DNA of 64,000 bases from an uncultured Chloroflexia bacterium (GCA_963712745.1 CAVQJC010000008.1:1-64000); one strand, 5' to 3'; positions 1-64,000 are shown, counted from the first letter of the stretch. Translations and numbers: made by a program. Notes: a model not told the origin generated them from the letters alone.

Positions 1-46
1 CTGAGCCACTGGCGGACCCGGCCCGCGCATGCGGAGGGGAGATGTC

Positions 47-568
47 ATGCGTACATTGCGGCTGTCCCTGGTCGGGACGGCCATCTTGATGTTGCTCGGT
101 GGGCTGGCTGGCGCGGCCGTGGCGCAGGAGGAGGAGCCCGTCGACCTCATGGCACCGGCAGCGGTGACCATCGAAACGGGCAATCCCCGCCCGGTCTCGG
201 GACCCTCCACGGAGGTCGATGATGCCGGCGTCATCCATTACCGAGGGGTCGAGTTCGCGATGGACTGGGTCGCGAGCGATCCGCGTCTGTCGGGGGCCGT
301 GACCTACCACGGCGCCTGGGACGAATTCGGTGGCTACAGCATCGAGACCAACACCTACGAGGTCGTCAACGAGGGAGGCCGTTGGTTCGGACCCGCGACG
401 GCCATCACGGTGAACGATGTGTGGGTCGAGACCATCGTCCTCGACGGCGAGGGCGGCTACGAGGGGCTAACCGCCTACGTCCTGGGGACGCTCCTCCCCG
501 ATGAGACGAACGCGATCATCTTCCCCGGTGAGCCGATCCCGATGCCGGAACGGAGCCCTGCCCCGTAG
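47..568 (+). CDS. Secreted protein, DPRLSG family (paralog 1)
   Basis: GGAGGGGA RBS before ATG 47; signal peptide MRTLRLSLVG...AVAQ; motifs SDPRLSG, GEGGYEGL and C-terminal IIFPGEPIPMP shared with six other ORFs in the window. Confidence 0.85.
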   Translation: MRTLRLSLVGTAILMLLGGLAGAAVAQEEEPVDLMAPAAVTIETGNPRPVSGPSTEVDDAGVIHYRGVEFAMDWVASDPRLSGAVTYHGAWDEFGGYSIETNTYEVVNEGGRWFGPATAITVNDVWVETIVLDGEGGYEGLTAYVLGTLLPDETNAIIFPGEPIPMPERSPAP

Positions 569-594
569 CTCAGGCGAGACACGGCCCACGACCC

Positions 595-622
595 GAGGCC
601 CGTCCCGCGAGGGGCGGGCCTC
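595..622 (+). repeat. 28-bp GNRA-loop hairpin GAGGCCCGTCCC-GCGA-GGGGCGGGCCTC (copy 1; terminator/REP-like)
   Basis: Inverted repeat with one G-T pair, 26 bp after the stop codon; 8 copies in the first 12.6 kb. Confidence 0.9.
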
Positions 623-627
623 GTCTC

Positions 628-840
628 CTATCCCTCGCCCTCCCCCAGCAGCGCCGCCATCAGCGCGTCCTGCCCGTCCTCGCCGAGCATCGCGAGCTGC
701 CGCGCGACGCGCACGCCGTCGGGCGTGAGGCGCATGGCCGGCTGACCGTCCTCGTCGACGTACTGCTCGACGAGGCCGGCGGCCTCGACCTGCTCGAGGA
801 TGGCGTCGAGCTCGGCGTCGCGGGTCGGCGCGTCGGTCAT
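628..840 (-). CDS. Small hypothetical protein (winged-helix-like fragment)
   Basis: LEQVEAAGLVEQYVD...MRLTPDG resembles a wHTH wing; converges on the hairpin. Confidence 0.55.
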   Translation of the reverse strand: MTDAPTRDAELDAILEQVEAAGLVEQYVDEDGQPAMRLTPDGVRVARQLAMLGEDGQDALMAALLGEGEG

Positions 841-944
841 CGCGCGACGGTAGCGCATGGACGCTGGTGGGAGAATCGTCGTGGTGGTCGAGCCGTGCGA
901 CCAAGGGGGCACCTCCGGCGCGACCCGGCATCGGGGGAGGTCCC

Positions 945-1232
945 ATGAGGAAGCGACTGCTCACGAGTCTGCTCGCGGGTGGATTGATGGCGTCCATGCT
1001 GCCAGGCGTGGCGTCGGCTGACTGGCCCGGGAGCCGAGGGGATGATGGCCCGATGTTCGCCGGCTTCATCTCCTGTGATCTGGTCGGCGGGGGCTCACTG
1101 CTCACCCAGAGCCTTGGCCCGAAGCCGGCGGGCGTCCAGGGCCAACTTCGGAAGGAGTTCAATGCCGCTGTGAAGGACTCGGGCCGGAAGTGCGTGAAGG
1201 AGTCGTTGATCGTCTTCTTCTACAAGGTCTGA
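945..1232 (+). CDS. Small secreted protein
   Basis: GGAGG RBS; signal peptide MRKRLLTSLLAGGLMASMLPGVASA; followed by hairpin. Confidence 0.75.
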   Translation: MRKRLLTSLLAGGLMASMLPGVASADWPGSRGDDGPMFAGFISCDLVGGGSLLTQSLGPKPAGVQGQLRKEFNAAVKDSGRKCVKESLIVFFYKV

Positions 1233-1266
1233 ACCCAAGCACGAGGGCATCGACGCCTGACTTCCA

Positions 1267-1294
1267 GAGGCCCGTCCCGCGAGGGGCGGGCCTC
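1267..1294 (+). repeat. GNRA hairpin repeat copy 2
   Basis: Exact 28-bp match to copy 1, followed by TTCTT. Confidence 0.9.
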
Positions 1295-1422
1295 TTCTTG
1301 TGTCCATCTCGACAACGCATACCGCCACGCTGTACATTGCCGAGTCAAGGTCTGCGGACCTGCGGTCACTGCCGCAGGCTGCGGGTCACGGCCGCGCCTG
1401 GGGGAGAGATGGAGGAGCGCAG

Positions 1423-1701
1423 ATGCGCAAGATTTGGAGAGCCTCCCCGGTGGTCGCCGAGCACGTACCGGCCACCGAGGCCGAACGCGACGGCGACGCG
1501 ATGCGCCGACTCCGCGAGGCGGTGCCGAAGGGCTGGGTCATCGATGCACAAGGCCCGGTCCACTATCTACATGGCGTTACCGAGTGGGAGGTAGAGGTGT
1601 GCGACCCGAGCCATTCTCATTGTGATCGTGGCTTCGGAGCCACGCTGGACGCCGCTGCGGATCGGTGCCGGGAGAGGCTGGAGATGTCTGCTGGCCGCTG
1701 A
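1423..1701 (+). CDS. Hypothetical protein
   Basis: GGAGGAG RBS before ATG 1423; followed by hairpin. Confidence 0.6.
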   Translation: MRKIWRASPVVAEHVPATEAERDGDAMRRLREAVPKGWVIDAQGPVHYLHGVTEWEVEVCDPSHSHCDRGFGATLDAAADRCRERLEMSAGR

Positions 1702-1722
1702 GATCGACACGCAAGCGCATCG

Positions 1723-1750
1723 AAGGCCCGTCCCGCGAGGGGCGGGCCTC
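1723..1750 (+). repeat. GNRA hairpin repeat copy 3
   Basis: 27/28 match to copy 1. Confidence 0.9.
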
Positions 1751-1769
1751 TTCTCATTCCCGCCTGGCG

Positions 1770-1921
1770 TCACGCGGCTGCGCTCAGCGTTCGACCTGGC
1801 GAGCGACGTGGAGGGACCGCGGCTGTACCTGTCGACGGCCATCGGCGATCGCTACCGGGTGCGCGTGCGCGACGACGGGGCGGTCGTGAGGTTGCGGAAG
1901 CGCCGATACGGCCGGTCATAG
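1770..1921 (+). pseudogene. 3' fragment of small GDRYRV-family protein
   Basis: LASDVEGPRLYLSTAIGDRYRVRVRDDGAVVRL aligns with ORF 11606-11839; no start codon. Confidence 0.55.
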
Positions 1922-2193
1922 GGGTCGGGGTACTGCCAGGGGAGTCGAGGTGTCGCCCAGAGGCATCGTGGGCACTACTAAGGCGGGACCCACAGACCGG
2001 AGTAACCCGGTGCCCGTGACCTCGGTCCTGACCCGTGGTCAGGGATATACCGCCGAGGTCGGCAGCGGACGAGTAGGGCGTCGTCGCCATCGGCCTCCCC
2101 ACTTAGCTTCCGGAGTAGCCGATCGTACCGCCCAATGAATGGTCGGAGTCGGTAAGGCGGGACTCCTCACCGCCTTGATACGGGGGTAGTCCA

Positions 2194-3048
2194 GTGAACG
2201 GGAACACTCTTCGTCGCGCCACGGCTTTCACGACTTCCGCGGCACTTCTGGCAGCGCTCACCGTCGGCACTCTCGCCGCGCCCGTAGTCGCGAACGGCGA
2301 CAACGTCATCAGCCCCACTGCGTATGCCACGGTCGTGGACGGCGCGTGCTCGGGTATGTCGCCGCCTCCGCCCCGCGACGGCACCCCTGATTGCGTCCTC
2401 GGGGGCTTCTTCGCGGTCTTGAACCGCGTTCCTCCCGGCCAGGAGGAACGTGCCATCGTCGAGTTCGATGTCTCAGGCCTGCTCTTCCCGCAGTCTTCTG
2501 CGAGGTTCAGTGGCTCGCCGTTCTACAACACCACGGGACCGGCGACGCTCGAACTCTGGGGGTACGTCGGTGATGGGTCCGTGTCCAAGCCCGATTTCGA
2601 CTCCGGCGCCAAGATCATCGCCACGTTCAATCACAGCTCGGGACCACTGTCTCTCGACGTGCTGTCGTTCGTGAACAAGCGGGCCGCCCAGGGCGACAAG
2701 TACGTAGGCTTCGCCATCCGCCAACCGAACCAGAAGGCGGGTCGCAAGAGCTGGGTCTCTCTCAAGCTCACGACGAGCCCGCCGTCGCCGCTGAAGTCGG
2801 TTCGGCACCTCAGTGGCGATGTCGCGAATCTCGACGTCGCTCGGGGAGTCAGGAATGCGCTCGGCGCCTCGCTCGACGTTGCGGTCAGCAAACTCGCCGA
2901 TAGCAGCACGCGCAACGACAAGGCAGCGGTCGGACAGCTGAGAGCCTTCGTAAACAAGGTTGAAGCACAGGCGGGGAAGAAGATCGCCGTCGCTGCTGCC
3001 AAGAACCTAGTCGCGAAGGCAGAACACGTGATCGACCGGCTCAAGTGA
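2194..3048 (+). CDS. Secreted protein with C-terminal FIMAH-like helical domain
   Basis: Signal peptide; C-terminal AAVGQLRAFVNKVEAQAGKKI pattern; followed by hairpin. Confidence 0.8.
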   Translation: MNGNTLRRATAFTTSAALLAALTVGTLAAPVVANGDNVISPTAYATVVDGACSGMSPPPPRDGTPDCVLGGFFAVLNRVPPGQEERAIVEFDVSGLLFPQSSARFSGSPFYNTTGPATLELWGYVGDGSVSKPDFDSGAKIIATFNHSSGPLSLDVLSFVNKRAAQGDKYVGFAIRQPNQKAGRKSWVSLKLTTSPPSPLKSVRHLSGDVANLDVARGVRNALGASLDVAVSKLADSSTRNDKAAVGQLRAFVNKVEAQAGKKIAVAAAKNLVAKAEHVIDRLK

Positions 3049-3076
3049 CCGGGCATCTCGCGCCCGACCGCCATTC

Positions 3077-3104
3077 GAGGCCCGTCCCGCGAGGGGCGGG
3101 CCTC
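3077..3104 (+). repeat. GNRA hairpin repeat copy 4
   Basis: Exact match to copy 1. Confidence 0.9.
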
Positions 3105-3193
3105 TGCTCGTGTCGAGATGGTTCGGGCGAATCGTGCCTTCCGTCACTTGAGCCTGGGCATCGTCGGGCGGACGATGCAGTCGGAGGACCGAC

Positions 3194-3613
3194 ATGACGG
3201 TGACCCGCTGGACGAGGCTTGCAGCCGTCTGGCTACTCGGCATGGGCACGTTCATCGTGGGCGTAGCCGTGTACGGCATCGCATCGAGCCGGTGGGCCTG
3301 CGATCAGCCTCCCGAGTACTCCGGCTACCAGTTCGCGTGTGACGCGGCCTGGATCCTGGGCGCTGTCGCTGTGGTCGTCGCGGCCCTGCATGTCATGGCG
3401 GCGGTCAGCATCTGGCGAGGCCACGTTCGAGGTGCGGTGGCCGGGGTCGTGCTTTCGCTCCTCGGGTTGCTGGGGTGCTCGGGCTTCCTGGAGGACGAAC
3501 GCTGGTGGGTGGTGCTGCCGGTCGCCGCCGGCAACGTCGGTACATCGCTGGTCCTGGCGTATGCACTCATCGCGGACTGGTGGAGTGGAGGACGACACGC
3601 CACGCAGCCATAG
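3194..3613 (+). CDS. Four-TM membrane protein
   Basis: GGAGGA RBS; four hydrophobic segments. Confidence 0.75.
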   Translation: MTVTRWTRLAAVWLLGMGTFIVGVAVYGIASSRWACDQPPEYSGYQFACDAAWILGAVAVVVAALHVMAAVSIWRGHVRGAVAGVVLSLLGLLGCSGFLEDERWWVVLPVAAGNVGTSLVLAYALIADWWSGGRHATQP

Positions 3614-3623
3614 CGGTGTCGGT

Positions 3624-4499
3624 CGTCCCGCGAGGGGCGGGCCTCTTCCTAGTCGGATCGCGGCGACCAACCAGCCCACGACGTGTCCGTGTCCTGTCCG
3701 GTCCCCACGCTCAGCCCCGACGTCGCCGCGAGCCAGATCATCTACAGAGGCATCGACTCCGACACCATCGACCCACTGGTCGTCTGCGGGCGGTCCCATG
3801 ACGTGCTCCAGCAGCTCCTGCACGCTGGAACGGCGCCACCACCCCGCGTGCATGTGTCCGCTCGCAGCGAGGGCTACGATGGAGCCAGACGGTGACTCCG
3901 CCCCTCGTCGCGGCGAGGAGAGGCCGGAGGCCGAGACAGCCCGAAAGGGTGGTCGTCATCAACAAGTCCCACGACTACCACGCCCTCGAGCGCGAGTTCA
4001 TCAGCAGCCGACATCACCCTGAGGGAGTTGTGCAGGCGCCATGGCATCACCGCCCACTCCGCCGTCGTCGTCCAGGCCCGCAAGGGGGACTGGGAGAAGA
4101 AGCGCGAGGCGTATCAGGCCCGGGCGTCGGAGTCCTTCATCGAGCACCACGCCGAGCGCATGGCCGACCGCCAGGCCGAGATCCACGACGAGGTCCTCGA
4201 GGCCATCGCCAGGTTCAGGGCCGACCTGCAGGCGACGAAGCTGGTCAGGCAGCCCGACGGCCGCATCACCGAGGAGCCCGCCTGGTCCATGACACCCCGC
4301 GATGCGTGCCTCATCATCGACCGCTTCCAGGTGCTGTTCGCCAGGCCGTCATCGATCAGCCAGCACCAGGGCCTCACCGTCACCTCCGAGCTGACCGCCG
4401 ATGTCCTCAGCGAGTTCATCGAGGCGACCCGTGGCATGGTCGAGCCACCCTCGCAGGCCTCACCGATCCCGCGATCACCGCGCCGCCTGGACGACCGAG
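3624..4499 (+). repeat. About 880-bp block (truncated hairpin copy 5, mini-ORF, leader, HTH gene) duplicated at about 12576-13469, with a diverged copy at about 8823-9719
   Basis: Near-identical nucleotide runs seen by direct comparison. Confidence 0.9.
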
Positions 4500-4504
4500 C
4501 CTGA
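3949..4504 (+). pseudogene. Terminase-small-subunit-like HTH protein, copy 1 (+1 frameshift near 4008)
   Basis: DYHALEREFI..DI.LRELCRRHGI N-terminus split over two frames; otherwise matches the copies at 9168 and 12907. Confidence 0.65.
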
Positions 4505-4609
4505 GCCCACCGGCCGCCTCGGCTGCCTGCGCCATGCCGTCGGGCCGTCCGGCCCTTGACCCGCTGAGCGGGGCGCGGAGGATGAGCGGCATCCGCATCG
4601 GGGGGCGTG

Positions 4610-5155
4610 ATGGGCAAGCGAGTCGGGGTGTTGACGGGGCTGCTGGTCCTGGCGCTGGGGTCTGGAGCGGTGGCGCAGTCGCCGTCGGCCCACCTTGAGC
4701 CGCAGCGGATGCGAGTCGAGGTCCCCGAGGCTGGCGTGGCCTTCAGCCATCCCCCGGACTGGCACTCTGTCCAACTCACGGACGAGTTCAACAGTGTTCG
4801 GTTGGTCTCGCCCGACGGATGGGTCAGTTGCGACTTGGCTGACCTCACGCCCGATACCTTCGCCACGCTGGATGCTATCGAGTCGGAGTGGATACCGACA
4901 CTCTGGTACGCCCAACCAGACTTCCCCGGTGAGTACACGGTCAGCAGACTCGTGCTGCCGGTCGGTGTCGTGCTCGTGGTGACCCGCGAAGAGGAAACAG
5001 AGGACATCGACTTCCACAACCTCGACTTCTACGTCCCGACGCCCCAGCACTTCACGTTGCTCGGGTGCTCGTGGCTGTCCCCATACGGCGACGCCTTTGC
5101 AGCGGACCTGGTCTCCATCGCCGAGACCTTCGAGTTCCTGCCCGCCGAGGAGTAG
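4610..5155 (+). CDS. Secreted protein (PsbP-like fold possible)
   Basis: Signal peptide; VEVPEAGVAFSHPPDW...SIAETFEFLP pattern. Confidence 0.75.
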   Translation: MGKRVGVLTGLLVLALGSGAVAQSPSAHLEPQRMRVEVPEAGVAFSHPPDWHSVQLTDEFNSVRLVSPDGWVSCDLADLTPDTFATLDAIESEWIPTLWYAQPDFPGEYTVSRLVLPVGVVLVVTREEETEDIDFHNLDFYVPTPQHFTLLGCSWLSPYGDAFAADLVSIAETFEFLPAEE

Positions 5156-5243
5156 GTCGCGGCTGCCGTCGAAGGCCATGCACTCCGCGTTGGAGAAGGT
5201 GGACATGTCCACTGGACTGTCCAGTTGACACGCTACGCGGCGC

Positions 5244-5453
5244 TCACCCGACCTCGAGGTAGTAGTCCAGGACTGCGTGGCTGTTGGGGGCTTGAGTCCG
5301 TCCGGGGCGCCATACCCACGCACCTTCCCGAAGAAGGGCCTGGCCGGTGGTGTCGACTCGATGGAGTCGGGTCCACTGACCGATCCTTGGCCTGGACGCC
5401 CCCACCAGGAGCTGGACGAGCTCCGCGAGCTGGGGACGGGTGGCCTGCTTCAC
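5244..5453 (-). pseudogene. C-terminal remnant of a probable large serine recombinase with att-like core at 5298-5312
   Basis: Frameshifted QLAELVQLLV..VQAKDRSV..TPPARPFF..APDG; homologous to 10190-10320. Confidence 0.55.
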
Positions 5454-5513
5454 ATTCTTGGACTGCCGCGAACCGACGGGAAGCGAGTGCGTGCTGGACT
5501 TCCGGGCGCTTCC

Positions 5514-5542
5514 TGAGACACTTGGGCCACGCTGTTCGTCTA
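5514..5542 (+). promoter_or_regulatory. Putative autoregulatory ECF promoter TGAGACA-N16-CGTCTA (leaderless)
   Basis: ECF-like -35/-10 six nt before the sigma ATG; same geometry at 15512-15540. Confidence 0.55.
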
Positions 5543-5548
5543 TGAGGT

Positions 5549-6091
5549 ATGGGGGTCATGGCAGGGGTCGCAGACACGGACCTCGGTGTCGCCGCCAGGG
5601 CGGCGGCAGCGGGGGACGATGCCGCCTTTGCCCGCATCGTCGCTGCCCACCACGAGGACATGCGCCGCGTGTGCGTGGTCGTGACGGGTGACGAGCAACT
5701 GGCGGAGGACGCGGTCCAGTCGGCTTGGGCGGTCGCCTGGAAGAAGATCGGGACGCTGAGGCAGCCCGAACAACTGCGACCCTGGCTCGTGTCGGTCGCG
5801 GTGAACCAGGCCAGGGACATGCTGCGGAAACGCCGCCGTACACCCGAAGCCCGACTCGATGTCGCGACCGCCCGCGTGACGGGGGGAGTAGATCCTGCGA
5901 CTGGCATCGAGTCGCTGGACCTGTTCACCGCGATGGATCGTCTCGATCCCGAGGACCGCGCCCTCATCGCCATGCGCTACGTCGTCGGCTTCGATGCCAG
6001 CGAGATCGCGTCGGCCATCGGCCTGAGCGCCTCTGGCACCCGCACTCGCCTCGAACGAGTGCTTGACCGACTCAGACAGGAACTCGCGTGA
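5549..6091 (+). CDS. ECF sigma-70 factor
   Basis: Region 2 AEDAVQSAWAVAW..LRPWL and region 4 LIAMRYVVGFDASEIA..GTRTRL. Confidence 0.92.
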   Translation: MGVMAGVADTDLGVAARAAAAGDDAAFARIVAAHHEDMRRVCVVVTGDEQLAEDAVQSAWAVAWKKIGTLRQPEQLRPWLVSVAVNQARDMLRKRRRTPEARLDVATARVTGGVDPATGIESLDLFTAMDRLDPEDRALIAMRYVVGFDASEIASAIGLSASGTRTRLERVLDRLRQELA

Positions 6092-8193
6092 TGGATCCTA
6101 TGAACGCATTCGAACAGCAGCTCTCCCGCGTGGCGACCGAAGTGGCCGGGCCGGTCAGGCCGGTCGATGCCACAGCGGTCGTGCGCTCGGCGAAGGCTGC
6201 TCCAGTACATCGCTGGTCGGTCCGCATACGCGGGTTCCGGAGTGGCGTGACCACCCGAACCGAAGGGGGCTTCTCCACGTTCTCCGCACTGAAGTTCGTC
6301 GCTGCCAGCGTCATCGTGGCGCTGTTCGGCGGCTTCCTGCTCAGCGGTGTCCTCACGACACCGGATGACGACCAGACGGCCCCGGCGGCGGTGACCGCCT
6401 CACCCTCGCCGATGACGACCGAGGAGTTGCTCTCGGGCATGGTCACCGAGGAGGTCGAGCCGGGTGTGTTCCGGGTCGTCAACGACGGATACCGGGACGT
6501 GAGCCACCCTGACGAGGCCAACTGGATGGATGATGCGGTCATCGTGGGTGCCACTGGCGACGTATGGCGCATCACCCCACCGCGCCGCCTCTTCAAACTC
6601 GGGCAGGAGCCGGAGTGGGACTACGACCCTGGTCTGGTGGACATCGGTCAGGCCAAGACCGATGCGGGTCCAGACGGTCGCCTCTGGACCCTCGTCTCGA
6701 GAGGCCTCCGGGTCTTCGAGGGTGGGACATGGAACAACCCGGGCGAGTACGGCTTCAACGTCGACCTCGAGACACTCGCGGTGCAGGACGATGGCACCGC
6801 GTGGTTCCTCGGCAGGGACTCCCTCGGCAAGGACTACCTCGGGTGGGTGCCCCCTGGCGGCGAGCCTGATGGCAGCGGCGGGACGGATGTCTACGACGGC
6901 TCTATCGTGCCCTGGGCACTGGTGGTGTCCAGCGACGGTGCGGCCTGGCTCATGGGTCGCCGCGAAGGGAGCCTTGACACCGACGCGTTCCTCCGCTTCG
7001 ACGGCACCGCCTGGGAGGTGTTCCCCGCACCCGAGGGCATCGAGTTGGGGCTGGGCAGTCCGTTCGATGTCGGACCGGGCGGTGCTTTGTGGACCGCCGG
7101 TGACGCGCTCGGGCGGCACGAGAGCCTCGCTCGTCTCGACGACGAAGGCTGGACCATCTTCACCGAGGCCGACGGCGTGGAGCCATGGGGCCAGCAGCCG
7201 CTGGGCTACGTCCCCACGGACCTCGTCAAGATCGCTCCCGATGGCAGTGCGTGGGTGAACGCCACCGACGCGGTGACGCCGACCTGCGACGGACTGGCTC
7301 GCTTCGACGGCGAGACATGGACCTCGTTCCTATCCGGGCGATGCGTCTCGGACCTCGACTTCGCCCCTGACGGCAGCCTCTGGGTGGTAGTCCGGGAGCC
7401 AGACTTCACGTCCGAGGTCGACACCTACGTCATCACCCCCGAGGCCGCAGCGGACGAAGTCGTCGGCACGTCGGCGCTGCAGGTCGAGGAGGGACCGCTC
7501 GTCTATGTGCCGATGGGCAACTCGCTCACCTTCTTTCCAATGTCTGGCTCTGACAACTTCAATGCTCGCTACGCCGCGATGCTGGAGGCAGACTTCGGTG
7601 TCGATGTCGAGGTTCGTCCCCACACCGTCGGCGGCCAGCGGACCGATGACTTCCTCGAGCAGCTGCGCACCGATGACCGCCTGCGAGAGGATCTGGGGGA
7701 GGCTGATGTGGTCACGCTGCTGATACCGAACGACGAATGGGCCGAACCCTTTTCGACGGCGGCCGGAGCCGAGGGTCGCGACCCGTCCGACTGCGGGGGT
7801 GAGGACCATCAGCAGTGCCTGCGTGACGTGATCGACTCCTACAAGCAGCAGGTCGATCGGATCTTCGACGAGCTGACGGCCATCGTGGACCCGGCGGAGA
7901 CCCTGATCCGCGTCCAGGACTTCTATCAATTCATGACGAACGTAACTACGCCGGAAGCCTTCGACCTCACGTATCCGTATTGGCGCGAAGGTCAGGAGTA
8001 TGTCGAGCAGGTCGCGGGCCAGCACGGGATACCGGTGGCCCAGGTCTTCGATGACTTCATGGGCACGGACGGTCTCTACATCGACCTCGTGGCCGACGGC
8101 TTGGTCGGGCCTGACGGCCTGCACCCGACAGCGGAGGGTGCCGGACGCATGGCCACGTTGGTGCACGATCTCGGATACGACCTGGCGGACTGA
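6088..8193 (+). CDS. Putative membrane anti-sigma factor with beta-propeller and C-terminal SGNH/GDSL hydrolase domain
   Basis: Overlaps the sigma stop; single TM (FVAASVIVALFGGFLL); repeated APDGxxW/RFDGxxW; SGNH blocks MGNSLT, PND, DGLHPT. Confidence 0.8.
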   Translation: MMDPMNAFEQQLSRVATEVAGPVRPVDATAVVRSAKAAPVHRWSVRIRGFRSGVTTRTEGGFSTFSALKFVAASVIVALFGGFLLSGVLTTPDDDQTAPAAVTASPSPMTTEELLSGMVTEEVEPGVFRVVNDGYRDVSHPDEANWMDDAVIVGATGDVWRITPPRRLFKLGQEPEWDYDPGLVDIGQAKTDAGPDGRLWTLVSRGLRVFEGGTWNNPGEYGFNVDLETLAVQDDGTAWFLGRDSLGKDYLGWVPPGGEPDGSGGTDVYDGSIVPWALVVSSDGAAWLMGRREGSLDTDAFLRFDGTAWEVFPAPEGIELGLGSPFDVGPGGALWTAGDALGRHESLARLDDEGWTIFTEADGVEPWGQQPLGYVPTDLVKIAPDGSAWVNATDAVTPTCDGLARFDGETWTSFLSGRCVSDLDFAPDGSLWVVVREPDFTSEVDTYVITPEAAADEVVGTSALQVEEGPLVYVPMGNSLTFFPMSGSDNFNARYAAMLEADFGVDVEVRPHTVGGQRTDDFLEQLRTDDRLREDLGEADVVTLLIPNDEWAEPFSTAAGAEGRDPSDCGGEDHQQCLRDVIDSYKQQVDRIFDELTAIVDPAETLIRVQDFYQFMTNVTTPEAFDLTYPYWREGQEYVEQVAGQHGIPVAQVFDDFMGTDGLYIDLVADGLVGPDGLHPTAEGAGRMATLVHDLGYDLAD

Positions 8194-8268
8194 CCGACCA
8201 TCCGAGCGACGACTGCGATCCGACTTCGATGCCGGATCGGGTGCCTGGTCGCAGGCGGACTTCTGGCG

Positions 8269-8781
8269 ATGGCGCTGCCGGGGGTGGCTGTAGCCGAGCG
8301 GAGCGACGAGGCGATCGAGGATGCTGCTGAGCCGGTGCACTTCACGGCGATGCTCTCCCCGACGGGCGGTGGCTCCGACCAGGAAGTCGCATTCGGGGAG
8401 GGCTACGTCCGAACGACGTGGTTGGCGGTCCCCATGGGCGTCCACGGCTCCAGCGACCCTAGGTTCGACGGGACCGGGGTGTGGCGCGGCACGACCGACA
8501 CATACCGGGCCAATCCCTCGTTCGAGGTCCAGCGGGGCGCGTATCGGATCGACGATGAGGACGGAGCCTGGCAGCAGGTTCCCACCACCTTGCTGACCCT
8601 ACGTACGGCCGACCGACTGCCGGTCATCCTCGTCTTTGAGGGCGAGGGCGCCTACGCCGGCCTCGTGGTCGTGGCCCATGCGAGCTTCGTGTCGAACCAA
8701 GGGCGGCAGCTTGACGGCGTCATCTTCGAGGGCGAGGTGCCACCGATGCCGAACCTGGCCGAGCAACCCGCCACCGATTAG
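8269..8781 (+). CDS. Secreted DPRLSG-family protein (paralog 2)
   Basis: SDPRFDG, GEGAYAGL, GVIFEGEVPPMP; signal peptide extends upstream in frame, and the likely ATG at 8229 is 1 nt out of frame. Confidence 0.75.
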   Translation: MALPGVAVAERSDEAIEDAAEPVHFTAMLSPTGGGSDQEVAFGEGYVRTTWLAVPMGVHGSSDPRFDGTGVWRGTTDTYRANPSFEVQRGAYRIDDEDGAWQQVPTTLLTLRTADRLPVILVFEGEGAYAGLVVVAHASFVSNQGRQLDGVIFEGEVPPMPNLAEQPATD

Positions 8782-8822
8782 TCCCATCGCGCCGCCTCGG
8801 CTGCCTGCGGCGCTCAGGGAGT

Positions 8823-8847
8823 GCCCGTCCCGCGAGGGGCGGGCCTC
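8823..8847 (+). repeat. GNRA hairpin repeat copy 6
   Basis: GCCCGTCCCGCGAGGGGCGGGCCTC, preceded by the shared CGCGCCGCCTCGGCTGCC motif. Confidence 0.85.
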
Positions 8848-9167
8848 TACTCGCGTCGGAGGTGGTTCGCGGCCACCAAGGCATCGCCCTACCAGCCCAT
8901 GACGTGTCCATGACCCGACCAGGCCCCACGCTCAGCCAATGGCCTGACGGCGCCGCGAGCCAGGTCATCCATACAGGCATCCACTCCGACACCGTCGAAC
9001 CAAGGGTCGTCTGCGGTCGGTCCCCCGGGGTGATCCCAGCAGCTCCTGCACGCTGAGAACGACGCCGCCACCGCACGCGCATCCGACCACCCTTGGCCTG
9101 CGGTCTACGATGGAGCCAGACGGTCATCCCGCCATGCGGGAGCCGAGACAGCCGAAAGGCGGTCGCC

Positions 9168-9719
9168 GTGAACAAGCGGCATCAGTACCGCGACATGGAG
9201 CGCGAGTACATCACCTCCGACATCTCCATCAGGGAGCTGTGCCGCCGGCACGGCATCAGCGCCCACTCGGTCGTGGTCGACCAATCGCGGAAGCACGACT
9301 GGGTCGCGAAGCGCGAGGCCTACCGGGCCAGGGAGTCGGAGTCCTTCATCGACAAGTACGCCGACCGCATGGCCGACCGCATGGCGGAGATCAGCGACAA
9401 GATCCTCGACGCGGTCGACGAGGCCATCACCAAGTTCCGCCAGGACATGAAGGCCACCAAGGCGGTCAGGCAGCCCGACGGCAGCATCACCGAGGAACCC
9501 GCCTGGTTCATGACGCCGAAGGATCTCTGTCTGCTCATCGACAGGTTCGAGGTGTTGTTCGAGCGACCGTCGGTCATCAGCCAGCACCAGGGCCTCGCGG
9601 TCAGCACCGAGCTCCCTCCTGATGCCCTGCGCGACTTCATCGAGGCGACACGGGGGAGGGGAGAGCCATCCCGGATGGAGGTGTCCCCGCTGCCGCGAAG
9701 ATGGCGGCTGGACGACTAG
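9168..9719 (+). CDS. Terminase-small-subunit-like HTH/coiled-coil protein, copy 2 (intact)
   Basis: EREYITSDISIRELCRRHGIS N-terminal HTH followed by long helices; GTG start after AAAGG. Confidence 0.7.
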   Translation: MNKRHQYRDMEREYITSDISIRELCRRHGISAHSVVVDQSRKHDWVAKREAYRARESESFIDKYADRMADRMAEISDKILDAVDEAITKFRQDMKATKAVRQPDGSITEEPAWFMTPKDLCLLIDRFEVLFERPSVISQHQGLAVSTELPPDALRDFIEATRGRGEPSRMEVSPLPRRWRLDD

Positions 9720-9750
9720 CATCGGGGGACATCATTCCGGAGGTGGTGTC

Positions 9751-9963
9751 GTGGAGCTGCTGATCGTCGTTGGCTACATCGTCATTCCGGCGGCCGCGGT
9801 GATCGCGAGCTTCGCCTTCAGCGGTGACGCCGCCAGCTCGAGGGGCGACGGGATGATCCTGGGCTGCTTCCTGCTCGCGGTGCCGCTCTGGCCGCTCACC
9901 ATGTCGTTCTGGCTGTGGTACGTGATGAAGCGGCACTGGGACGCCACGAGCCGGGAGGCGTAA
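9751..9963 (+). CDS. Small two-TM membrane protein
   Basis: GGAGG RBS, GTG start, two hydrophobic helices. Confidence 0.65.
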   Translation: MELLIVVGYIVIPAAAVIASFAFSGDAASSRGDGMILGCFLLAVPLWPLTMSFWLWYVMKRHWDATSREA

Positions 9964-9988
9964 CGAGTGTCGGTTTGAGTCGGCGCTG

Positions 9989-10330
9989 CTACAGGTACGC
10001 CGCCAGCTTCTCCTCGGGTTTGGCAGTTAGCGCTCCGCGCCCGTCCGGGGGCGCCAGGCCAACCTGTTCGTCTGACGCCGTGTTCGGCGCCACCAAGCGC
10101 AGGCGCCGTGCCTCCGAACTGGCGATGAGGGGGGCGTACTGCGGGTCAGCCAGCGTGGCCGACACGATGTTCTTGTCGCGCACGCGCACCTCGCCGAAGA
10201 ACGGCCTGGCCGGCGGCGTCCACACGATGGAGTCGAGCTCCACCGACCGCTCCTTGGCCTGACGCGCTCCACGAGGAGTTGGATGAGTTCCGCGAGCTGG
10301 GACGGGTGGCCTTCTCGACGTTCGCCGCCA
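9989..10330 (-). pseudogene. C-terminal remnant of a probable large serine recombinase with att-like core at 10041-10056
   Basis: SIVWTPPARPFF...APPDGRGALTAKPEEKLAAYL; tail shared with 14584-14651. Confidence 0.55.
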
Positions 10331-10475
10331 TCGACACCATGATCCTGCGGTTGCGGTGTGGCTCGTACTGGGGTCGGTATTCGGCGACCGCTACCGGGTG
10401 CGGGTCAGCGAGGACGGGGCGGTCGTGGGGTTGTGGCGGCGCTAGCGCATGCACTCCTGTCCCGTTGCCTGTCAG

Positions 10476-10661
10476 TCATTCCCACGGCTCCTCATGGTGT
10501 GGGTAGTCGCCGATGACGTGTCGCTTCCAGAGTGTCGCCAGCCAGTGGCGTAGTCGGTCGTTGGCGCGCTGTTTGCTGTCGTCGTAGACAGCATCATCGA
10601 CCTCCACCTCTGACCGAAGGCGCACGCGCGCCGCCCAGCCGACTTGCTGTTCACTGCTCAT
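10476..10661 (-). CDS. Small hypothetical protein
   Basis: ORF MSSEQQVGW...PWE with plausible composition; no homolog recognised. Confidence 0.35.
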   Translation of the reverse strand: MSSEQQVGWAARVRLRSEVEVDDAVYDDSKQRANDRLRHWLATLWKRHVIGDYPHHEEPWE

Positions 10662-10994
10662 GCCCGCATGTGACCAGAAGCACGTCCGCACTTCCAGGTG
10701 ACGGATGGCCCAGCCAGGTAGGACGGCTGGGGTGGCCTGGGCGCCAGGACCAATGCCACGGCGGCATCTATGAGCCTATCCCCGCTGCGAACCGCTACGG
10801 CCTGATACATCGGCTCACAGACGATGCCAGATCCCCGAGCTGACGACCGTTGCCGGAGCCGGTGCGCCACGTTGGCCCTCGCCACCTAGCCCTCCCTGAT
10901 CCGGCTGTGGACAATTCGCCTCGACAACGCAAACCGCCGTGCTGTACGTTCCGCCCTCAAGGTCACGCTCTGCGGTCGATGCCGCAGCCTGCCG

Positions 10995-11540
10995 GTGACG
11001 ACCACGCTGGGGGGCGTCGGAATCGAGTCGAAGAAGCGACTGACGATGGCCCTGGCCGCGGGTGCGCTCGTGGCGGCGATGCTGCCTGGCGCGGTCTCGG
11101 CAGTACCCACACCCCCCACCGTTGACGCCTGCAGCGCCAGCCCGGAGACGCTCTGGCCGCCGAACCACCAACTGGTGGCGGTCACGGCCACGGTCAGCGC
11201 GACGGATCATGAAGGTAATCCGCTGACCCCATCTCTCGTCAGCGTGACCTCGAACGAGGCGGACAACGACATCGGAGACGGGAACACGCCGAATGGCATC
11301 GTAATCGTGGATGACTACACGTTTCAGCTGCGAGCCGAGCGTGCTGCAGCAGGCGACGGTCGCGAGTACGTGATCTCGTACATGGTGACGGATTACGGCG
11401 GCAACACGGCAACATGCAGCGTCGAGGTCTTCGTCCCGCACCTTGACTGGGGGAGTCAGGACGTATCGGGAGAGAACATCCAGGGCGTCATCTTCCCGAG
11501 CGCTATGCCTCCAGTCCCCCAGCCGTACAGCGCCGAGTAG
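10995..11540 (+). CDS. Secreted protein with LWPPNH (Ig/HYR-like) domain and a DPRLSG-type C-terminal tail; start uncertain
   Basis: Signal peptide; LWPPNH...QLRAER..GDGREY.I.Y.VTD..GN; tail IQGVIFPSAMPPVP. Confidence 0.75.
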   Translation: MTTTLGGVGIESKKRLTMALAAGALVAAMLPGAVSAVPTPPTVDACSASPETLWPPNHQLVAVTATVSATDHEGNPLTPSLVSVTSNEADNDIGDGNTPNGIVIVDDYTFQLRAERAAAGDGREYVISYMVTDYGGNTATCSVEVFVPHLDWGSQDVSGENIQGVIFPSAMPPVPQPYSAE

Positions 11541-11574
11541 TCCCATCGCGCCGCCTCGGCTGCCCGGGGCACTG

Positions 11575-11604
11575 AAGCGCCCGTCCCGCTCTGGGGCGGG
11601 CCTT
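11575..11604 (+). repeat. Hairpin repeat copy 7 (variant loop)
   Basis: GCCCGTCCC-GCTCT-GGGGCGGGC; same upstream 30-nt motif as copy 6. Confidence 0.8.
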
Positions 11605-11605
11605 C

Positions 11606-11839
11606 TCATGTCCGCCGCCACAGCCCCACGACGCTCCCGTCGTCGCTCACCTTCACCCGGTACCGCTCGCCGAGCGCCGATGCGAGGATAAGCCGCAGGC
11701 CCTCGACGTCGGTCGCCAGCTCCACGGCGGCACGGATGACCTGACCGGCGTGGGTGTATGGCCCCAGATGTGGGTCATCGTGGCGGACGCGGAGTTGCTG
11801 GCCCTGCCAGGGGACGATGAGCGGCTCGGGGGCCTTCAC
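11606..11839 (-). CDS. Small GDRYRV-family hypothetical protein
   Basis: Full-length member; fragments at 1770-1921 and about 10370-10445. Confidence 0.6.
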   Translation of the reverse strand: MKAPEPLIVPWQGQQLRVRHDDPHLGPYTHAGQVIRAAVELATDVEGLRLILASALGERYRVKVSDDGSVVGLWRRT

Positions 11840-11995
11840 GGACCGAGCCTAGCGGGGTGCCAGTGCCAGCTCGCTCGACAGCGGGCGGACAATATCGGCA
11901 CACGCGGGAGGCGATGAGGCACGGCCCACACCCTGGCCGCCGGGACCGTGTCCGAGCCACTGGCGGACCCGACCCGCGCATGTGAGGGGGATGTC

Positions 11996-12544
11996 ATGCG
12001 CACGCTACGTGTGTCCCTGATCGGGACGGTCATCTTGATGCTGCTCGGCGGACTGAGCGGCGCCCTGCTGGCCCAGAACGAAGAAGGGCCGACCGTGACT
12101 CCTGTCACCGGGACACAGACCAGCTTGAAGGTGGTGGGCCTCCCCGAGAGCACGGAGCAGGATGGCATCGAGTCACTCCGAGGCCTCCAGTACGAGCGCG
12201 TCATCGAGTGGAGTGACCCGCGTCTGCCGTCGCTGCTCCTGTCCAACATCAACGCCAACTGGCACGCGGTCGGGGAAGACGCGGTCGGAGAGTTCGCCCA
12301 GACCCACCGACTGGTCGGCGATGATGGCGACTGGGTCGGGACGGAGTACGGCTTCATGGACCCAGGGTCGTCCATCGGACTGCATGTCTACACCGGCGAG
12401 GGTGCCTACGAGGGTCTCTCGGCGATGCTCGCAGGTACTGTCGTGGTAGATGCTGACGGCAACGAGGCCACCGTCTGGAACGGCTACATCTTCGCGAGTG
12501 AACTGCCCCCGATGCCGGACCCGGTGGAGGCACCGACCGAGTAA
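11996..12544 (+). CDS. Secreted DPRLSG-family protein (paralog 3)
   Basis: Leader and signal peptide nearly identical to paralog 1; SDPRLPS, GEGAYEGLSA, IFASELPPMP. Confidence 0.85.
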   Translation: MRTLRVSLIGTVILMLLGGLSGALLAQNEEGPTVTPVTGTQTSLKVVGLPESTEQDGIESLRGLQYERVIEWSDPRLPSLLLSNINANWHAVGEDAVGEFAQTHRLVGDDGDWVGTEYGFMDPGSSIGLHVYTGEGAYEGLSAMLAGTVVVDADGNEATVWNGYIFASELPPMPDPVEAPTE

Positions 12545-12569
12545 CCCGCTCGCGCCGCCTCGGTTGCCT

Positions 12570-12597
12570 GAGGCCCGTCCCGCGAGGGGCGGGCCTC
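12570..12597 (+). repeat. GNRA hairpin repeat copy 8
   Basis: Exact match to copy 1. Confidence 0.9.
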
Positions 12598-12906
12598 TTC
12601 GTGTCGGAGGAGGTTCGCGGCGACCAGACAGCCCACGACGTGTCCATCTCTTGTCCGGTCCCCACGCTCAGCCCTGGCGGCGCCGCGAGCCAGCTCACCC
12701 ATACAGACATCCACTCCGACACCATCGACGCGACTGGTCGTCTGCGGGCGGTCCCATGACGTGCTCCAGCAGTTCCTGCACGCTGGAACGGTGCCACCAC
12801 CCCGCGCGCATGTGTCCGCTCGCAGCGAGGGCTACGATGGAGCCAGACGGTGACTCCGCCCCTCGTCGCGGCGAGGAGAGGCCGGAGGCCGAGACAGCCC
12901 GAAAGG

Positions 12907-13605
12907 GTGGTCGTCATCAACAAGTCCCACGACTACCACGCCCTCGAGCGCGAGTTCATCACCACCGACATCTCCATCAGGGCGTTGTGCCGCCAGCACG
13001 GCATCACCGCCCACTCCGCCGTCGTCGTCCAGGCCCGCAAGGGGGACTGGGAGAAGAAGCGCGAGACCTACCGGGCCCGCGCCAGCGAGTCCTTCATCGA
13101 GCACCACGCCGAGCGCATGGCCGACCGCCAGGCCGAGATCCACGACGAGGTCCTCGAGGCCATCGCTGAGGCCATCGCCAGGTTCAGGGCCGACCTGCAG
13201 GCGACGAAGCTGGTCAGGCAGCCCGACGGCCGCATCACCGAGGAGCCTGCCTGGTCCATGACACCCCGCGATGTGTGCCTCATCATCGACCGCTTCCAGG
13301 TGCTGTTCGCCAGGCCGTCATCGATCAGCCAGCACCAGGGCCTCACCGGCACCTCCGAGCTGACCGCCGATGTCCTCCTCGAGTACATCGAGGCGACCCG
13401 TGGCATGGTCGAGCCACCATCGCCGGGCTCACATATCCCGCGATCACCGCGCCGGCCGGACGACCGAGGGGACTGGTGGACAAGGTGGACAGGTGCCGGT
13501 CTTGGTGGCGAGTTCTCCGATGCGCATGGCCCCGCGCTGGACCCCGGAACCGCTCTGATGTCGCGCCGTGCCTGTTGCCTACCTATGCGCCCATCACGGT
13601 CGTGA
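12907..13605 (+). CDS. Terminase-small-subunit-like HTH protein, copy 3 (native stop lost near 13470, read-through tail)
   Basis: Near-identical to copy 1 up to about 13469. Confidence 0.65.
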   Translation: MVVINKSHDYHALEREFITTDISIRALCRQHGITAHSAVVVQARKGDWEKKRETYRARASESFIEHHAERMADRQAEIHDEVLEAIAEAIARFRADLQATKLVRQPDGRITEEPAWSMTPRDVCLIIDRFQVLFARPSSISQHQGLTGTSELTADVLLEYIEATRGMVEPPSPGSHIPRSPRRPDDRGDWWTRWTGAGLGGEFSDAHGPALDPGTALMSRRACCLPMRPSRS

Positions 13606-13981
13606 GGATGGCGAAGCCCTCCTCGCTGCCCTGCCAACGAGCTCGCAGGTCGGCGGTGCCAAGGCGATGGCGGACATACCGCAGCGCGAGGACGATGACG
13701 ATGACCTCGTCGAGCAGCCCGATGACGGGGATGAACTCCGGGACCGGATCGATGGGGCTGATGACCCAGACCAGCGCCCCGACTACCACGAGGCGGACAT
13801 CGAGCGGGACCGCACCATCGGTCACGACCGAGCGGGTCAGCCGCAACAGGTCCGGCACGACCCGCAGCAACGCTCGGACGGGCACGCCCTTGGGGCGTAG
13901 CAGCCACAGCAAGGCAAGCAGCAGGGTCCACACGACGAGCAGACCCACGATGATGCCGACGAGGAGTGCGACTGGGTCCAT
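13583..13981 (-). CDS. DUF1232/YkvA-family membrane protein
   Basis: ISPIDPVPEFIPVIGLLDE motif. Confidence 0.88.
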   Translation of the reverse strand: MDPVALLVGIIVGLLVVWTLLLALLWLLRPKGVPVRALLRVVPDLLRLTRSVVTDGAVPLDVRLVVVGALVWVISPIDPVPEFIPVIGLLDEVIVIVLALRYVRHRLGTADLRARWQGSEEGFAILTTVMGA

Positions 13982-14249
13982 CGCCGCTCATGGTGTCATG
14001 GCGGCCCGACCAGCCGTGGCGTCCGCCGGGTAGCCGTTAGCGGAAGGCCCTTGGTCCAGGGTCGGAGTCATGATCGCGGCTGGTCTCCTCGTGGAGACTC
14101 GAGGCTCGGCTGCGCGGCCAGCAACTCCATCACGAGCTCGCTGACACCCGTGATCACGAACGTTGGCCGAGCGCCCCCAGAACCGTCCAGGGCGCTCGGC
14201 CATGCAGACGCTCCCCGCCACTCCGGAGGCATGCGCTCCAGGGTCTCGG

Positions 14250-14580
14250 TATTGCGCATCGCGCTCGTACCAGCCGTGCCGCCGGCCACGGAAGACTCGA
14301 CCGTCGGGCAGGGTAGGTGCCGTTGGGTACAAGCGCACCACGGTCATCGCACCAACGTCGCTGAGGGTGTTCGTGGCCGGATCGAGGATCTGGATCGAAG
14401 CGATGGGGTCGTGTGCTCGCTGGTCGAGGCCACCCACCAGCACTACGCTGCCGTCAGGCATGAGCGCCGCCGCGTGTCGGTAGCGAGGTACCACCATGGT
14501 CCCAGCCGCTTCGACCGGATCGCTCATGGGGTCGTAGATCTGAGGTCCGGCTCCATGGCCCGCGAGGAGCACGCGGCCAT
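14250..14580 (-). pseudogene. Kelch-repeat protein remnant
   Basis: PRYRHAAALMPDGSVVLVGG and RLYPTAPTLPDGRV repeats; truncated on both sides. Confidence 0.6.
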
Positions 14581-14583
14581 CTG

Positions 14584-14990
14584 CTAGAGGTAGGCTGCCA
14601 GCTTCTCCTCGGTACTGGCAGTTAGCACCCCGCGCCCGTCCGGGGCCGCCATTGCCAGACCGGCGTAGAACGGCCGAACTTCGGGCCTCGGCTCGATGGC
14701 GATGACCTCGCCGCGTCGGACCTCGACTCGCTCGACGTTGTGTCGGACGATCGCTCCCTGATGTTCCTGGCCAGCCTCGCGGATGATCTCGCCCATCGGT
14801 AGCAGCGTGGCCGCAGCCCGGTCGAAGGCGACGAGGTTCGACTCCTCGGGTGGCGGAAGCTCGGCAGGCTTGGTGCCAATTGCTGTCGCTGTCGCAGATA
14901 CTGGTTCTGATCGATGTTCTGCCAGAGGTGAAGGTCGTTGAGGCGTCGGAGCGCGGCCTCGAGACGCCCGCGCTGGATGCTCATGGATTG
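14584..14990 (-). pseudogene. C-terminal remnant of a probable large serine recombinase with att-like core at 14636-14651
   Basis: LEAALRRLNDLHLWQNIDQNQY coiled coil, then VERVEV...PRPEVRPFY..APDG..EEKLAAYL over several frames. Confidence 0.6.
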
Positions 14991-15174
14991 ATCAGGGACT
15001 GCTGCCGCGTGCCACGCAGGTGGCAAGTCCCACGGCTACCATCCTCTTGACGCCGATGAGCGTCACCCATCCAGAGCGGACGAGGGACTCGGCCCGATGA
15101 CTCCGCAGCAACCAGTCGGCTCCCTCAGCCGACACGGTGCTAACGCCGAGCGATGGTCAAAGGAGGGCCACCCC

Positions 15175-15435
15175 ATGGGTATCAAGCTCGACGTGTCGGT
15201 TGAGACACCCCTGTCCGATGACGAGCGCGACATCCTCGCGGGCATCAGCGTGATGGTGCTTGCCATCGCCAACCGCCAGAATCTCGCGAAGCAGGCCCTG
15301 GATCTGGAGGACGCCACGGAGGGCATGGAACCGCCCGTCTGTGCTGTTCAGCGTGAGGACGGCCACTACTGCGTGCGCGAGGCCGGCCACTCGGGCCGTC
15401 ACAAGTGCCGGCCTCTCAACGGCCTGATGCACTAG
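15175..15435 (+). CDS. Small protein with C-terminal C-x8-C-x5-H-x3-H putative metal-binding motif
   Basis: AAGGAGG RBS; CAVQREDGHYCVREAGHSGRH. Confidence 0.65.
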   Translation: MGIKLDVSVETPLSDDERDILAGISVMVLAIANRQNLAKQALDLEDATEGMEPPVCAVQREDGHYCVREAGHSGRHKCRPLNGLMH

Positions 15436-15511
15436 GTAGCCTCGGAGTCGGTGGACGAAGCACGCCCGCCGCGTCATCACAGCTTCAGGCCGAGAGCAAG
15501 TTGCCCCGCCT

Positions 15512-15540
15512 TGTCACAGTAGGCCGACGCCGTGCAGTTA
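15512..15540 (+). promoter_or_regulatory. Putative autoregulatory ECF promoter TGTCACA-N16-CAGTTA (leaderless)
   Basis: Same spacing (N16, N6 to ATG) as 5514-5542. Confidence 0.5.
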
Positions 15541-15546
15541 TGGGGT

Positions 15547-16092
15547 ATGGAGGCGGTGACACGGATGAAGGCCCGACAGAGCGACACGCTCGCGTCCGCT
15601 GCTGCCGGTGACGAGATCGCCTTCCGCCGCATCATCGCGGCGCACCACGAGGACATGCGCAGGGTCTGCCTTGCGGTCGCAGGTGACCACGCCGTCGCCG
15701 AAGAAGCCGTCCAGGCAGCCTGGCTTGTCGCGTGGAAGAAGCTCGACCGGGTCCACGGCCCCGACCAGCTCCGTCCATGGCTCGTCTCCGTGGCGGTCAC
15801 CGAAGCCAAGCAACTGCTGCGCAGGCAACGGCGACGTGCCGAGGTTGAGGCCATGGTGGACGCCACCGTTGAACCCGCCAGCGCCGATCCCGCGACGGGC
15901 ATCGCGTCCGTCGATCTCAAGGCAGCCCTGTTTCGGCTCGACGCCGATGACCGTGCCCTGCTAACGATGCGGTATGGCGCGGGCTTCAACTCCAACGAGC
16001 TCGCCGTCGCGACCGGCAAGTCGCCGGCAGCCATCCGCCAACGCCTCAAGCGCCTTGTTGACCGACTCCGTGAGGACCTGAGCCATGACTGA
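15547..16092 (+). CDS. ECF sigma-70 factor (paralog of 5549-6091)
   Basis: AAHHEDMRRVC...AEEAVQAAW...QLRPWLVSVAV; region 4. Confidence 0.92.
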   Translation: MEAVTRMKARQSDTLASAAAGDEIAFRRIIAAHHEDMRRVCLAVAGDHAVAEEAVQAAWLVAWKKLDRVHGPDQLRPWLVSVAVTEAKQLLRRQRRRAEVEAMVDATVEPASADPATGIASVDLKAALFRLDADDRALLTMRYGAGFNSNELAVATGKSPAAIRQRLKRLVDRLREDLSHD

Positions 16093-17464
16093 CATGACCG
16101 CCTTCGAGCGCCAACTGTCGGACGAGATCGCGGGCCTCATGGGTCCTGTCCGGCCCGTCGATGACGCCGCGATCTTCACCGCCATCACCGCCACCCAGTC
16201 CCCCAAGTGGAGGTTCCAGTCCATGTTCAGTGCGACCAAGTTCGTCGTCGCCGGTGCCATCGTGGCCCTGTTCGGCGGCTTCCTGCTCAGCGGGGTCCTG
16301 ACGCAGCCGAGCGACGAGGAGCCGTTCCCCCCTGCTGCCGCGTCGGCATCGTCGTCGCCCGAGGCAGACACGTCGGAACAGTCGGTGCGCTCCGACCTCC
16401 TGCCGGGCGTGGACCTCGTCACCGAGGAGGTCGAGCCGGGGGTGTACCGGGTACTGAGTGACGGCGTGCGGGACCTGAGTCGGGAGCTCGGCGCGCACCC
16501 GTGGTTCGATCGTACGGGCGGGTCTCTCGCCCTTGACGCGTTCGGGAGCGACATCTCGATCGCGCCGGATGGGTCGGTGTGGTACTTCGGGCCGGATGGC
16601 TCATATCGGATCGGGGACGCAAGCCGAGCGATCTCCGTCCAGTCCGAGCCAGTGAACCCTCGGTCGATCGAGTGGGCCACCGACGGCACCGCCTGGGGGA
16701 CCACGCATCAGCTCGTCAGGTTCGCGGACGGATCGTGGACCGCCGACGAGGACTTCCCTCGGAACACATCGGTCGGGGCCGTCGGAGCCGCTCCAGACGG
16801 CGTCGTTTGGGCAGCCTCCGACAACGGGAAGAAGGGTCGGGTGAGCCGGCTCGACGCGGACGGGTGGACACACATCGACGCAGTGCCTCGCGTCCAGATC
16901 GGGGACCTGAAGCCTGGCCACGACGACGATGTCTGGCTGATGGGGGGCCAGGAACGCCCCACCCTCGTACATTTCGATGGGTCGGGGTGGAACGTCGAAG
17001 AACCGACGGTCGTCCCACCCGATCACCGAGCAACGCTGATCGAGATGGCCGCCGATGGCTCCCTCTGGGCCTACTTCGGGGCTGGCGAGACGAGCCCCGG
17101 CTACCTTGGCCGGTACCAGGACGGCGAATGGACGGTGTTCAGCCCCGAGGACGGCGTTCCCGAGGCAGGAGGCTTCCTCTCCGGCATGGGCGCACCGGGC
17201 CTGATGGAGGCTGCGCCTGATGGCAGACTCTGGCTCACGCCCGAGGGGGACTGGCAGCGGACCAGCAACGACTGCGACGGCGTCACCAGCTTCGATGGCC
17301 AGACGTGGACGGGGTTCCTGTCGGGTGAATGCATCTACGGACTCGATGCAGCCGAAGACGGGACCCTCTGGCTCCTGGCCGGACGGCCCGAACGAGACGG
17401 CGACCGACCCGGCGACAGCCACACGTACGTCATCACCCCCGAGGCCGTGGCGGCCACCGAGTAG
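16085..17464 (+). CDS. Putative membrane anti-sigma factor with extracellular beta-propeller
   Basis: N-terminus and TM homologous to 6088; APDG repeats; ends TYVITPEAVAATE. Confidence 0.8.
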   Translation: MTDMTAFERQLSDEIAGLMGPVRPVDDAAIFTAITATQSPKWRFQSMFSATKFVVAGAIVALFGGFLLSGVLTQPSDEEPFPPAAASASSSPEADTSEQSVRSDLLPGVDLVTEEVEPGVYRVLSDGVRDLSRELGAHPWFDRTGGSLALDAFGSDISIAPDGSVWYFGPDGSYRIGDASRAISVQSEPVNPRSIEWATDGTAWGTTHQLVRFADGSWTADEDFPRNTSVGAVGAAPDGVVWAASDNGKKGRVSRLDADGWTHIDAVPRVQIGDLKPGHDDDVWLMGGQERPTLVHFDGSGWNVEEPTVVPPDHRATLIEMAADGSLWAYFGAGETSPGYLGRYQDGEWTVFSPEDGVPEAGGFLSGMGAPGLMEAAPDGRLWLTPEGDWQRTSNDCDGVTSFDGQTWTGFLSGECIYGLDAAEDGTLWLLAGRPERDGDRPGDSHTYVITPEAVAATE

Positions 17465-17709
17465 GGGCGCGGCAGCCGCCAACCAGACCACCACCCGACC
17501 ATGACCTCACCACCCTTCACGCTCAGCGCCGCGAGCCAGATCCAGGCAGGGATAGACCCCGACACGACCGTCATCTGCCCCTGCTCGAGCTGAGCCGCAC
17601 CGACATCGGCGTCACGGCGGTGCCCTGAAAACGGCGCCGCTCGCTCACGGGCATCCACCATCCTCGAAGGCTTCTGTGGCTGGTCGCGAGGGGGAGACTC
17701 TGGGAACGA

Positions 17710-17771
17710 GCGGGAGGCGATGAGGCACGGCCCACACCCTGGCCGCCGGGACCGCGCCGAGCCACTGGCGG
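17710..17771 (+). repeat. About 60-bp upstream element also at 11904-11966 (3' part at 2-15)
   Basis: GCGGGAGGCGATGAGGCACGGCCCACACCCTGGCCGCCGGGACCG..CCGAGCCACTGGCGG near-identical. Confidence 0.85.
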
Positions 17772-18262
17772 TGGCCTGCGGGAAGTGCGGACCATGCAGG
17801 GGACCGATGTGCTGTTGTCGCTCCCCCGAGATCGCCGGCGTCTTCATCGGCTTCGGGGCGCTCATCGCCGTGCGCGGCGGCGCCAGGCCAAGGCCGACCC
17901 ACTCGAGCTCAGTCCGTCCCACGCCGTTTCACCGCGCCAGAGGCCGCACTATCTGTCGCGTCGGTAACGGTACTGACGCAGATGAGCGTCCCTCCACAGC
18001 GACTCCCCGAGTTCCTCGAGTACCGCCTCGCGCCTGAGCCCACGACGCAAGGAGAGAAGCGATAGCCACACGGCAGGGTGATGGACCACCCTCGGCCACG
18101 GCGGGGCGTACGGGCGTTCTGGCGATGTCGCCTAGCAGGTGCCTATCTCGATGAAAACGGCTAATCCCGGCCTTGGTCGGCACCCGTACCCTATAGAGGA
18201 CCGGAACAGACTCGGTCCCCTCCGATGACCAGAGCGGTCGTCGGCCAAAGGGATGTGGGGGC

Positions 18263-18826
18263 ATGGACCAAGACCTCGTGGTGCGGGTTCAGCAAGGCGA
18301 CCAGCGTGCCTTCGAGGCACTCGCGCTGGCCGACCACCCACGCTTGTATCGGGTCGCCCACGGCATCCTCCGTGACCATCAGTCCGCTGAGGACGCGACC
18401 CAGCAGGCATTGCTCGACATCTGGCGTGACATCCATCGCCTACGTGAGCCATCCAAGTACGAGGGCTGGTCGTACCGACTCCTCGTCCATGCGTGTGGCA
18501 GAGAGGCCAAGCGGAGGCCGGATTGGCTCCCGGCCGACGCGATACCGCCAGAGCGGCAACCCCGGTCGGCTGATGAGTACGACACCGTCCTCGACCGTGA
18601 CCAACTGGAACGAGGGTTCCAGCATCTCTCTGTCGGCCACCGGGCCGTGGTCGTCCTTCGATACCTCTTGGACCTCACACCGGAGCAGGTGGCCGAGGTG
18701 CTGGGTATCCCTCGACGGACCGTCTACTCACGGCTCAAGCGAGCGATGCCGACCATGCGGGCTGCAATCGAAGCCGACGCACGCGGGACCACGCCGAGGC
18801 GAGTCGAGGAGGGGGCACTGCGATGA
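18263..18826 (+). CDS. ECF sigma-70 factor
   Basis: AEDATQQALLDIW..WSYRLL; VVVLRYLLDLTPEQVAEVLGIP..TVYSRL. Confidence 0.92.
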   Translation: MDQDLVVRVQQGDQRAFEALALADHPRLYRVAHGILRDHQSAEDATQQALLDIWRDIHRLREPSKYEGWSYRLLVHACGREAKRRPDWLPADAIPPERQPRSADEYDTVLDRDQLERGFQHLSVGHRAVVVLRYLLDLTPEQVAEVLGIPRRTVYSRLKRAMPTMRAAIEADARGTTPRRVEEGALR

Positions 18827-19683
18827 CCGATGACCGTCAGTCCGGCGTCCTCTTCGAGTCGTGGCTCAAGGACACCGACCCGATGCCAGCCGATGCGCGG
18901 CCCAACGTCGCCCGGGTCATGGCCCGCGTGCCGCAGACCCGCCAGCGTGGTCGCTGGTGGCCGCTGCCTTCGTTCCATCGGAAGGCTCAGTCACGCACCG
19001 CCACCGACACGACCGACTATCAGCCCAGCCCCGTCCCGGCCACCAACGGCCATGCCCCCGCTGTCATCGGGAGGACCCAAATCATGTTCAGCCCAGTCAA
19101 GCTCATCACCGCCGGGGCGCTCATCTTCGCCATCGGCGGCGTGCTGCTCATCGCCCAGCCTTTCGACCAGCAGGGCAGCGTCCCGGGCGCCGAGCAAGGA
19201 GCGGAGCCAGCATCGACCACGCCCGATGTCCGTACGCCCGCCGAAGTCACGGGTGTCATCAAGGAGGTTCGGCGGAACCAGCCGTCCGAAGTCGTCCAGT
19301 CGCCGACCGAGTTCACTTCGTCGCCGTTCGTGACCGTGACGACGAACTTCGGCTACACGATGTTGATGGAGACCGATGACCCGCGGCTGAGCGGAACGTA
19401 CGAGACGAACCAGACCTCCCAGCAGTACGGCACCACCGGCGGGGTCAGGACCGGTATCGGACGACTGGCTAACGAAGGCGGCTCCTGGGCGTCGGAGTTC
19501 CGGGGGTTGTCGGCGCTAGGAGGGGTCACCTTCGTGCACTTCCTCACCGGCGAAGGCGGGTACGAAGGCGTCTCGGCGATGCTGCTGACACTGCCAGCCG
19601 AAAGCGGTTGGGAGGTCACGGGGTTCGTCGCACCGGACCCGTTGCCTGCGCCACCGGAGTGGGTCCTGCCGCCCACCGAATAG
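18823..19683 (+). CDS. Putative anti-sigma factor with C-terminal DPRLSG domain (paralog 4)
   Basis: ATGA overlap with the sigma gene; TM AGALIFAIGGVLLIAQPF; DDPRLSG, GEGGYEGVSA. Confidence 0.8.
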   Translation: MTDDRQSGVLFESWLKDTDPMPADARPNVARVMARVPQTRQRGRWWPLPSFHRKAQSRTATDTTDYQPSPVPATNGHAPAVIGRTQIMFSPVKLITAGALIFAIGGVLLIAQPFDQQGSVPGAEQGAEPASTTPDVRTPAEVTGVIKEVRRNQPSEVVQSPTEFTSSPFVTVTTNFGYTMLMETDDPRLSGTYETNQTSQQYGTTGGVRTGIGRLANEGGSWASEFRGLSALGGVTFVHFLTGEGGYEGVSAMLLTLPAESGWEVTGFVAPDPLPAPPEWVLPPTE

Positions 19684-19911
19684 CGGCGGTCTCCGAGTCA
19701 TCACCCGCGAGACCGTGGCGGCCATCGAGTAGCACGTGCTGGTGGCTCACGCAGCCAGCAACTCCATCACGAGCATATCGACACTCGATACCACGAACGT
19801 TGGCCGAGCGCCCCTGGAACCGTCCGGGGGCGCAATCACCTGTGCCTGCGGTGTCCTTGACACCCTGTCGACAGGCTCGCTGTGGTCCGTCCGGCAGGGG
19901 CCCTCAGCCAG

Positions 19912-20877
19912 CTACTCGACCGAGGTACCGAAGCGCTGCTCGTAGGTGAGCAGGTCGGCGACCGAGACATTGCCGCCGCAGAGCACCAGGACCACGTGGT
20001 CTGACGGTCCGAAGCGCTCGGCGACATTCTGGAAGGCCGCCAGCGTGCAGGCGGCCGCCAGCTCTGCGAGGACCTTCGCTCGCTCGAGCAGGAAGACCGC
20101 GGCTGCGTAGGCCATCGCGTCGGTCACGACCAGTGACTCGTGGACGTGCTCCGACGCGAACTCGAACGCCGCCGTCGCCAGGTAGGGCGAGCCGAGCGTG
20201 CGGGCCAGGCTCGTCGGGGTCATCGACAATGGTCGCCCGGCGGCCAGCGAATCGTGGAGCACCTGGGCCCCATCGGTCTCCACAGCCCAGATCCTCACCG
20301 CGGACTTCAGAGCATGGACGGCCGACCCGACACCGGTGATGAACCCGCCACCGCCGACGCTGATGAAGATGTCGGTCAGGTCCGGGACGTCCTCGATGAG
20401 CTCGAGACCGAGCGTGCCGTCGCCAGCCATCATCGCGGGATGGTCGAAGGGGTGCGCCAGCGTCGCACCTGACTGCGCGAGTTCCTCCGTCCGGGCGAAT
20501 GCGGCCGCCATGCCCTCGACGAGCTCCACCGTCGCACCGTAGCCACGACTGGCGTTCACGTAGTTATCAGGCGTCGTGTCCGGCATCACGATCGTGGTCG
20601 AGACGCCGAGAGCGGCCCCGGCATAGGCGAGACCCTGGGCGAAGTTGCCGCCCGACACCCCCACGAAACTGTCGGCGCCGGTCTCCTCCATGAGCACGAG
20701 GAGTTGGTTGAACGCGCCGCGGGGCTTGAACGACCCGGTCTTCTGGGACAGTTCCAGCTTCAGGTACACGTTCGTGCCCGCGCGCTCGGAGAGCGTGGAG
20801 CTACGGACGAGCGGGGTGCGGTGAACGAGCCCGGCGACTCGGCCACGTGCGGCATGGATGTCGTTCAGGTCGATCAC
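19912..20877 (-). CDS. PLP-dependent threonine/serine dehydratase family (no ACT domain)
   Basis: KLE..QKTGSFKPRGA, SGGNFAQG, VGGGG, LCGGN. Confidence 0.92.
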   Translation of the reverse strand: MIDLNDIHAARGRVAGLVHRTPLVRSSTLSERAGTNVYLKLELSQKTGSFKPRGAFNQLLVLMEETGADSFVGVSGGNFAQGLAYAGAALGVSTTIVMPDTTPDNYVNASRGYGATVELVEGMAAAFARTEELAQSGATLAHPFDHPAMMAGDGTLGLELIEDVPDLTDIFISVGGGGFITGVGSAVHALKSAVRIWAVETDGAQVLHDSLAAGRPLSMTPTSLARTLGSPYLATAAFEFASEHVHESLVVTDAMAYAAAVFLLERAKVLAELAAACTLAAFQNVAERFGPSDHVVLVLCGGNVSVADLLTYEQRFGTSVE

Positions 20878-20894
20878 GTGGGCGACGATACGTT

Positions 20895-21090
20895 ATGTCG
20901 CGGACCAGATCCGGGACTACCACGCCCTCGAGCGCGCGCGCAGAACAAGCCAGCTCTCCCTGCGCAAGCTGTGCCGTCGCCCTGGCCTCAGCGCCCACCC
21001 CTGCGTCGTCGTCCCGGTGCAGAAGGGGAGGTGAGGTCCGTGACACCGTCCTCGACGCCATCGATGAAGCCATCACCAGCTTCCGCCGAC
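20895..21090 (+). pseudogene. Degraded fourth copy of the TerS-like HTH gene
   Basis: RDYHALER..LSLRKLCRRPGLSAH and EVRDTVLDAIDEAITSFR match copies 1-3, with an internal deletion. Confidence 0.7.
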
Positions 21091-21260
21091 TTTGCGTTTG
21101 CCGAATCCCCGCCAGCTGTCTCGACCTCGATATTCGTCCGTCCGGGACGTTGTCGCGACCCAAGTCGCGACCGCAGGTCACTGGACACGGGATCCCGCGT
21201 GAGTGGTGCATGGTGGGCGGTCCACTCACTCACGATGCCGAGAAGGTAAGGTACGCGGCC

Positions 21261-22796
21261 ATGCGGGGTGCCATCGCAGCGGGTCACAAGGAGACCGTCG
21301 ACGCGGCCGAGTCCGTCCTGGACGACGGCGGCAACGCGTTCGACGCTGCGCTCGCGGCGCTCACCGCGGCCTTCGTAGCGGAGCCAGTCCTGGCGAGTCC
21401 CGGCGGCGGCGGATTCCTGCTGGCGAAGCCGAACGATGCCGGGCCGCGACTCTACGACTTCTTCGTTCAGACCCCTGCCAGGCGGCGCGACGAGGCCGAT
21501 CTGGACTTCTATCCCATCTCCGCCGACTTCGGCACCACCACGCAGGAGTTCCACATCGGACTCGGCACCGTGGCTGTGCCCGGCGTGATGCGCGGCATGT
21601 TCGACGTGCAGGGTGAGCTCGGCACGCGATCGATGCGCGAACTCATGCAGCCCGCCATCGAGCTGGCTCGGCGCGGTGTCAAGATGACGCCGTTCCAGGC
21701 CGAGCTGCTGGAAGTCGTGAAGCCGTGCTTCACGGCAACGGCCGAGATCGCCAACATCTTCGGCAGTCCGTCCCGCCCCGGCGAGCTCGTTGGTGAAGGC
21801 GAGCTGCTCATGATGCCTGGCCTCGCCGACTGCCTGGAGGCGATCTCGATCGAAGGGCACGAGCTCTTCTACCGCGGTGAGATCGCGCAGCGCATCCTCG
21901 AGGCCCAGGAGACGGGAGGCGGCGGGCTCACCGCTGACGATCTCGCGAACTACGAGGTCGCGCGTCGACGACCGCTGTCCGTGCGCTATCGCGACGCGAC
22001 CATCCACACCAACCCGCCTCCTGCATCGGGCGGGTTGTTGATCGCGTTCGGCCTGAGGCTCATGTCCGCGTGGAAGCCGCACCACGGAAACGCCGAGGAC
22101 CCGGTCCATCTGGAGCGACTGGCGCGCGTCATGGAGGCGACACAGGAGGCCCGCATCGCGACCACCGCCGCCGATGGCGAGACCAGCGGCGACGTGCTCG
22201 ACCCCAAGCTCGTGGAGCGCTATCGGCAGTCGGTGCTCGGTCGACAGCGACTGACCCGCGGCACCACGCACATCAGCGTGGTCGACAAGGACGGCAATCT
22301 CGCCAGTCTCACCGTCTCGAACGGCGAAGGATGCGGCCACGTCGTCGAAGGCACGGGCATCGTCTTGAACAACATGCTCGGCGAGGAAGACCTGAATCCC
22401 GGCGGCTTCCAGCGTTGGCCGGAGGGCCATCGCATGACCTCGATGATGGCCCCGACCATCGTCGAGTGGCCGCGCGGCCGAAGCTGCGCGCTAGGCTCGG
22501 GCGGGTCCAACCGCATCCGCACGGCGATCCTGCAGGTGCTGCTCGATCTCATCGATCTGGGCCTGCCGCTCGACGAGGCCATCGATCGTCCCCGCATCCA
22601 CTACGAGGGTGAACTCTTGAGCATCGAAGGAGGATTCGATCTCGATCGTATCCGACCACTCGAGAGCCAGTTCGAGGTCCATCAGTGGGACGACCGCAGC
22701 CTGTTCTTCGGCGGGGTGCATGCAGTCATGGCGCACGGCGCCAGCTACGAGGCCGCCGCCGACCCAAGGCGAGACGGCAGAAGTCGCCTGCTCTGA
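21261..22796 (+). CDS. ggt: Gamma-glutamyltransferase family protein
   Basis: GGNAFDAA, GGGGF, GTTHISVVD nucleophile, LNNMLG, GSGGSNRI. Confidence 0.92.
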   Translation: MRGAIAAGHKETVDAAESVLDDGGNAFDAALAALTAAFVAEPVLASPGGGGFLLAKPNDAGPRLYDFFVQTPARRRDEADLDFYPISADFGTTTQEFHIGLGTVAVPGVMRGMFDVQGELGTRSMRELMQPAIELARRGVKMTPFQAELLEVVKPCFTATAEIANIFGSPSRPGELVGEGELLMMPGLADCLEAISIEGHELFYRGEIAQRILEAQETGGGGLTADDLANYEVARRRPLSVRYRDATIHTNPPPASGGLLIAFGLRLMSAWKPHHGNAEDPVHLERLARVMEATQEARIATTAADGETSGDVLDPKLVERYRQSVLGRQRLTRGTTHISVVDKDGNLASLTVSNGEGCGHVVEGTGIVLNNMLGEEDLNPGGFQRWPEGHRMTSMMAPTIVEWPRGRSCALGSGGSNRIRTAILQVLLDLIDLGLPLDEAIDRPRIHYEGELLSIEGGFDLDRIRPLESQFEVHQWDDRSLFFGGVHAVMAHGASYEAAADPRRDGRSRLL

Positions 22797-22836
22797 GGAC
22801 AACTCCTTCTCGACGATCTCCGTCATCGTGACCCGG

Positions 22837-22865
22837 CGGAAGGTTCTCGACGCTCCGGACGTCTT
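22837..22865 (+). promoter_or_regulatory. Putative ECF-type promoter CGGAAGG-N16-CGTCTT
   Basis: ECF-like spacing upstream of DPRLSG paralog 5. Confidence 0.4.
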
Positions 22866-22919
22866 ATGGAGGGAGCGGGTCCCTCGCAAGCGCGGCCCGC
22901 GCGCTCCAGGGAGGATGTC

Positions 22920-23468
22920 ATGCACACGTTGCGAATGTCCCTGGCCACGGTGGTCGTCCTGACGCTGCTCGGTGGCGCGGGTGGTACGTCCATCGCGCAG
23001 GACGAAGCCGACCCGGAGTACGCGGCCATATCCGGCACGGCGCGTGCCGGAACACGGACGGCCACTCCAGACATCTCGACCAGCCCGACCGTCCCACAGG
23101 AGGTGGGCATTGGCATGGCGTATTCGTCCTGGCAGACGACGAACGACCCCAGGCTCAGTGGCCCGTACGAGAACAGCCAGGACTACTATGGGTTCCTCCC
23201 CGGGTCGCTGGGAGGGGCGGTGCGCTCGGGGACCGGACGCCTGACCAACGAGGGTGGGTCCTGGCTCGCCGAGTTCCAGGGCTTCACGCAGCCGGAGACG
23301 CACGCCTACACCAGCACGTACTACGTGACGCACTACACGGGCCAGGGCGGATACGAGGGCCTGTCGGCGATGACCATCTGGTTGCCGACCGGGACCGGGG
23401 CCTGGGACGTGGAAGGTGTGCTCTTCCCTGGCGAGATGCCGTCGACCCCGGAGATGTCCGCCCGATAG
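22920..23468 (+). CDS. Secreted DPRLSG-family protein (paralog 5)
   Basis: GGAGG RBS; signal peptide; NDPRLSG, GQGGYEGLSA, GVLFPGEMP. Confidence 0.85.
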   Translation: MHTLRMSLATVVVLTLLGGAGGTSIAQDEADPEYAAISGTARAGTRTATPDISTSPTVPQEVGIGMAYSSWQTTNDPRLSGPYENSQDYYGFLPGSLGGAVRSGTGRLTNEGGSWLAEFQGFTQPETHAYTSTYYVTHYTGQGGYEGLSAMTIWLPTGTGAWDVEGVLFPGEMPSTPEMSAR

Positions 23469-23537
23469 ACGCATCGGGCCATCTCCGCTGCTCTGTGCCC
23501 GTCCGCCGACGAGACGGTGCTCGGCTCATTGGTCGCC

Positions 23538-24074
23538 CTATCGATCTGGCTGGTACTTCGCACATCGCCACTCGACAACGAGGCGCTTCAGGCTCGTCTT
23601 CCCCGCATAGGCCTCGCCCCCCACGAGCGGCACGTCGCGGAACACGGCCCGACCCTTGCGCCATCCCGGTTCGACGCGCGCTACCGTGGCCGAGCGGTAC
23701 ACCGAGTCGCCGAGAGAGAAGTCGACGCTGGCGGACGTCTCTCGTCCCAGCGTCATCTCCAGTCGTAGAGATGCCTTCGGGCCGCCACCTTCGGGTATCC
23801 AGTCACGGCCGCCGTCGTTGCCGAACCAGCGGTCCTTTCGTTCGATGAGCGTGGCGCCGCCCGTGTCCGAGTCGCGGCTGCAGACGATGCGCGGATACGA
23901 ATTGTTGCCATCGCCGAGGGGCGTACCGTCGAACCGGACCGTGGCCCAGCCGTTGTTTCGTCTGGCGCTATAGGAGGTGGTGCAGCCGACGAACAGCACG
24001 AGTGCGACGAGGTACAAGGCGGCAGCGGTGATGAGCCGCTTCCCCACCTTGGGGCCTCGTGGACCTCGTGCCAT
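23538..24074 (-). CDS. Putative lipoprotein or exported protein
   Basis: Basic N-terminus, hydrophobic stretch, LFVGC lipobox-like. Confidence 0.6.
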   Translation of the reverse strand: MARGPRGPKVGKRLITAAALYLVALVLFVGCTTSYSARRNNGWATVRFDGTPLGDGNNSYPRIVCSRDSDTGGATLIERKDRWFGNDGGRDWIPEGGGPKASLRLEMTLGRETSASVDFSLGDSVYRSATVARVEPGWRKGRAVFRDVPLVGGEAYAGKTSLKRLVVEWRCAKYQPDR

Positions 24075-24219
24075 GTCACTCAATCGCTGGACATCCGGTG
24101 CGGCCGATGAGACCGATCGTGACGCCCAGCAGCGCTCTGCACGATCGGGCTGCGCCTTACGAGCCGCCTCATTTCTGTGGCATCCGCAAGGTGACCGCCC
24201 CGCCAGCGTGTTCGTGACG

Positions 24220-24525
24220 ATGGAACCAAACGAGCCTCTCACCGGCGCCCTGACCATCGGCGTCGGCGAAGCCCTCGTGACCGATGCGCTCGTCCTCGGG
24301 ACGTTCTCGCTTCGGCTCGCCAACGCCGATGGGGCGTGGACCGGAACGGGCCGGGCCTTCGGTGGTGACGAAACACAGGGCGTGGATATCTGGGAGTTGA
24401 CCGGCGAGGGCGGCTACGACGGCCTCCGCCTCTTCATGTTCGACCACGAGGGCATCGACCAGCCATGGGGCGTCATCGTCGCCGGCGAAGCCATCCCGCC
24501 CTTCCCGGAACTGCCCCTCGAATAG
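24220..24525 (+). pseudogene. N-terminally truncated DPRLSG-family member (paralog 6)
   Basis: LANADGAWTG, LTGEGGYDGL, GVIVAGEAIPPFP; no signal peptide. Confidence 0.6.
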
Positions 24526-24637
24526 CGATGCGCCGGGAGGTCGCAGGAGCGAGTCCCTCACGAGCACGTCGACACCCTCGACAACGTACGCGGGTCGAGA
24601 GTCCTTGGACTGGGCGGTCGTTCGCGGCCAGGACAGG

Positions 24638-25693
24638 CTAGGACCCCTGGCCACCGAGGAGCGCGCGCAGAGTGTCGCGGGACCCGGAGAGGATGAGCTC
24701 CTCGCCGGCCTGGAGCTTCCGCTCGGTGGGTGGATTGGCATCGTACTCCCCGGGACCTCGAACGATGGCCAGCGTGAAGATGCCTCGTGCCAGCAGATCG
24801 CCCACGCTCGTGCCGTCGAGCGGTCCACCGTCGGTGACGCGGTACTCCTCGATGGAGAAAGAGAGGTGAGCCCGTGAGAGGGCCGCGTCGATGTAGTCGC
24901 TCACGGCCGGCCGCACCGCCAGCTCGGCGATGCGGTGTCCAGCCATGGTGTAGGGCGACACGATGCGGTTGGCACCGGCGCGCTTGAGCCTGGCTTCGGC
25001 GATCGGTGCGTTGGCCCGTCCCACGATGAAGAGCTGGCGGTTCAGCGTTCGGGCCGACAACACAACGTAGACGTTGTAGGCATCCTCGTCGATCGTGGCC
25101 ACGAGCCCGGTCGCCCGCTCGATGCCGGCGGCGAGCAAGGTGGCCTCGTCGGTGGCGTCGCCCTCCACCACCAGATAGCCATCCTCCCGTGCACGCTCGA
25201 CCGAGTCGGGCAGGACGTCGACGACGACCACGCTTCGCCCACTCACACGTAGCTCTGCAGCGACGGTGGACCCCACACGGCCATAGCCGCACACGATGTA
25301 GTGGTCTCTCAGGCCGGTGATCTGTTCCTGCATCTTCCTCCGCTCCCTGCGCCCGCTACCGATCTCCGCCAGCACGACCTCCGCCATGATGCCGACCCCG
25401 CCGAAGAGCAGGGCCGTACCCACGACGGCCGCCACCATGGCCACCACTCGCCCGCTCTCGTCAAGGGTTCGTACCTCTCCGTAGCCGACCGTGGTCAGCG
25501 TGATGACGGTCATGTAGAGCGCGTCCGAGAACGACCAGCCCTCGATCGCCTCGAACAGGATGGTGAACGTGATGATGGCCACCACGACCGCGATGAGCCA
25601 GGCCCGCACGTGGACTCGGGTGATGCGGGTTCGTGCCGGGGCACTCGCCACCGGCGTCGAGGATTCCTCCTTCCGGGGAGTCGAGAAGCTCAC
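24638..25693 (-). CDS. Potassium channel protein (2-TM pore plus TrkA-N/RCK and TrkA-C)
   Basis: TTVGYG selectivity filter; CGYGRVG Rossmann motif; TAGACT -10 seven nt before GTG (leaderless). Confidence 0.93.
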   Translation of the reverse strand: MSFSTPRKEESSTPVASAPARTRITRVHVRAWLIAVVVAIITFTILFEAIEGWSFSDALYMTVITLTTVGYGEVRTLDESGRVVAMVAAVVGTALLFGGVGIMAEVVLAEIGSGRRERRKMQEQITGLRDHYIVCGYGRVGSTVAAELRVSGRSVVVVDVLPDSVERAREDGYLVVEGDATDEATLLAAGIERATGLVATIDEDAYNVYVVLSARTLNRQLFIVGRANAPIAEARLKRAGANRIVSPYTMAGHRIAELAVRPAVSDYIDAALSRAHLSFSIEEYRVTDGGPLDGTSVGDLLARGIFTLAIVRGPGEYDANPPTERKLQAGEELILSGSRDTLRALLGGQGS

Positions 25694-25749
25694 GTCTCGG
25701 AGTCTAGTCTCCCCAGAGACACGGCCACGCCGTCAGGCCGATCGAGCTT

Positions 25750-25782
25750 CGTAACGCTTCGCGAACGGCCACCGCGGACGAT
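25750..25782 (+). promoter_or_regulatory. SARP-type box CGTAACG-N4-GCGAACG-N9-GACGAT upstream of the cupredoxin gene
   Basis: Same architecture at 31207-31239, 33757-33789 and 33830-33861. Confidence 0.6.
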
Positions 25783-25867
25783 GGGCGCATGAGGGCTGCC
25801 ACGGCCGCCCGATCGTCCAAACCCGGCGCGAATGCTGCGCCGGCCGACCGGGGGAGAAGGAGTCTCC

Positions 25868-26521
25868 ATGACCGGAACTCGCAAGAACACGGCGCTGCTC
25901 GTAGCCGCGACGCTGCTGCTCATGGCCGCACCTGCCGCCGGGCAGGAAGAGGCCGAGACCGACGGGGCGACGACAGCAGGATCGATCGAGGTCAGCGGCG
26001 TCGACTATGCATTCGTGGGTCTGCCCACCAGCGTCCCCGCTGGCACCGAGCTCACCTTCCGCAACGACGGCACCGAATTCCACGAGATGGCCGTGGTCAA
26101 GATCAACGATGAGACCACGCCTCTCGAGGAGCTGATGGCCATGCCCGAGGAGGAGACTGAGGCGATCACCGAGTTCGTCGGCTTCCTGTCCACGATGCCA
26201 GGGACTCTCGCCGAGGGATCGGTCAGCCTGACTGCGCCGGGGCGATATGTCGTGCTCTGCTTCATCCCCCAGGGTTCGGACCCGGCCGTCTTCGAAGAGA
26301 CCGGGTTCGACCCCACCATCATCGACGAGAACACCGATCCGAGCACGCTCCCGCCAGAGGTCCAGGAGCTGCTGACGGAGATCGAGTCCAACCCGCCGCA
26401 CATGGCACTGGGGATGGTCCAGGAGTTCACGGTCGGGGAAGCCGGCAGCGACGTCGGGCCGATGCCGGAGACCGCGTCCGACGACACGGCCTCACAGGAC
26501 GAGGGCTCCTCTTCCGAGTAG
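25868..26521 (+). CDS. Secreted cupredoxin-like (type 1 copper) protein
   Basis: Signal peptide; NDGTEFHEM; GRYVVLC...H.ALGM ligand set. Confidence 0.8.
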   Translation: MTGTRKNTALLVAATLLLMAAPAAGQEEAETDGATTAGSIEVSGVDYAFVGLPTSVPAGTELTFRNDGTEFHEMAVVKINDETTPLEELMAMPEEETEAITEFVGFLSTMPGTLAEGSVSLTAPGRYVVLCFIPQGSDPAVFEETGFDPTIIDENTDPSTLPPEVQELLTEIESNPPHMALGMVQEFTVGEAGSDVGPMPETASDDTASQDEGSSSE

Positions 26522-26547
26522 TCCTGTCGCCGCTCGACGGCCGTTCG

Positions 26548-26578
26548 CGGGCCTGGCCGATGAGCCAGGCCCGTCTTC
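26548..26578 (+). terminator. Hairpin between convergent genes
   Basis: CGGGCCTGGC-CGATGA-GCCAGGCCCG followed by TCTTC. Confidence 0.6.
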
Positions 26579-26613
26579 GTGTCCGGCGGAGGTGGCGATG
26601 CCTTGCCGGAGGA

Positions 26614-28071
26614 TCAGTGGAATTCGCGTCGCAGTGCGGACTGCGCTGCGAGGTACCCGCTCATGCCATGGACACCACCGCCCGGCGGCGTGGAGGTCGA
26701 ACAGAGGTACAGCCCCCGGACCGGCGAGGCGTACGGGTCCCGGCTGAGGGTCGGCCGCGCGATGAGCTGAGGCAGGTCCTGCAAGCCACCGTTGATATCG
26801 CCACCGACGTAGTTGGCGTTGTAGGCCTGGAGCTCCGGGGCGGTGCGAACGGCCCGGCCCAGGATCACATCACGGAAACCCGGCGCGAAACGCTCGATCT
26901 GAGCCTCGACGAGTTCGCCGACATCGCTGTCAGAGCCATGCGGGACGTGCACGTAGGCCCAGGCCGTGTGCTGGCCCGCGGGCGCGCGCGAGGGGTCGGC
27001 GACGGTCGCCTGAACGAGGAGGACGAAAGGCCGATCGGGGATGCGTCCCTGGTGGACCGCACGCTCGGACGCCTCCAGCTCGTCTGCGGCTCCTCCCAGA
27101 TGAACGGTCCCCGCCGCGGCGAGCTCCGTGGAGCGCCACGGGATCGGCTCAGACAGCGCCCAGTCCACCTTGCACACTCCGGGTCCATAGCGGAAGCGCT
27201 CGAGCGAGCGGCGGTACCGTGCCGGCAGGCGATCACCCACGATGGCCACGACCTGTCGAGGCGTCACGCCCAGGAGCGTGGCCCCGGCCGGCGGGAGGTC
27301 CGCGAGCGAGGCGATGGGGGAGTCGGTGATGACCTCACCGCCCAGCGAGCGTACGAGAGCAACGAGGGCATCGGTCAGCCTGGCCGTGCCGCCACGGACG
27401 ACCGGCCAGCCCACCTGGTGCGCGCTCATGCCCAGCACCAGCCCGAACGACGCGGTCGCAGGCTGACGCAGGGGCACCATGGCGTGTGCCGAGAGCCCGG
27501 CCAGAAGGGCCCGCGCCGGCGTCTCGCGGAAGGCGATGCGCCCCAGGGTCGTCGCGGGCATCATCGCCGGCAGCCCGAAACGCGCCATCGCGAGCGGATG
27601 CCTGGGCATCCGCAGCACCGGTCCCAGGATCGACGGCATCAGCCGGCCGGCCTCGGCGTCACGCACCAGCGGACCCATGAGGCGACGGTAGGCGGCGGCG
27701 TCCCGGCCGAGACCCTCCGCCGTCGTGGCCACGTCGCGGTAGAGCAGCACTGCGCGGTCGTCGAGCGCGTGCCCGACCGGCACCTCAGGCTGCACCAGCT
27801 CGACGCCCAGCTGCGCCAGATCGAGCGTCGCGAAGAAGGGCGACACCAGCGCTGTCGCCACCACCGTGGCACAGACATCGTGGACAAAGCCCGGCAAGGT
27901 CAGCTCTGCGGAGCGCATACCGCCGCCAGGCGTGGACGCTGCCTCGAACAGGCGAACCCGCACGCCCCCACGAGCAAGCGTGACGGCTGCCGCGAGGCCG
28001 TTCGGCCCCGATCCGACGATGTTGGCGGTCGGCTCCCCGCGTAGGTAGCTCACTGGCCAATCATCGGTCAC
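26614..28071 (-). CDS. Phytoene dehydrogenase-like FAD-dependent oxidoreductase
   Basis: VGSGPNGLAAA, GGGMRS, PPGGGVHGMSG. Confidence 0.9.
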   Translation of the reverse strand: MTDDWPVSYLRGEPTANIVGSGPNGLAAAVTLARGGVRVRLFEAASTPGGGMRSAELTLPGFVHDVCATVVATALVSPFFATLDLAQLGVELVQPEVPVGHALDDRAVLLYRDVATTAEGLGRDAAAYRRLMGPLVRDAEAGRLMPSILGPVLRMPRHPLAMARFGLPAMMPATTLGRIAFRETPARALLAGLSAHAMVPLRQPATASFGLVLGMSAHQVGWPVVRGGTARLTDALVALVRSLGGEVITDSPIASLADLPPAGATLLGVTPRQVVAIVGDRLPARYRRSLERFRYGPGVCKVDWALSEPIPWRSTELAAAGTVHLGGAADELEASERAVHQGRIPDRPFVLLVQATVADPSRAPAGQHTAWAYVHVPHGSDSDVGELVEAQIERFAPGFRDVILGRAVRTAPELQAYNANYVGGDINGGLQDLPQLIARPTLSRDPYASPVRGLYLCSTSTPPGGGVHGMSGYLAAQSALRREFH

Positions 28072-28120
28072 GTCGGCCGGCCCCGCCGGACCGTCCGACC
28101 GACCTCAGGGTGGCGAAGAC

Positions 28121-28855
28121 TCAGTCCTTGGGCCTGCGGATCATGCGCTGCGGATGCGCCATCATCCAGAAGCCCGAACGGATGGCCGCGTTGTGGCGGA
28201 TATTCCCGGCCTGGCGCCACTGTCGCTTGGGGTCGACGCACACGCGTTCGGCTGTCGGCTCGCCGGTGGCGCCGTTCCGTCGCGCCAGGTTGGACAACGT
28301 CGTCCTCCAATGGTCGTCCTCGCGCTCGTGGCCACCGGCCATCAGGAGGAACTCGAAGAACGGATCGCTGGCTCGGAGCAGCGCCTGGATCTGCGCCACC
28401 GTGGCGCCTTCCTCCTGGGCGGCGCTGAAGGTGATCCAGGAGGCGAAGACGTGGCCCTCGGGCGTCATGAACGTGAAAGACTCGTCGTCGGCGTAGATGA
28501 CCATGACACCCGTCGAGAGGACCTGCCGGCCCGGCGCATCCCCGTTGATCAGGCCGACCTCGCCGGGGCTGATCTCGGCGAACGGCGCATAAAAGCGCTG
28601 GCCCTGGGGCCAGAACGATCCGAACTCCCGCTTCCAGATGGCGACGACCTCGCTCGGAGGCGGGTTCGCACCCTCAAAACGGATGCGGTATGTCTTCTGC
28701 CACAGCTGCCCGAAGCCCTGCAGCGGACCGGCCAGGCGCTTGCCGCTGACGTTGATGTTGATGGCCTCGGCGGGGACTTCGCCCATCGAGAGCTTGTCGA
28801 CCGGCTTGGCCCAGGTCGTCTGGGGGTTCCGCTCGGTCCGGGGGGTGGGATCCAT
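28121..28855 (-). CDS. Conserved hypothetical protein (DUF1990/START-like)
   Basis: GPLQGFGQLWQKTY, FMTPEGH; in the STAS operon. Confidence 0.75.
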   Translation of the reverse strand: MDPTPRTERNPQTTWAKPVDKLSMGEVPAEAININVSGKRLAGPLQGFGQLWQKTYRIRFEGANPPPSEVVAIWKREFGSFWPQGQRFYAPFAEISPGEVGLINGDAPGRQVLSTGVMVIYADDESFTFMTPEGHVFASWITFSAAQEEGATVAQIQALLRASDPFFEFLLMAGGHEREDDHWRTTLSNLARRNGATGEPTAERVCVDPKRQWRQAGNIRHNAAIRSGFWMMAHPQRMIRRPKD

Positions 28856-28864
28856 GTCGGCCTC

Positions 28865-29209
28865 CTAGGCGAGCGACTCGAGGGCCGCGGCCTCGGTGTC
28901 ATGCACCGCGATCGCCTCGTCGAGTCGGGTGAGGGTGAGGATCTGGCGGTAGTGCGCGTCCAATCCGGTTGCCAGGAGTCGCTGGCCGCCGCGCTGACAC
29001 CGCACGAGCGTGGTCACCAGCACACCGATGCCGCCGCTGTTCATGTACTCCATGCCGGAGAAGTCGAGGAGCAACGACCTGGCCCCGGCCGCGCTGGCAT
29101 TGGTGTAGGCGTCCCCGAACGCGCTGTCGCTCGCCGCGGTCACGTCGCCGTGCACCCGAAGCAGGGCTGCGGTCCCGGTCATCTCGACGTCGATCGTCGT
29201 TGTGGTCAT
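28865..29209 (-). CDS. STAS anti-sigma-factor antagonist
   Basis: LLDFSGMEYMNSGGIGVL (phospho-Ser site). Confidence 0.9.
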   Translation of the reverse strand: MTTTTIDVEMTGTAALLRVHGDVTAASDSAFGDAYTNASAAGARSLLLDFSGMEYMNSGGIGVLVTTLVRCQRGGQRLLATGLDAHYRQILTLTRLDEAIAVHDTEAAALESLA

Positions 29210-29556
29210 GCGTCGTCTCCCTCGTCCACGATGGTCATCAGGTCAGAGAGCCGGGTGATGCGGAAGATCTCCCGGTAGTGCTCGCTCAGACCGCGGGCCT
29301 GTACCGATCGTCCGTCGCGGCGCGCATCCGCCAGCAGTCGGACCACGAGCGCGATGCCGGTGCTGTTGATGTAGCCCACGTCGCTGAAGTCGACCTCGAG
29401 CGACTGGCTGCTGGCGGTGGCTGCTGCAGCGTACGCGTCGGCCAGTGCTGACTCTCCGTCACGGTCGAGTCGTCCGCTGAGCACGATCCGGCTGAGTCCA
29501 TCGCCATCCTCGACGCGGGCGACCAGCGCCGCCTCCGTCGATGGCCTGGTGGTCAT
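29206..29556 (-). CDS. STAS anti-sigma-factor antagonist
   Basis: VDFSDVGYINSTGIAL. Confidence 0.9.
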   Translation of the reverse strand: MTTRPSTEAALVARVEDGDGLSRIVLSGRLDRDGESALADAYAAAATASSQSLEVDFSDVGYINSTGIALVVRLLADARRDGRSVQARGLSEHYREIFRITRLSDLMTIVDEGDDA

Positions 29557-31200
29557 GACGCACCTCCGTCCAGGTTCACGCTGAGCACGACTGCCTGGCC
29601 CTGCTCGGTCTTCTCCGTGGTCAGCTCATCGACCATCGCTTCGATGAGGAACAGGCCCCAGCCGCGCGGCGACTGCTCGCCGCTGAGCTTGGCCTCGATG
29701 TCGGGCACCTCGGACTCGCCGAGGGGGATCTCACCCCCCAACCCCATATCGGCGATGCGCACCTGCAGCTGGGTCGCTGTCGTGGTGACACGCACGTGGA
29801 TGGGGATCTCGGCTTGACCGCCGCTGCCGTGTTCGATGGCATTCATGGCCGCCTCCGAGACGGCCGTCTTGAGGCGCTCCAGCCGCTCGGGTTCGAGCCC
29901 CAGCGGAGCCGCGGCTTCTGCGACGCGATCCATGGCCAGGCGCTCGTTGCCGATGACGCTCTCGATCTGGACGTCGAGGAGCACCCGCGGCTCCGACGCA
30001 GTGCCTCCTGCGGCAAAGGTAGGTGCACCGGCGGAGCGGCGGAGCGTCACCATCGTCAGGTCGTCCTCCTGCTCCCAGTCGGCGCCGGTGAAGGCGTGCA
30101 GATCGATCGAGCAGCCGGTCGACGAGGTCGCTGCCCGCGGCGTCGACCGCGAACGCCTCCCGCAGGCGCGGGAAGCCGTACATCTCGCCGCTCGCGTCGT
30201 GCGCCTCGACGAAACCGTCGGAGTAGAGCAAGAGGCTGTCGCCCGGGCCGACCACGCCCTCGGCTTCCTCGTATTCCATGTCTGGCAGCAGCCCCAGGGG
30301 CATGCCCGTCGCACGGAACTCGCCGACCTCTCCGCCGGAGCGGACGTAGGGCAGGTTGTGGCCCGCGTTGGCGAAGCGGAACGAGCCGCTCGTCGCGTCC
30401 AGCACGCCATACAGGCAGGTGACGAACATGTTGGCCGGCATCTCCTGGCAGAGCAGCTCGTTGGCTCGCCGCAGCACCGCCCCGGGTTCGACCAGTCGTG
30501 GGGCTTCGGCGCGCAGGATCGAGTGGGTCCGCGCCATGACCAGCGCTGCCGGGACACCCTTGTCGGTGACGTCACCCACGACTACGCCGACGCGCCCTTC
30601 CGACAGCTCCACGAAATCGTAGAAGTCCCCGCCGACCGCGCGAGCTGGGCCGTAGTAGGCCGCGATCTGCCACTCGGGCAGGTCGGGCAGCGTGTGGGGG
30701 AGGAACTGCTGCTGGATCATGGTAGCGACCCGCAGCTCCTGTTCCATGCGCTGGCGCTCAGCCTCCTCGGTCGCCTGCGTCTGGACGAGCTGGGCCACGC
30801 GGATGGACGGCGAAGCCAGACCGGCCAACGAGCTGAGGAGCCGACGGTCGTCGGTCGAGTAATCCTGCTCCGACAGCCGGGGCCCGAGGTAGAGCGCCCC
30901 GATGAGCTCACCTTGCGCCATCAGCGGCACGATCATCTTGATGCCAGCCTCCCGCATCGCGTCGAGCGCCGCCGACTCCAGGGACAGACGGTCGACCTCC
31001 ACGATCTCCGTCGCGGATCCGAGCACCGGGAGCAGCGGGTCGTCCGCGGCGATCTCGATGGGCGCGACCTCCGCAATCTGGGCCGGGGCACTCTCGATGT
31101 GTTCGCTGCGCGTGGCCGTCCTCGCGGCATCCGCCTCGACCCGCTCGTCGGCTCGGCGGTCCAGGCCGATGGTGCGACGCAGCGATTGGATGATCGTCAT
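29553..31200 (-). CDS. Partial GAF + SpoIIE/PP2C phosphatase + RsbW-like HATPase kinase fusion (+1 frameshift near 30105, probably a sequencing error)
   Basis: VGGDFYD, GDVTDKG, NAGH, LYSDG in one frame; EQEDDLT, SEAAMNAIEHG, RGWGLFLI in the next. Confidence 0.85.
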
Positions 31201-31206
31201 GGCCGT

Positions 31207-31239
31207 AGCGTGCCTCCGTCTCGTCCCAGAATCGTTACG
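31207..31239 (-). promoter_or_regulatory. SARP-type box CGTAACG-N4-TGGGACG-N9-CACGCT-N6-ATG
   Basis: Directly upstream of ATG 31200. Confidence 0.55.
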
Positions 31240-31246
31240 GCGTTGG

Positions 31247-32449
31247 TCATCGCCCACCACCTTCCCGCTCGCGCAGCCACAGCCCTACGCTCGAGGGTCG
31301 GACCGCCTGGTCGACGGTGGAGAGGACATCGGCCCGGATGATGTCGAGGTCCACCTCATCGCGGATGCGAAGCCCGAACGCGGCCAGCAGTCGCTCGCCG
31401 TCGTATCTGGCACGGTCGAAGCGGCGGTCGACCGCGCGCTGGACCCGACCGCGCAGGGGCGTGAAGAGCGCGGCCACCACGAGGGTGGAGGCCGCCACCG
31501 CCAAGGTGTTGCCCCCGGTCAGCGGCTCGAGCGCCGCGCTCGAACCCAGCACCAGCAGGGCGAACGCACCCACCAGCACGACGGTCACGACGGCCCAGCC
31601 GATGGTGCGGCTGATGAGGCGGTCGATCTCGTAGAGCCGGTAGCGCAGCACGGCGATGCCGATGGCGATGGGCAGAAGTCCCAAGGAGAGGCTCGCGACG
31701 ATCCACGCCAACTGGCCCAAGAACGTCGCCGCGAAGAATGCCGAGAAGGCCAGCACGAGTACGGCGCCGAACCACTTGAGCTGCCTGCGCTCGAGGGCTG
31801 ACCCGCGTCGGTAGCGCAAGATCGCGGCGGCGATCCCCAGCAAGAGGGCGACCGGCATGTACAGGTTCACGAGGCCGACCAGCGCCTCGGCGAGGCCGCT
31901 CAAGGCAGGGCTGCCGAGCGGGTTCACCACGTCGGGCATCCCCTCCAGCGGCCCCGGGCTGACCGACAGGGCGAAGAGCAATACCGCCGACGCGAGCAAG
32001 GTCAGTCCGCCGATGATCGCCCAGCGCCGAGACAGGAAGTGCCCGTTCGGGAAGAGCATGGGCAGGAGCACGACCAGGAAAAGCGATGGGAGGAACAGCA
32101 GGCCCAGGGACGCACCCGCGACGGTCCCCGGCAACGACGCGTCGTAGACCGCGATGCTCAGGACCGCCCACGCCTGGCCGGCCAACGAAAGCCCCAGCCC
32201 GGTGGCCGTGACCCACAGCAGCCAGCCGACGCGGTTCTCGGGCACCCGCGTGATGAGGAACGCGCCCGTCAGGCCCCAGCTCGCGACGATCAGTCCGTAC
32301 ATCGCGATCGCCCACGCATCGTCGACGAGGCTGGGTAACGCCAGCGACACGAGCAGGGTCACCGCGGGGATCCCGATAGCCACGACCCATGTGAGCCCCG
32401 CCACGATGGTGTGTGCCGAGACTCCGGCCGTTACCCTCCGCGTCCTCAT
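31247..32449 (-). CDS. Multi-TM sensor-like membrane protein ending in an N-terminal GAF fragment
   Basis: About 10 TMs; RYRLYEIDRLISRT; ends IRDEVDLD..VDQAVRPSSVGLWLR. Confidence 0.85.
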   Translation of the reverse strand: MRTRRVTAGVSAHTIVAGLTWVVAIGIPAVTLLVSLALPSLVDDAWAIAMYGLIVASWGLTGAFLITRVPENRVGWLLWVTATGLGLSLAGQAWAVLSIAVYDASLPGTVAGASLGLLFLPSLFLVVLLPMLFPNGHFLSRRWAIIGGLTLLASAVLLFALSVSPGPLEGMPDVVNPLGSPALSGLAEALVGLVNLYMPVALLLGIAAAILRYRRGSALERRQLKWFGAVLVLAFSAFFAATFLGQLAWIVASLSLGLLPIAIGIAVLRYRLYEIDRLISRTIGWAVVTVVLVGAFALLVLGSSAALEPLTGGNTLAVAASTLVVAALFTPLRGRVQRAVDRRFDRARYDGERLLAAFGLRIRDEVDLDIIRADVLSTVDQAVRPSSVGLWLREREGGGR

Positions 32450-33724
32450 CGCCCTCGCCCTTCCCGCTGGCGAAGCCAGAGCCCGACGCTCGATGGTCGG
32501 ACCGCGGCATCGACGGTGCCGAGGATGTCGGCCCGGATGACGTCGAGGTCGACCTCGTCACGGAGACGCTCACCGAAGGCGCCGACGAGGCGCTCGCCGT
32601 CGTATCTGGCACGGTCGAAGCGGCGGTCGACCGCGCGCTGGACGCGGGCGCGCAGGGGTGCGAAGAGGGCGGCCACGACGAGCGTGGAGCCGGCCACCGC
32701 GAGCGTGTTGCCCCCGGTCAGCGGCTCGAGCAGCTCGGTCGAGGCCAGCACGAGCAGGACGAACGCGCCCACCAGCACGACGGTCACGATGGCCCAGCCG
32801 ATGGTGCGGCTGATGAGGCGGTCGATCTCGTACAGGCGGTAGCGCAGCACGGCGATGCCGATGGCGATGGGCACGAGGCCGATCAGGATCTGGTTGACGA
32901 AGTAGAACGAGTTGGCCAATGGCTCCACGCCCAGCACGAAGAATGCTGTCATCCCGATGTTCGAGGCGAAGGCCAGGCCAACGGCCCCAAAGAACCACTT
33001 CATCTGCTGCCGTTCGCCACCGGTCGAACGGCGGAAGCGAACGATCACCGAGATGAATGCAAGCACGATGAAGCCCACTGTCGCGACCGAGAGGCTGGTG
33101 CTCAGGAGCTCGGCCAGTTCCTCCGCCTGACCTCCCAGCGCCGTCGGGTTCGGCAGGTGCCGGCCGAACTCATCGTCGTTGTCGGTCACGAGGGTCAGCG
33201 CGATGCCGACGACCATCGTGAGGCCGGTGAGCCAGGCCACCGGGCGCCAACGCGGACTCGGCAGGCGACCGTCAGGGAACAGCAGTGGGATCCAGACGGT
33301 CGATCACGACGATCCCGAGCGTCTCGAAGACGGGCAAGATCCAATCCACGAGCCGGTATCCCGGAAGCGCCCAGTCGAGGATGTCAGCGCGGAGCACGTA
33401 CTCCGGTGCGAAATACGTGTAGACGATCGAGAACCCGCTGACCAGCAGCAGCCAGCCGATGGGATTGCGAGGCCGAAGGGCCGTCAAGACGAAGCCGGTC
33501 AGCAGGATCGACAGCCAGGCCGCGACCGTCGCGAGGACGACCACAGTGTCCAGGGGACCATCCGAGTGATACGGCAGCTGCTCTGTGCCGGGCATCGCGT
33601 TGGCGATCGCGATGTAGCCGATCATCACCGCTGTCAGCAGCACGAGCCCCAGCGCTACCCAGGTCGAAGGACTCCGACGAGGCGCCGTTGGCCGACTCGA
33701 CTGGTCCGACGACCGTGCCGTCAT
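32446..33724 (-). CDS. Paralogous multi-TM sensor-like protein (+1 frameshift near 33300, probably a sequencing error)
   Basis: RPRNPIGWLL; LFPDGRLPSPRWRP restored by removing 1 nt; last approximately 420 bp near-identical to those of the 31247 gene. Confidence 0.8.
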
Positions 33725-33756
33725 GGAACGTTCTCCGAACGACCGATCATGCGGCG

Positions 33757-33861
33757 AGTCTCCTGAGCGGGCGTTCGCAAAACGTTACGACGCCACGTCC
33801 AGTCGGCAGCCCCGGTAGCAGGCACTCGCCGTTACGAAACCGGAACGCCACACGCTATCGT
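33757..33861. promoter_or_regulatory. Divergent promoter with two back-to-back SARP-type heptamer pairs
   Basis: Minus strand: CGTAACG-TTTT-GCGAACG-N9-GAGACT; plus strand: CGTTACG-AAAC-CGGAACG-N8-TATCGT-N7-ATG. Confidence 0.6.
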
Positions 33862-33868
33862 TACGCTC

Positions 33869-36727
33869 ATGATCGATGTTCGATTGCTGGGTCCGGTCGC
33901 GGTGGACGTCGATGGGCGGCCACTGGCGGTCGACACGCGCAAGGCCATCGCGCTCCTCGCCTACGTCGCTGTCCTCCGGCGTCCGGTCTCACGGGAGACG
34001 CTGACGGCACTGCTATGGCCTGACTCCTCCGACCAGGATGCCCGCGGCGCGCTCCGTCGCACCTTGTCCGTACTGAAGTCCGGCCTGGGGGCTTCGGGAA
34101 TGGTCGTGACGCGCTCCTCGGTCGAGCTCGATGCATCGGGCGTTCAAGTGGACCTCGATCGCTTCCGCTCCCTGGTCAACTCCGCTCGGAGTCATGAGCA
34201 CCCGGCCCGAGAGGCGTGCCCGCGATGCCGCGCCCAGTTGGAGGAGTCGGTCGCGATCGCCCGTGGCCCGTTCATGGAGGGCTTCAGCCTTCGCGACAGC
34301 GACACCTTCGACGAGTGGCAGGGCGCCGAGCGCGAGGTCTACCAGCGAGAGCTCGCGGGCGTGCTCGAGCGGCTCGTGGGCGAGCAGTTGGCAGCGTCCG
34401 CGTGGGGCAGTGCCATCACGTCAGGTCAACGCTGGCTCAGTCTCGATCCGCTGCATGAACCTGCCCATCGCGCCATGATGGAGGCCTATGCGCGCTCGGG
34501 CGAGACTGCCGCCGCCGTGCGGCAGTACCGCGATGCAGTCGCGATCTTGGACCGGGAGCTTGGCGTGGCGCCGCTGCCCGAGACGAGCGAACTCAACGAA
34601 GACATCCTGGCGGGCACCCTGTCCGAGGAGAAGCCCGCCCACGTGATGCACGGGGGCGACGCTCGACCCGGACGTGCATCCGCCCCGCCGCTCATCGGCC
34701 GCAGCGCAGAACTCGAGCGCCTCCAGGTAGCACTCGGTGACGCGGTGCCCGACGGTCGGCTGGTCGTCGTGGAAGGGGAGGCGGGCGTAGGCAAGACCCG
34801 ACTGCTGGACCGCCTGGTGGAGCTCGCGTCGGCCGGCGGCCACTCGGCGATCATCGCTCGTTGTTACGCCGGCGAGTCGGGCATCGCCTTCGCACCGATC
34901 GTGGCGCTGCTGCGCGCGAGGCTGGCAACGGAGGAAGGTCACGCGGGCGTGGTGGGCCTGTCGAGCGCGAGGCGCACTGCACTCGCGGCCCTCCTGCCCG
35001 AGATCGAGCCCGAGCCCGGATCTGCCACCCGGCTGAGCCGGTCGCGGCCCGCTGCTCGCCTGGCACTGCTCGAAGCGGTGGCAGAAGGCCTGACCGCCGG
35101 CGCCTCGCGTACCCGGGCGCTCATGGTGCGGCTCGACGACATCCAGTGGGCAGACGAGTCCACCATCGAGTCGCTCGCCTTCCTCGCTCGACGGCTGCAG
35201 GAGCGGCCTGTCCTCCTGTCTCTCTCGTGGCGTCGCGAGGAGCTTCCCGATCACGCTGCGGCTGTCGTGGCCGAAGCGCGACCACCGAAGGGCGACATCA
35301 TCCGGCTCGGCCGATTGGGCCTTGAGGCTACCCGTGAACTCGTGGAGGCGATCGTCGAACGGGAGGAGGTCCTCGTCGCGCCGCTTGCGACGGACGAACT
35401 CGTGACCGAGTCCGAAGGGCTGCCGCTCTATGTCGTCGAAGCCCTGGCGACCGTCGATCGAGAGCCCGGCCAGGCTCCGGCCGGCATCCGCGCATTGCTC
35501 CAGACCCGGCTGACTGGTCTCAGCGACGTCGCAGCCCAGGTGGTCGCGGCAGCCTCGGTCATCGGTCGCTCATTCGATCTCGACATCGCGCGCGCAGTGA
35601 GCGGTCGCTCCGAGGACGAGACGGTCACCGCACTCGAAGAGCTGGTCCAACGGGGCATCGTCCGGGAGGCCGCCGGCGACGGTCCCATGGTGTACGACTT
35701 CGCGCATGCGCGGCTACGCGAGGTCGCCTACGAAGAGACGAGCTCGGCGCGCCGTCGCCTGCTGCACAAGAGGGCGGCCGAGGCATACCAAGCCCAGTCC
35801 GTGACCGATCCCGATCGACTCGGCCGACTGGCCCGAATCGCCCGACACGAGCGCGACGCCGGACGCTCGACCGAGGCGGCGGCGGCATTCCGGGAAGCGG
35901 GCGGACACGCCCGGCAGATCTACGCCAACCACGAGGCGCTGGTCTACTTCGAGGCCGCCCTGGCGCTGGGCCACCCTGGCGCGAGTCGCCTTCACGAGGA
36001 GATCGGCGACGTCCTCATCACCCTCGGGGAGTATCCCCGCGCCACCGCGGCGCTGGAGGCGGCTGCGGCCGACGCCGCGCCCGATCGGCTGGCGGGTATC
36101 GAGCACCGTCTCGGCCGGATCGCCTTGCGTCGGGGAGACCCCGCCACCGCGGAGGCGCACCTGGCCGCGGCTACAGTGGCACTCGATGGAGCCGGCCCGG
36201 TCGCCGGCTCGATGCGTGCTCGCATCGCCGCCGATCGGGCCATGGCAGCCGCGCGAAGCGGCGAGCTTGACCGCGCCTGGTCCCTGGCCAGCGAGGCGCG
36301 GACATTGGCGCAAGGTGACCGGGCGGCCGAAGTCGACGCAGACCGAACGGTCGGGCTGGTGGCCCGTGACCGCGGCGAGCATGAGGATGCCCGCCTGTCC
36401 CTCGAGCGCAGCCGCAGCGACGCGGACGAGCTCAAAGACCCGATCGCATCGATCGCCGCCTCCAATGCGCTCTCGCTCCTGGCGCGAGACGAGGGTAAGG
36501 CCGAGGAAGCCATCACGCTCGCGGAGAACGCCCTCGCTACGGCTCGACGGACTGGCGAGCGGCACCTGGAGGCGGCGCTGGAGAGCAACCTCGCAGACGC
36601 GCTCGAAGCTGCCGGTCGGCGCGCTGAAGCCATGGCCCATCTCAAGCTCTCCGCTGAGCTGTACGCGGAACTCGGTGGTGCAGCCGACGGCCTGGATCCC
36701 GGCGTCTGGATGCTCCAGACCTGGTAG
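33869..36727 (+). CDS. SARP/BTAD-domain STAND (AAA ATPase + TPR) transcriptional regulator
   Basis: VRLLG..ALLAYV wHTH; LDPLHEPAHR BTAD; GEAGVGKT Walker A; LDDIQWAD Walker B; helical repeats. Confidence 0.92.
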   Translation: MIDVRLLGPVAVDVDGRPLAVDTRKAIALLAYVAVLRRPVSRETLTALLWPDSSDQDARGALRRTLSVLKSGLGASGMVVTRSSVELDASGVQVDLDRFRSLVNSARSHEHPAREACPRCRAQLEESVAIARGPFMEGFSLRDSDTFDEWQGAEREVYQRELAGVLERLVGEQLAASAWGSAITSGQRWLSLDPLHEPAHRAMMEAYARSGETAAAVRQYRDAVAILDRELGVAPLPETSELNEDILAGTLSEEKPAHVMHGGDARPGRASAPPLIGRSAELERLQVALGDAVPDGRLVVVEGEAGVGKTRLLDRLVELASAGGHSAIIARCYAGESGIAFAPIVALLRARLATEEGHAGVVGLSSARRTALAALLPEIEPEPGSATRLSRSRPAARLALLEAVAEGLTAGASRTRALMVRLDDIQWADESTIESLAFLARRLQERPVLLSLSWRREELPDHAAAVVAEARPPKGDIIRLGRLGLEATRELVEAIVEREEVLVAPLATDELVTESEGLPLYVVEALATVDREPGQAPAGIRALLQTRLTGLSDVAAQVVAAASVIGRSFDLDIARAVSGRSEDETVTALEELVQRGIVREAAGDGPMVYDFAHARLREVAYEETSSARRRLLHKRAAEAYQAQSVTDPDRLGRLARIARHERDAGRSTEAAAAFREAGGHARQIYANHEALVYFEAALALGHPGASRLHEEIGDVLITLGEYPRATAALEAAAADAAPDRLAGIEHRLGRIALRRGDPATAEAHLAAATVALDGAGPVAGSMRARIAADRAMAAARSGELDRAWSLASEARTLAQGDRAAEVDADRTVGLVARDRGEHEDARLSLERSRSDADELKDPIASIAASNALSLLARDEGKAEEAITLAENALATARRTGERHLEAALESNLADALEAAGRRAEAMAHLKLSAELYAELGGAADGLDPGVWMLQTW

Positions 36728-36847
36728 CCGTCGCCTCGACACGAGAGGGCTCTGAGAGGGCAGACCTGAGTCGGGCAGACCTGGAACCAAGTCCAGCCCC
36801 AGGGACGCCCCGGTCCTACCCTTGACCACGCAGGCGGGCTGCCGACA

Positions 36848-37534
36848 TCAGACGCCGAAGGTGAGCATGATCGATCCCCAGTTCATCGACAGGTCCCACA
36901 GGCCGGCCGCGATGAGCAGCCCGCCGGAGATGATCTCGATCTGGCGGTGATGGCGGGCCAGGAACCGAACCACGCTGTCCTGTCTCGCGCGCGCCAGCAG
37001 CGACAACAGCACCAGCGGCAGGCCGAAGCCAAGGCCGAAAGCGAAGAAAGTCGCGAGCGCACCGACCGTCTCGGCGGCGCTCACCGAGATGGCCAGCAGC
37101 GCTACCAGGAATGGGCCGGCGCAGGGCAACGCGATGGGGCCCAGGAACATGCCGTAGACGAACGCCTGCGACAGCGGTCCACGTGCGCCCGGCACGCTGA
37201 TCGTCCGCACCCGCATGAAGGGATTGATGCCGGCCAGCAGCATCACGCCGAGCCCGATCAACAGCAGATCGATGAAGGGGATGGCGAAGCCGAGGATGCG
37301 ACCCATCGGCAGCGCGATAGCGAAGACGACGAGACCGATGATCATCATCGAGGTCAACAAGCCCAGCAATACCGCTAGGCCAAGGAAGCCGGAGATGCGG
37401 GGAGCGTCGCTGCTGCCCTCCTCCACTCCCGAGGCACTCGTCAGATACGCCAGGAACGCTGGGTATAGAGGCAGCAGGCAGGGACTGGCCGCGGCGGCGA
37501 GTCCTGCGCCAAAGGCGACTACGAGTGCGTCCAT
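36848..37534 (-). CDS. ccdA: Cytochrome c biogenesis CcdA/DsbD-TM family protein
   Basis: SPCLLPLYP and PCAGP cysteine motifs, about 6 TMs. Confidence 0.85.
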   Translation of the reverse strand: MDALVVAFGAGLAAAASPCLLPLYPAFLAYLTSASGVEEGSSDAPRISGFLGLAVLLGLLTSMMIIGLVVFAIALPMGRILGFAIPFIDLLLIGLGVMLLAGINPFMRVRTISVPGARGPLSQAFVYGMFLGPIALPCAGPFLVALLAISVSAAETVGALATFFAFGLGFGLPLVLLSLLARARQDSVVRFLARHHRQIEIISGGLLIAAGLWDLSMNWGSIMLTFGV

Positions 37535-37617
37535 CCGCCGCTGGCCCTAGGAGGGGACCGAGTCCTCGCTCCGCCAGCGGTGAAGGCGATGACGACGTCC
37601 GGTCATCCCGCGCCGGA

Positions 37618-37770
37618 TCACGTCACGGGCCGGCTGCTCTCGCGCACGATGATCTTGGGCTGCAGCCGTGTCGTCCAGGGCTCCAGCTCAGTGGGGGAGC
37701 TCCGGCGAAGGGCGAGCCGACGGATGGCGTCCACGACGCCTTCGACAGCCAGTACACCAGCATCAACCAG
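37618..37770 (-). pseudogene. C-terminal fragment of a LacI-family regulator
   Basis: LVDAGVLAV...LQPKIIVRESS terminal motif. Confidence 0.55.
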
Positions 37771-38267
37771 CCGAGAGCGCCGACGTGGCCGGTGCCCTGG
37801 CGGCGTCAGCACCAGCCGAGCGGCCGGAGTGGTTCGACCTGCAGATGACGGACGTCCTGACCGGCGAGGCCTTCACGATCAATGACTTCGCGGGCAAGGT
37901 CGTCCTCCTTGAGACCATGGCCATCTGGTGCCCGACCTGTCGGCAACAGGGCGACGAGGTCGTCCGACTCCACGAGCTCCTCGGGGATCCGACCGATCTG
38001 GTGTCCATCAGCCTCGACACCGACATGGGAGAGGACGCGGCGATGCTGAAGGAGTACGCCGAGACACTGGGCTACGACTGGCACATCGCAGTTGCCCCTC
38101 TCCTCGTCGCGCGAGCACTCGGCAACCTGTACAGCGCTCAGTATCTGAACCCGCCGCTTTCGCCGATGTTGATCATCGACCGGGACGGAGCGGTTATCGG
38201 CCTGCCCTTCGGCCTCAAGAGCGCCGAGAGCCTTCAAGGGGTGGTGGAGCCGCTTCTCGGCCCCTGA
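37770..38267 (+). pseudogene. TlpA/thioredoxin-like protein lacking its N-terminus
   Basis: GKVVLLETMAIWCPTC, LIIDRDG; no start codon or signal peptide in frame. Confidence 0.7.
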
Positions 38268-38346
38268 CACCGGCGAACCTCTATCGGAGAGCGCCGACCC
38301 GGACGGCATCAGTGCCCGGGCCGGCGTCCTCGCGGCGGATCCCCTG

Positions 38347-38724
38347 CTACCAGAAGTCGTTCACGCCGTGACCGGTGCTCTGACCGGCCTCGGTATCGCC
38401 CTGCCAGTAATGGAGCGGCCGCCCGTCGTGGGTGACCTGGGTGGAGCCATCGGTGGCGGTGATCAGGCCAACCACGCCCACGACGCCTTCTCCGGCGGCC
38501 ACGGTGTTGCCGGGCGGCACGGTCACCGGCGGCCAGGTCACGAGGCACTCGCCTTCGCGGACGCTCGCGCCTGGCGTGGAGTCGGCAGCGAAGTAGTACG
38601 TCGTCAGGCCGTCCTTGCCGACCAGGAGCGGTGGCCACGCCTCAAGGCAGCTTCCTGAGCAGACGCTCACGCCCGGTGTGACGTCCTTGGTGGCGTAGTT
38701 CAGCGTCATGCCCTCGGGTCCCAC
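38347..38724 (-). pseudogene. Lipoprotein_15/COG4315 repeat protein remnant
   Basis: CSGSCLEAWPP, QVTHDGRPLHYWQGD; internally deleted. Confidence 0.65.
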
Positions 38725-38769
38725 GACGTGGGTGCCCAGGTCATCGCCGGCGAAGGCAGGCGCCTCCGA

Positions 38770-38945
38770 TCACCTCCTGAAGTGTGACGGTGTCAGCGAG
38801 CTCGCCGGTGTGATCCGATCTGTCAACGCCGGCGACGAGGATGTGGCGCCGGCCCTGGCATGGGGCATGCTCCGTGAGCTCCAGACCCCGCGGACGTCAC
38901 CATACGATGAGCTCACCGACCGGGAGCGCGAGGTCCTCGTCGTGC
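38770..38945 (+). pseudogene. NarL/LuxR response regulator fragment
   Basis: ELAGVIRSVNAG...ELTDREREVL. Confidence 0.65.
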
Positions 38946-39307
38946 CACGCGAGGGGCCGCCCCAGCAGCGGGAGCCCGACGGCACATGACGACCCGGTCG
39001 GCTCACCAAGGCCCGACCCGGGAACGCGCTCGGGCAAGGGCTGCGTCTCCGATCGCCGGAGGTGTGCCCACTGGCGGCAGCGCCTACACCCATGACGAGG
39101 ACGACATCGCGGTCCAGGAAGCCAGGCCTGCCGACCGAGAAGGGACCGACCCGATGCCCACGCGCTGGCTGGCGACGTTCAAGCGCATGGAGGGCAGCAG
39201 TGAAGCTCGGGTCCACGTATCCGTGGTCTGCGCGACGATGAGCTAGAGGCTGGCTGCCCAGTCTCGTCTCCACCCACCCCGGTGGCAGTGTCCACTACAC
39301 TCGGACG

Positions 39308-39601
39308 ATGCCGAGCCTGCGCGAACACCTCGACTCGCCCCAGTTCACCGATGCGGACGGTGAATCCACCGGGGAGACGGTCTTGCGCGTGGGCGGCAGC
39401 TGGGTCAAGCCTGGTGTGCCCCGCTGGAAGGGCTATCTCTTCTACGCCATCGCCTTCTTCGGCGGACTCGGTCTCATCCTCACCTCGACCGATGGCTTCG
39501 ACCTGTTCGCCCTCTTCGGCCTCGTCTGCGTCGCACTCGGGGTGGCCGGGACCGTCGAGGTCGTCCGCGGCCGGCCGTTCACCAAGATCTTCGGCGGGTA
39601 G
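39308..39601 (+). CDS. Small two-TM membrane protein
   Basis: TACACT -10 six nt before ATG; two TMs. Confidence 0.7.
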   Translation: MPSLREHLDSPQFTDADGESTGETVLRVGGSWVKPGVPRWKGYLFYAIAFFGGLGLILTSTDGFDLFALFGLVCVALGVAGTVEVVRGRPFTKIFGG

Positions 39602-39823
39602 CCCACCCCGGACGAGGGACGCGTCGGGGCCACGAGCGCGGGGCGACGGTCTCCTCAGGGGGTCATCTCGTCCCTTGAGTCGTGCCCTCCGGCACTGTCT
39701 GTCAAGCACACCTGTCACGCATCGTGACCAGTGGACAAGAGGCCGGGCGATGTGGCCCGCCGCGTGATGCGAAGGGTCGTCGGCGCACTCGGCCCGTGCG
39801 ACGGTAGCTTTGGGGGTTTCGCG

Positions 39824-40369
39824 ATGCGGACACTGAGAACGATCCTTGTGATCCCGGTCATCCTCTTGCTTGTCGCGGGACTCGCCGCGCCGATCGGAGC
39901 GCAGTCCGAGCAGCCGGTACCGGCTACAGCCACCGGCACCCTCGAGTTCGTCGAGCCCGGCGCCGAGGCGACAGTCGGCGAGACCGAGGGGGCGATGACG
40001 CACGAGGAGGAAGCCCTCCATGTCCATCAGTGGACCGCCAGTGATCCGCGGCTGACCGGCACGGCCACCTACACGGGTAGCTGGCACATCTACGACCCGC
40101 CGTCGGAGGACTGCGGCGATCCTGATGTCGACCCTGGAGCCGTCTACGAGATCATGAATGATGGCGGCGGCTGGCGTTGTTCCGGCGTGCGAGCGCCGAT
40201 CCCGGGGCCCACCGGTGCGGCCAACGTCCATTCGCTGGTTCTGACCGGTACGGGCGGGTATGAAGGCCTCTATGCCTACATCCTCATCGACTGGAGTGCG
40301 AGCCCCTTCGCGTTCAGCGCGCTGATCACCGAGGACGCGGTGCCCATCGTGCCGCTCCTGCCGGCGTAG
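39824..40369 (+). CDS. Secreted DPRLSG-family protein (paralog 7)
   Basis: MRTLR signal peptide; WTASDPRLTG, LTGTGGYEGL. Confidence 0.85.
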   Translation: MRTLRTILVIPVILLLVAGLAAPIGAQSEQPVPATATGTLEFVEPGAEATVGETEGAMTHEEEALHVHQWTASDPRLTGTATYTGSWHIYDPPSEDCGDPDVDPGAVYEIMNDGGGWRCSGVRAPIPGPTGAANVHSLVLTGTGGYEGLYAYILIDWSASPFAFSALITEDAVPIVPLLPA

Positions 40370-40375
40370 CGGCAC

Positions 40376-40708
40376 CTAGGCAGAGAAGTCGATCGCTTCG
40401 GTGACCTCGTCTCGGTGGTAGGGGATGGGCGTGCCCAGCCTGAAACCCCGTGACGAGGTGACCACGAGGAACAGCTTGTCCGCCTCGAGGATGGCCACGA
40501 CGACCTCGCGCTGATCCTGGCTCTCGATCTGGCCTACCTCGTCGGAGCGCTCGACACCCCCTATCCGGTGCGACAGGCGGAAGATGCGGCGTGGCGATAC
40601 GGGGAATCCGTTGTCGCGCGCGAAACGCACGGTAGCCTCGCGGTACCGTTCGGCCTGCTCCGGCAAATCCGCGCCCGGGAAGAAGTAGATCGGGATCTCG
40701 TCCGCCAT
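40376..40708 (-). CDS. Hypothetical protein
   Basis: ORF with genome-like codon usage. Confidence 0.65.
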   Translation of the reverse strand: MADEIPIYFFPGADLPEQAERYREATVRFARDNGFPVSPRRIFRLSHRIGGVERSDEVGQIESQDQREVVVAILEADKLFLVVTSSRGFRLGTPIPYHRDEVTEAIDFSA

Positions 40709-40740
40709 GGGCTGATGGTGCACCACGTCAGGGTCGTCGC

Positions 40741-41534
40741 TCAAGCCGGCTCGAGGAACGCGGCTCGCAGAGCCACCAGCGTGGCCTCGTCGAGGCCGAG
40801 CCCTGTACGGAAGTAGGTCTCGATCGAGCCGTATGTCTCGACCATTGCTCCGAGCGCAGCATCGAGGAAGTCTGTCCGCACGCTCATCAGCGGCTCGATG
40901 ACGTCGCGCCTGCCACCACGAGCGACGAAATCGTCGATGGCGTGGCCGAACGCCCGTCGCACCTCCAGGTCACTCAGGAGGTATTCCCGGACCACCTCGT
41001 CGGGGGCCACGCCGAGCCACAGCAGCAGGGCCGCCACGGCCCAGCCGGTGCGGTCCTTGCCGGTGGTGCAGTGGACCAGTGCAGGCCGCCCCGCGGGGTC
41101 GGACAACCCGCGGTAGAACCGGGCGTAGCCGGCCCGTGCGCTGGGCAGGCGGATCGATGTCCCTGTAGGTGGCCAGGTAGAAGCGCTCGGTCCCGCCGTC
41201 GGCCAGCTCGGCCGAGGCTCGGACCGGATCCTCCATGAGGGCGAACAGCACGGAGGGGTCAGCCTCTCCCGAAATCGACCAGCAGGTCGAGTGGGACGTG
41301 TCTCGCCCCCGCCGGCAGCCGGTCCGGCCGCCGCTCCTGCTCCATGGCCGTACGCAGGTCGTAGACCGCCAGGACGCCGAGCCCGGCGAGGGCGGCGAGG
41401 TCAGCCTCGCTGGCGCGGTCGAGTGCCACCGAACGATAGAGCAGGCCTGTGCGCACTCGTTCGTCGTCACGCGTAAGGTGGCCGCCGGCGTCGCGGAGAT
41501 TGGGAATGCTGGTGAGTTCGATGGCGCGTGTCGT
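40741..41534 (-). pseudogene. Tyrosine-protein phosphatase (PtpB/Y_phosphatase3-like) with two frameshifts and no canonical start
   Basis: PNLRDAGG, GLLYRS, DLRT, HCTTGKDRTG across three frames. Confidence 0.8.
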
Positions 41535-41692
41535 CCGATAGGGTCGCGAAGCCGTGGATACTGCGCGAACAGAGGAGAGCTACACCCTACCGTACTCGAC
41601 GCTTGTGCTTGGTTCCCGGGCCGCCCGGACTGCCGCACATGGGCCGGGAGGACCGAGTCGCCGACCCGGCAGCAGGCGTAGGCTGGGCCTTC

Positions 41693-42529
41693 GTGAACCA
41701 CTACGCCATCGACATCGCCCCACTTGGCTCGCTCGCAGACCCGCGGTCGATCCTGCGCCTGGCGCTGGCGGCCGAGGACTCAGGCTGGGATGGGCTCAGC
41801 ATCTGGGACAGTCTTGGCCTGTCGATGGGCACCTCCGCGGCCGACCCGTTCGCCACGCTGGCTGCCGTCGCGGTGCGGACGAACAGCCTGCGGCTCATCA
41901 CCTCGGTCATCGCGGCTGCCCGGCGCCGGCCGCAACTGGTGGTCCAGGCCGCCGCCACGCTCGACCTCCTCAGCGAGGGCCGACTCATCCTGGGCCTCGG
42001 AGCCGGAGAAGACCGACCCGACTTCGAAGCGTTCGGAGAATCGCACGAACGAGCGACACGGATCTCGCGCATGGACGAGGCCATCGCCATCATCGATGCG
42101 GGCCTGAGAGGGACGCCGCTCGAGCACGCTGGGACGCACCTCACAGCCACCGGCGTCACGCTCGGCCCACGTCCGCTCCAGCGGCCGCGGCCACCGATCT
42201 GGTTCGGCGCACTGAAGCCAGGTGGACTACGCCGCGCCGCTCACTGGGAGGGCTGGATCGCGGTCGCCCTGGCCGAGGACGGGTCTTCCATCGACATGAC
42301 GCCGATAGAGCTCCGAGCACGGGCTGAGCGCATCCGTCGCGAGCGAGCAACGCTGGGCCTGGAAGCGGCGCCCTATGACATCGCCGTGCTCGGGTCGTCC
42401 GCGGCCGATGGCCCGGCGCCGTCCGAATACCTCGCCGCCGGCGCGAGCTGGTGGCTCGAGTCGCTGTCGCCCATGCGCGGCACCGTCGATGAACTCGAGG
42501 CGCTCGTCCGCGCAGGCCCGCCGAGGTAG
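41693..42529 (+). CDS. LLM-class flavin-dependent oxidoreductase
   Basis: AEDSGWDG.SIWD, ATLDLLSEGRLILGLGAG, PRPLQRPRPPIW. Confidence 0.9.
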   Translation: MNHYAIDIAPLGSLADPRSILRLALAAEDSGWDGLSIWDSLGLSMGTSAADPFATLAAVAVRTNSLRLITSVIAAARRRPQLVVQAAATLDLLSEGRLILGLGAGEDRPDFEAFGESHERATRISRMDEAIAIIDAGLRGTPLEHAGTHLTATGVTLGPRPLQRPRPPIWFGALKPGGLRRAAHWEGWIAVALAEDGSSIDMTPIELRARAERIRRERATLGLEAAPYDIAVLGSSAADGPAPSEYLAAGASWWLESLSPMRGTVDELEALVRAGPPR

Positions 42530-42537
42530 GGGAGACC

Positions 42538-43512
42538 GTGGACTTCGAAGTCGCCATCGATGCGTTCTCCCGCGTCCTGCCCGTGCTGCTGCTCGTCGGG
42601 TTGGGCGCCCTCTTCCGCCGCCGGGAGTTCTTGACGGCCGGCGCCATCGACGGCCTGCGCAAGCTGGTGCTCAATGTGACGCTGCCGGCGGCGCTGTTCC
42701 TGGCCTTCCTGAACACCGACCTTGAGGCGGAATACGCGATCATCGTCGTCAGCGTCTTCGGAGCCTGCCTGGTCATGCTCGCGGCCGGACCCTACCTGAG
42801 GCGCGGGGTCGGCGTTCGGAGCGAGGCCATGCCCAGCCTGGTGGCCGGTTTCGAGGCGGGCATGATCGGATACGCGCTCTACGCGGCGATCTTCGGGCAG
42901 GAAGAGATCTCCCGCTTCGCTATCGTCGATCTGGGCCAGGTGCTGTTCGTCTTCTTCGTCCTGGCGCCGGTGGTCATGCGCTGGGCCAGCGGCCACGCGC
43001 CGCCCCTGACCGAGACCGTGGCCGCGTTCGTTCGCACGCCGGTCATCATCGCCATCGTGGCCGGCGTAGCCGGCAGCGTCCTGGGTCTGGCGGACACACT
43101 GGAGTCGAACTCGCTCGGGTCCGCCGGACTTGAGACGCTGAGCATGCTGGCCGTGGTGACGACGCCCGCCATCGCCATCGTCATCGGCTACTCCACCTCC
43201 TTCTCTGCCGGTTCACTGCGCGATCCGGCGCGGACCCTGGCAGTGCGGCTGCCGATCTGGGTCGTCCTGGCGCTGGTCTTCAACTGGCTGGTCATCGACC
43301 AGCTGCTCGGTCTCGACCGGCTCTTCCAGGCCGCGGTCATGACCATGGCCATCCTGCCGCCCCCATTCGTGGTGCCGCTGTACATGGCTCGCGCCCGCGG
43401 CACCGACGTCAGCCACGACCCGGACCACGACTACCTGGTGAACACCCTCTCGCTGGCCACGCTCGTGACCCTGGTGGCGATCACCATCGTGGGGGTCGTC
43501 TACGCGAGCTGA
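42538..43512 (+). CDS. AEC-family (auxin efflux carrier-like) transporter
   Basis: About 10 TMs; KLVLNVTLPAALF. Confidence 0.85.
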   Translation: MDFEVAIDAFSRVLPVLLLVGLGALFRRREFLTAGAIDGLRKLVLNVTLPAALFLAFLNTDLEAEYAIIVVSVFGACLVMLAAGPYLRRGVGVRSEAMPSLVAGFEAGMIGYALYAAIFGQEEISRFAIVDLGQVLFVFFVLAPVVMRWASGHAPPLTETVAAFVRTPVIIAIVAGVAGSVLGLADTLESNSLGSAGLETLSMLAVVTTPAIAIVIGYSTSFSAGSLRDPARTLAVRLPIWVVLALVFNWLVIDQLLGLDRLFQAAVMTMAILPPPFVVPLYMARARGTDVSHDPDHDYLVNTLSLATLVTLVAITIVGVVYAS

Positions 43513-43549
43513 CGCGACAGGCCGGTAGCCTGGGCTGACCTGCCGAGCT

Positions 43550-43710
43550 CCTGGCTTGCCGAGTTCCTGGCTTCCGGTCAGATGGCGCCCTGGCTTGCCG
43601 AGTTCCTGGCTTCCGGTCAGATGGCGCCCTGGCTTCCCGAGTTCCTGGCTTCCGGTCAGATGGCGCCCTGGCTTCCCGAGTTCCTGGCTTCCGGTCAGAT
43701 GGCGCCCTGG
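43550..43710. repeat. Tandem repeat, 4 x 39 bp (CCTGGCTTSCCGAGTTCCTGGCTTCCGGTCAGATGGCGC)
   Basis: Units start at 43550, 43589, 43628 and 43667. Confidence 0.95.
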
Positions 43711-43882
43711 GTGGCCCTTAGCCAGAAACGCGAGTTCTTCAGGTCGTGCCCGGTGCATGACCATACAGCTGGATCGCATGAAACGGCCAGATATCCGCCG
43801 CTGGTGTATGGCTACGCGTCGCTCGCGGGCCAAGGTAGCGAGGCATCTGGCCAAGGGTCACGGTGCGGACATGTGGCAGGAA

Positions 43883-44014
43883 GCCAGGTGCGGCACGGAA
43901 CCCGGGCGACGAGTCGGGCCACGGGCGACGAGTCGGGCCAGGTGCGGCACGGAACCCGGGCGACGAGCCGGGCCACGGGCGACGAGTCGGGCCACGGGCG
44001 ACGAGCCGGGCCAC
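43883..44014. repeat. Nested tandem repeat: 2 x 54 bp with five 19-bp CGGGCGACGAGYCGGGCCA subunits
   Basis: Direct inspection. Confidence 0.9.
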
Positions 44015-44051
44015 AGCATCCGCAGTTAACCGCGAAGCCGCAGGAACGAAC

Positions 44052-44438
44052 CTAGTGGCCGACGAGTGTGGCGAAGCGCTGGTGGTAGTCCGGCGGCTCG
44101 AGCGCGCTGCTGAAGTAGTAATCGACGGCGATGACGGACCCCGCGTCGAGCTTGACCAAGGCCACGATGTGGTCGGGCCCGTGGGCACCGGCCGCGTCCT
44201 CGATGATGCCCTGGCCGATCCAGACCTGGCCCTCGCCGTGCACGCGGCGCCACTCGATCCGCGGTGGTTCGCCGGTGCGGCTGCGGTACATGCCCATGAT
44301 CCGCTCGCGGCCGTCAAAACGCTCGCCCATCTGCGGGCGGCCCTCGACGGCGCCCGGCGCCAGGAGCGATGCGTAGGTGTCAAGATCCCACTCTGCGAAC
44401 GCACGCAGGAACTTGCGGGCGACGACGCCCTCTTTCAT
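44052..44438 (-). CDS. SnoaL/NTF2-like protein
   Basis: GGAGG RBS; [28 protein letters not shown]. Confidence 0.8.
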
Positions 44439-44587
44439 GTAGCTCGTACCTCCTGTTCGGTAGCATCGTAGCCGGTCCGCGCCACCGTCGGGACCGGATG
44501 GACTCACCGCCGATGACCCGTGGACCGCTCGAGGGGGCGAACCGGCCCATCCGTCGACTTGGCCGCGGCCGATACCATCAGCGCACG

Positions 44588-47338
44588 ATGACCGATACAC
44601 CTCCCACCCCAGCTCCTGTCCAAGACGACACGTCCAAGTCCGCGAAGCCGGTTCGCAGCTCACTGAAGACTTTCTTCAAGCCGCAGGCCGTGGCCCTCAT
44701 CGGCGCCACGGAGAAGGCCGGCAGCGTCGGCCGAACGATCCTCTCGAACCTCATCGCCAGCCCCTTCGGCGGGACCGTCTACCCGGTCAACCCCAACCGC
44801 CCCAGCGTCCTGGGCATCCAGAGCCACCCCAACATCGCGTCCATCCCCGAGAAAGTGGACCTCGCGGTCATCGTGACGCCGCCCAAGTCGATCCCGGGGA
44901 TCATCGAGGAGTGCGGCGAGGCGGGTGTGCCTTCTGTGGTGGTCATCTCGGCCGGTTTCAAGGAAGTCGGTGAGGAGGGCGCGCAACTGGAGCGCGATGT
45001 CGTGGCCAAGGCCGCCGAGTACGGCATGCGTGTCATCGGCCCCAACTGCCTCGGCGTGATGAATCCCATCAGCGGCCTCAACGCCACCTTCGCGGCAGGC
45101 ATGGCCAACAAGGGACGGGTCTCGTTCATCGGCCAGTCCGGCGCACTCATCACCGCCATCCTCGACTGGAGCTTGCGAGAGGGTGCCGGGTTCAGCTCGA
45201 TCGTCTCGCTCGGCTCCATGGCCGACGTGGGCTGGGGCGACCTCATCGACTACCTCGGTGACGACCCCGACACCGATGCCATCGTCATCTACATGGAGAC
45301 GGTGGGTGATGCCCGCGCGTTCCTCTCGGCCGTCCGCGAGGTGGCGCTGCAGAAGCCCATCATCGTGATGAAGCCCGGGCGCACCGCGGAGGCGTCCCGC
45401 GCAGCCGCCTCGCATACCGGCTCCATGACCGGCTCCGACGAGGTCCTCGACACGGCCTTCCGCCGTACCGGCGTCCTGCGCGCTGACCGCATCAGCGACC
45501 TCTTCTACTTCGCCGAGATCCTGGGCAAGCAGCCGCTGCCCAAGGGTCCCAACCTGACCGTGCTCACCAACGCCGGCGGTCCCGGCGTGCTCGCCACGGA
45601 CGCCCTCATCCGCAGCGGTGGCAAGCTGGCGCCCCTGTCGGAGGAGACCATCGCCAAGCTCGACAAGGTCCTGCCGGCCACGTGGTCGAGGGCCAATCCC
45701 ATCGACATCATCGGTGACGCCCCGCCCGATCGCTACGCGGCGGCGCTGGACATCATGGCCCATGACCCCGACAGCGACGGCCTGCTGGTCATCCTGACGC
45801 CCCAGGCCATGACCGACCCCACCAAGACGGCGCGGGAGATCATCCCGTACACCACCGACTCGGACAAGCCCATCATGGCCTCCTGGATGGGTGGCAGCGA
45901 CATCGAGACCGGTGAGCGCATCCTGGGTGAGGCTGGTGTGGCCACCTTTCCCTATCCCGACAGCGCCGCCCACATGTTCACCGAGCTGGTGGCCTACAGC
46001 GAGAACCTCAAGTCGCTCTACGAGACCCCCGGCCTGACACCCGAGTGGGTGCGCCGCCCCCAGCGCACACGGGCACGCCAATTGATAGAACAGGCGCGCG
46101 CCGAAGGTCGCACGACCTTGTCCGAGCCGGAGTCCAAGGAGCTGCTCGACGCCTACGGCATCCCCGTCGCGGAAACGCGGGTGGCCGCCACGGTCGAAGA
46201 AGCGGTCGCGGCTGCCGAGGACATCGGCTACCCGGTGGTCGTCAAGCTCGTGAGCCATACCATCACCCACAAGTCGGACGTCGGTGGGGTGCGCCTCGAC
46301 CTGCCCGATGCTGAGGCGGTCCGTGAGGCATACAGCGGTATCCGGTCGAACGTCAGTGAGCAGTACAGCGCGGCCGACTTCGAAGGCGTCTCGGTCCAGC
46401 CCATGATCGATCGCAGCGGCTACGAGCTCATCCTCGGCAGCAGCATCGACCCGCAGTTCGGCCCGGTCCTGCTGTTCGGGCTCGGCGGCACGCTGGTGGA
46501 GGTGTTCAAGGACAGCTCCCTGGGCCTGCCACCCCTGACCGCCACGCTCGCGCGCCGGATGATGGAGAACACCAAGATCTACACCGCGCTCAAGGGCGTG
46601 CGCGGCCAGAGCAGCGTTGACATGGCCGCGCTCGAGCAGTTGCTGGTCCGCTTCAGCGAGCTCGTCGTGGAGCAGCCGGCCATCGCCGAGCTGGACATCA
46701 ACCCCCTCCTGGCCTCACCCGAGCGGCTCATGGCCCTCGATGCCCGCGTCATCCTTCAGCCGAGCGACGTAGCCGACGAGGACCTGCCCAAGCCGGCCAT
46801 CCGACCCTACCCCCGCAAGTACGCCAAGCCCTGGAAGTCAGAGACGGACATCGACTTCGTCATCCGGCCGATCCGTCCAGAGGACGAGTCGCTGGTCATC
46901 GACTTCCACGGTCGCCTGAGCAACGAAACGGTCTACCAGCGCTACTTCACCAAGCTCGGCTACGAGCAGCGCGTGGCTCATGAGCGACTCGTGCGAGTGT
47001 GCTTCACCGACTACGACCGTGAGATCGCCCTCGTTGCCGAGCGTCTCGACCCCGAGACCCAGAAGCTCTGCATCGCCGGCATCGCGCGGCTCATCCGCCT
47101 GCACAACTCGAGCACCGCCGAGTTCTCGCTCATCGTGGCCGACGACTACCAGGGCCACGGCCTTGGTACCGAGATGGTCCGCCGGCTCATCGACGTTGGC
47201 CGCGAAGAGGGCCTCGACCGGATGGTCGCGGAGATCCTCGGTGCCAGCGGCGGCATGGTCCGCATCTGTGACGAGCTGGGCTTCACCATCAGCGCCGACG
47301 AAGACGGCGAAACGGTCCAGGCAGAGCTGAAGCTGTAG
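44588..47338 (+). CDS. Bifunctional NDP-forming acyl-CoA synthetase-like/GNAT protein acetyltransferase (Pat-like)
   Basis: [38 protein letters not shown]-terminal GNAT YQGHGLG. Confidence 0.93.
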
Positions 47339-47366
47339 CGGTCGGCGCAGCGAGGATCTCGCAGGC

Positions 47367-48419
47367 TCAGTCCATCTGGTCCAATTCGACCGGCTTGGAA
47401 CGGTAGCGCGTGACCAGCTCGCGCACGGCCACCTGGTTGCGTACCGGCGGCAGGCCCTGCTCCATCAGCGCCAGGTCGTCGAGGACCATCTCACCGATGG
47501 CGTCGAAGGCCTGCTTGATACCACCCGCGCGGTGGGCCTGGAGCACCATGTTCTCGACCCGGCGGGCCGGGTGGTCGGCCGGGGCCGGCTCATCGGGCCA
47601 GACGTCGGTGGCCGCCAGGAATCGACCCTCGTCGACATACTGGACCATGGCCTCGAAGTCCACGACTGCGGCTCGGCTGGAGAGGATGACGCGCGCACCC
47701 TCCGGGATGAGCTTCATGTTCTCGGCGTTGAGGAGATGGGTCGACTCTTCGGTGACCGTGGCCAGCACGAACAGGAACGTGCTCCTGGACAGGACCTCCT
47801 CCAGCGACGACGGCACCATGCCCGCCTCACGGATGACCGAGTCCGGCAGCCAAGGGTCGTAACAGCGGACGACCGACGGGCGGAAGGGTTCCAGCAGCGG
47901 CAGCAGCTTGCGCCCGATGTTGCCGTAGCCGAGGATGCCCATCTCCGAGCCGCGCAGTAGGATCGAGTCCTGCGTGGACTGGAAGACGTAGCCCTCTCGG
48001 CCCTCGCGGAAGGCACGGTCCTCGCGGCTGATGCTGCGGGCAAGGTCGATGGCCAGGCCCAGCGAGAACTCGGCCACGGCCTGGGCGTAGGTGGGCATGC
48101 AAGCGACGACGTTGATGCCGCGCTCGAAGCAGGCGTCGTAGTCGACGTTCTGGAAGAAGTTGCCCTCGACATTGAGGATGCCGCGGAGCCGGGGCGCTCG
48201 CTCGAGCCGCTCCCGCGGCAGGTCGGGCTGGCCGATGATGGCGAAGACTTCCCGCAGGCATGACTCGATGAGCTCCTCCGAGGGATCGGCCTCGCCGTCG
48301 ATGACGGTGTAGCGCTCGTGCAACCGGTGCAGCGCCTCGTCGGTGAAGATGCGCTCGATGGTCTGCGGCGCGGGACGCAGCAGGACGACGGGCTTGGCAG
48401 GGACGACCTGGTCGGACAT
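47367..48419 (-). CDS. D-2-hydroxyacid dehydrogenase family protein
   Basis: GILGYGNIG, SRAAVVD, ATDVWPDEP, AHRAG. Confidence 0.9.
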   Translation of the reverse strand: MSDQVVPAKPVVLLRPAPQTIERIFTDEALHRLHERYTVIDGEADPSEELIESCLREVFAIIGQPDLPRERLERAPRLRGILNVEGNFFQNVDYDACFERGINVVACMPTYAQAVAEFSLGLAIDLARSISREDRAFREGREGYVFQSTQDSILLRGSEMGILGYGNIGRKLLPLLEPFRPSVVRCYDPWLPDSVIREAGMVPSSLEEVLSRSTFLFVLATVTEESTHLLNAENMKLIPEGARVILSSRAAVVDFEAMVQYVDEGRFLAATDVWPDEPAPADHPARRVENMVLQAHRAGGIKQAFDAIGEMVLDDLALMEQGLPPVRNQVAVRELVTRYRSKPVELDQMD

Positions 48420-48532
48420 GGGATCCTCCGGGCGTGGTCGCGGCCACGCTCAGCAGCCGCGTTCGGACACTGCGACCGAGGGTACTCCTACGCCTCACGG
48501 ACCGAGCGACCGGCTCGCTAGAATCGGCCTCC

Positions 48533-49348
48533 ATGACCGACCCCAGCCGTGAACCGGGCCGCGAGGCCGACCGCCGAGGACGACAGGCCCCGGCCATCCC
48601 CGACGGCGCCTCCATCGGCCCGCCCGATTTCATCGGTGTGGGCGTGCACAAGGCAGGTACGACGTGGTGGTGGGCGCTGCTGGTGGGCCACCCCCTGGTC
48701 GACGGGGTGCCTCGCCGCAAGGAGCTGCACCTGCTCGACCGCATGCTCGACGACCCCATCGACGAGGCGCGGAAGGACTGGTACTACCGCCAGTTCCCGC
48801 GCTTGCCCGGCCACCAGGCCGGGGAGTGGACGCCGCGCTATCAGGCCCTGCCACGGATGCCGGCCATCATCAAGGAGGTCGCCCCCGAGGCCAGGCTGCT
48901 GACGATCGTGCGCGAACCCATCGAGCGCTACCGCTCGGGCCTCAACCAGTGGCACACCGAGAACCGGCGACGGGGTCTCAAGCGCGACAGGAGGTCGGGC
49001 CAGCGCGAAGCGAGGATGCGCGGGTTCTACGGTCGTCAGCTGGAGCGCCTGGCCGAAGCGGTGGGGCGCGAGCGGATCCTGATGCTCCAGTACGAGCAGT
49101 GTGTGCGCGACCCGGCCGGCCACTTCGCACGCACGCTCGAGTTCCTCGAGCTGCCGCCGTACGAGCCCGACCCGCGGCTGGTGCGAACGCGCGTCAACCA
49201 GACCGTGGGCGACAAGCGCACGGTCTCAGGCAAGGACGAGCAGGCCCTGGTGACCGAATACGAGCCCGAGGTGCTCAAGCTCAAGCAGCTCATGCCGGAC
49301 CTGGACCTCTCGCTCTGGCCTCGCTTCGCGCACCTCGAGCGAGGCTGA
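48533..49348 (+). CDS. Sulfotransferase family protein
   Basis: GVHKAGTT (5'-PSB), REPIERYRS (3'-PB); TAGAAT -10 just upstream (leaderless). Confidence 0.88.
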   Translation: MTDPSREPGREADRRGRQAPAIPDGASIGPPDFIGVGVHKAGTTWWWALLVGHPLVDGVPRRKELHLLDRMLDDPIDEARKDWYYRQFPRLPGHQAGEWTPRYQALPRMPAIIKEVAPEARLLTIVREPIERYRSGLNQWHTENRRRGLKRDRRSGQREARMRGFYGRQLERLAEAVGRERILMLQYEQCVRDPAGHFARTLEFLELPPYEPDPRLVRTRVNQTVGDKRTVSGKDEQALVTEYEPEVLKLKQLMPDLDLSLWPRFAHLERG

Positions 49349-49503
49349 GACCCGGTCTACTCCGTCACTTCGGGCGGCATCGACTCGTCCGTCCGCTGCT
49401 GGCCAGCCTCGAGCATCACGACCGGCCCTCTGGTCACAGGGCCTTCACGGCTCCTGCGCTACCCTCACGGTCGTCGCAAGCAACAGGAGTCTGAACGCGC
49501 GTC

Positions 49504-50223
49504 ATGTGGATGTTTGGTCTGTGGATCGACCCGCTCTACCTTGTCCTCTTCGTGGCCACGCTCGTCATCTCGGGCGCGGCCCAGGTCTACATCAAGTCGA
49601 CGTTCGCCAAGTGGAGTGGCGTGCGCGCAAGCTCCGGCTTAGCAGGCGTCCGCATCGGTGAGCGGCTGGTGCAAGACGTCGACTTTGGCGGCAGCCGTGG
49701 GCCGGCCACCGGCATCAGCTTCAAGATCGTGCCTGGCGACCTGTCGGACCACTTCGACCCGCGCACCAAGGAGATCGGCCTCAGCCAGGAAGTCGCCTCG
49801 CGCGACTCGGTGGCCGCGATGGCAGTGACCGCCCACGAGGTCGGGCACGCGCAGCAGGATGCGGAGGGTTCGGTGGCCATGCGCGCACGCGCATTCCTCG
49901 TACCCGCGGTCACGTTCAGCCCCACCGTCAGCTACCTGCTCATCTTCGTCGGACTCATCTTCAACCTGACCGGCCTGTTCTGGCTGGGCATCGTCGTGTT
50001 CGGCCTGATGGTGCTCTTCAGCATCCTCACGTTGCCGGTCGAGATCGGCGCCAGCCGCCGCGCCTTGGTCATGCTCCGCGACACGGGCCTGGTGGCCAAC
50101 GAACAGGACGAACAGGGCGTGAAGCGCGTGCTCACGGCCGCCGCCATGACCTACGTCGCTGCCGCGGTGACATCGATCCTGACGCTGCTCTACTACCTCT
50201 CGATCGCGCGCCGGAACGGCTAG
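49504..50223 (+). CDS. Membrane neutral zinc metallopeptidase (YugP-like)
   Basis: LSDHFDP, AHEVGHAQQ, TLPVE..ASRRA, AAAMTYVAA. Confidence 0.92.
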   Translation: MWMFGLWIDPLYLVLFVATLVISGAAQVYIKSTFAKWSGVRASSGLAGVRIGERLVQDVDFGGSRGPATGISFKIVPGDLSDHFDPRTKEIGLSQEVASRDSVAAMAVTAHEVGHAQQDAEGSVAMRARAFLVPAVTFSPTVSYLLIFVGLIFNLTGLFWLGIVVFGLMVLFSILTLPVEIGASRRALVMLRDTGLVANEQDEQGVKRVLTAAAMTYVAAAVTSILTLLYYLSIARRNG

Positions 50224-50240
50224 GCCAGCGCGCTTCCCCG

Positions 50241-51941
50241 ATGACCGACCAGCGAGGACTGCAGCACCCCGAGCGCGACCCCTTGGTCGCCGATGACCCC
50301 GACGGAGGCGCATCTCCCGTTGGAGCACCCGGAGGGCCAAAGGGCTGGTCACGCCGCGCCGTCGCGGGCACCGCTCTGCTCATCGGCCTTTTCGTGGCGG
50401 TCGGTCTGTTCGCGGCCTGGACCGTTACCCCCGGGCCCGACGAGGAGGCGCTCGCACGCCCGGATGACACCGACATCGTGCTCAACGGTGGTGTCCCGCT
50501 CTCGTGGGATCCAGCGGCCATCGCCGACGGCACCTCAGCCCAGATGCTGGCGCAGCTGTACGAGGGCCTGACCGCGCTCGACGCCTCATCCCAGGTGCGG
50601 CCGGCGCTGGCCGAGTCATGGCGGGTCGAGGACGATGGCAGGCGCATCGTGTTCGAGCTCCGCGAAGGCCTCACCTTCAGCGATGGGACGCCGCTGATGG
50701 CGGCGGACGTGAGGCGTTCGTGGTTGCGGGTCATCGACCCGGTCTCGCCCAGTCCGCTCTCGAGCCTGCTCGATATGGTCGCCGGTGCCGAGGCGTATGC
50801 GCGCGGCGAAGCACCCGCCGATGAGGTCGGCATCCGCGCCGATGGGCGCACGCTGACCGTCGACTTCGAGCGACCGGCCGCCTACTTCCCGGCCGTGGCA
50901 GCGACGCCGACGCTGGCCGTGGTGCCACCCGCCGTCGAGAGCCAGGCGCGTGGTCCAGAGGGAGACGCCGACTTCACCGCCAGCGGGGCATACGTGGCCG
51001 CTGACCAGGAGCGCGGACAGGTCCGCCTCCGAGCCAACCCGGCCTACTGGGCCGGGATACCGCCGACCGAGCGCATCACCGTGGTCACCGACGACGGCGG
51101 ACGCAGCCAGGTGGACGTCTTCGAGGACGAGGCCGTCGACTGGACCCGCATCGCCGCCAGCGACGCCTCCTGGATCCGCTATGACCGCTATCTCGGACCG
51201 CAGCTCCGCCACACCGAGGAGATGGCCGTGGACCTGCTGGGCTTCGACACCACGCGCCCGCCCTTCGACGACGCCGGCGTCCGTCGGGCCGTGGCCATGG
51301 CCGTCGACTGGCGCCGTCTGGCGGGCCTCGGCGGGCGCGATGACCGGGCGCCGACGTCGATCGTGCCGCCGGGTGTGGCCGGCCGTGGCCAGGGCGACTA
51401 CCTGCTGAGGTATGACCCGGACGCCGCGCGCGCAGAGCTGGCCCAGGCCGGCCACGCGGGCGGCGCCGGACTTCCGGCAGTGTCCCTGGCGACCTACGGC
51501 GTAGGCCCCGCTGCGGCCATCGCCGAGGACCTGTCCCGCGAACTCGGTCTCGAGGTCAACGTGGAACGGCGCTCCTTCGAGGAGCACTCGTTGCTGCTCG
51601 ACCAGGACACGCCTTCGATGTGGACGCTGGCCTGGAGCGCGGATTATCCGCATGCCCACGACTTCCTCGGGCTGCTGTTGCGGAGCGGCAGCAGCGCCAA
51701 CGTCAGCGGCTGGAGCGACCCTGCCTACGATCAGTTCATCGATGCCGCGGCCGCCACCGCCGACCCGGCCGAGCAGGAGCGCCTGTACGGCGAGGCGCAA
51801 GCCATCATCCGTGAGTCGGTCCCGGTGATCCCGCTCGACTACGGCGGCAGCTGGTGGCTCAGCCGCGCGGGCCTGGCCGGGGGTGACATCTCTGGCGTGG
51901 GTCTGCTGCGCTACGCCGACCTGGCGTGGTCGGATCGATGA
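50241..51941 (+). CDS. Peptide ABC transporter substrate-binding protein (family 5)
   Basis: LYEGL, PALAESW, FSDGTPL.A.DV, PFDD..VRRA, WSADYP. Confidence 0.9.
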   Translation: MTDQRGLQHPERDPLVADDPDGGASPVGAPGGPKGWSRRAVAGTALLIGLFVAVGLFAAWTVTPGPDEEALARPDDTDIVLNGGVPLSWDPAAIADGTSAQMLAQLYEGLTALDASSQVRPALAESWRVEDDGRRIVFELREGLTFSDGTPLMAADVRRSWLRVIDPVSPSPLSSLLDMVAGAEAYARGEAPADEVGIRADGRTLTVDFERPAAYFPAVAATPTLAVVPPAVESQARGPEGDADFTASGAYVAADQERGQVRLRANPAYWAGIPPTERITVVTDDGGRSQVDVFEDEAVDWTRIAASDASWIRYDRYLGPQLRHTEEMAVDLLGFDTTRPPFDDAGVRRAVAMAVDWRRLAGLGGRDDRAPTSIVPPGVAGRGQGDYLLRYDPDAARAELAQAGHAGGAGLPAVSLATYGVGPAAAIAEDLSRELGLEVNVERRSFEEHSLLLDQDTPSMWTLAWSADYPHAHDFLGLLLRSGSSANVSGWSDPAYDQFIDAAAATADPAEQERLYGEAQAIIRESVPVIPLDYGGSWWLSRAGLAGGDISGVGLLRYADLAWSDR

Positions 51942-53116
51942 GCCGGCGCCTCGCGTCCCTGGCCACGACATCGGTGGCGACACTCCTCCTGCTCCTGCTG
52001 GTGGCGTCGGGGGCCGTGGCCGCGGACGGAGCGATCGAGTTCGGCCGACCGAGCGCGAGCGGCGCCTTCGGCGACGTCGTCACCTTCCGCACGAGCTTCA
52101 GCGCTGAAGTGCCGCCCGAACGGGTCGAGCTGCTCACGCGGTTGCCGGGTGACGACAGCGACCGTGTGAGCATCGCCATCGTCGAGCGCGAGGGCGACGG
52201 CTGGGTCGCGAGCGCCTTTCAGGGCGGTCACATCGTGCCCAATTCCAGCTGGAGCTACCGCTTCCGGGCGGTCACCAGGGAGGGCTCCGTGGAGGGTCCG
52301 GCTGCCACGCACCGGCTGGTCGACGACCGCTTCGACTGGCGCTCGCTCGAAGGGGACCGCGTGCGCGTGTGGTGGCACGAGGGTGACGAGGCTTTCGGCC
52401 GGCGGGCACTCGAGATCGGCGAAGAGGCGATGGCTGGCGCAGCAAAGCTGCTGGGGGTCGGCGCCATCGAGCCAGTCGACTTCTTCATCTACGCCGACAC
52501 TCGCGAGTTCCGGCAGGCCATGGGCCCGGCCACGCGCGAGAACGTAGGCGGCCAGGCGCACCCGGGCATCCGGACGCTGTTCGGTCTCATCGGACCACGA
52601 CAGATCGACTCCGACTGGGTCGAGGAGCTGGTGACCCACGAGCTGGCGCATCTGGTCTTCCACGAGGCCGTCGACAACCCCTACCAGTACCCGCCGCGCT
52701 GGCTCAACGAAGGCCTGGCGGTGTATCTCTCCAAGGGCTACGACGGCGCCGACCGGGCGCAGGTCGAGGGCGCGGCCGGCGGCGGCACCATCATCCCGCT
52801 CGAGGGTCTTGGCGGTCAGTTCCCCACGCGCCCCAGCCGCCAGGGCCTGGCCTATGCCGAGTCCATCGCGGCCGTGGACTACTTCGTGGAGACGTACGGC
52901 GAGGAGGGGCTCGTCGAGCTCGTCACTTCGTTCGGCGATGGGAGCGGCCTCGACGGCGCCTTCCTCGACGCGACCGGCGCCGACTTCGCGGCCTTCGATT
53001 CGGCCTGGCTGGCCTCGCTCGGTGGGGAGCCGCCGGAGCCTTTCGGGCCTCAGCCAGGTGAGCCCGGACCGGTTCCCGACGCGTGGGCGGGAGAGGCTGA
53101 CGCCCTGCTACCCTGA
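51938..53116 (+). CDS. Secreted peptidase MA-like metallopeptidase
   Basis: Signal peptide; HELAH...WLNEGLA. Confidence 0.88.
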   Translation: MSRRLASLATTSVATLLLLLLVASGAVAADGAIEFGRPSASGAFGDVVTFRTSFSAEVPPERVELLTRLPGDDSDRVSIAIVEREGDGWVASAFQGGHIVPNSSWSYRFRAVTREGSVEGPAATHRLVDDRFDWRSLEGDRVRVWWHEGDEAFGRRALEIGEEAMAGAAKLLGVGAIEPVDFFIYADTREFRQAMGPATRENVGGQAHPGIRTLFGLIGPRQIDSDWVEELVTHELAHLVFHEAVDNPYQYPPRWLNEGLAVYLSKGYDGADRAQVEGAAGGGTIIPLEGLGGQFPTRPSRQGLAYAESIAAVDYFVETYGEEGLVELVTSFGDGSGLDGAFLDATGADFAAFDSAWLASLGGEPPEPFGPQPGEPGPVPDAWAGEADALLP

Positions 53117-53124
53117 CGCAGCCC

Positions 53125-54570
53125 ATGTCCGACCTAGCCCGACGCGCCCTTGACACGGCCTCGCAGCTCGGCGCCGACTACGCCGACGTGCGCATCGTGC
53201 GCCGCCTCGACCAGAGCGCTCATGTCAAGTCTGGACGCGTCGAAGGCTTGAGCCTGGGCGAGACCGAGGGGTTCGGCGTGCGCGTCCTCCTCGATGGAGC
53301 GTGGGGCTTCGCCAGCTCGAGCCGGATGGACGGTCCCGAAGCCGACCGGATCGCCGCCCTGGCCGTGCGCATCGCCCGCGCCTCGGCCCGCCATTCGCGC
53401 CGGCCGGTGGTACTCGCCGACCGACCGCCCGCGGTCGGTGCCTACCGGACGCCGCTCGACGAGGATCCGTTCGAGGTCCCCGTGGACCACACGGTGGACC
53501 TGCTGCTGGAGGCGGAGCGGGCGATGGCCGCAGTCAAGGGTGTCACCACGACGCGCGCCGACTATCACGCCCACCGGGAGTGGAAGGACTTCCACGCCAG
53601 CGACGGATCGCACACCGAGCAGGTGGTCACCCACGTGGGTGCGGGACTGGAGGTCAACGCCGCCGATGCCGACGACGTGCAGCGGCGCAGCTACCCCGAG
53701 GCGGGTGGCTACCGCGCGGCGGGCTACGAGCACGTCCGCGCGCTCCATCTGGTCGAACGCGCCCCGGAGCTGGCGGCGGAAGCGGTAGAGCTGCTGTCGG
53801 CACCGGTGCTGCCCCCGGGCCGGCGCACGGTCATCCTGCATCCCTCGCAGCTGTACCTGCAGATCCATGAGTCGTGTGGCCACCCCACGGAGCTCGACCG
53901 GGTCTTCGGCACCGAGGCCGCCTACGCCGGCACCAGCTTCCTCACCACCGACAAGCTCGAATCGCGGTTCGCCTATGGATCGGAGCTGGTCACGATCGTG
54001 GCCGACGCCACCACGCCCGGCGGCCTGGGCACGTTCGGCTGGGACGACGAGGGTGTCGAGGCCCAGCGGGTGCCGCTCATCGATGAGGGCATCCTGAGCG
54101 GCTATCTCTCGAGTCGTGAGACGGCTTCTCGCATCGGGCGTCCCAGCAACGGCACGGTCCGTGCCGACGGCTGGAACCGGCTGCCGCTCATCCGCATGAC
54201 CAACATCAACCTCGAGCCGAGGCCGGGCCTGAGCTTCGATGACATCATCGCCGACACCGACGACGGCCTCCTGTTCATGAACAATCGCAGCTGGTCCATC
54301 GACGACCGGCGGCTCAATTTCCAGTTCGGGGTAGAGGTCGCTCGCGAGATCAGGCACGGCCGGCTGGGCCGGCTCTACCGCAACGCAACCTATACGGGAA
54401 TCACGCCGGTGTTCTGGGGCTCATGCGACGCGGTCGCCGACCAGAGCAGCTGGCAGCTGGTCGGCGTCACCAACTGCGGCAAGGGCCAGCCGGGCCAGGG
54501 CATGCACGTGGGCCACGGCAGCAGCGGTGCGCGGTTCCGCGATGTCGAGGTCGGGGTGGGCAACGCATGA
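53125..54570 (+). CDS. tldD: TldD metalloprotease subunit
   Basis: HESCGHPTE, WDDEG, RMTN, CGKGQPGQ. Confidence 0.93.
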   Translation: MSDLARRALDTASQLGADYADVRIVRRLDQSAHVKSGRVEGLSLGETEGFGVRVLLDGAWGFASSSRMDGPEADRIAALAVRIARASARHSRRPVVLADRPPAVGAYRTPLDEDPFEVPVDHTVDLLLEAERAMAAVKGVTTTRADYHAHREWKDFHASDGSHTEQVVTHVGAGLEVNAADADDVQRRSYPEAGGYRAAGYEHVRALHLVERAPELAAEAVELLSAPVLPPGRRTVILHPSQLYLQIHESCGHPTELDRVFGTEAAYAGTSFLTTDKLESRFAYGSELVTIVADATTPGGLGTFGWDDEGVEAQRVPLIDEGILSGYLSSRETASRIGRPSNGTVRADGWNRLPLIRMTNINLEPRPGLSFDDIIADTDDGLLFMNNRSWSIDDRRLNFQFGVEVAREIRHGRLGRLYRNATYTGITPVFWGSCDAVADQSSWQLVGVTNCGKGQPGQGMHVGHGSSGARFRDVEVGVGNA

Positions 54571-55926
54571 GCGATCCCGTTCGAGCGCCCGGCTCGGAGA
54601 TCGCCGCACGGGTCGTGGCCATGGCGCTCGAGGAGGGCGCGAGCCAGGCTGAAGCCGTGGTGGTCGATGGGCACAGTGCCCTCACACGCTTCGCCAACAA
54701 TGAGCTGCACCAGAACGTGGCCGAGGACGACACGGCCATCAACCTTCGCTTCGTCGATGGCCAGCGTATCGGCGTGGCTGCCGGGAACCGACACGACGAT
54801 GGATCGACTGCGCCGTCTCGCTCGCGCGGCCGCTGAGACCGCTCGCCTGCAGCCTGAGCAGTCCTGGTTCCGCTCGCTGCCCGAGCCCGGCCCGGTGTCA
54901 TTGCGCCAAGGCGCCTGGGCGGCATCTACGGCGGAGGCCGACCCGGACGTGCGCGCCGACATGGCCGCCGCCGTCATCGCGGCGGCGGAGGGCGTGGGGG
55001 CCCAGGCCTTTGGTCTCGTCGAGACCGGTTCGGAGACCGTCAGCGTCGTCAACTCGCTCGGCATCGACGTCAGCGAACTGCGCTCGCGGAGCGAGGTGCT
55101 GACGGTGATGATGGGCCCCGGCGGGGGGACCGGCTACGCCGAGCGGGTGGCGGTCGACGTGGAGAGGCTCGATGCCTCTGCCCTGGGACGGGAGGCTGCC
55201 GAGCGGACGGCGGCCATGAGCGACCCGGTGGAGCTGCCGGCCGGGGACTACCCGGTCGTGCTCGAGGGCTACGCCACCATGGACCTGGCCATGTGGCTGG
55301 GCCTCGTCGGCTTCAACGCCCAGGACGTGCAGGAGCAGCAGTCGTTCTACGAGGACGGCAAGGTCGTGGCCTCGCCGCTCATCAGCCTCGCCGACGACGG
55401 TGCCGACCCGGAAGGCACCCCGGCGTCGTTCGACTACGAGGGCGTAGCCAAGCAGCGTGTGCCGCTCATCGAGGCGGGGGTCTGTCGTGAGGTCGTGCAC
55501 GACACCAGGACCGCCACCCACGACGGTGTGCGCTCCACGGGCCACGCGCTGCCGGCACCGAACCCCTGGGGGCCTCATCCCTTCAACCTCAGCATGGCGG
55601 CGGGTGAGACCTCGCGCGAGGAACTCATCGGCGGGCTCGAGCGCGGGCTGCTGGTCACGCGCTTCCACTACACCAACATCGTCCAGCCCAAGCAGGTCAA
55701 GGTCACCGGCATGACCAAGGACGGGCTCTTCCTGGTCGAGGAGGGCAAGATCACAGCGGGCGTGCGCAATCTGCGCTTCACCCAGAGCTACCTCGACGCA
55801 CTGGCCTCGGTCGAAGCCGTGAGCCGCGAGCGACGGGCCATCGACGGAGATGGATATCTCGGTACCATCGTGGTCCCGGCACTTCGTCTCGGGTCGTTCG
55901 GCTTCACCGGCACGACCGAGCACTAG
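54567..55926 (+). CDS. pmbA: PmbA/TldE subunit (+1 frameshift near 54807, probably a sequencing error)
   Basis: LTRFANNELHQNV in frame 1; FDYEG, TGHA, TGMTKDG, NLRF in frame 2. Confidence 0.85.
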
Positions 55927-55941
55927 GACGGGAGGGAGTGG

Positions 55942-57459
55942 ATGAGCGAGATCAGGGAGCAGGTCGACGACGCCATCACCGTCGAGGGCGGGGCTGATGT
56001 CGATCAGGCCAAAGCGGTCTTGCGCAACCCCAGGTTCCTCGCGCTCTTCGGCTCCCAGATCTTCACCCAGGTCGGCGGCAACATGGTGCTGTTCGGCCTC
56101 ACCATCACGGTCTTCGGGCTGACCAACTCGAACACCTCGGTCAGCATCCTCCTGCTCACATTCCTGGTGCCCGCCGTGATCTTCGGCGCCATCGCCGGTG
56201 TCTTCGTCGACATGTTCGACCGACGCAAGATCCTGGTCTGGACCAACTTCGCGCGCGGCGCGCTGTTCCTGCTGCTCGTCTTCTTCACCGACCAGCTGGC
56301 GGTCATCTACATCGTCACCGCGCTGGTGGCGACGTTGACCACGTTCTTCGCACCCGCTGAGGCGGCGATGATCCCGCTGGTCGTGAAACGCGAGCAGCTG
56401 ATGACCGCCAACAGCCTCTTCATCCTCGCGCTGCAGGGTGCCTTCGTGCTCGGCTTCGCAGTCCTGGGTCCACTGACCGAGACGCTGGTAGGGACGGAGA
56501 CCCTCATCCTGATCGTAGCCGCTGCGTACGGCGTTGCCGGTGTGCTCTGCTGGATCCTCCCCCCGGCGCCCGCCGGCCAGGTGGGTGGGGCCTCGTTGCA
56601 GTCGGCACGGAGCGCGGTAGGCGCGACCATCGACCAGCTGAAGGAAGGCATCCGCTACATCCGCGATCACCACAACATCTTCTGGTCGCTGACCTACCTG
56701 GCCATGGTCGCCTCGCTGATCGGCGTCCTGGGTGTGATCGCACCGGCCTTCACGCGGGACGTGCTGGGACTCGAGGAAGGCGACCTCATCGTCATCCTGC
56801 TGCCGCTCGGCGCCGGCCTCATCGGCGGCATCGTGACTCTCAACATCATCGGCAAGTACCTGCCTCGACGGCGACTCATCGAGGGCGGCATGATCGCCCT
56901 GGGGCTTTCACTGGTGATGCTGGGCCTGGCGCAGGAGTTCGTGGGTGTCTCGGACGACGGTGACACCACCGCCCTGCTGTCGGTCGTCGTGGCGGTGGCC
57001 TTCGCGGCTGGGATCTGCTATGCCTTCGTCGCCGTGCCGGCGCAGACGTCGCTGCAGGAGGAGCTGCCCAGCGACGTGCGCGGACGCGTCTTCGGGGTCC
57101 TCAACATGCTCGTGAGCATGGCCTCGTTCATCCCCATCATCATCGTGGGCCCGGTGGCCGACGTGGTCGGCGCCGCCACGGTCATCGTGATCTCGGCCCT
57201 CATCGTGGGCACCGTCGGCGTCCTCTCGATCATCTTCGCCCATCCCGCGGTCACCGGCTCGGCCCGGCCAGTCAACGTCGAGCCCATAGACCCCATGACC
57301 GTGACGACCGCCTCGTCCACGCTCAATCGGCCGATCCGGCTGCGCTATATCGCCGAAGACGCAGAGGGCACGCGGCCCATCCAGCTCATCGCCAGCCCAG
57401 TCGTGCCCGGCAAGGCTGGCCCTGCCCCGGAGTCGTCGCCCGGCCAGCGAGATGGCTAG
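55942..57459 (+). CDS. MFS transporter
   Basis: 12 TMs; GVFVDMFDRRK motif A; RGRVFG. Confidence 0.92.
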   Translation: MSEIREQVDDAITVEGGADVDQAKAVLRNPRFLALFGSQIFTQVGGNMVLFGLTITVFGLTNSNTSVSILLLTFLVPAVIFGAIAGVFVDMFDRRKILVWTNFARGALFLLLVFFTDQLAVIYIVTALVATLTTFFAPAEAAMIPLVVKREQLMTANSLFILALQGAFVLGFAVLGPLTETLVGTETLILIVAAAYGVAGVLCWILPPAPAGQVGGASLQSARSAVGATIDQLKEGIRYIRDHHNIFWSLTYLAMVASLIGVLGVIAPAFTRDVLGLEEGDLIVILLPLGAGLIGGIVTLNIIGKYLPRRRLIEGGMIALGLSLVMLGLAQEFVGVSDDGDTTALLSVVVAVAFAAGICYAFVAVPAQTSLQEELPSDVRGRVFGVLNMLVSMASFIPIIIVGPVADVVGAATVIVISALIVGTVGVLSIIFAHPAVTGSARPVNVEPIDPMTVTTASSTLNRPIRLRYIAEDAEGTRPIQLIASPVVPGKAGPAPESSPGQRDG

Positions 57460-58468
57460 CCTCCCGCGCATCGCGGTCATCTTCACCGGCGGCACCATCG
57501 CCATGCTGCCCGACCCGGTGACCGGGGCCGCCGTTCCGGCCCTTGACGGGGCCGCCATCCTCGCCCGCGTAGCTGGCCTCGAAGAGATCGCTGATCTCGA
57601 GCCCATCGACTGGGGGCTGGTGCCGGCGTCGCACCTGCGCTTCAGCCAGATCCTCGATGTCGGCACCGTCATCGCCGCGGCCGCGGCCAGGGATGGCGTC
57701 GACGGCGTGGTGGTGGTGCAGGGCACCGACGTGATGGAGGAGACAGCCTACGCCTGGGACCTGCTGCATACCGGTGAGGCCCCGGTGGTCGTGGTCGGCG
57801 CCATGCGCAACGCCGGCGATGACGACTACGAGGGGCCCATGAACATGCGCGCGGCGGTGCGGGTCGCCGCCGACGCCCGCCTGCGCGGGGCAGGTGTGCT
57901 GGTGGTCATGGCCGGGCTCATCCTGCCGGCGGACGACGTGACCAAGACCGACAGTCAGGCTCTCGATACCTTCCAGGCCCTCAACTCCGGGCCGCTGGGC
58001 CGCCTGGTCGACGACAAGGTGGTCCTCGTCCGCACGCGTCGCGGCCGGCGGACCTTGCCGGCATGGCCTGGCTCCGCGGCTGAGCCGGTGGCGCTGCTGA
58101 CCGCGGTCGTTTCCACCGATGGCGACCTCCTGCGTGCAGCCCTGGGCCAGGGGGCCGCCGGCATCGTCATCGAGGCCACCGGCTCCGGCAACACCGATCC
58201 GGACCTGCTGGCCGCGGCCGTCGAGGCCATGGCAGCGGGCGTGCCGGTCGTGCTCACCACCCGCTGCGCCTCGGGAGCAGTCGGCCCGCTGTACGGCTTT
58301 GCCGGCGGCGGTCGCTCATGGCAGGAGGCCGGAGCCATCCTGGCCGGGAGCCTGAGCGGTCCCAAGGCTCGCGTGGCCCTGGCACTGGGCCTCGGCGCGG
58401 GACTGGATCGCGCCGGCCTGGCCGAACTGCTCGGAGCAGGCCCGACCGACCCGGCTGATGATGGCTGA
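57452..58468 (+). CDS. Asparaginase/glutaminase
   Basis: FTGGTIAM, QGTDVMEETAY, GAMR. Confidence 0.92.
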   Translation: MASLPRIAVIFTGGTIAMLPDPVTGAAVPALDGAAILARVAGLEEIADLEPIDWGLVPASHLRFSQILDVGTVIAAAAARDGVDGVVVVQGTDVMEETAYAWDLLHTGEAPVVVVGAMRNAGDDDYEGPMNMRAAVRVAADARLRGAGVLVVMAGLILPADDVTKTDSQALDTFQALNSGPLGRLVDDKVVLVRTRRGRRTLPAWPGSAAEPVALLTAVVSTDGDLLRAALGQGAAGIVIEATGSGNTDPDLLAAAVEAMAAGVPVVLTTRCASGAVGPLYGFAGGGRSWQEAGAILAGSLSGPKARVALALGLGAGLDRAGLAELLGAGPTDPADDG

Positions 58469-60128
58469 GCGAGCGGCCGAGCGCCTCATCCACGGCCGCA
58501 TCGCGACGCTGCGCGGCCACACGGGATACGGCTGGGTGGAGGCCCTGGCCATCCGCGATGGCCGAGTCGTGGTCGCCGGAACACGCGCCGAGGTACAGCC
58601 ACTGGCCGGGCGCGAGACCGTTCGCTGGGAGCTACCCGACGCGCTGGCCGTGATCCCCTCGTTCACTGACGCGCACCTCCACCTCGCGGCGGCCGCGCTG
58701 GCGGCAGGCCAGCCCGATCTCACCGGTCTCGACCGTGCGAGCGTCGTGGCCGCCATCGCCGAGGCGCACGAGACGCTGGCCCAGCGCGGCGACCACGAGA
58801 GCTGGCTGCTCGGCCACGGCTGGACCTTCGCTGCGCTGGGTGAGCATCCCGTCGCCGCCTGGCTGGACGAAGCGGCACCGGGGCGCCCGGTGGCGCTGTG
58901 GGCGCACGACCACCACTCCCGCTGGCTCAGCGCGCGGGCCATCCAGGTGGCCGGCCTGGCCGCGACCGGCGATCCGCCCTCTGGACGCATCGAACGTGAT
59001 GCCGAAGGCCGACCCACCGGCCTGATGTACGAAGCGGCCGCGGGGCTCGTGGACGCGGTCATCCCGCCCCCCAGCGTGGGCGATATCGACTGGGCCGTCG
59101 GTGCCTACGCACGCAAATTGGCGGAGATGGGCGTGACCTCGGTGCACGACCCCGGGCCGGTCGCACCCGATCCCGAGCTGCACGGTGGTCCGGTGGTCTA
59201 TCGCGAGATGGCCCTTGGTGGCCGTCTGCCGCTGCGGGTCATGGCCAGCGTCCGCGAGGACCAGCTCGACCGAGCCATCGGCATCGGCTTCCGCAGCGGC
59301 CGGACGTTCGAGGGCGACGAACGAGGCCGCTACCGTGACGGCTGGCTGAAGCTGTTCTCCGATGGCGCCCTCGGCAGCCGCACCGCCGCGCTGCTGGCCC
59401 CCTACGAGCCCCACGACCCCGCCGGACCGCCGCCCGGCGGACCCAGGGGCATGCCGCTGCGAACCCACGAGCAGCTGGCCGAGGCGGCCGGCCGTGCCGC
59501 TGAAGCCGGCATCGCCAGCGAGATCCACGCCATCGGCGACGGGGCCGTGCGCACGGTGCTCGACGTCATCGAGGCGCTGCCGGCCGTGCCCGGGGCCATG
59601 CACCGGGTCGAGCACGCTCAGCTCATCGACCGGGCCGACATCGGCCGCTTCGGAGCGCTGGACATCCCGGCCTCGGTGCAGCCGAGCCACCTGCTCAGCG
59701 ACGCGGCCGCGATGCGCAGGTCGTGGGGCGCGAGGGCAGCGACCGCGTTCCCGCTGGCCTCGCTCGTCGCGGCTGGAGCCCTGACACCATTCGGCACCGA
59801 CGCCCCGGTCGAGCCGGCCGATCCGTGGCCCGGCCTGGCCGCAGCCGTGACCCGCCGCGGCGCGGGCTGGGCGGAGGCCGACGCCTTCCACCTCGAAGAG
59901 GCCGTCGACCTGGATCGTGCCCTGCGCGCTGCCTGTCTCGATGGCCCCCGGTCGGCCCGCGTCCACGACCAGGGACACCTCGACGTCGGCGCACGGGCGG
60001 ACCTGCTGGTGGTGCGGGCCGCGATCTTGGCTGACCCCGTGGACCCGGATGTGCTCGCCACGGCCCGTCCGCAGGCGACACTGCTCGACGGGGAGGTCAT
60101 CCACCTGGCGCCTGGCTTCCGGCTCTAG
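58458..60128 (+). CDS. Amidohydrolase 3 family (YtcJ-like)
   Basis: DAHLH, KLFSDGALGSRTA, HAIGD, RVEHAQ, GTDAPVE. Confidence 0.92.
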   Translation: MMAERAAERLIHGRIATLRGHTGYGWVEALAIRDGRVVVAGTRAEVQPLAGRETVRWELPDALAVIPSFTDAHLHLAAAALAAGQPDLTGLDRASVVAAIAEAHETLAQRGDHESWLLGHGWTFAALGEHPVAAWLDEAAPGRPVALWAHDHHSRWLSARAIQVAGLAATGDPPSGRIERDAEGRPTGLMYEAAAGLVDAVIPPPSVGDIDWAVGAYARKLAEMGVTSVHDPGPVAPDPELHGGPVVYREMALGGRLPLRVMASVREDQLDRAIGIGFRSGRTFEGDERGRYRDGWLKLFSDGALGSRTAALLAPYEPHDPAGPPPGGPRGMPLRTHEQLAEAAGRAAEAGIASEIHAIGDGAVRTVLDVIEALPAVPGAMHRVEHAQLIDRADIGRFGALDIPASVQPSHLLSDAAAMRRSWGARAATAFPLASLVAAGALTPFGTDAPVEPADPWPGLAAAVTRRGAGWAEADAFHLEEAVDLDRALRAACLDGPRSARVHDQGHLDVGARADLLVVRAAILADPVDPDVLATARPQATLLDGEVIHLAPGFRL

Positions 60129-60186
60129 CCGTACCCGGCCCGAGGGGGCCGCACGTGCCCCGCCCTGCCTCGACCACCGCCTCTGG

Positions 60187-61689
60187 CTACCCTGCAGCCC
60201 AGCCCCGAGCGCGCTCCACGCCGCGCCGCCAGCGCTCCACCAGCCGGTCGCGCTCGTGCACACCCATGCGCGGCTCGAAGCGGCGGTCGAGCTGCCAGGT
60301 CGCGGCGACCTCGTCGAGCGACGACCAGAAGCCGGTGGCCAGGCCGGCAAGGAAGGCGGCACCGAGCGCGCTGGTCTCGGTGACCCGGGGACGCTCGACG
60401 GGAACCTGCAGGATGTCCGCCTGGAACTGGAGCAGGGCATCGTTCACGGCCGCACCGCCGTCGACGCGCAGTGCGCCCACCCGGGACCCCGCGTCGAGCG
60501 CCATGGCCTCGAGCACCTCGGCTACCTGGTAGGCCATGGCATCGACCGTGGCCTGGGCGATCTCGGCGATGCCGCTGCCCAGCGTGAGTCCGCTGATCGT
60601 ACCGCGCGCGGTCGGATCCCAGTAGGGCGCGCCCAGGCCCACGAAAGCCGGCACCACCACCACGCCAGCCTCACGGTCGCCCTCCGCAGCCAGGCGCTCC
60701 ACATCGCCACTCGATTCGATGGCCCGCAATCCGTCGCGCAGCCACTGCACCGCGGCGCCGGCCACGAAGACCGAGCCCTCCAGCGCGTACGAAGTCTCGC
60801 CCTCGTCGCCCAGCTGCCACAGGATCGTCGAGAGCAGCCCGTGCTCCGAGGGGACCGGCGTGGTGCCGGTATTGAGCAGCGCGAACGCGCCGGTACCGAA
60901 GGTGTTCTTGGCCATGCCGGGTCGCAGACAGGCCTGTCCGAAGGTGGCCGCCATCTGGTCTCCACCGATGCCGCCGATGGGCAGCGACGCACCGAGCACC
61001 CCGGGGTCGGTCTCAGCCAGCTGCGCAGAGGAGGGACCCACTTCGGGCAGCATGGCCATGGGCACCCTCATGAGCTCACACAACCATGGATCCCAGCGCT
61101 GCGAGCCGATGTCGAAGAGCAGTGTGCGGCTGGCGTTGGAGACATCGGTGAGATGCACACGGCCGCCGGTGAGCCGCCAGACAAGGAAGCTGTCGACCGT
61201 CCCGAAGGCCAGCTCGCCAGCCTCGGCCCGGGCCCGCAGGCCCGGCTCGGAATCGAGGATGTGCGCGATCTTGGGGCCACTGAAGTACGCGTCCAGCGGC
61301 AACCCCGTGAGGGCACGCACCCGGGCCTCGTGTCCGGCCTCGCGGAGAGCGTCGCAGCGCTCGGCGGTGATGCGGCTCTGCCACACGATGGCCGGTGCCA
61401 CCGGCCGGCCCGTGGCCCGCTCCCAGACCACGGTCGTCTCACGCTGGTTGGTGATGCCCACCGCGGCGATGGCGGCGGGCCCGCCCGGCACGGCATCGAG
61501 CACCTCGTGGGCCGTGGCCAGCTGGCTCTGCCAGATGTCTTCGGGATCGTGCGTGACGTGGCCGGGGAAGGGATAGCTCTGCGGGTACTCCCGCTGCGCG
61601 ACCGCGACCGTGCCACCGTGACGGTCGAAGATGATGGCCCGGGACGAGGTGGTGCCCTGGTCAAGGGCGAGGACGTGGTCGGCGCTCAT
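60187..61689 (-). CDS. glpK: Glycerol kinase
   Basis: LDQGTTSSR, ITNQRETT, YFSGPK, TDVSNASRT, GLGAPYWD. Confidence 0.96.
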   Translation of the reverse strand: MSADHVLALDQGTTSSRAIIFDRHGGTVAVAQREYPQSYPFPGHVTHDPEDIWQSQLATAHEVLDAVPGGPAAIAAVGITNQRETTVVWERATGRPVAPAIVWQSRITAERCDALREAGHEARVRALTGLPLDAYFSGPKIAHILDSEPGLRARAEAGELAFGTVDSFLVWRLTGGRVHLTDVSNASRTLLFDIGSQRWDPWLCELMRVPMAMLPEVGPSSAQLAETDPGVLGASLPIGGIGGDQMAATFGQACLRPGMAKNTFGTGAFALLNTGTTPVPSEHGLLSTILWQLGDEGETSYALEGSVFVAGAAVQWLRDGLRAIESSGDVERLAAEGDREAGVVVVPAFVGLGAPYWDPTARGTISGLTLGSGIAEIAQATVDAMAYQVAEVLEAMALDAGSRVGALRVDGGAAVNDALLQFQADILQVPVERPRVTETSALGAAFLAGLATGFWSSLDEVAATWQLDRRFEPRMGVHERDRLVERWRRGVERARGWAAG

Positions 61690-63341
61690 GCTCCATCTCC
61701 GCTGGTGGGGGCCGCACCGATCGTGGGCACGTCGTACTCCCGCCGGACGCCCGCCAGATACTGCTCCACCTCCGCGGCCTGGCGCCCCGCGTCCCAGCCC
61801 AGCCGTGGGCCGATGATGGCGGCGACGCGGGGCGCCAGCGAGGCACCGCGGTCACGGCGGGACATCGACAGGCGCATGCGTCGCGAGAGCACGTCGTCGA
61901 GGTCCAGCGCCAGCTCTTGGTCGACAGCCCAGGCCACTTCGGCTTCCAGCTCGGTCCGGTCCTCGGCCAGCGGACGCAAGAGGTCGGCTTCGCGCCCCAG
62001 GTCGACGACCTCGCGCGCCCGCGTGCCATGCCGGTCGACCAGGGCCAGCGCTCGAGGGCCGTCCAGACCGGCTTCCTGCGCCAGCTCCAGGGCCAGCGAA
62101 TCGAGCTGCTCGCGGGGAGCCGCGCCGACGATGGGCAGGTCAGCGGTCCGGCTGCGTGGCGCGGCCGCCACCTCGTCGAGGGCCTGGTCGACCGCGTCGC
62201 GGGCCATCAGTCGATAGGTCGTGTACTTGCCACCGGACACTCGGACCAGCCCCGAGTCCTCGCGGTGGATGACGTGCTCCCGGCTGATCCGCGCGGTGTC
62301 GTCGCCGGGCGCGCCGACCAGCGGCCGCAGGCCGGTGAAGGCCCCGATCGCGTCGTCGCGCGTGAGGTCCGCGTCGAGGACGGCGTTGACGTTCTCGAGG
62401 ATCTCGTCGACCTCGTCCAGCGTGGGGGCCGGTCGGTCCGGCGCTCCGTCATCGGCAACGTCGGTGGTACCCACCAGCCACACCCCCGGATGCGGGATGA
62501 CGAAGACCACGCGGCCGGGGACCCGCAGGGTCAGACCGGTCTTGAGCGGCAGACGGTCGCGCGCGAAGAGCAGGTGCGTGCCGCGGCTGGGCACGAGCCT
62601 CACAGCGGACCCTCCCAGCCGGGTGCCCGGATGCCCGAGCCACACGCCGGTGGCGTCGATGACCGCGTCCGCGCGCGCCTCGAGCTCGTTCCCGCCCAGC
62701 CGGTCCTCCAGCCTGATTCCCACCACCCGGCCGGCGTCGTCGGTGAGCAAGTCGGTGACACGCGCACGGGTGACCGCCGTGGCCCCGTGCTCCAGCGCCG
62801 TCAAGGCCACGGCGATGGCATATCGAGCGTCATCCTCGACGCCGTCGCTGTAGGTCACTCCGCCACGCAGGCCCTCACGCCTGATGGGTGGGACCAGCTC
62901 GGCCACCGCCCCGGCACCGAGGTGGTGCGCGCGTCCTCCGTCGTGAGCCGCGCCAAGCAGGTCGTAGAGCGTCAGCCCTGCGCCTACGAACGCACGCCCG
63001 ACGAGCGGCCAGCCGTAGACGGGGAAGAGGAAGCGCTCGAGTCGCACCAGGTGCGGCGCCAGGCGCAACAGGCGGGAGCGCTCGGCGAGGGCTTCGCGCA
63101 CCAGGCCCAGGCGCAGGTCTTCGAGGTAGCGCAGCCCGCCGTGGATGAGTCGCGACGAACGCGACGAGGTGCCCACGGCCAGGTCGTCCTGCTCGACCAG
63201 CGCGGCCTTGAGACCACGCGAGGTGGCGTCGAGCAGTGCCCCCGCACCCACGATGCCGCCGCCGATGATGATCACGTCCCAATGCTCATCGGCGAGATGG
63301 GCCAGGGCGGTGTCCCTGGCGGCGAGCGTGCTGGTGGTCAC
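61686..63341 (-). CDS. glpD: FAD-dependent glycerol-3-phosphate dehydrogenase
   Basis: [32 protein letters not shown]. Confidence 0.95.
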
Positions 63342-64000
63342 AGGTCCTCCTCGGTGGTAGCCCGGTGCCACGCCGCCCTCGGCCCCTCGTCCCCGGTGGC
63401 GGGCACGGCCGCGCGCAAGCGCTCGGCCGCCTCCTCGGCACTGATGTCGCGCTGCGGCTCGGACAGCAGTTCGTAGCCCACCATGAACTTGCGCTTGGTG
63501 GCCTCCAGCAGCGGCGGCATGAAGTGAGCATGCACCTGCCAGGGCTCGGTCGGGCTGCCGTCGAAGGGAGCCTGGTGCCAGCCCATCGAGAAGGGCATGG
63601 GCTGCGCGAAGAGGGCGTCGTAGCGCTGCAGCAGGCGCTGCATGGTGCGCGTCAGGCCGTCACGCTGGGCGTCATCGAGGTCGGCCAGACGTGCGGCCGG
63701 CCGCTTGGGCACGAGCATGGTCTCGAACGGCCACACGGCCCAGAAGGGCACGAGTGCCAGCCACTCCTCGTCCTCCTCCACGACGCGCGCGCTGCCGGTC
63801 TCCTGGGCCACCACATCCAGCAGCAGTCGTCGGCCGGTGGACTCGTGATGGCGCCGCTGCGAGGCGTCCTCACGGGCGCCTCGTTCGGGCAGCGCCGCGC
63901 CGGACCAGATCTGTCCATGGGGATGCGGATTGGAGGCGCCCATGGCCGCGCCACGGTTCTCGAAGATCTGCACCCAGCGCCAGTCGGCACCCAGGTCGGT
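63338..64000 (-). CDS. galT: Galactose-1-phosphate uridylyltransferase (5' part outside the window)
   Basis: [32 protein letters not shown]. Confidence 0.95.

Follow-up and report, generated by a model that had tools for sequence, protein, structure and literature searches.

Probable remnants of tRNA-targeting serine recombinase elements with TerS-like genes stacked in an uncultured Chloroflexia bacterium

What kind of system produced the repeated gene order near the start of this DNA? The window, by which we mean the whole 64,000-nucleotide stretch analysed (contig C8 of an uncultured Chloroflexia bacterium, GCA_963712745.1), had been described in an earlier note as a satellite-like or integron-like locus of accreted cassettes, in which a hairpin, a mini-ORF, a structured leader, an HTH gene, a cargo gene and an inverted recombinase tail recur three times. 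The recurrence was confirmed for the hairpin, the TerS-like (HTH) gene, the cargo, the core and the recombinase remnant, which lie in unit 1 at 3624-3648, 3946-4504, 4607-5155, 5298-5312 and 5313-5457 (minus strand), in unit 2 at 8826-8850, 9168-9719, 9751-9963, 10041-10056 and up to 10243 (minus strand, with homology to 10323), and in unit 3 at 12576-12600, 12907-13605, 13583-13981 (minus strand), 14636-14651 and 14584-14796 (minus strand). The mini-ORF was not supported, as 1-nt indels distinguish copies 1 and 3 across that stretch, and copies said to be near-identical measured 92% to 74% identity between TerS units (92% for units 1 and 3). We consider it very probable that positions 1-19835 are the distal part of a variable island hanging on the 3' end of tRNA-Arg(CCT), in which small integrative elements of large serine recombinases (LSRs), arranged head to tail, accreted and then decayed.

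tRNA-derived cores and recombinase tails

The core, CCGTCCGGGGGCGCCA, is the 3' end of tRNA-Arg(CCT) at C4:287565-287640. Copies of this 16-nt end were found four times in the window, all on the plus strand (starting at 5298, 10041, 14636 and 19820), and the stacked elements measure 4.6-5.2 kb each (core-to-core spacing 4743, 4595 and 5184 nt). Core copy 1 (5298-5312) lacks one G of the tRNA end and has a pseudo-tRNA-like left arm of type B; copies 2 (10041-10056, 16/16) and 3 (14636-14651, 15/16) have left arms of type A; and copy 4 (19820-19835, 15/16) forms, with a type C arm, the distal boundary at 19750-19835 (plus strand), beyond which comes the conserved flank. This last junction also has a degenerate duplicate, at 14113-14196. 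In a genome-wide search at up to one mismatch the core occurred only on C4 (2 sites) and C8 (3 sites, plus 1 copy with a deletion), and direct repeats of the target tRNA 3' end are present at element boundaries (4 cores in the window, 2 in C4). The core count alone is weak evidence (at up to two mismatches, 3 observed versus 0.53 expected, with 3 reached in 2 of 100 shuffles); the weight comes from the abutting LSR fragments and the conserved arms.

Cores 1-3 each abut a minus-strand C-terminal LSR fragment, and the recombinase tails of the earlier note are indeed C-terminal LSR ends with the core at ...APPDG. These ORFs align with the C-terminus of a 571-aa LSR of the relative G005, which has Resolvase, Recombinase and Zn_ribbon_recom domains and whose C-terminus lies inside the antisense tRNA. 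The remnant at 5313-5457 is of short-tail type 3 and is 84% identical to 10185-10323. The 84-aa ORF at 9989-10243 (minus strand) matches the full-length G005 protein at residues 501-554 (81% identity), and its frame passes through the core at APPDG and terminates (RGALTAKPEEKLAAYL) within the left arm. The 70-aa ORF at 14584-14796 represents a second tail subtype (type 2) that recurs in metagenome loci: the fragment is present in L059 (two copies) and L099, and L071 matches it at residues 39-70 only. The three window tails are of three different types, and among 35 core sites compared, left arms A and B were each paired with right arms 1, 2 and 3 (6/6 combinations); a recognised LSR tail followed arm C in 0 of 5 sites. 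As judged from these comparisons, the three tail types and the mixed arm combinations argue for separate arrivals of the units, which are bounded by att-like direct repeats, so that the att scars and repeated events of the earlier note were upheld. The intact serine recombinase that it proposed to look for is present in G005 and was not found in this genome, which has no intact LSR of this family; neither a Resolvase nor a Recombinase domain was found anywhere in C8, which has C-terminal LSR fragments only, and the full-length LSR occurs in just 1 of 49 genomes of the genus. Integrons combine an IntI-type tyrosine recombinase beside attI with promoterless attC cassettes; the integron-like label was not supported, as C8 has no tyrosine integrase (Phage_integrase domain), the repeats are tRNA-derived, and riboswitches and leaders come with the cassettes themselves.

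The tRNA lies on C4 and the array begins at the contig end of C8, and we infer their adjacency from synteny only. Collinearity of G005:C7 with the window extends from the 48533 gene down to the gene of a PLP-dependent enzyme (PALP, 19912-20877, minus strand), a flank marker beyond the island; past PALP, G005:C7 carries an island of 14 kb, followed by the LSR and the tRNA and then by a flank matching C4:286112-287665. In five relatives PALP is on the same contig as tRNA-Arg(CCT), in constant relative orientation and at a distance of 12.1 to 57.9 kb, a variation in island length that amounts to presence/absence polymorphism. In G005 the tRNA core and a second core (2 mismatches) enclose a discrete LSR element of 6.3 kb, and the DNA past it matches the sequence after the tRNA in C4 (82-84%). 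This element is absent from C4, where ~26 nt of the LSR tail remain as a scar; this site beside the tRNA does not amount to a clean empty one. For the MAG, completeness is 84.55% and contamination 5.03%, and it is partly mixed, C2 running collinear with C1 (75-80% identity). Public read data yielded short contigs only and showed neither excised nor circular forms.

TerS-like genes and their cargo

The HTH gene turned out to be a TerS homologue, as the earlier note had suggested. The three copies, all on the plus strand, are copy 1 (3946-4504, with a frameshift near 4008-4010), copy 2 (9168-9719, an intact 183-aa gene with 174 database relatives, mostly of ~183 aa) and copy 3 (12907-13605, which lost its stop and whose homology ends at ~13468). 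Copy 3 matched the TerS family phrog_1206 (E 8e-8; E 6.5e-3 for copy 2). The AF2 model has an HTH (pLDDT ~90) followed by a helix at 58-94, and its best BFVD fold match is a small terminase (E 5e-3, TM ~0.3); searches of Pfam, NCBIfam and the PDB gave no match. Homologues of 45-50% identity lie immediately upstream of Terminase_6C and Phage_portal genes in the phage-like metagenome contigs L094 and L086. Judged by this homology, the 183-aa gene is a member of the genuine small-terminase (TerS) family. The large terminase gene (terL) that directly follows the L094 and L086 homologues does not follow the TerS-like genes in the window. A cognate TerL or portal was not found in this genome, and TerL relatives within the genus are distant (32-36% identity, 3 of 49 genomes). 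Four of the five TerS copies in the assembly are disrupted; the ORF was intact in 14/14 full-length copies analysed, a set selected for intactness (median dN/dS ~0.5). The gene is preceded by a conserved promoter-like region and 5'UTR (9048-9167, plus strand) with a 10-bp hairpin supported by 2 covarying pairs, and matching elements precede the other copies (~3840-3945 and ~12795-12906, plus strand). The three remnants listed in the earlier note were also recovered: a fragment of the upstream leader (17476-17528, 68% identity), the arm and core at the distal boundary, and, past the last core, a scrap of a fourth TerS-like gene (20904-21089, plus strand; tblastn 3e-8).

Does the core accompany the TerS gene elsewhere? 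In other samples 30 loci were examined, and 10 of them have the core downstream on the TerS strand (8 exact, 2 with one mismatch); among the 11 loci whose downstream DNA extends for 1 kb or more, 7 have it. In these 10 loci and the three window units the distance from TerS to core is 85-3670 nt, and terL is never next. Two TerS units of this assembly (C2 and C10) have no nearby core. The intact G005 element, the sole one seen in the genus, has no TerS gene; because of this, and of the C2 and C10 units, TerS and LSR may not belong to one element. In locus L064 two exact cores flank a complete unit of 5.96 kb with a SAM riboswitch, a small ORF, an ECF gene, an anti-sigma gene and TerS, and recombinase-less units with an identical truncated tail recur across several metagenome contigs.

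Each window unit opens with its minus-strand LSR remnant, and in the three that bear a TerS gene this gene is near the right end, with variable cargo between the unit ends. The island cargo comprises ECF sigma/anti-sigma pairs and secreted paralogues, and the three pairs of the earlier note were all confirmed, each on the plus strand: 5549-6091 with 6088-8193 (whose anti-sigma has a C-terminal GDSL hydrolase domain), 15532-16092 with 16085-17464, and 18263-18826 with an anti-sigma-like gene at 18823-19683, the C-terminus of which belongs to the secreted paralogue family. The second operon and a Cys-rich small ORF (15175-15435) are preceded by a SAM-I riboswitch (15064-15181, plus strand; 58 bits, gathering score 44.4), and a c-di-GMP-II-GCG variant riboswitch (11898-11983, plus strand; 61.2 bits, gathering score 47.9) stands before the secreted-family gene at 11948-12544. 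A further copy of this variant, at 17704-17785, is below threshold. Of the genome's Sigma70_r2 matches, 5/41 fall inside the ~30 kb of island sequence, an enrichment in ECF genes. As the earlier note stated, there is no capsid gene, TerL, replication gene or intact integrase here, and no domains of a replication module or phage-responsive regulator were found among the genes of 1-19835. Its hairpin is not unit-specific. This GC-rich structure (12576-12600, plus strand; 12 bp, GCGA loop, dG -28.7 kcal/mol; other copies start at 601, 1273, 1729, 3083, 3624 and 8826) follows the stop codon of a plus-strand gene in all seven window copies, only three of which precede a TerS gene, and it has 17 exact copies genome-wide; we read it as the terminator of the preceding gene.

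Possible origin and alternative explanations

In the mechanism that we propose, an LSR would recombine the attP of its element with the tRNA 3' end and regenerate the tRNA. Because the core lies ~16 codons before the LSR stop, integration would exchange the C-terminal tail of the recombinase. Related elements arriving later would push older ones outward, and deletions would then strip most of each LSR gene, leaving att-flanked units without recombinase. Units Eb, Ec and Ed have att sites on both sides and neither a recombinase nor a transfer gene, as is characteristic of cis-mobilizable elements (CIMEs). To our knowledge, typical LSRs do not use attL/attR as targets, which counts against the stacking model. 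The array in this genome is probably a fossil, and any current mobility is putative, since there is no intact LSR here and a full-length one in a single genome of the genus. The TerS gene was probably captured from a phage; at present it may serve helper-phage packaging or may assist recombination as a DNA-binding accessory.

A more far-reaching proposal, which we regard as unlikely, is that the 4.6-6 kb units are a family of minimal, mostly recombinase-less Chloroflexia 'hitch-hiker' islands. A tail-switching LSR specific for tRNA-Arg would excise them in trans, a helper phage would package them by way of the TerS that they encode, and riboswitch-gated ECF sigma/anti-sigma circuits would in this manner pass ready-made between cells. 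If true, they would form a class of satellites that exchange signalling modules, not genes for defence or virulence.

Could the units be non-autonomous PICI-like phage satellites, excised by an LSR in cis or trans, with their own TerS directing packaging by a helper TerL, the packaged DNA probably being multimers or headfuls taken in situ from the array? SaPI/PICI elements have the integrase at one end, their own TerS near the other and accessory genes after it; the units likewise start on the left with the integrase and have TerS close to the right end, followed by 0-2 accessory genes and an att site. The close homology to phage TerS proteins encoded beside TerL and portal, the conserved leader of the gene, the intact ORFs under a dN/dS of ~0.5 (in copies chosen as intact) and the shared truncated tail of recombinase-less units in several contigs also favour this explanation. 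Nevertheless we find it quite improbable: replication, capsid-remodelling and phage-sensing genes are absent from all units, 4.6-6 kb is far smaller than a headful, the genome has no cognate TerL or portal and the genus distant TerL only, most TerS copies of the assembly are disrupted, and the intact G005 element is without TerS.

It is very unlikely that ordinary LSR prophages gave rise to the units as stumps, by deletion of everything between integrase and terS. LSRs are common phage integrases, and TerS homologues are present in phage-like contigs; however, these contigs have terL directly after terS on the same strand, where the islands have the core, and independent deletions would not produce the compact layout shared by different samples (L064 and L059). 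Moreover, G072, from another genus of the family, has an LSR orthologue (54% identity) that adjoins a RepSA replication initiator (pSAM2-type, E 2e-131) and not phage genes, in an 8.8-kb element with repeats of a tRNA-like end on both flanks.

That a chromosomal block was simply duplicated in tandem and then diverged, with coincidental tRNA-like 16-mers and no site-specific recombination, is already disfavoured and in our view scarcely credible: dispersed paralogues and repeated leaders are abundant in the genome, the core count by itself is weakly above chance and TerS units 1 and 3 are alike, but every core abuts an LSR gene fragment whose full-length homologue terminates in the real tRNA, the tails are of three types, cargo varies from unit to unit, and other samples have identical cores and arms combined differently.

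Comparison with known systems

The stack of decayed LSR elements shares features with several described systems. Integrase and own TerS lie at opposite ends with accessory genes after, as in SaPI/PICI elements (PICI description in the available part of bioRxiv 10.1101/2020.12.28.424599). The units differ from these in having no replication, regulatory or capsid-size genes, a third to half of the size and no known helper; their own TerS is present, but neither a replication module nor a phage-responsive regulator was found among the genes of 1-19835. The G072 element resembles pSAM2-type (AICE-like) elements in its RepSA, which was not found in this genome in a weak search (control genomes likewise gave no match). 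pSAM2 itself has a tyrosine integrase.

Att-flanked recombinase-less units beside related elements are also reported, in the portions of the sources available to us, as streptococcal ICE/IME cis-mobilizable elements (Pavlovic 2004 via PMC3146451; PMC5704250, PMC7563491); those, however, have tyrosine integrases and conjugation, and trans-mobilisation here is putative. An attachment site within the integrase coding sequence, with integration giving a new 3' end, is described for Mx8 intP/attP in the available text of PMC6070905, and a site inside the integrase gene likewise for SSV-type integrases (PMC7253208, in part). Those are tyrosine recombinases, whereas here the enzyme is an LSR and only ~16 codons are exchanged.

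In Prochlorococcus tycheposons, according to the accessible part of Hackl et al. (bioRxiv 10.1101/2020.12.28.424599), repeated tRNA integration drives older elements into the island, where broken integrases and partial tRNAs stay behind; a minority have large serine recombinases, and some are PICI-like with terS or a capsid gene. The array resembles them in tRNA targeting, stacking, fragmented recombinases, LSR use and terS. In that same text the PICI-like tycheposons are always without cargo and those with cargo have replication genes, whereas here TerS and cargo share one unit without a replication gene.

The Dehalococcoides ssrA islands, as the consulted portion of McMurdie et al. 2011 (PMC3146451) describes them, lie in tandem downstream of a small-RNA gene, each bounded by a ~20-bp repeat of its 3' end, with a ~540-aa serine recombinase on the reverse strand beside attL; 15 islands without an integration module were read as cis-mobilizable elements joined by accretion. 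They share with our array a Chloroflexota host, stacking, small-RNA 3'-end repeats and a reverse-strand serine recombinase. Set against that portion, the target here is tRNA-Arg(CCT) and not ssrA, the units are much smaller and lack the six-gene integration module (DsiA, ParB etc.), the cargo is ECF modules rather than reductive dehalogenases, TerS is an orphan, and the recombinase ORF itself spans the core. The earlier note's impression that the architecture is undescribed was not supported, since even the available parts of PMC3146451 and bioRxiv 10.1101/2020.12.28.424599 report tandem accretion at tRNA/tmRNA genes, including recombinase-less units. Our best reading is that the kind of system is not new, namely tandem accretion and decay of tRNA-targeting LSR elements, comparable to Dehalococcoides ssrA islands, tycheposons and cis-mobilizable elements; what is unusual here is the orphan TerS, the recombinase tail swapped on integration and the riboswitch-gated ECF cargo.

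Recombinase remnants and a tRNA-derived core

The earlier note had described recurring recombinase tails with an att core, and these turned out to be C-terminal fragments of a large serine recombinase (LSR) with the core at APPDG, as is evident from a full-length homologue of 571 aa in the related genome G005. In the window, short minus-strand ORFs at 9989-10243 and 14584-14796 had no family match; a genus-wide search led from the first of them to the end of far longer frames, and its G005 version is the 571-aa protein, which carries Resolvase, Recombinase and Zn_ribbon_recom domains. Beyond ...VGLAPPDG, the final codons of the G005 LSR are the antisense of the tRNA-Arg(CCT) gene, and the 16 nt coding for APPDG (CCGTCCGGGGGCGCCA) equal the 3' end of this tRNA. 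The gene itself lies in the source assembly at C4:287565-287640 (contig C4), and no tRNA gene was found within the 64-kb window. On the plus strand the core is present at 10041 (16/16 identical), at 14636 and 19820 (15/16 identical in each) and at 5298 (one G missing); all but the copy at 19820 are followed by a minus-strand LSR remnant. A genome-wide search found the core elsewhere only in C4, at two sites. No recombinase domain of any kind was detected throughout C8 (the contig of the window), nor was an intact LSR of the G005-type family found in the source assembly, and Pfam and NCBIfam searches gave no match for the LSR tails, the TerS (small terminase-like) gene or the secreted family discussed below.

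The sequence to the left of the core falls into three types of arm (A, B and C). An LSR frame that runs into arm A ends in ...APPDG-RGALTAKPEEKLAAYL, and the RGALTAKPEEKLAAYL-type tail is kept in two other genomes with conservative changes. Because the frame reads through the core into this arm-encoded tail, integration at the tRNA would swap the last ~16 residues of the LSR. The locus supplies a serine recombinase that has a natural, defined attB within a tRNA and a C-terminus that would change upon integration. Phage Mx8 is a precedent for a recombinase end changed in this way (PMC6070905), there with a tyrosine integrase. In another genus, an LSR orthologue is found beside a pSAM2-type RepSA, which argues that the recombinase lineage is plasmid-like and not phage-like. 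A RepSA search of the source genome found none, a weak absence as the control genomes also gave none.

Probable separate arrivals at one tRNA gene

The repeated events that the earlier note had proposed are supported by the variety around the core. The LSR tails in the window are of three types (long at 10041, a different one of 70 aa at 14636 and a short one at 5298). Arms were typed at 35 core sites (window, C4, relatives and metagenome contigs), and all three tail types were found with arm A as well as with arm B. Arm C was followed by a recognised LSR tail in none of five cases, as expected of a distal attR. Such reassortment at the core is a prediction of site-specific recombination between related elements; duplication in situ does not predict it. 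An integron-like cassette locus, also raised earlier, was rejected.

We compared the window with G005, whose contig C7 is collinear with it between the gene at 48533 and a PLP-enzyme gene (19912-20877, minus strand). Beyond the PLP-enzyme gene, C7 continues with an island of 14 kb, the LSR and the tRNA, followed by a flank matching C4:286112-287665. The simplest reading is therefore that the assembler broke a single island of at least 30 kb into window 1-19835 and C4:287640-297790. In five relatives, one contig carries both the tRNA and the PLP-enzyme gene, in constant relative orientation and 12.1, 14.05, 21.2, 30.9 and 57.9 kb apart, so that the island is variable at a fixed tRNA. G005 also holds a discrete element of 6.3 kb, bounded by the tRNA core and another core (two mismatches), with genes for the LSR, a 122-aa protein, a small ORF preceded by a SAM riboswitch, an ECF sigma factor, an anti-sigma factor and two unknown proteins. 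Past this element the G005 DNA matches the C4 sequence after the tRNA at 82-84%. A 26-nt scar of an LSR tail remains beside the tRNA in C4, which is thus no clean empty site. Variable DNA extends beyond the last core, since G005 lacks, between its orthologues of the PLP-enzyme gene and the gene at 24638, the stretch at 20878-24637, which holds a gamma-glutamyltranspeptidase-like gene (21210-22796), two secreted-family genes and a TerS scrap.

These arrangements are consistent with a mechanism in which the LSR would catalyse integration at the tRNA 3' end, older units would be displaced outward, LSR genes would be deleted from the units, and the units might then be mobilised in trans.

The source assembly (4.2 Mb, 68% G+C, 84.55% complete, 5.03% contamination; the window is the first 64 kb of C8) seems to combine contigs from two related organisms. 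Contig C2 is collinear with C1:337-514 kb at 75-80% nucleotide identity with identical tRNA order, and because the assembly is thus partly mixed, copy counts across contigs may merge two organisms. The TerS units of C8 match the one on C2 at 94-95% identity. A stretch of 1032 nt at 2079-3110, covering a secreted gene (weak FIMAH match) and a hairpin, reappears inverted and with 99% identity at the extreme end of contig C10 (C10:177187-178216), owing either to an inverted duplication of recent date or to a path left unresolved by the assembler. In twenty public runs the share of sampled words present did not exceed 0.28, and four of these runs gave short contigs only. One such contig spans the 10041 core (9776-10140, 1 difference), and a B-type arm is connected with the core near 10039 by one joint. 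Fragmented as they were, the read data could not reveal excision, and excised or circular forms were indistinguishable from a tandem junction.

The repeated block and its TerS gene

Repeat finding and BLAST confirmed a recurring block of ~0.9-1 kb in three copies (3624-4499, 8826-9671 and 12576-13468), copy 1 being 91.8% identical to copy 3 and ~74% to copy 2. Further copies lie on C2 and C10, and a scrap at 20904-21089. Each block begins with a 12-bp GCGA-loop hairpin (dG -28.7 kcal/mol), followed by a conserved leader and lastly by the ~183-aa gene. The hairpin does open each block as had been claimed, but it is not private to it: there are seven in the window, all just 3' of the stop codons of plus-strand genes, and 17 exact copies genome-wide. 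Our interpretation is that it serves as a common terminator. The proposed mini-ORF was discarded, its frame being broken by single-base indels between copies 1 and 3. In the leader, a 10-bp hairpin is conserved with two covarying pairs among 18 sequences.

That the HTH gene is TerS-like held up. Its 183-aa protein has 174 database relatives, mostly of ~183 aa and unnamed or 'transposase-like', and copy 3 matched the small-terminase family phrog_1206 (E 8e-8). The AF2 model (mean pLDDT 68.7, HTH ~90) had a TerS as its best match in BFVD (E 5e-3); a fold search of the PDB gave nothing below E 0.6. Synteny is decisive for the identity: on two metagenome contigs, homologues of 45-50% identity lie directly 5' of Terminase_6C and Phage_portal proteins. 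The gene is thus of phage ancestry, and in the islands no terL ever follows it. No Terminase_6C was found in the source genome, and a search of the genus for a helper phage found only distant TerL relatives. The locus supplies an orphan TerS with packaging or a recombination accessory function as candidate roles.

A core lies downstream on the same strand in 10 of 30 TerS loci of at least 57% identity (8 exact, 2 with one mismatch) and in 7 of the 11 for which 1 kb or more of downstream DNA is available, and in L064 (a metagenome locus) a whole 5.96-kb unit lies between two exact cores. A strict coupling of TerS to the LSR is disfavoured by three observations: the intact G005 element lacks TerS, the copies on C2 and C10 have no core nearby and four of the five copies in the source assembly are disrupted. 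A TerS alignment profile showed no relation to three unknown genes of the G005 element, and tRNA-Ser(TGA) 3'-end repeats sought around the C2 unit matched only at tRNA genes themselves. Searches of the genus recovered TerS from 6 of 24 relatives and LSR tails from 10 of 48; four genomes carry both. More distant homologues (46-48% identity) occur twice on each of two further contigs, 4.86 kb apart, with radical-SAM and permease genes between them and the tRNA-Arg core absent; these may be tandem TerS units with other attachment sites.

Cargo, riboswitches and related islands

Three ECF sigma/anti-sigma pairs (5549-8193, 15532-17464 and 18263-19683) form part of the cargo, and 5 of the 41 genome matches to Sigma70_r2 lie within ~30 kb of island. 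The second ECF pair, with a small Cys-rich ORF in front, stands behind a SAM-I riboswitch (58 bits, 15064-15181), a layout shared with C4, G005, the related genome G055 (two aptamers) and L064. Two of the three SAM riboswitches genome-wide lie in the island, and none of the papers in the one literature collection searched mentions both 'SAM riboswitch' and 'ECF sigma'. The combination of SAM-I, Cys-rich ORF and ECF operon was seen in five sources (window 15064-15435, C4:291119-291510, L041:17422-17519, L021:2072-2585 and L064:1245-1626), one of which has a tandem pair of aptamers.

A c-di-GMP-II-GCG variant riboswitch (11898-11983) lies 5' of a secreted paralogue, and a second, sub-threshold site is at 17704-17785. 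The model has 47 matches in the 4.2-Mb assembly, 32 of them over the curated score, which is a very large expansion. Those matches that were compared with gene calls lie 5' of members of one secreted paralogue family, which has a C-terminal GEGGYEG(L/V)SAM-like motif. Small ORFs ending in ...RYRV(R/K)V.DDG.VV.L.RR occur at 1778-1903, 10362-10442 and 11606-11839 (minus strand), with two more at the start of contig C20 (6581-6811 and 10450-10533), and have no family match.

The locus illustrates how an island of sensory genes may be built and reshuffled in an uncultured Chloroflexia lineage: complete ECF sigma/anti-sigma circuits, each bringing a riboswitch of its own, would reach one tRNA gene as small cassettes, and one ECF operon stands behind a SAM riboswitch. 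The earlier note did not recognise the architecture, but the same pattern is known. In Dehalococcoides, ssrA islands occur in tandem, each bounded by a 20-bp repeat, and a serine recombinase of ~540 aa is encoded on the reverse strand next to attL (PMC3146451); 15 islands that lack an integration module were interpreted there as cis-mobilizable elements. The pattern of our locus corresponds to that of these islands and to that of tycheposons (bioRxiv 10.1101/2020.12.28.424599).
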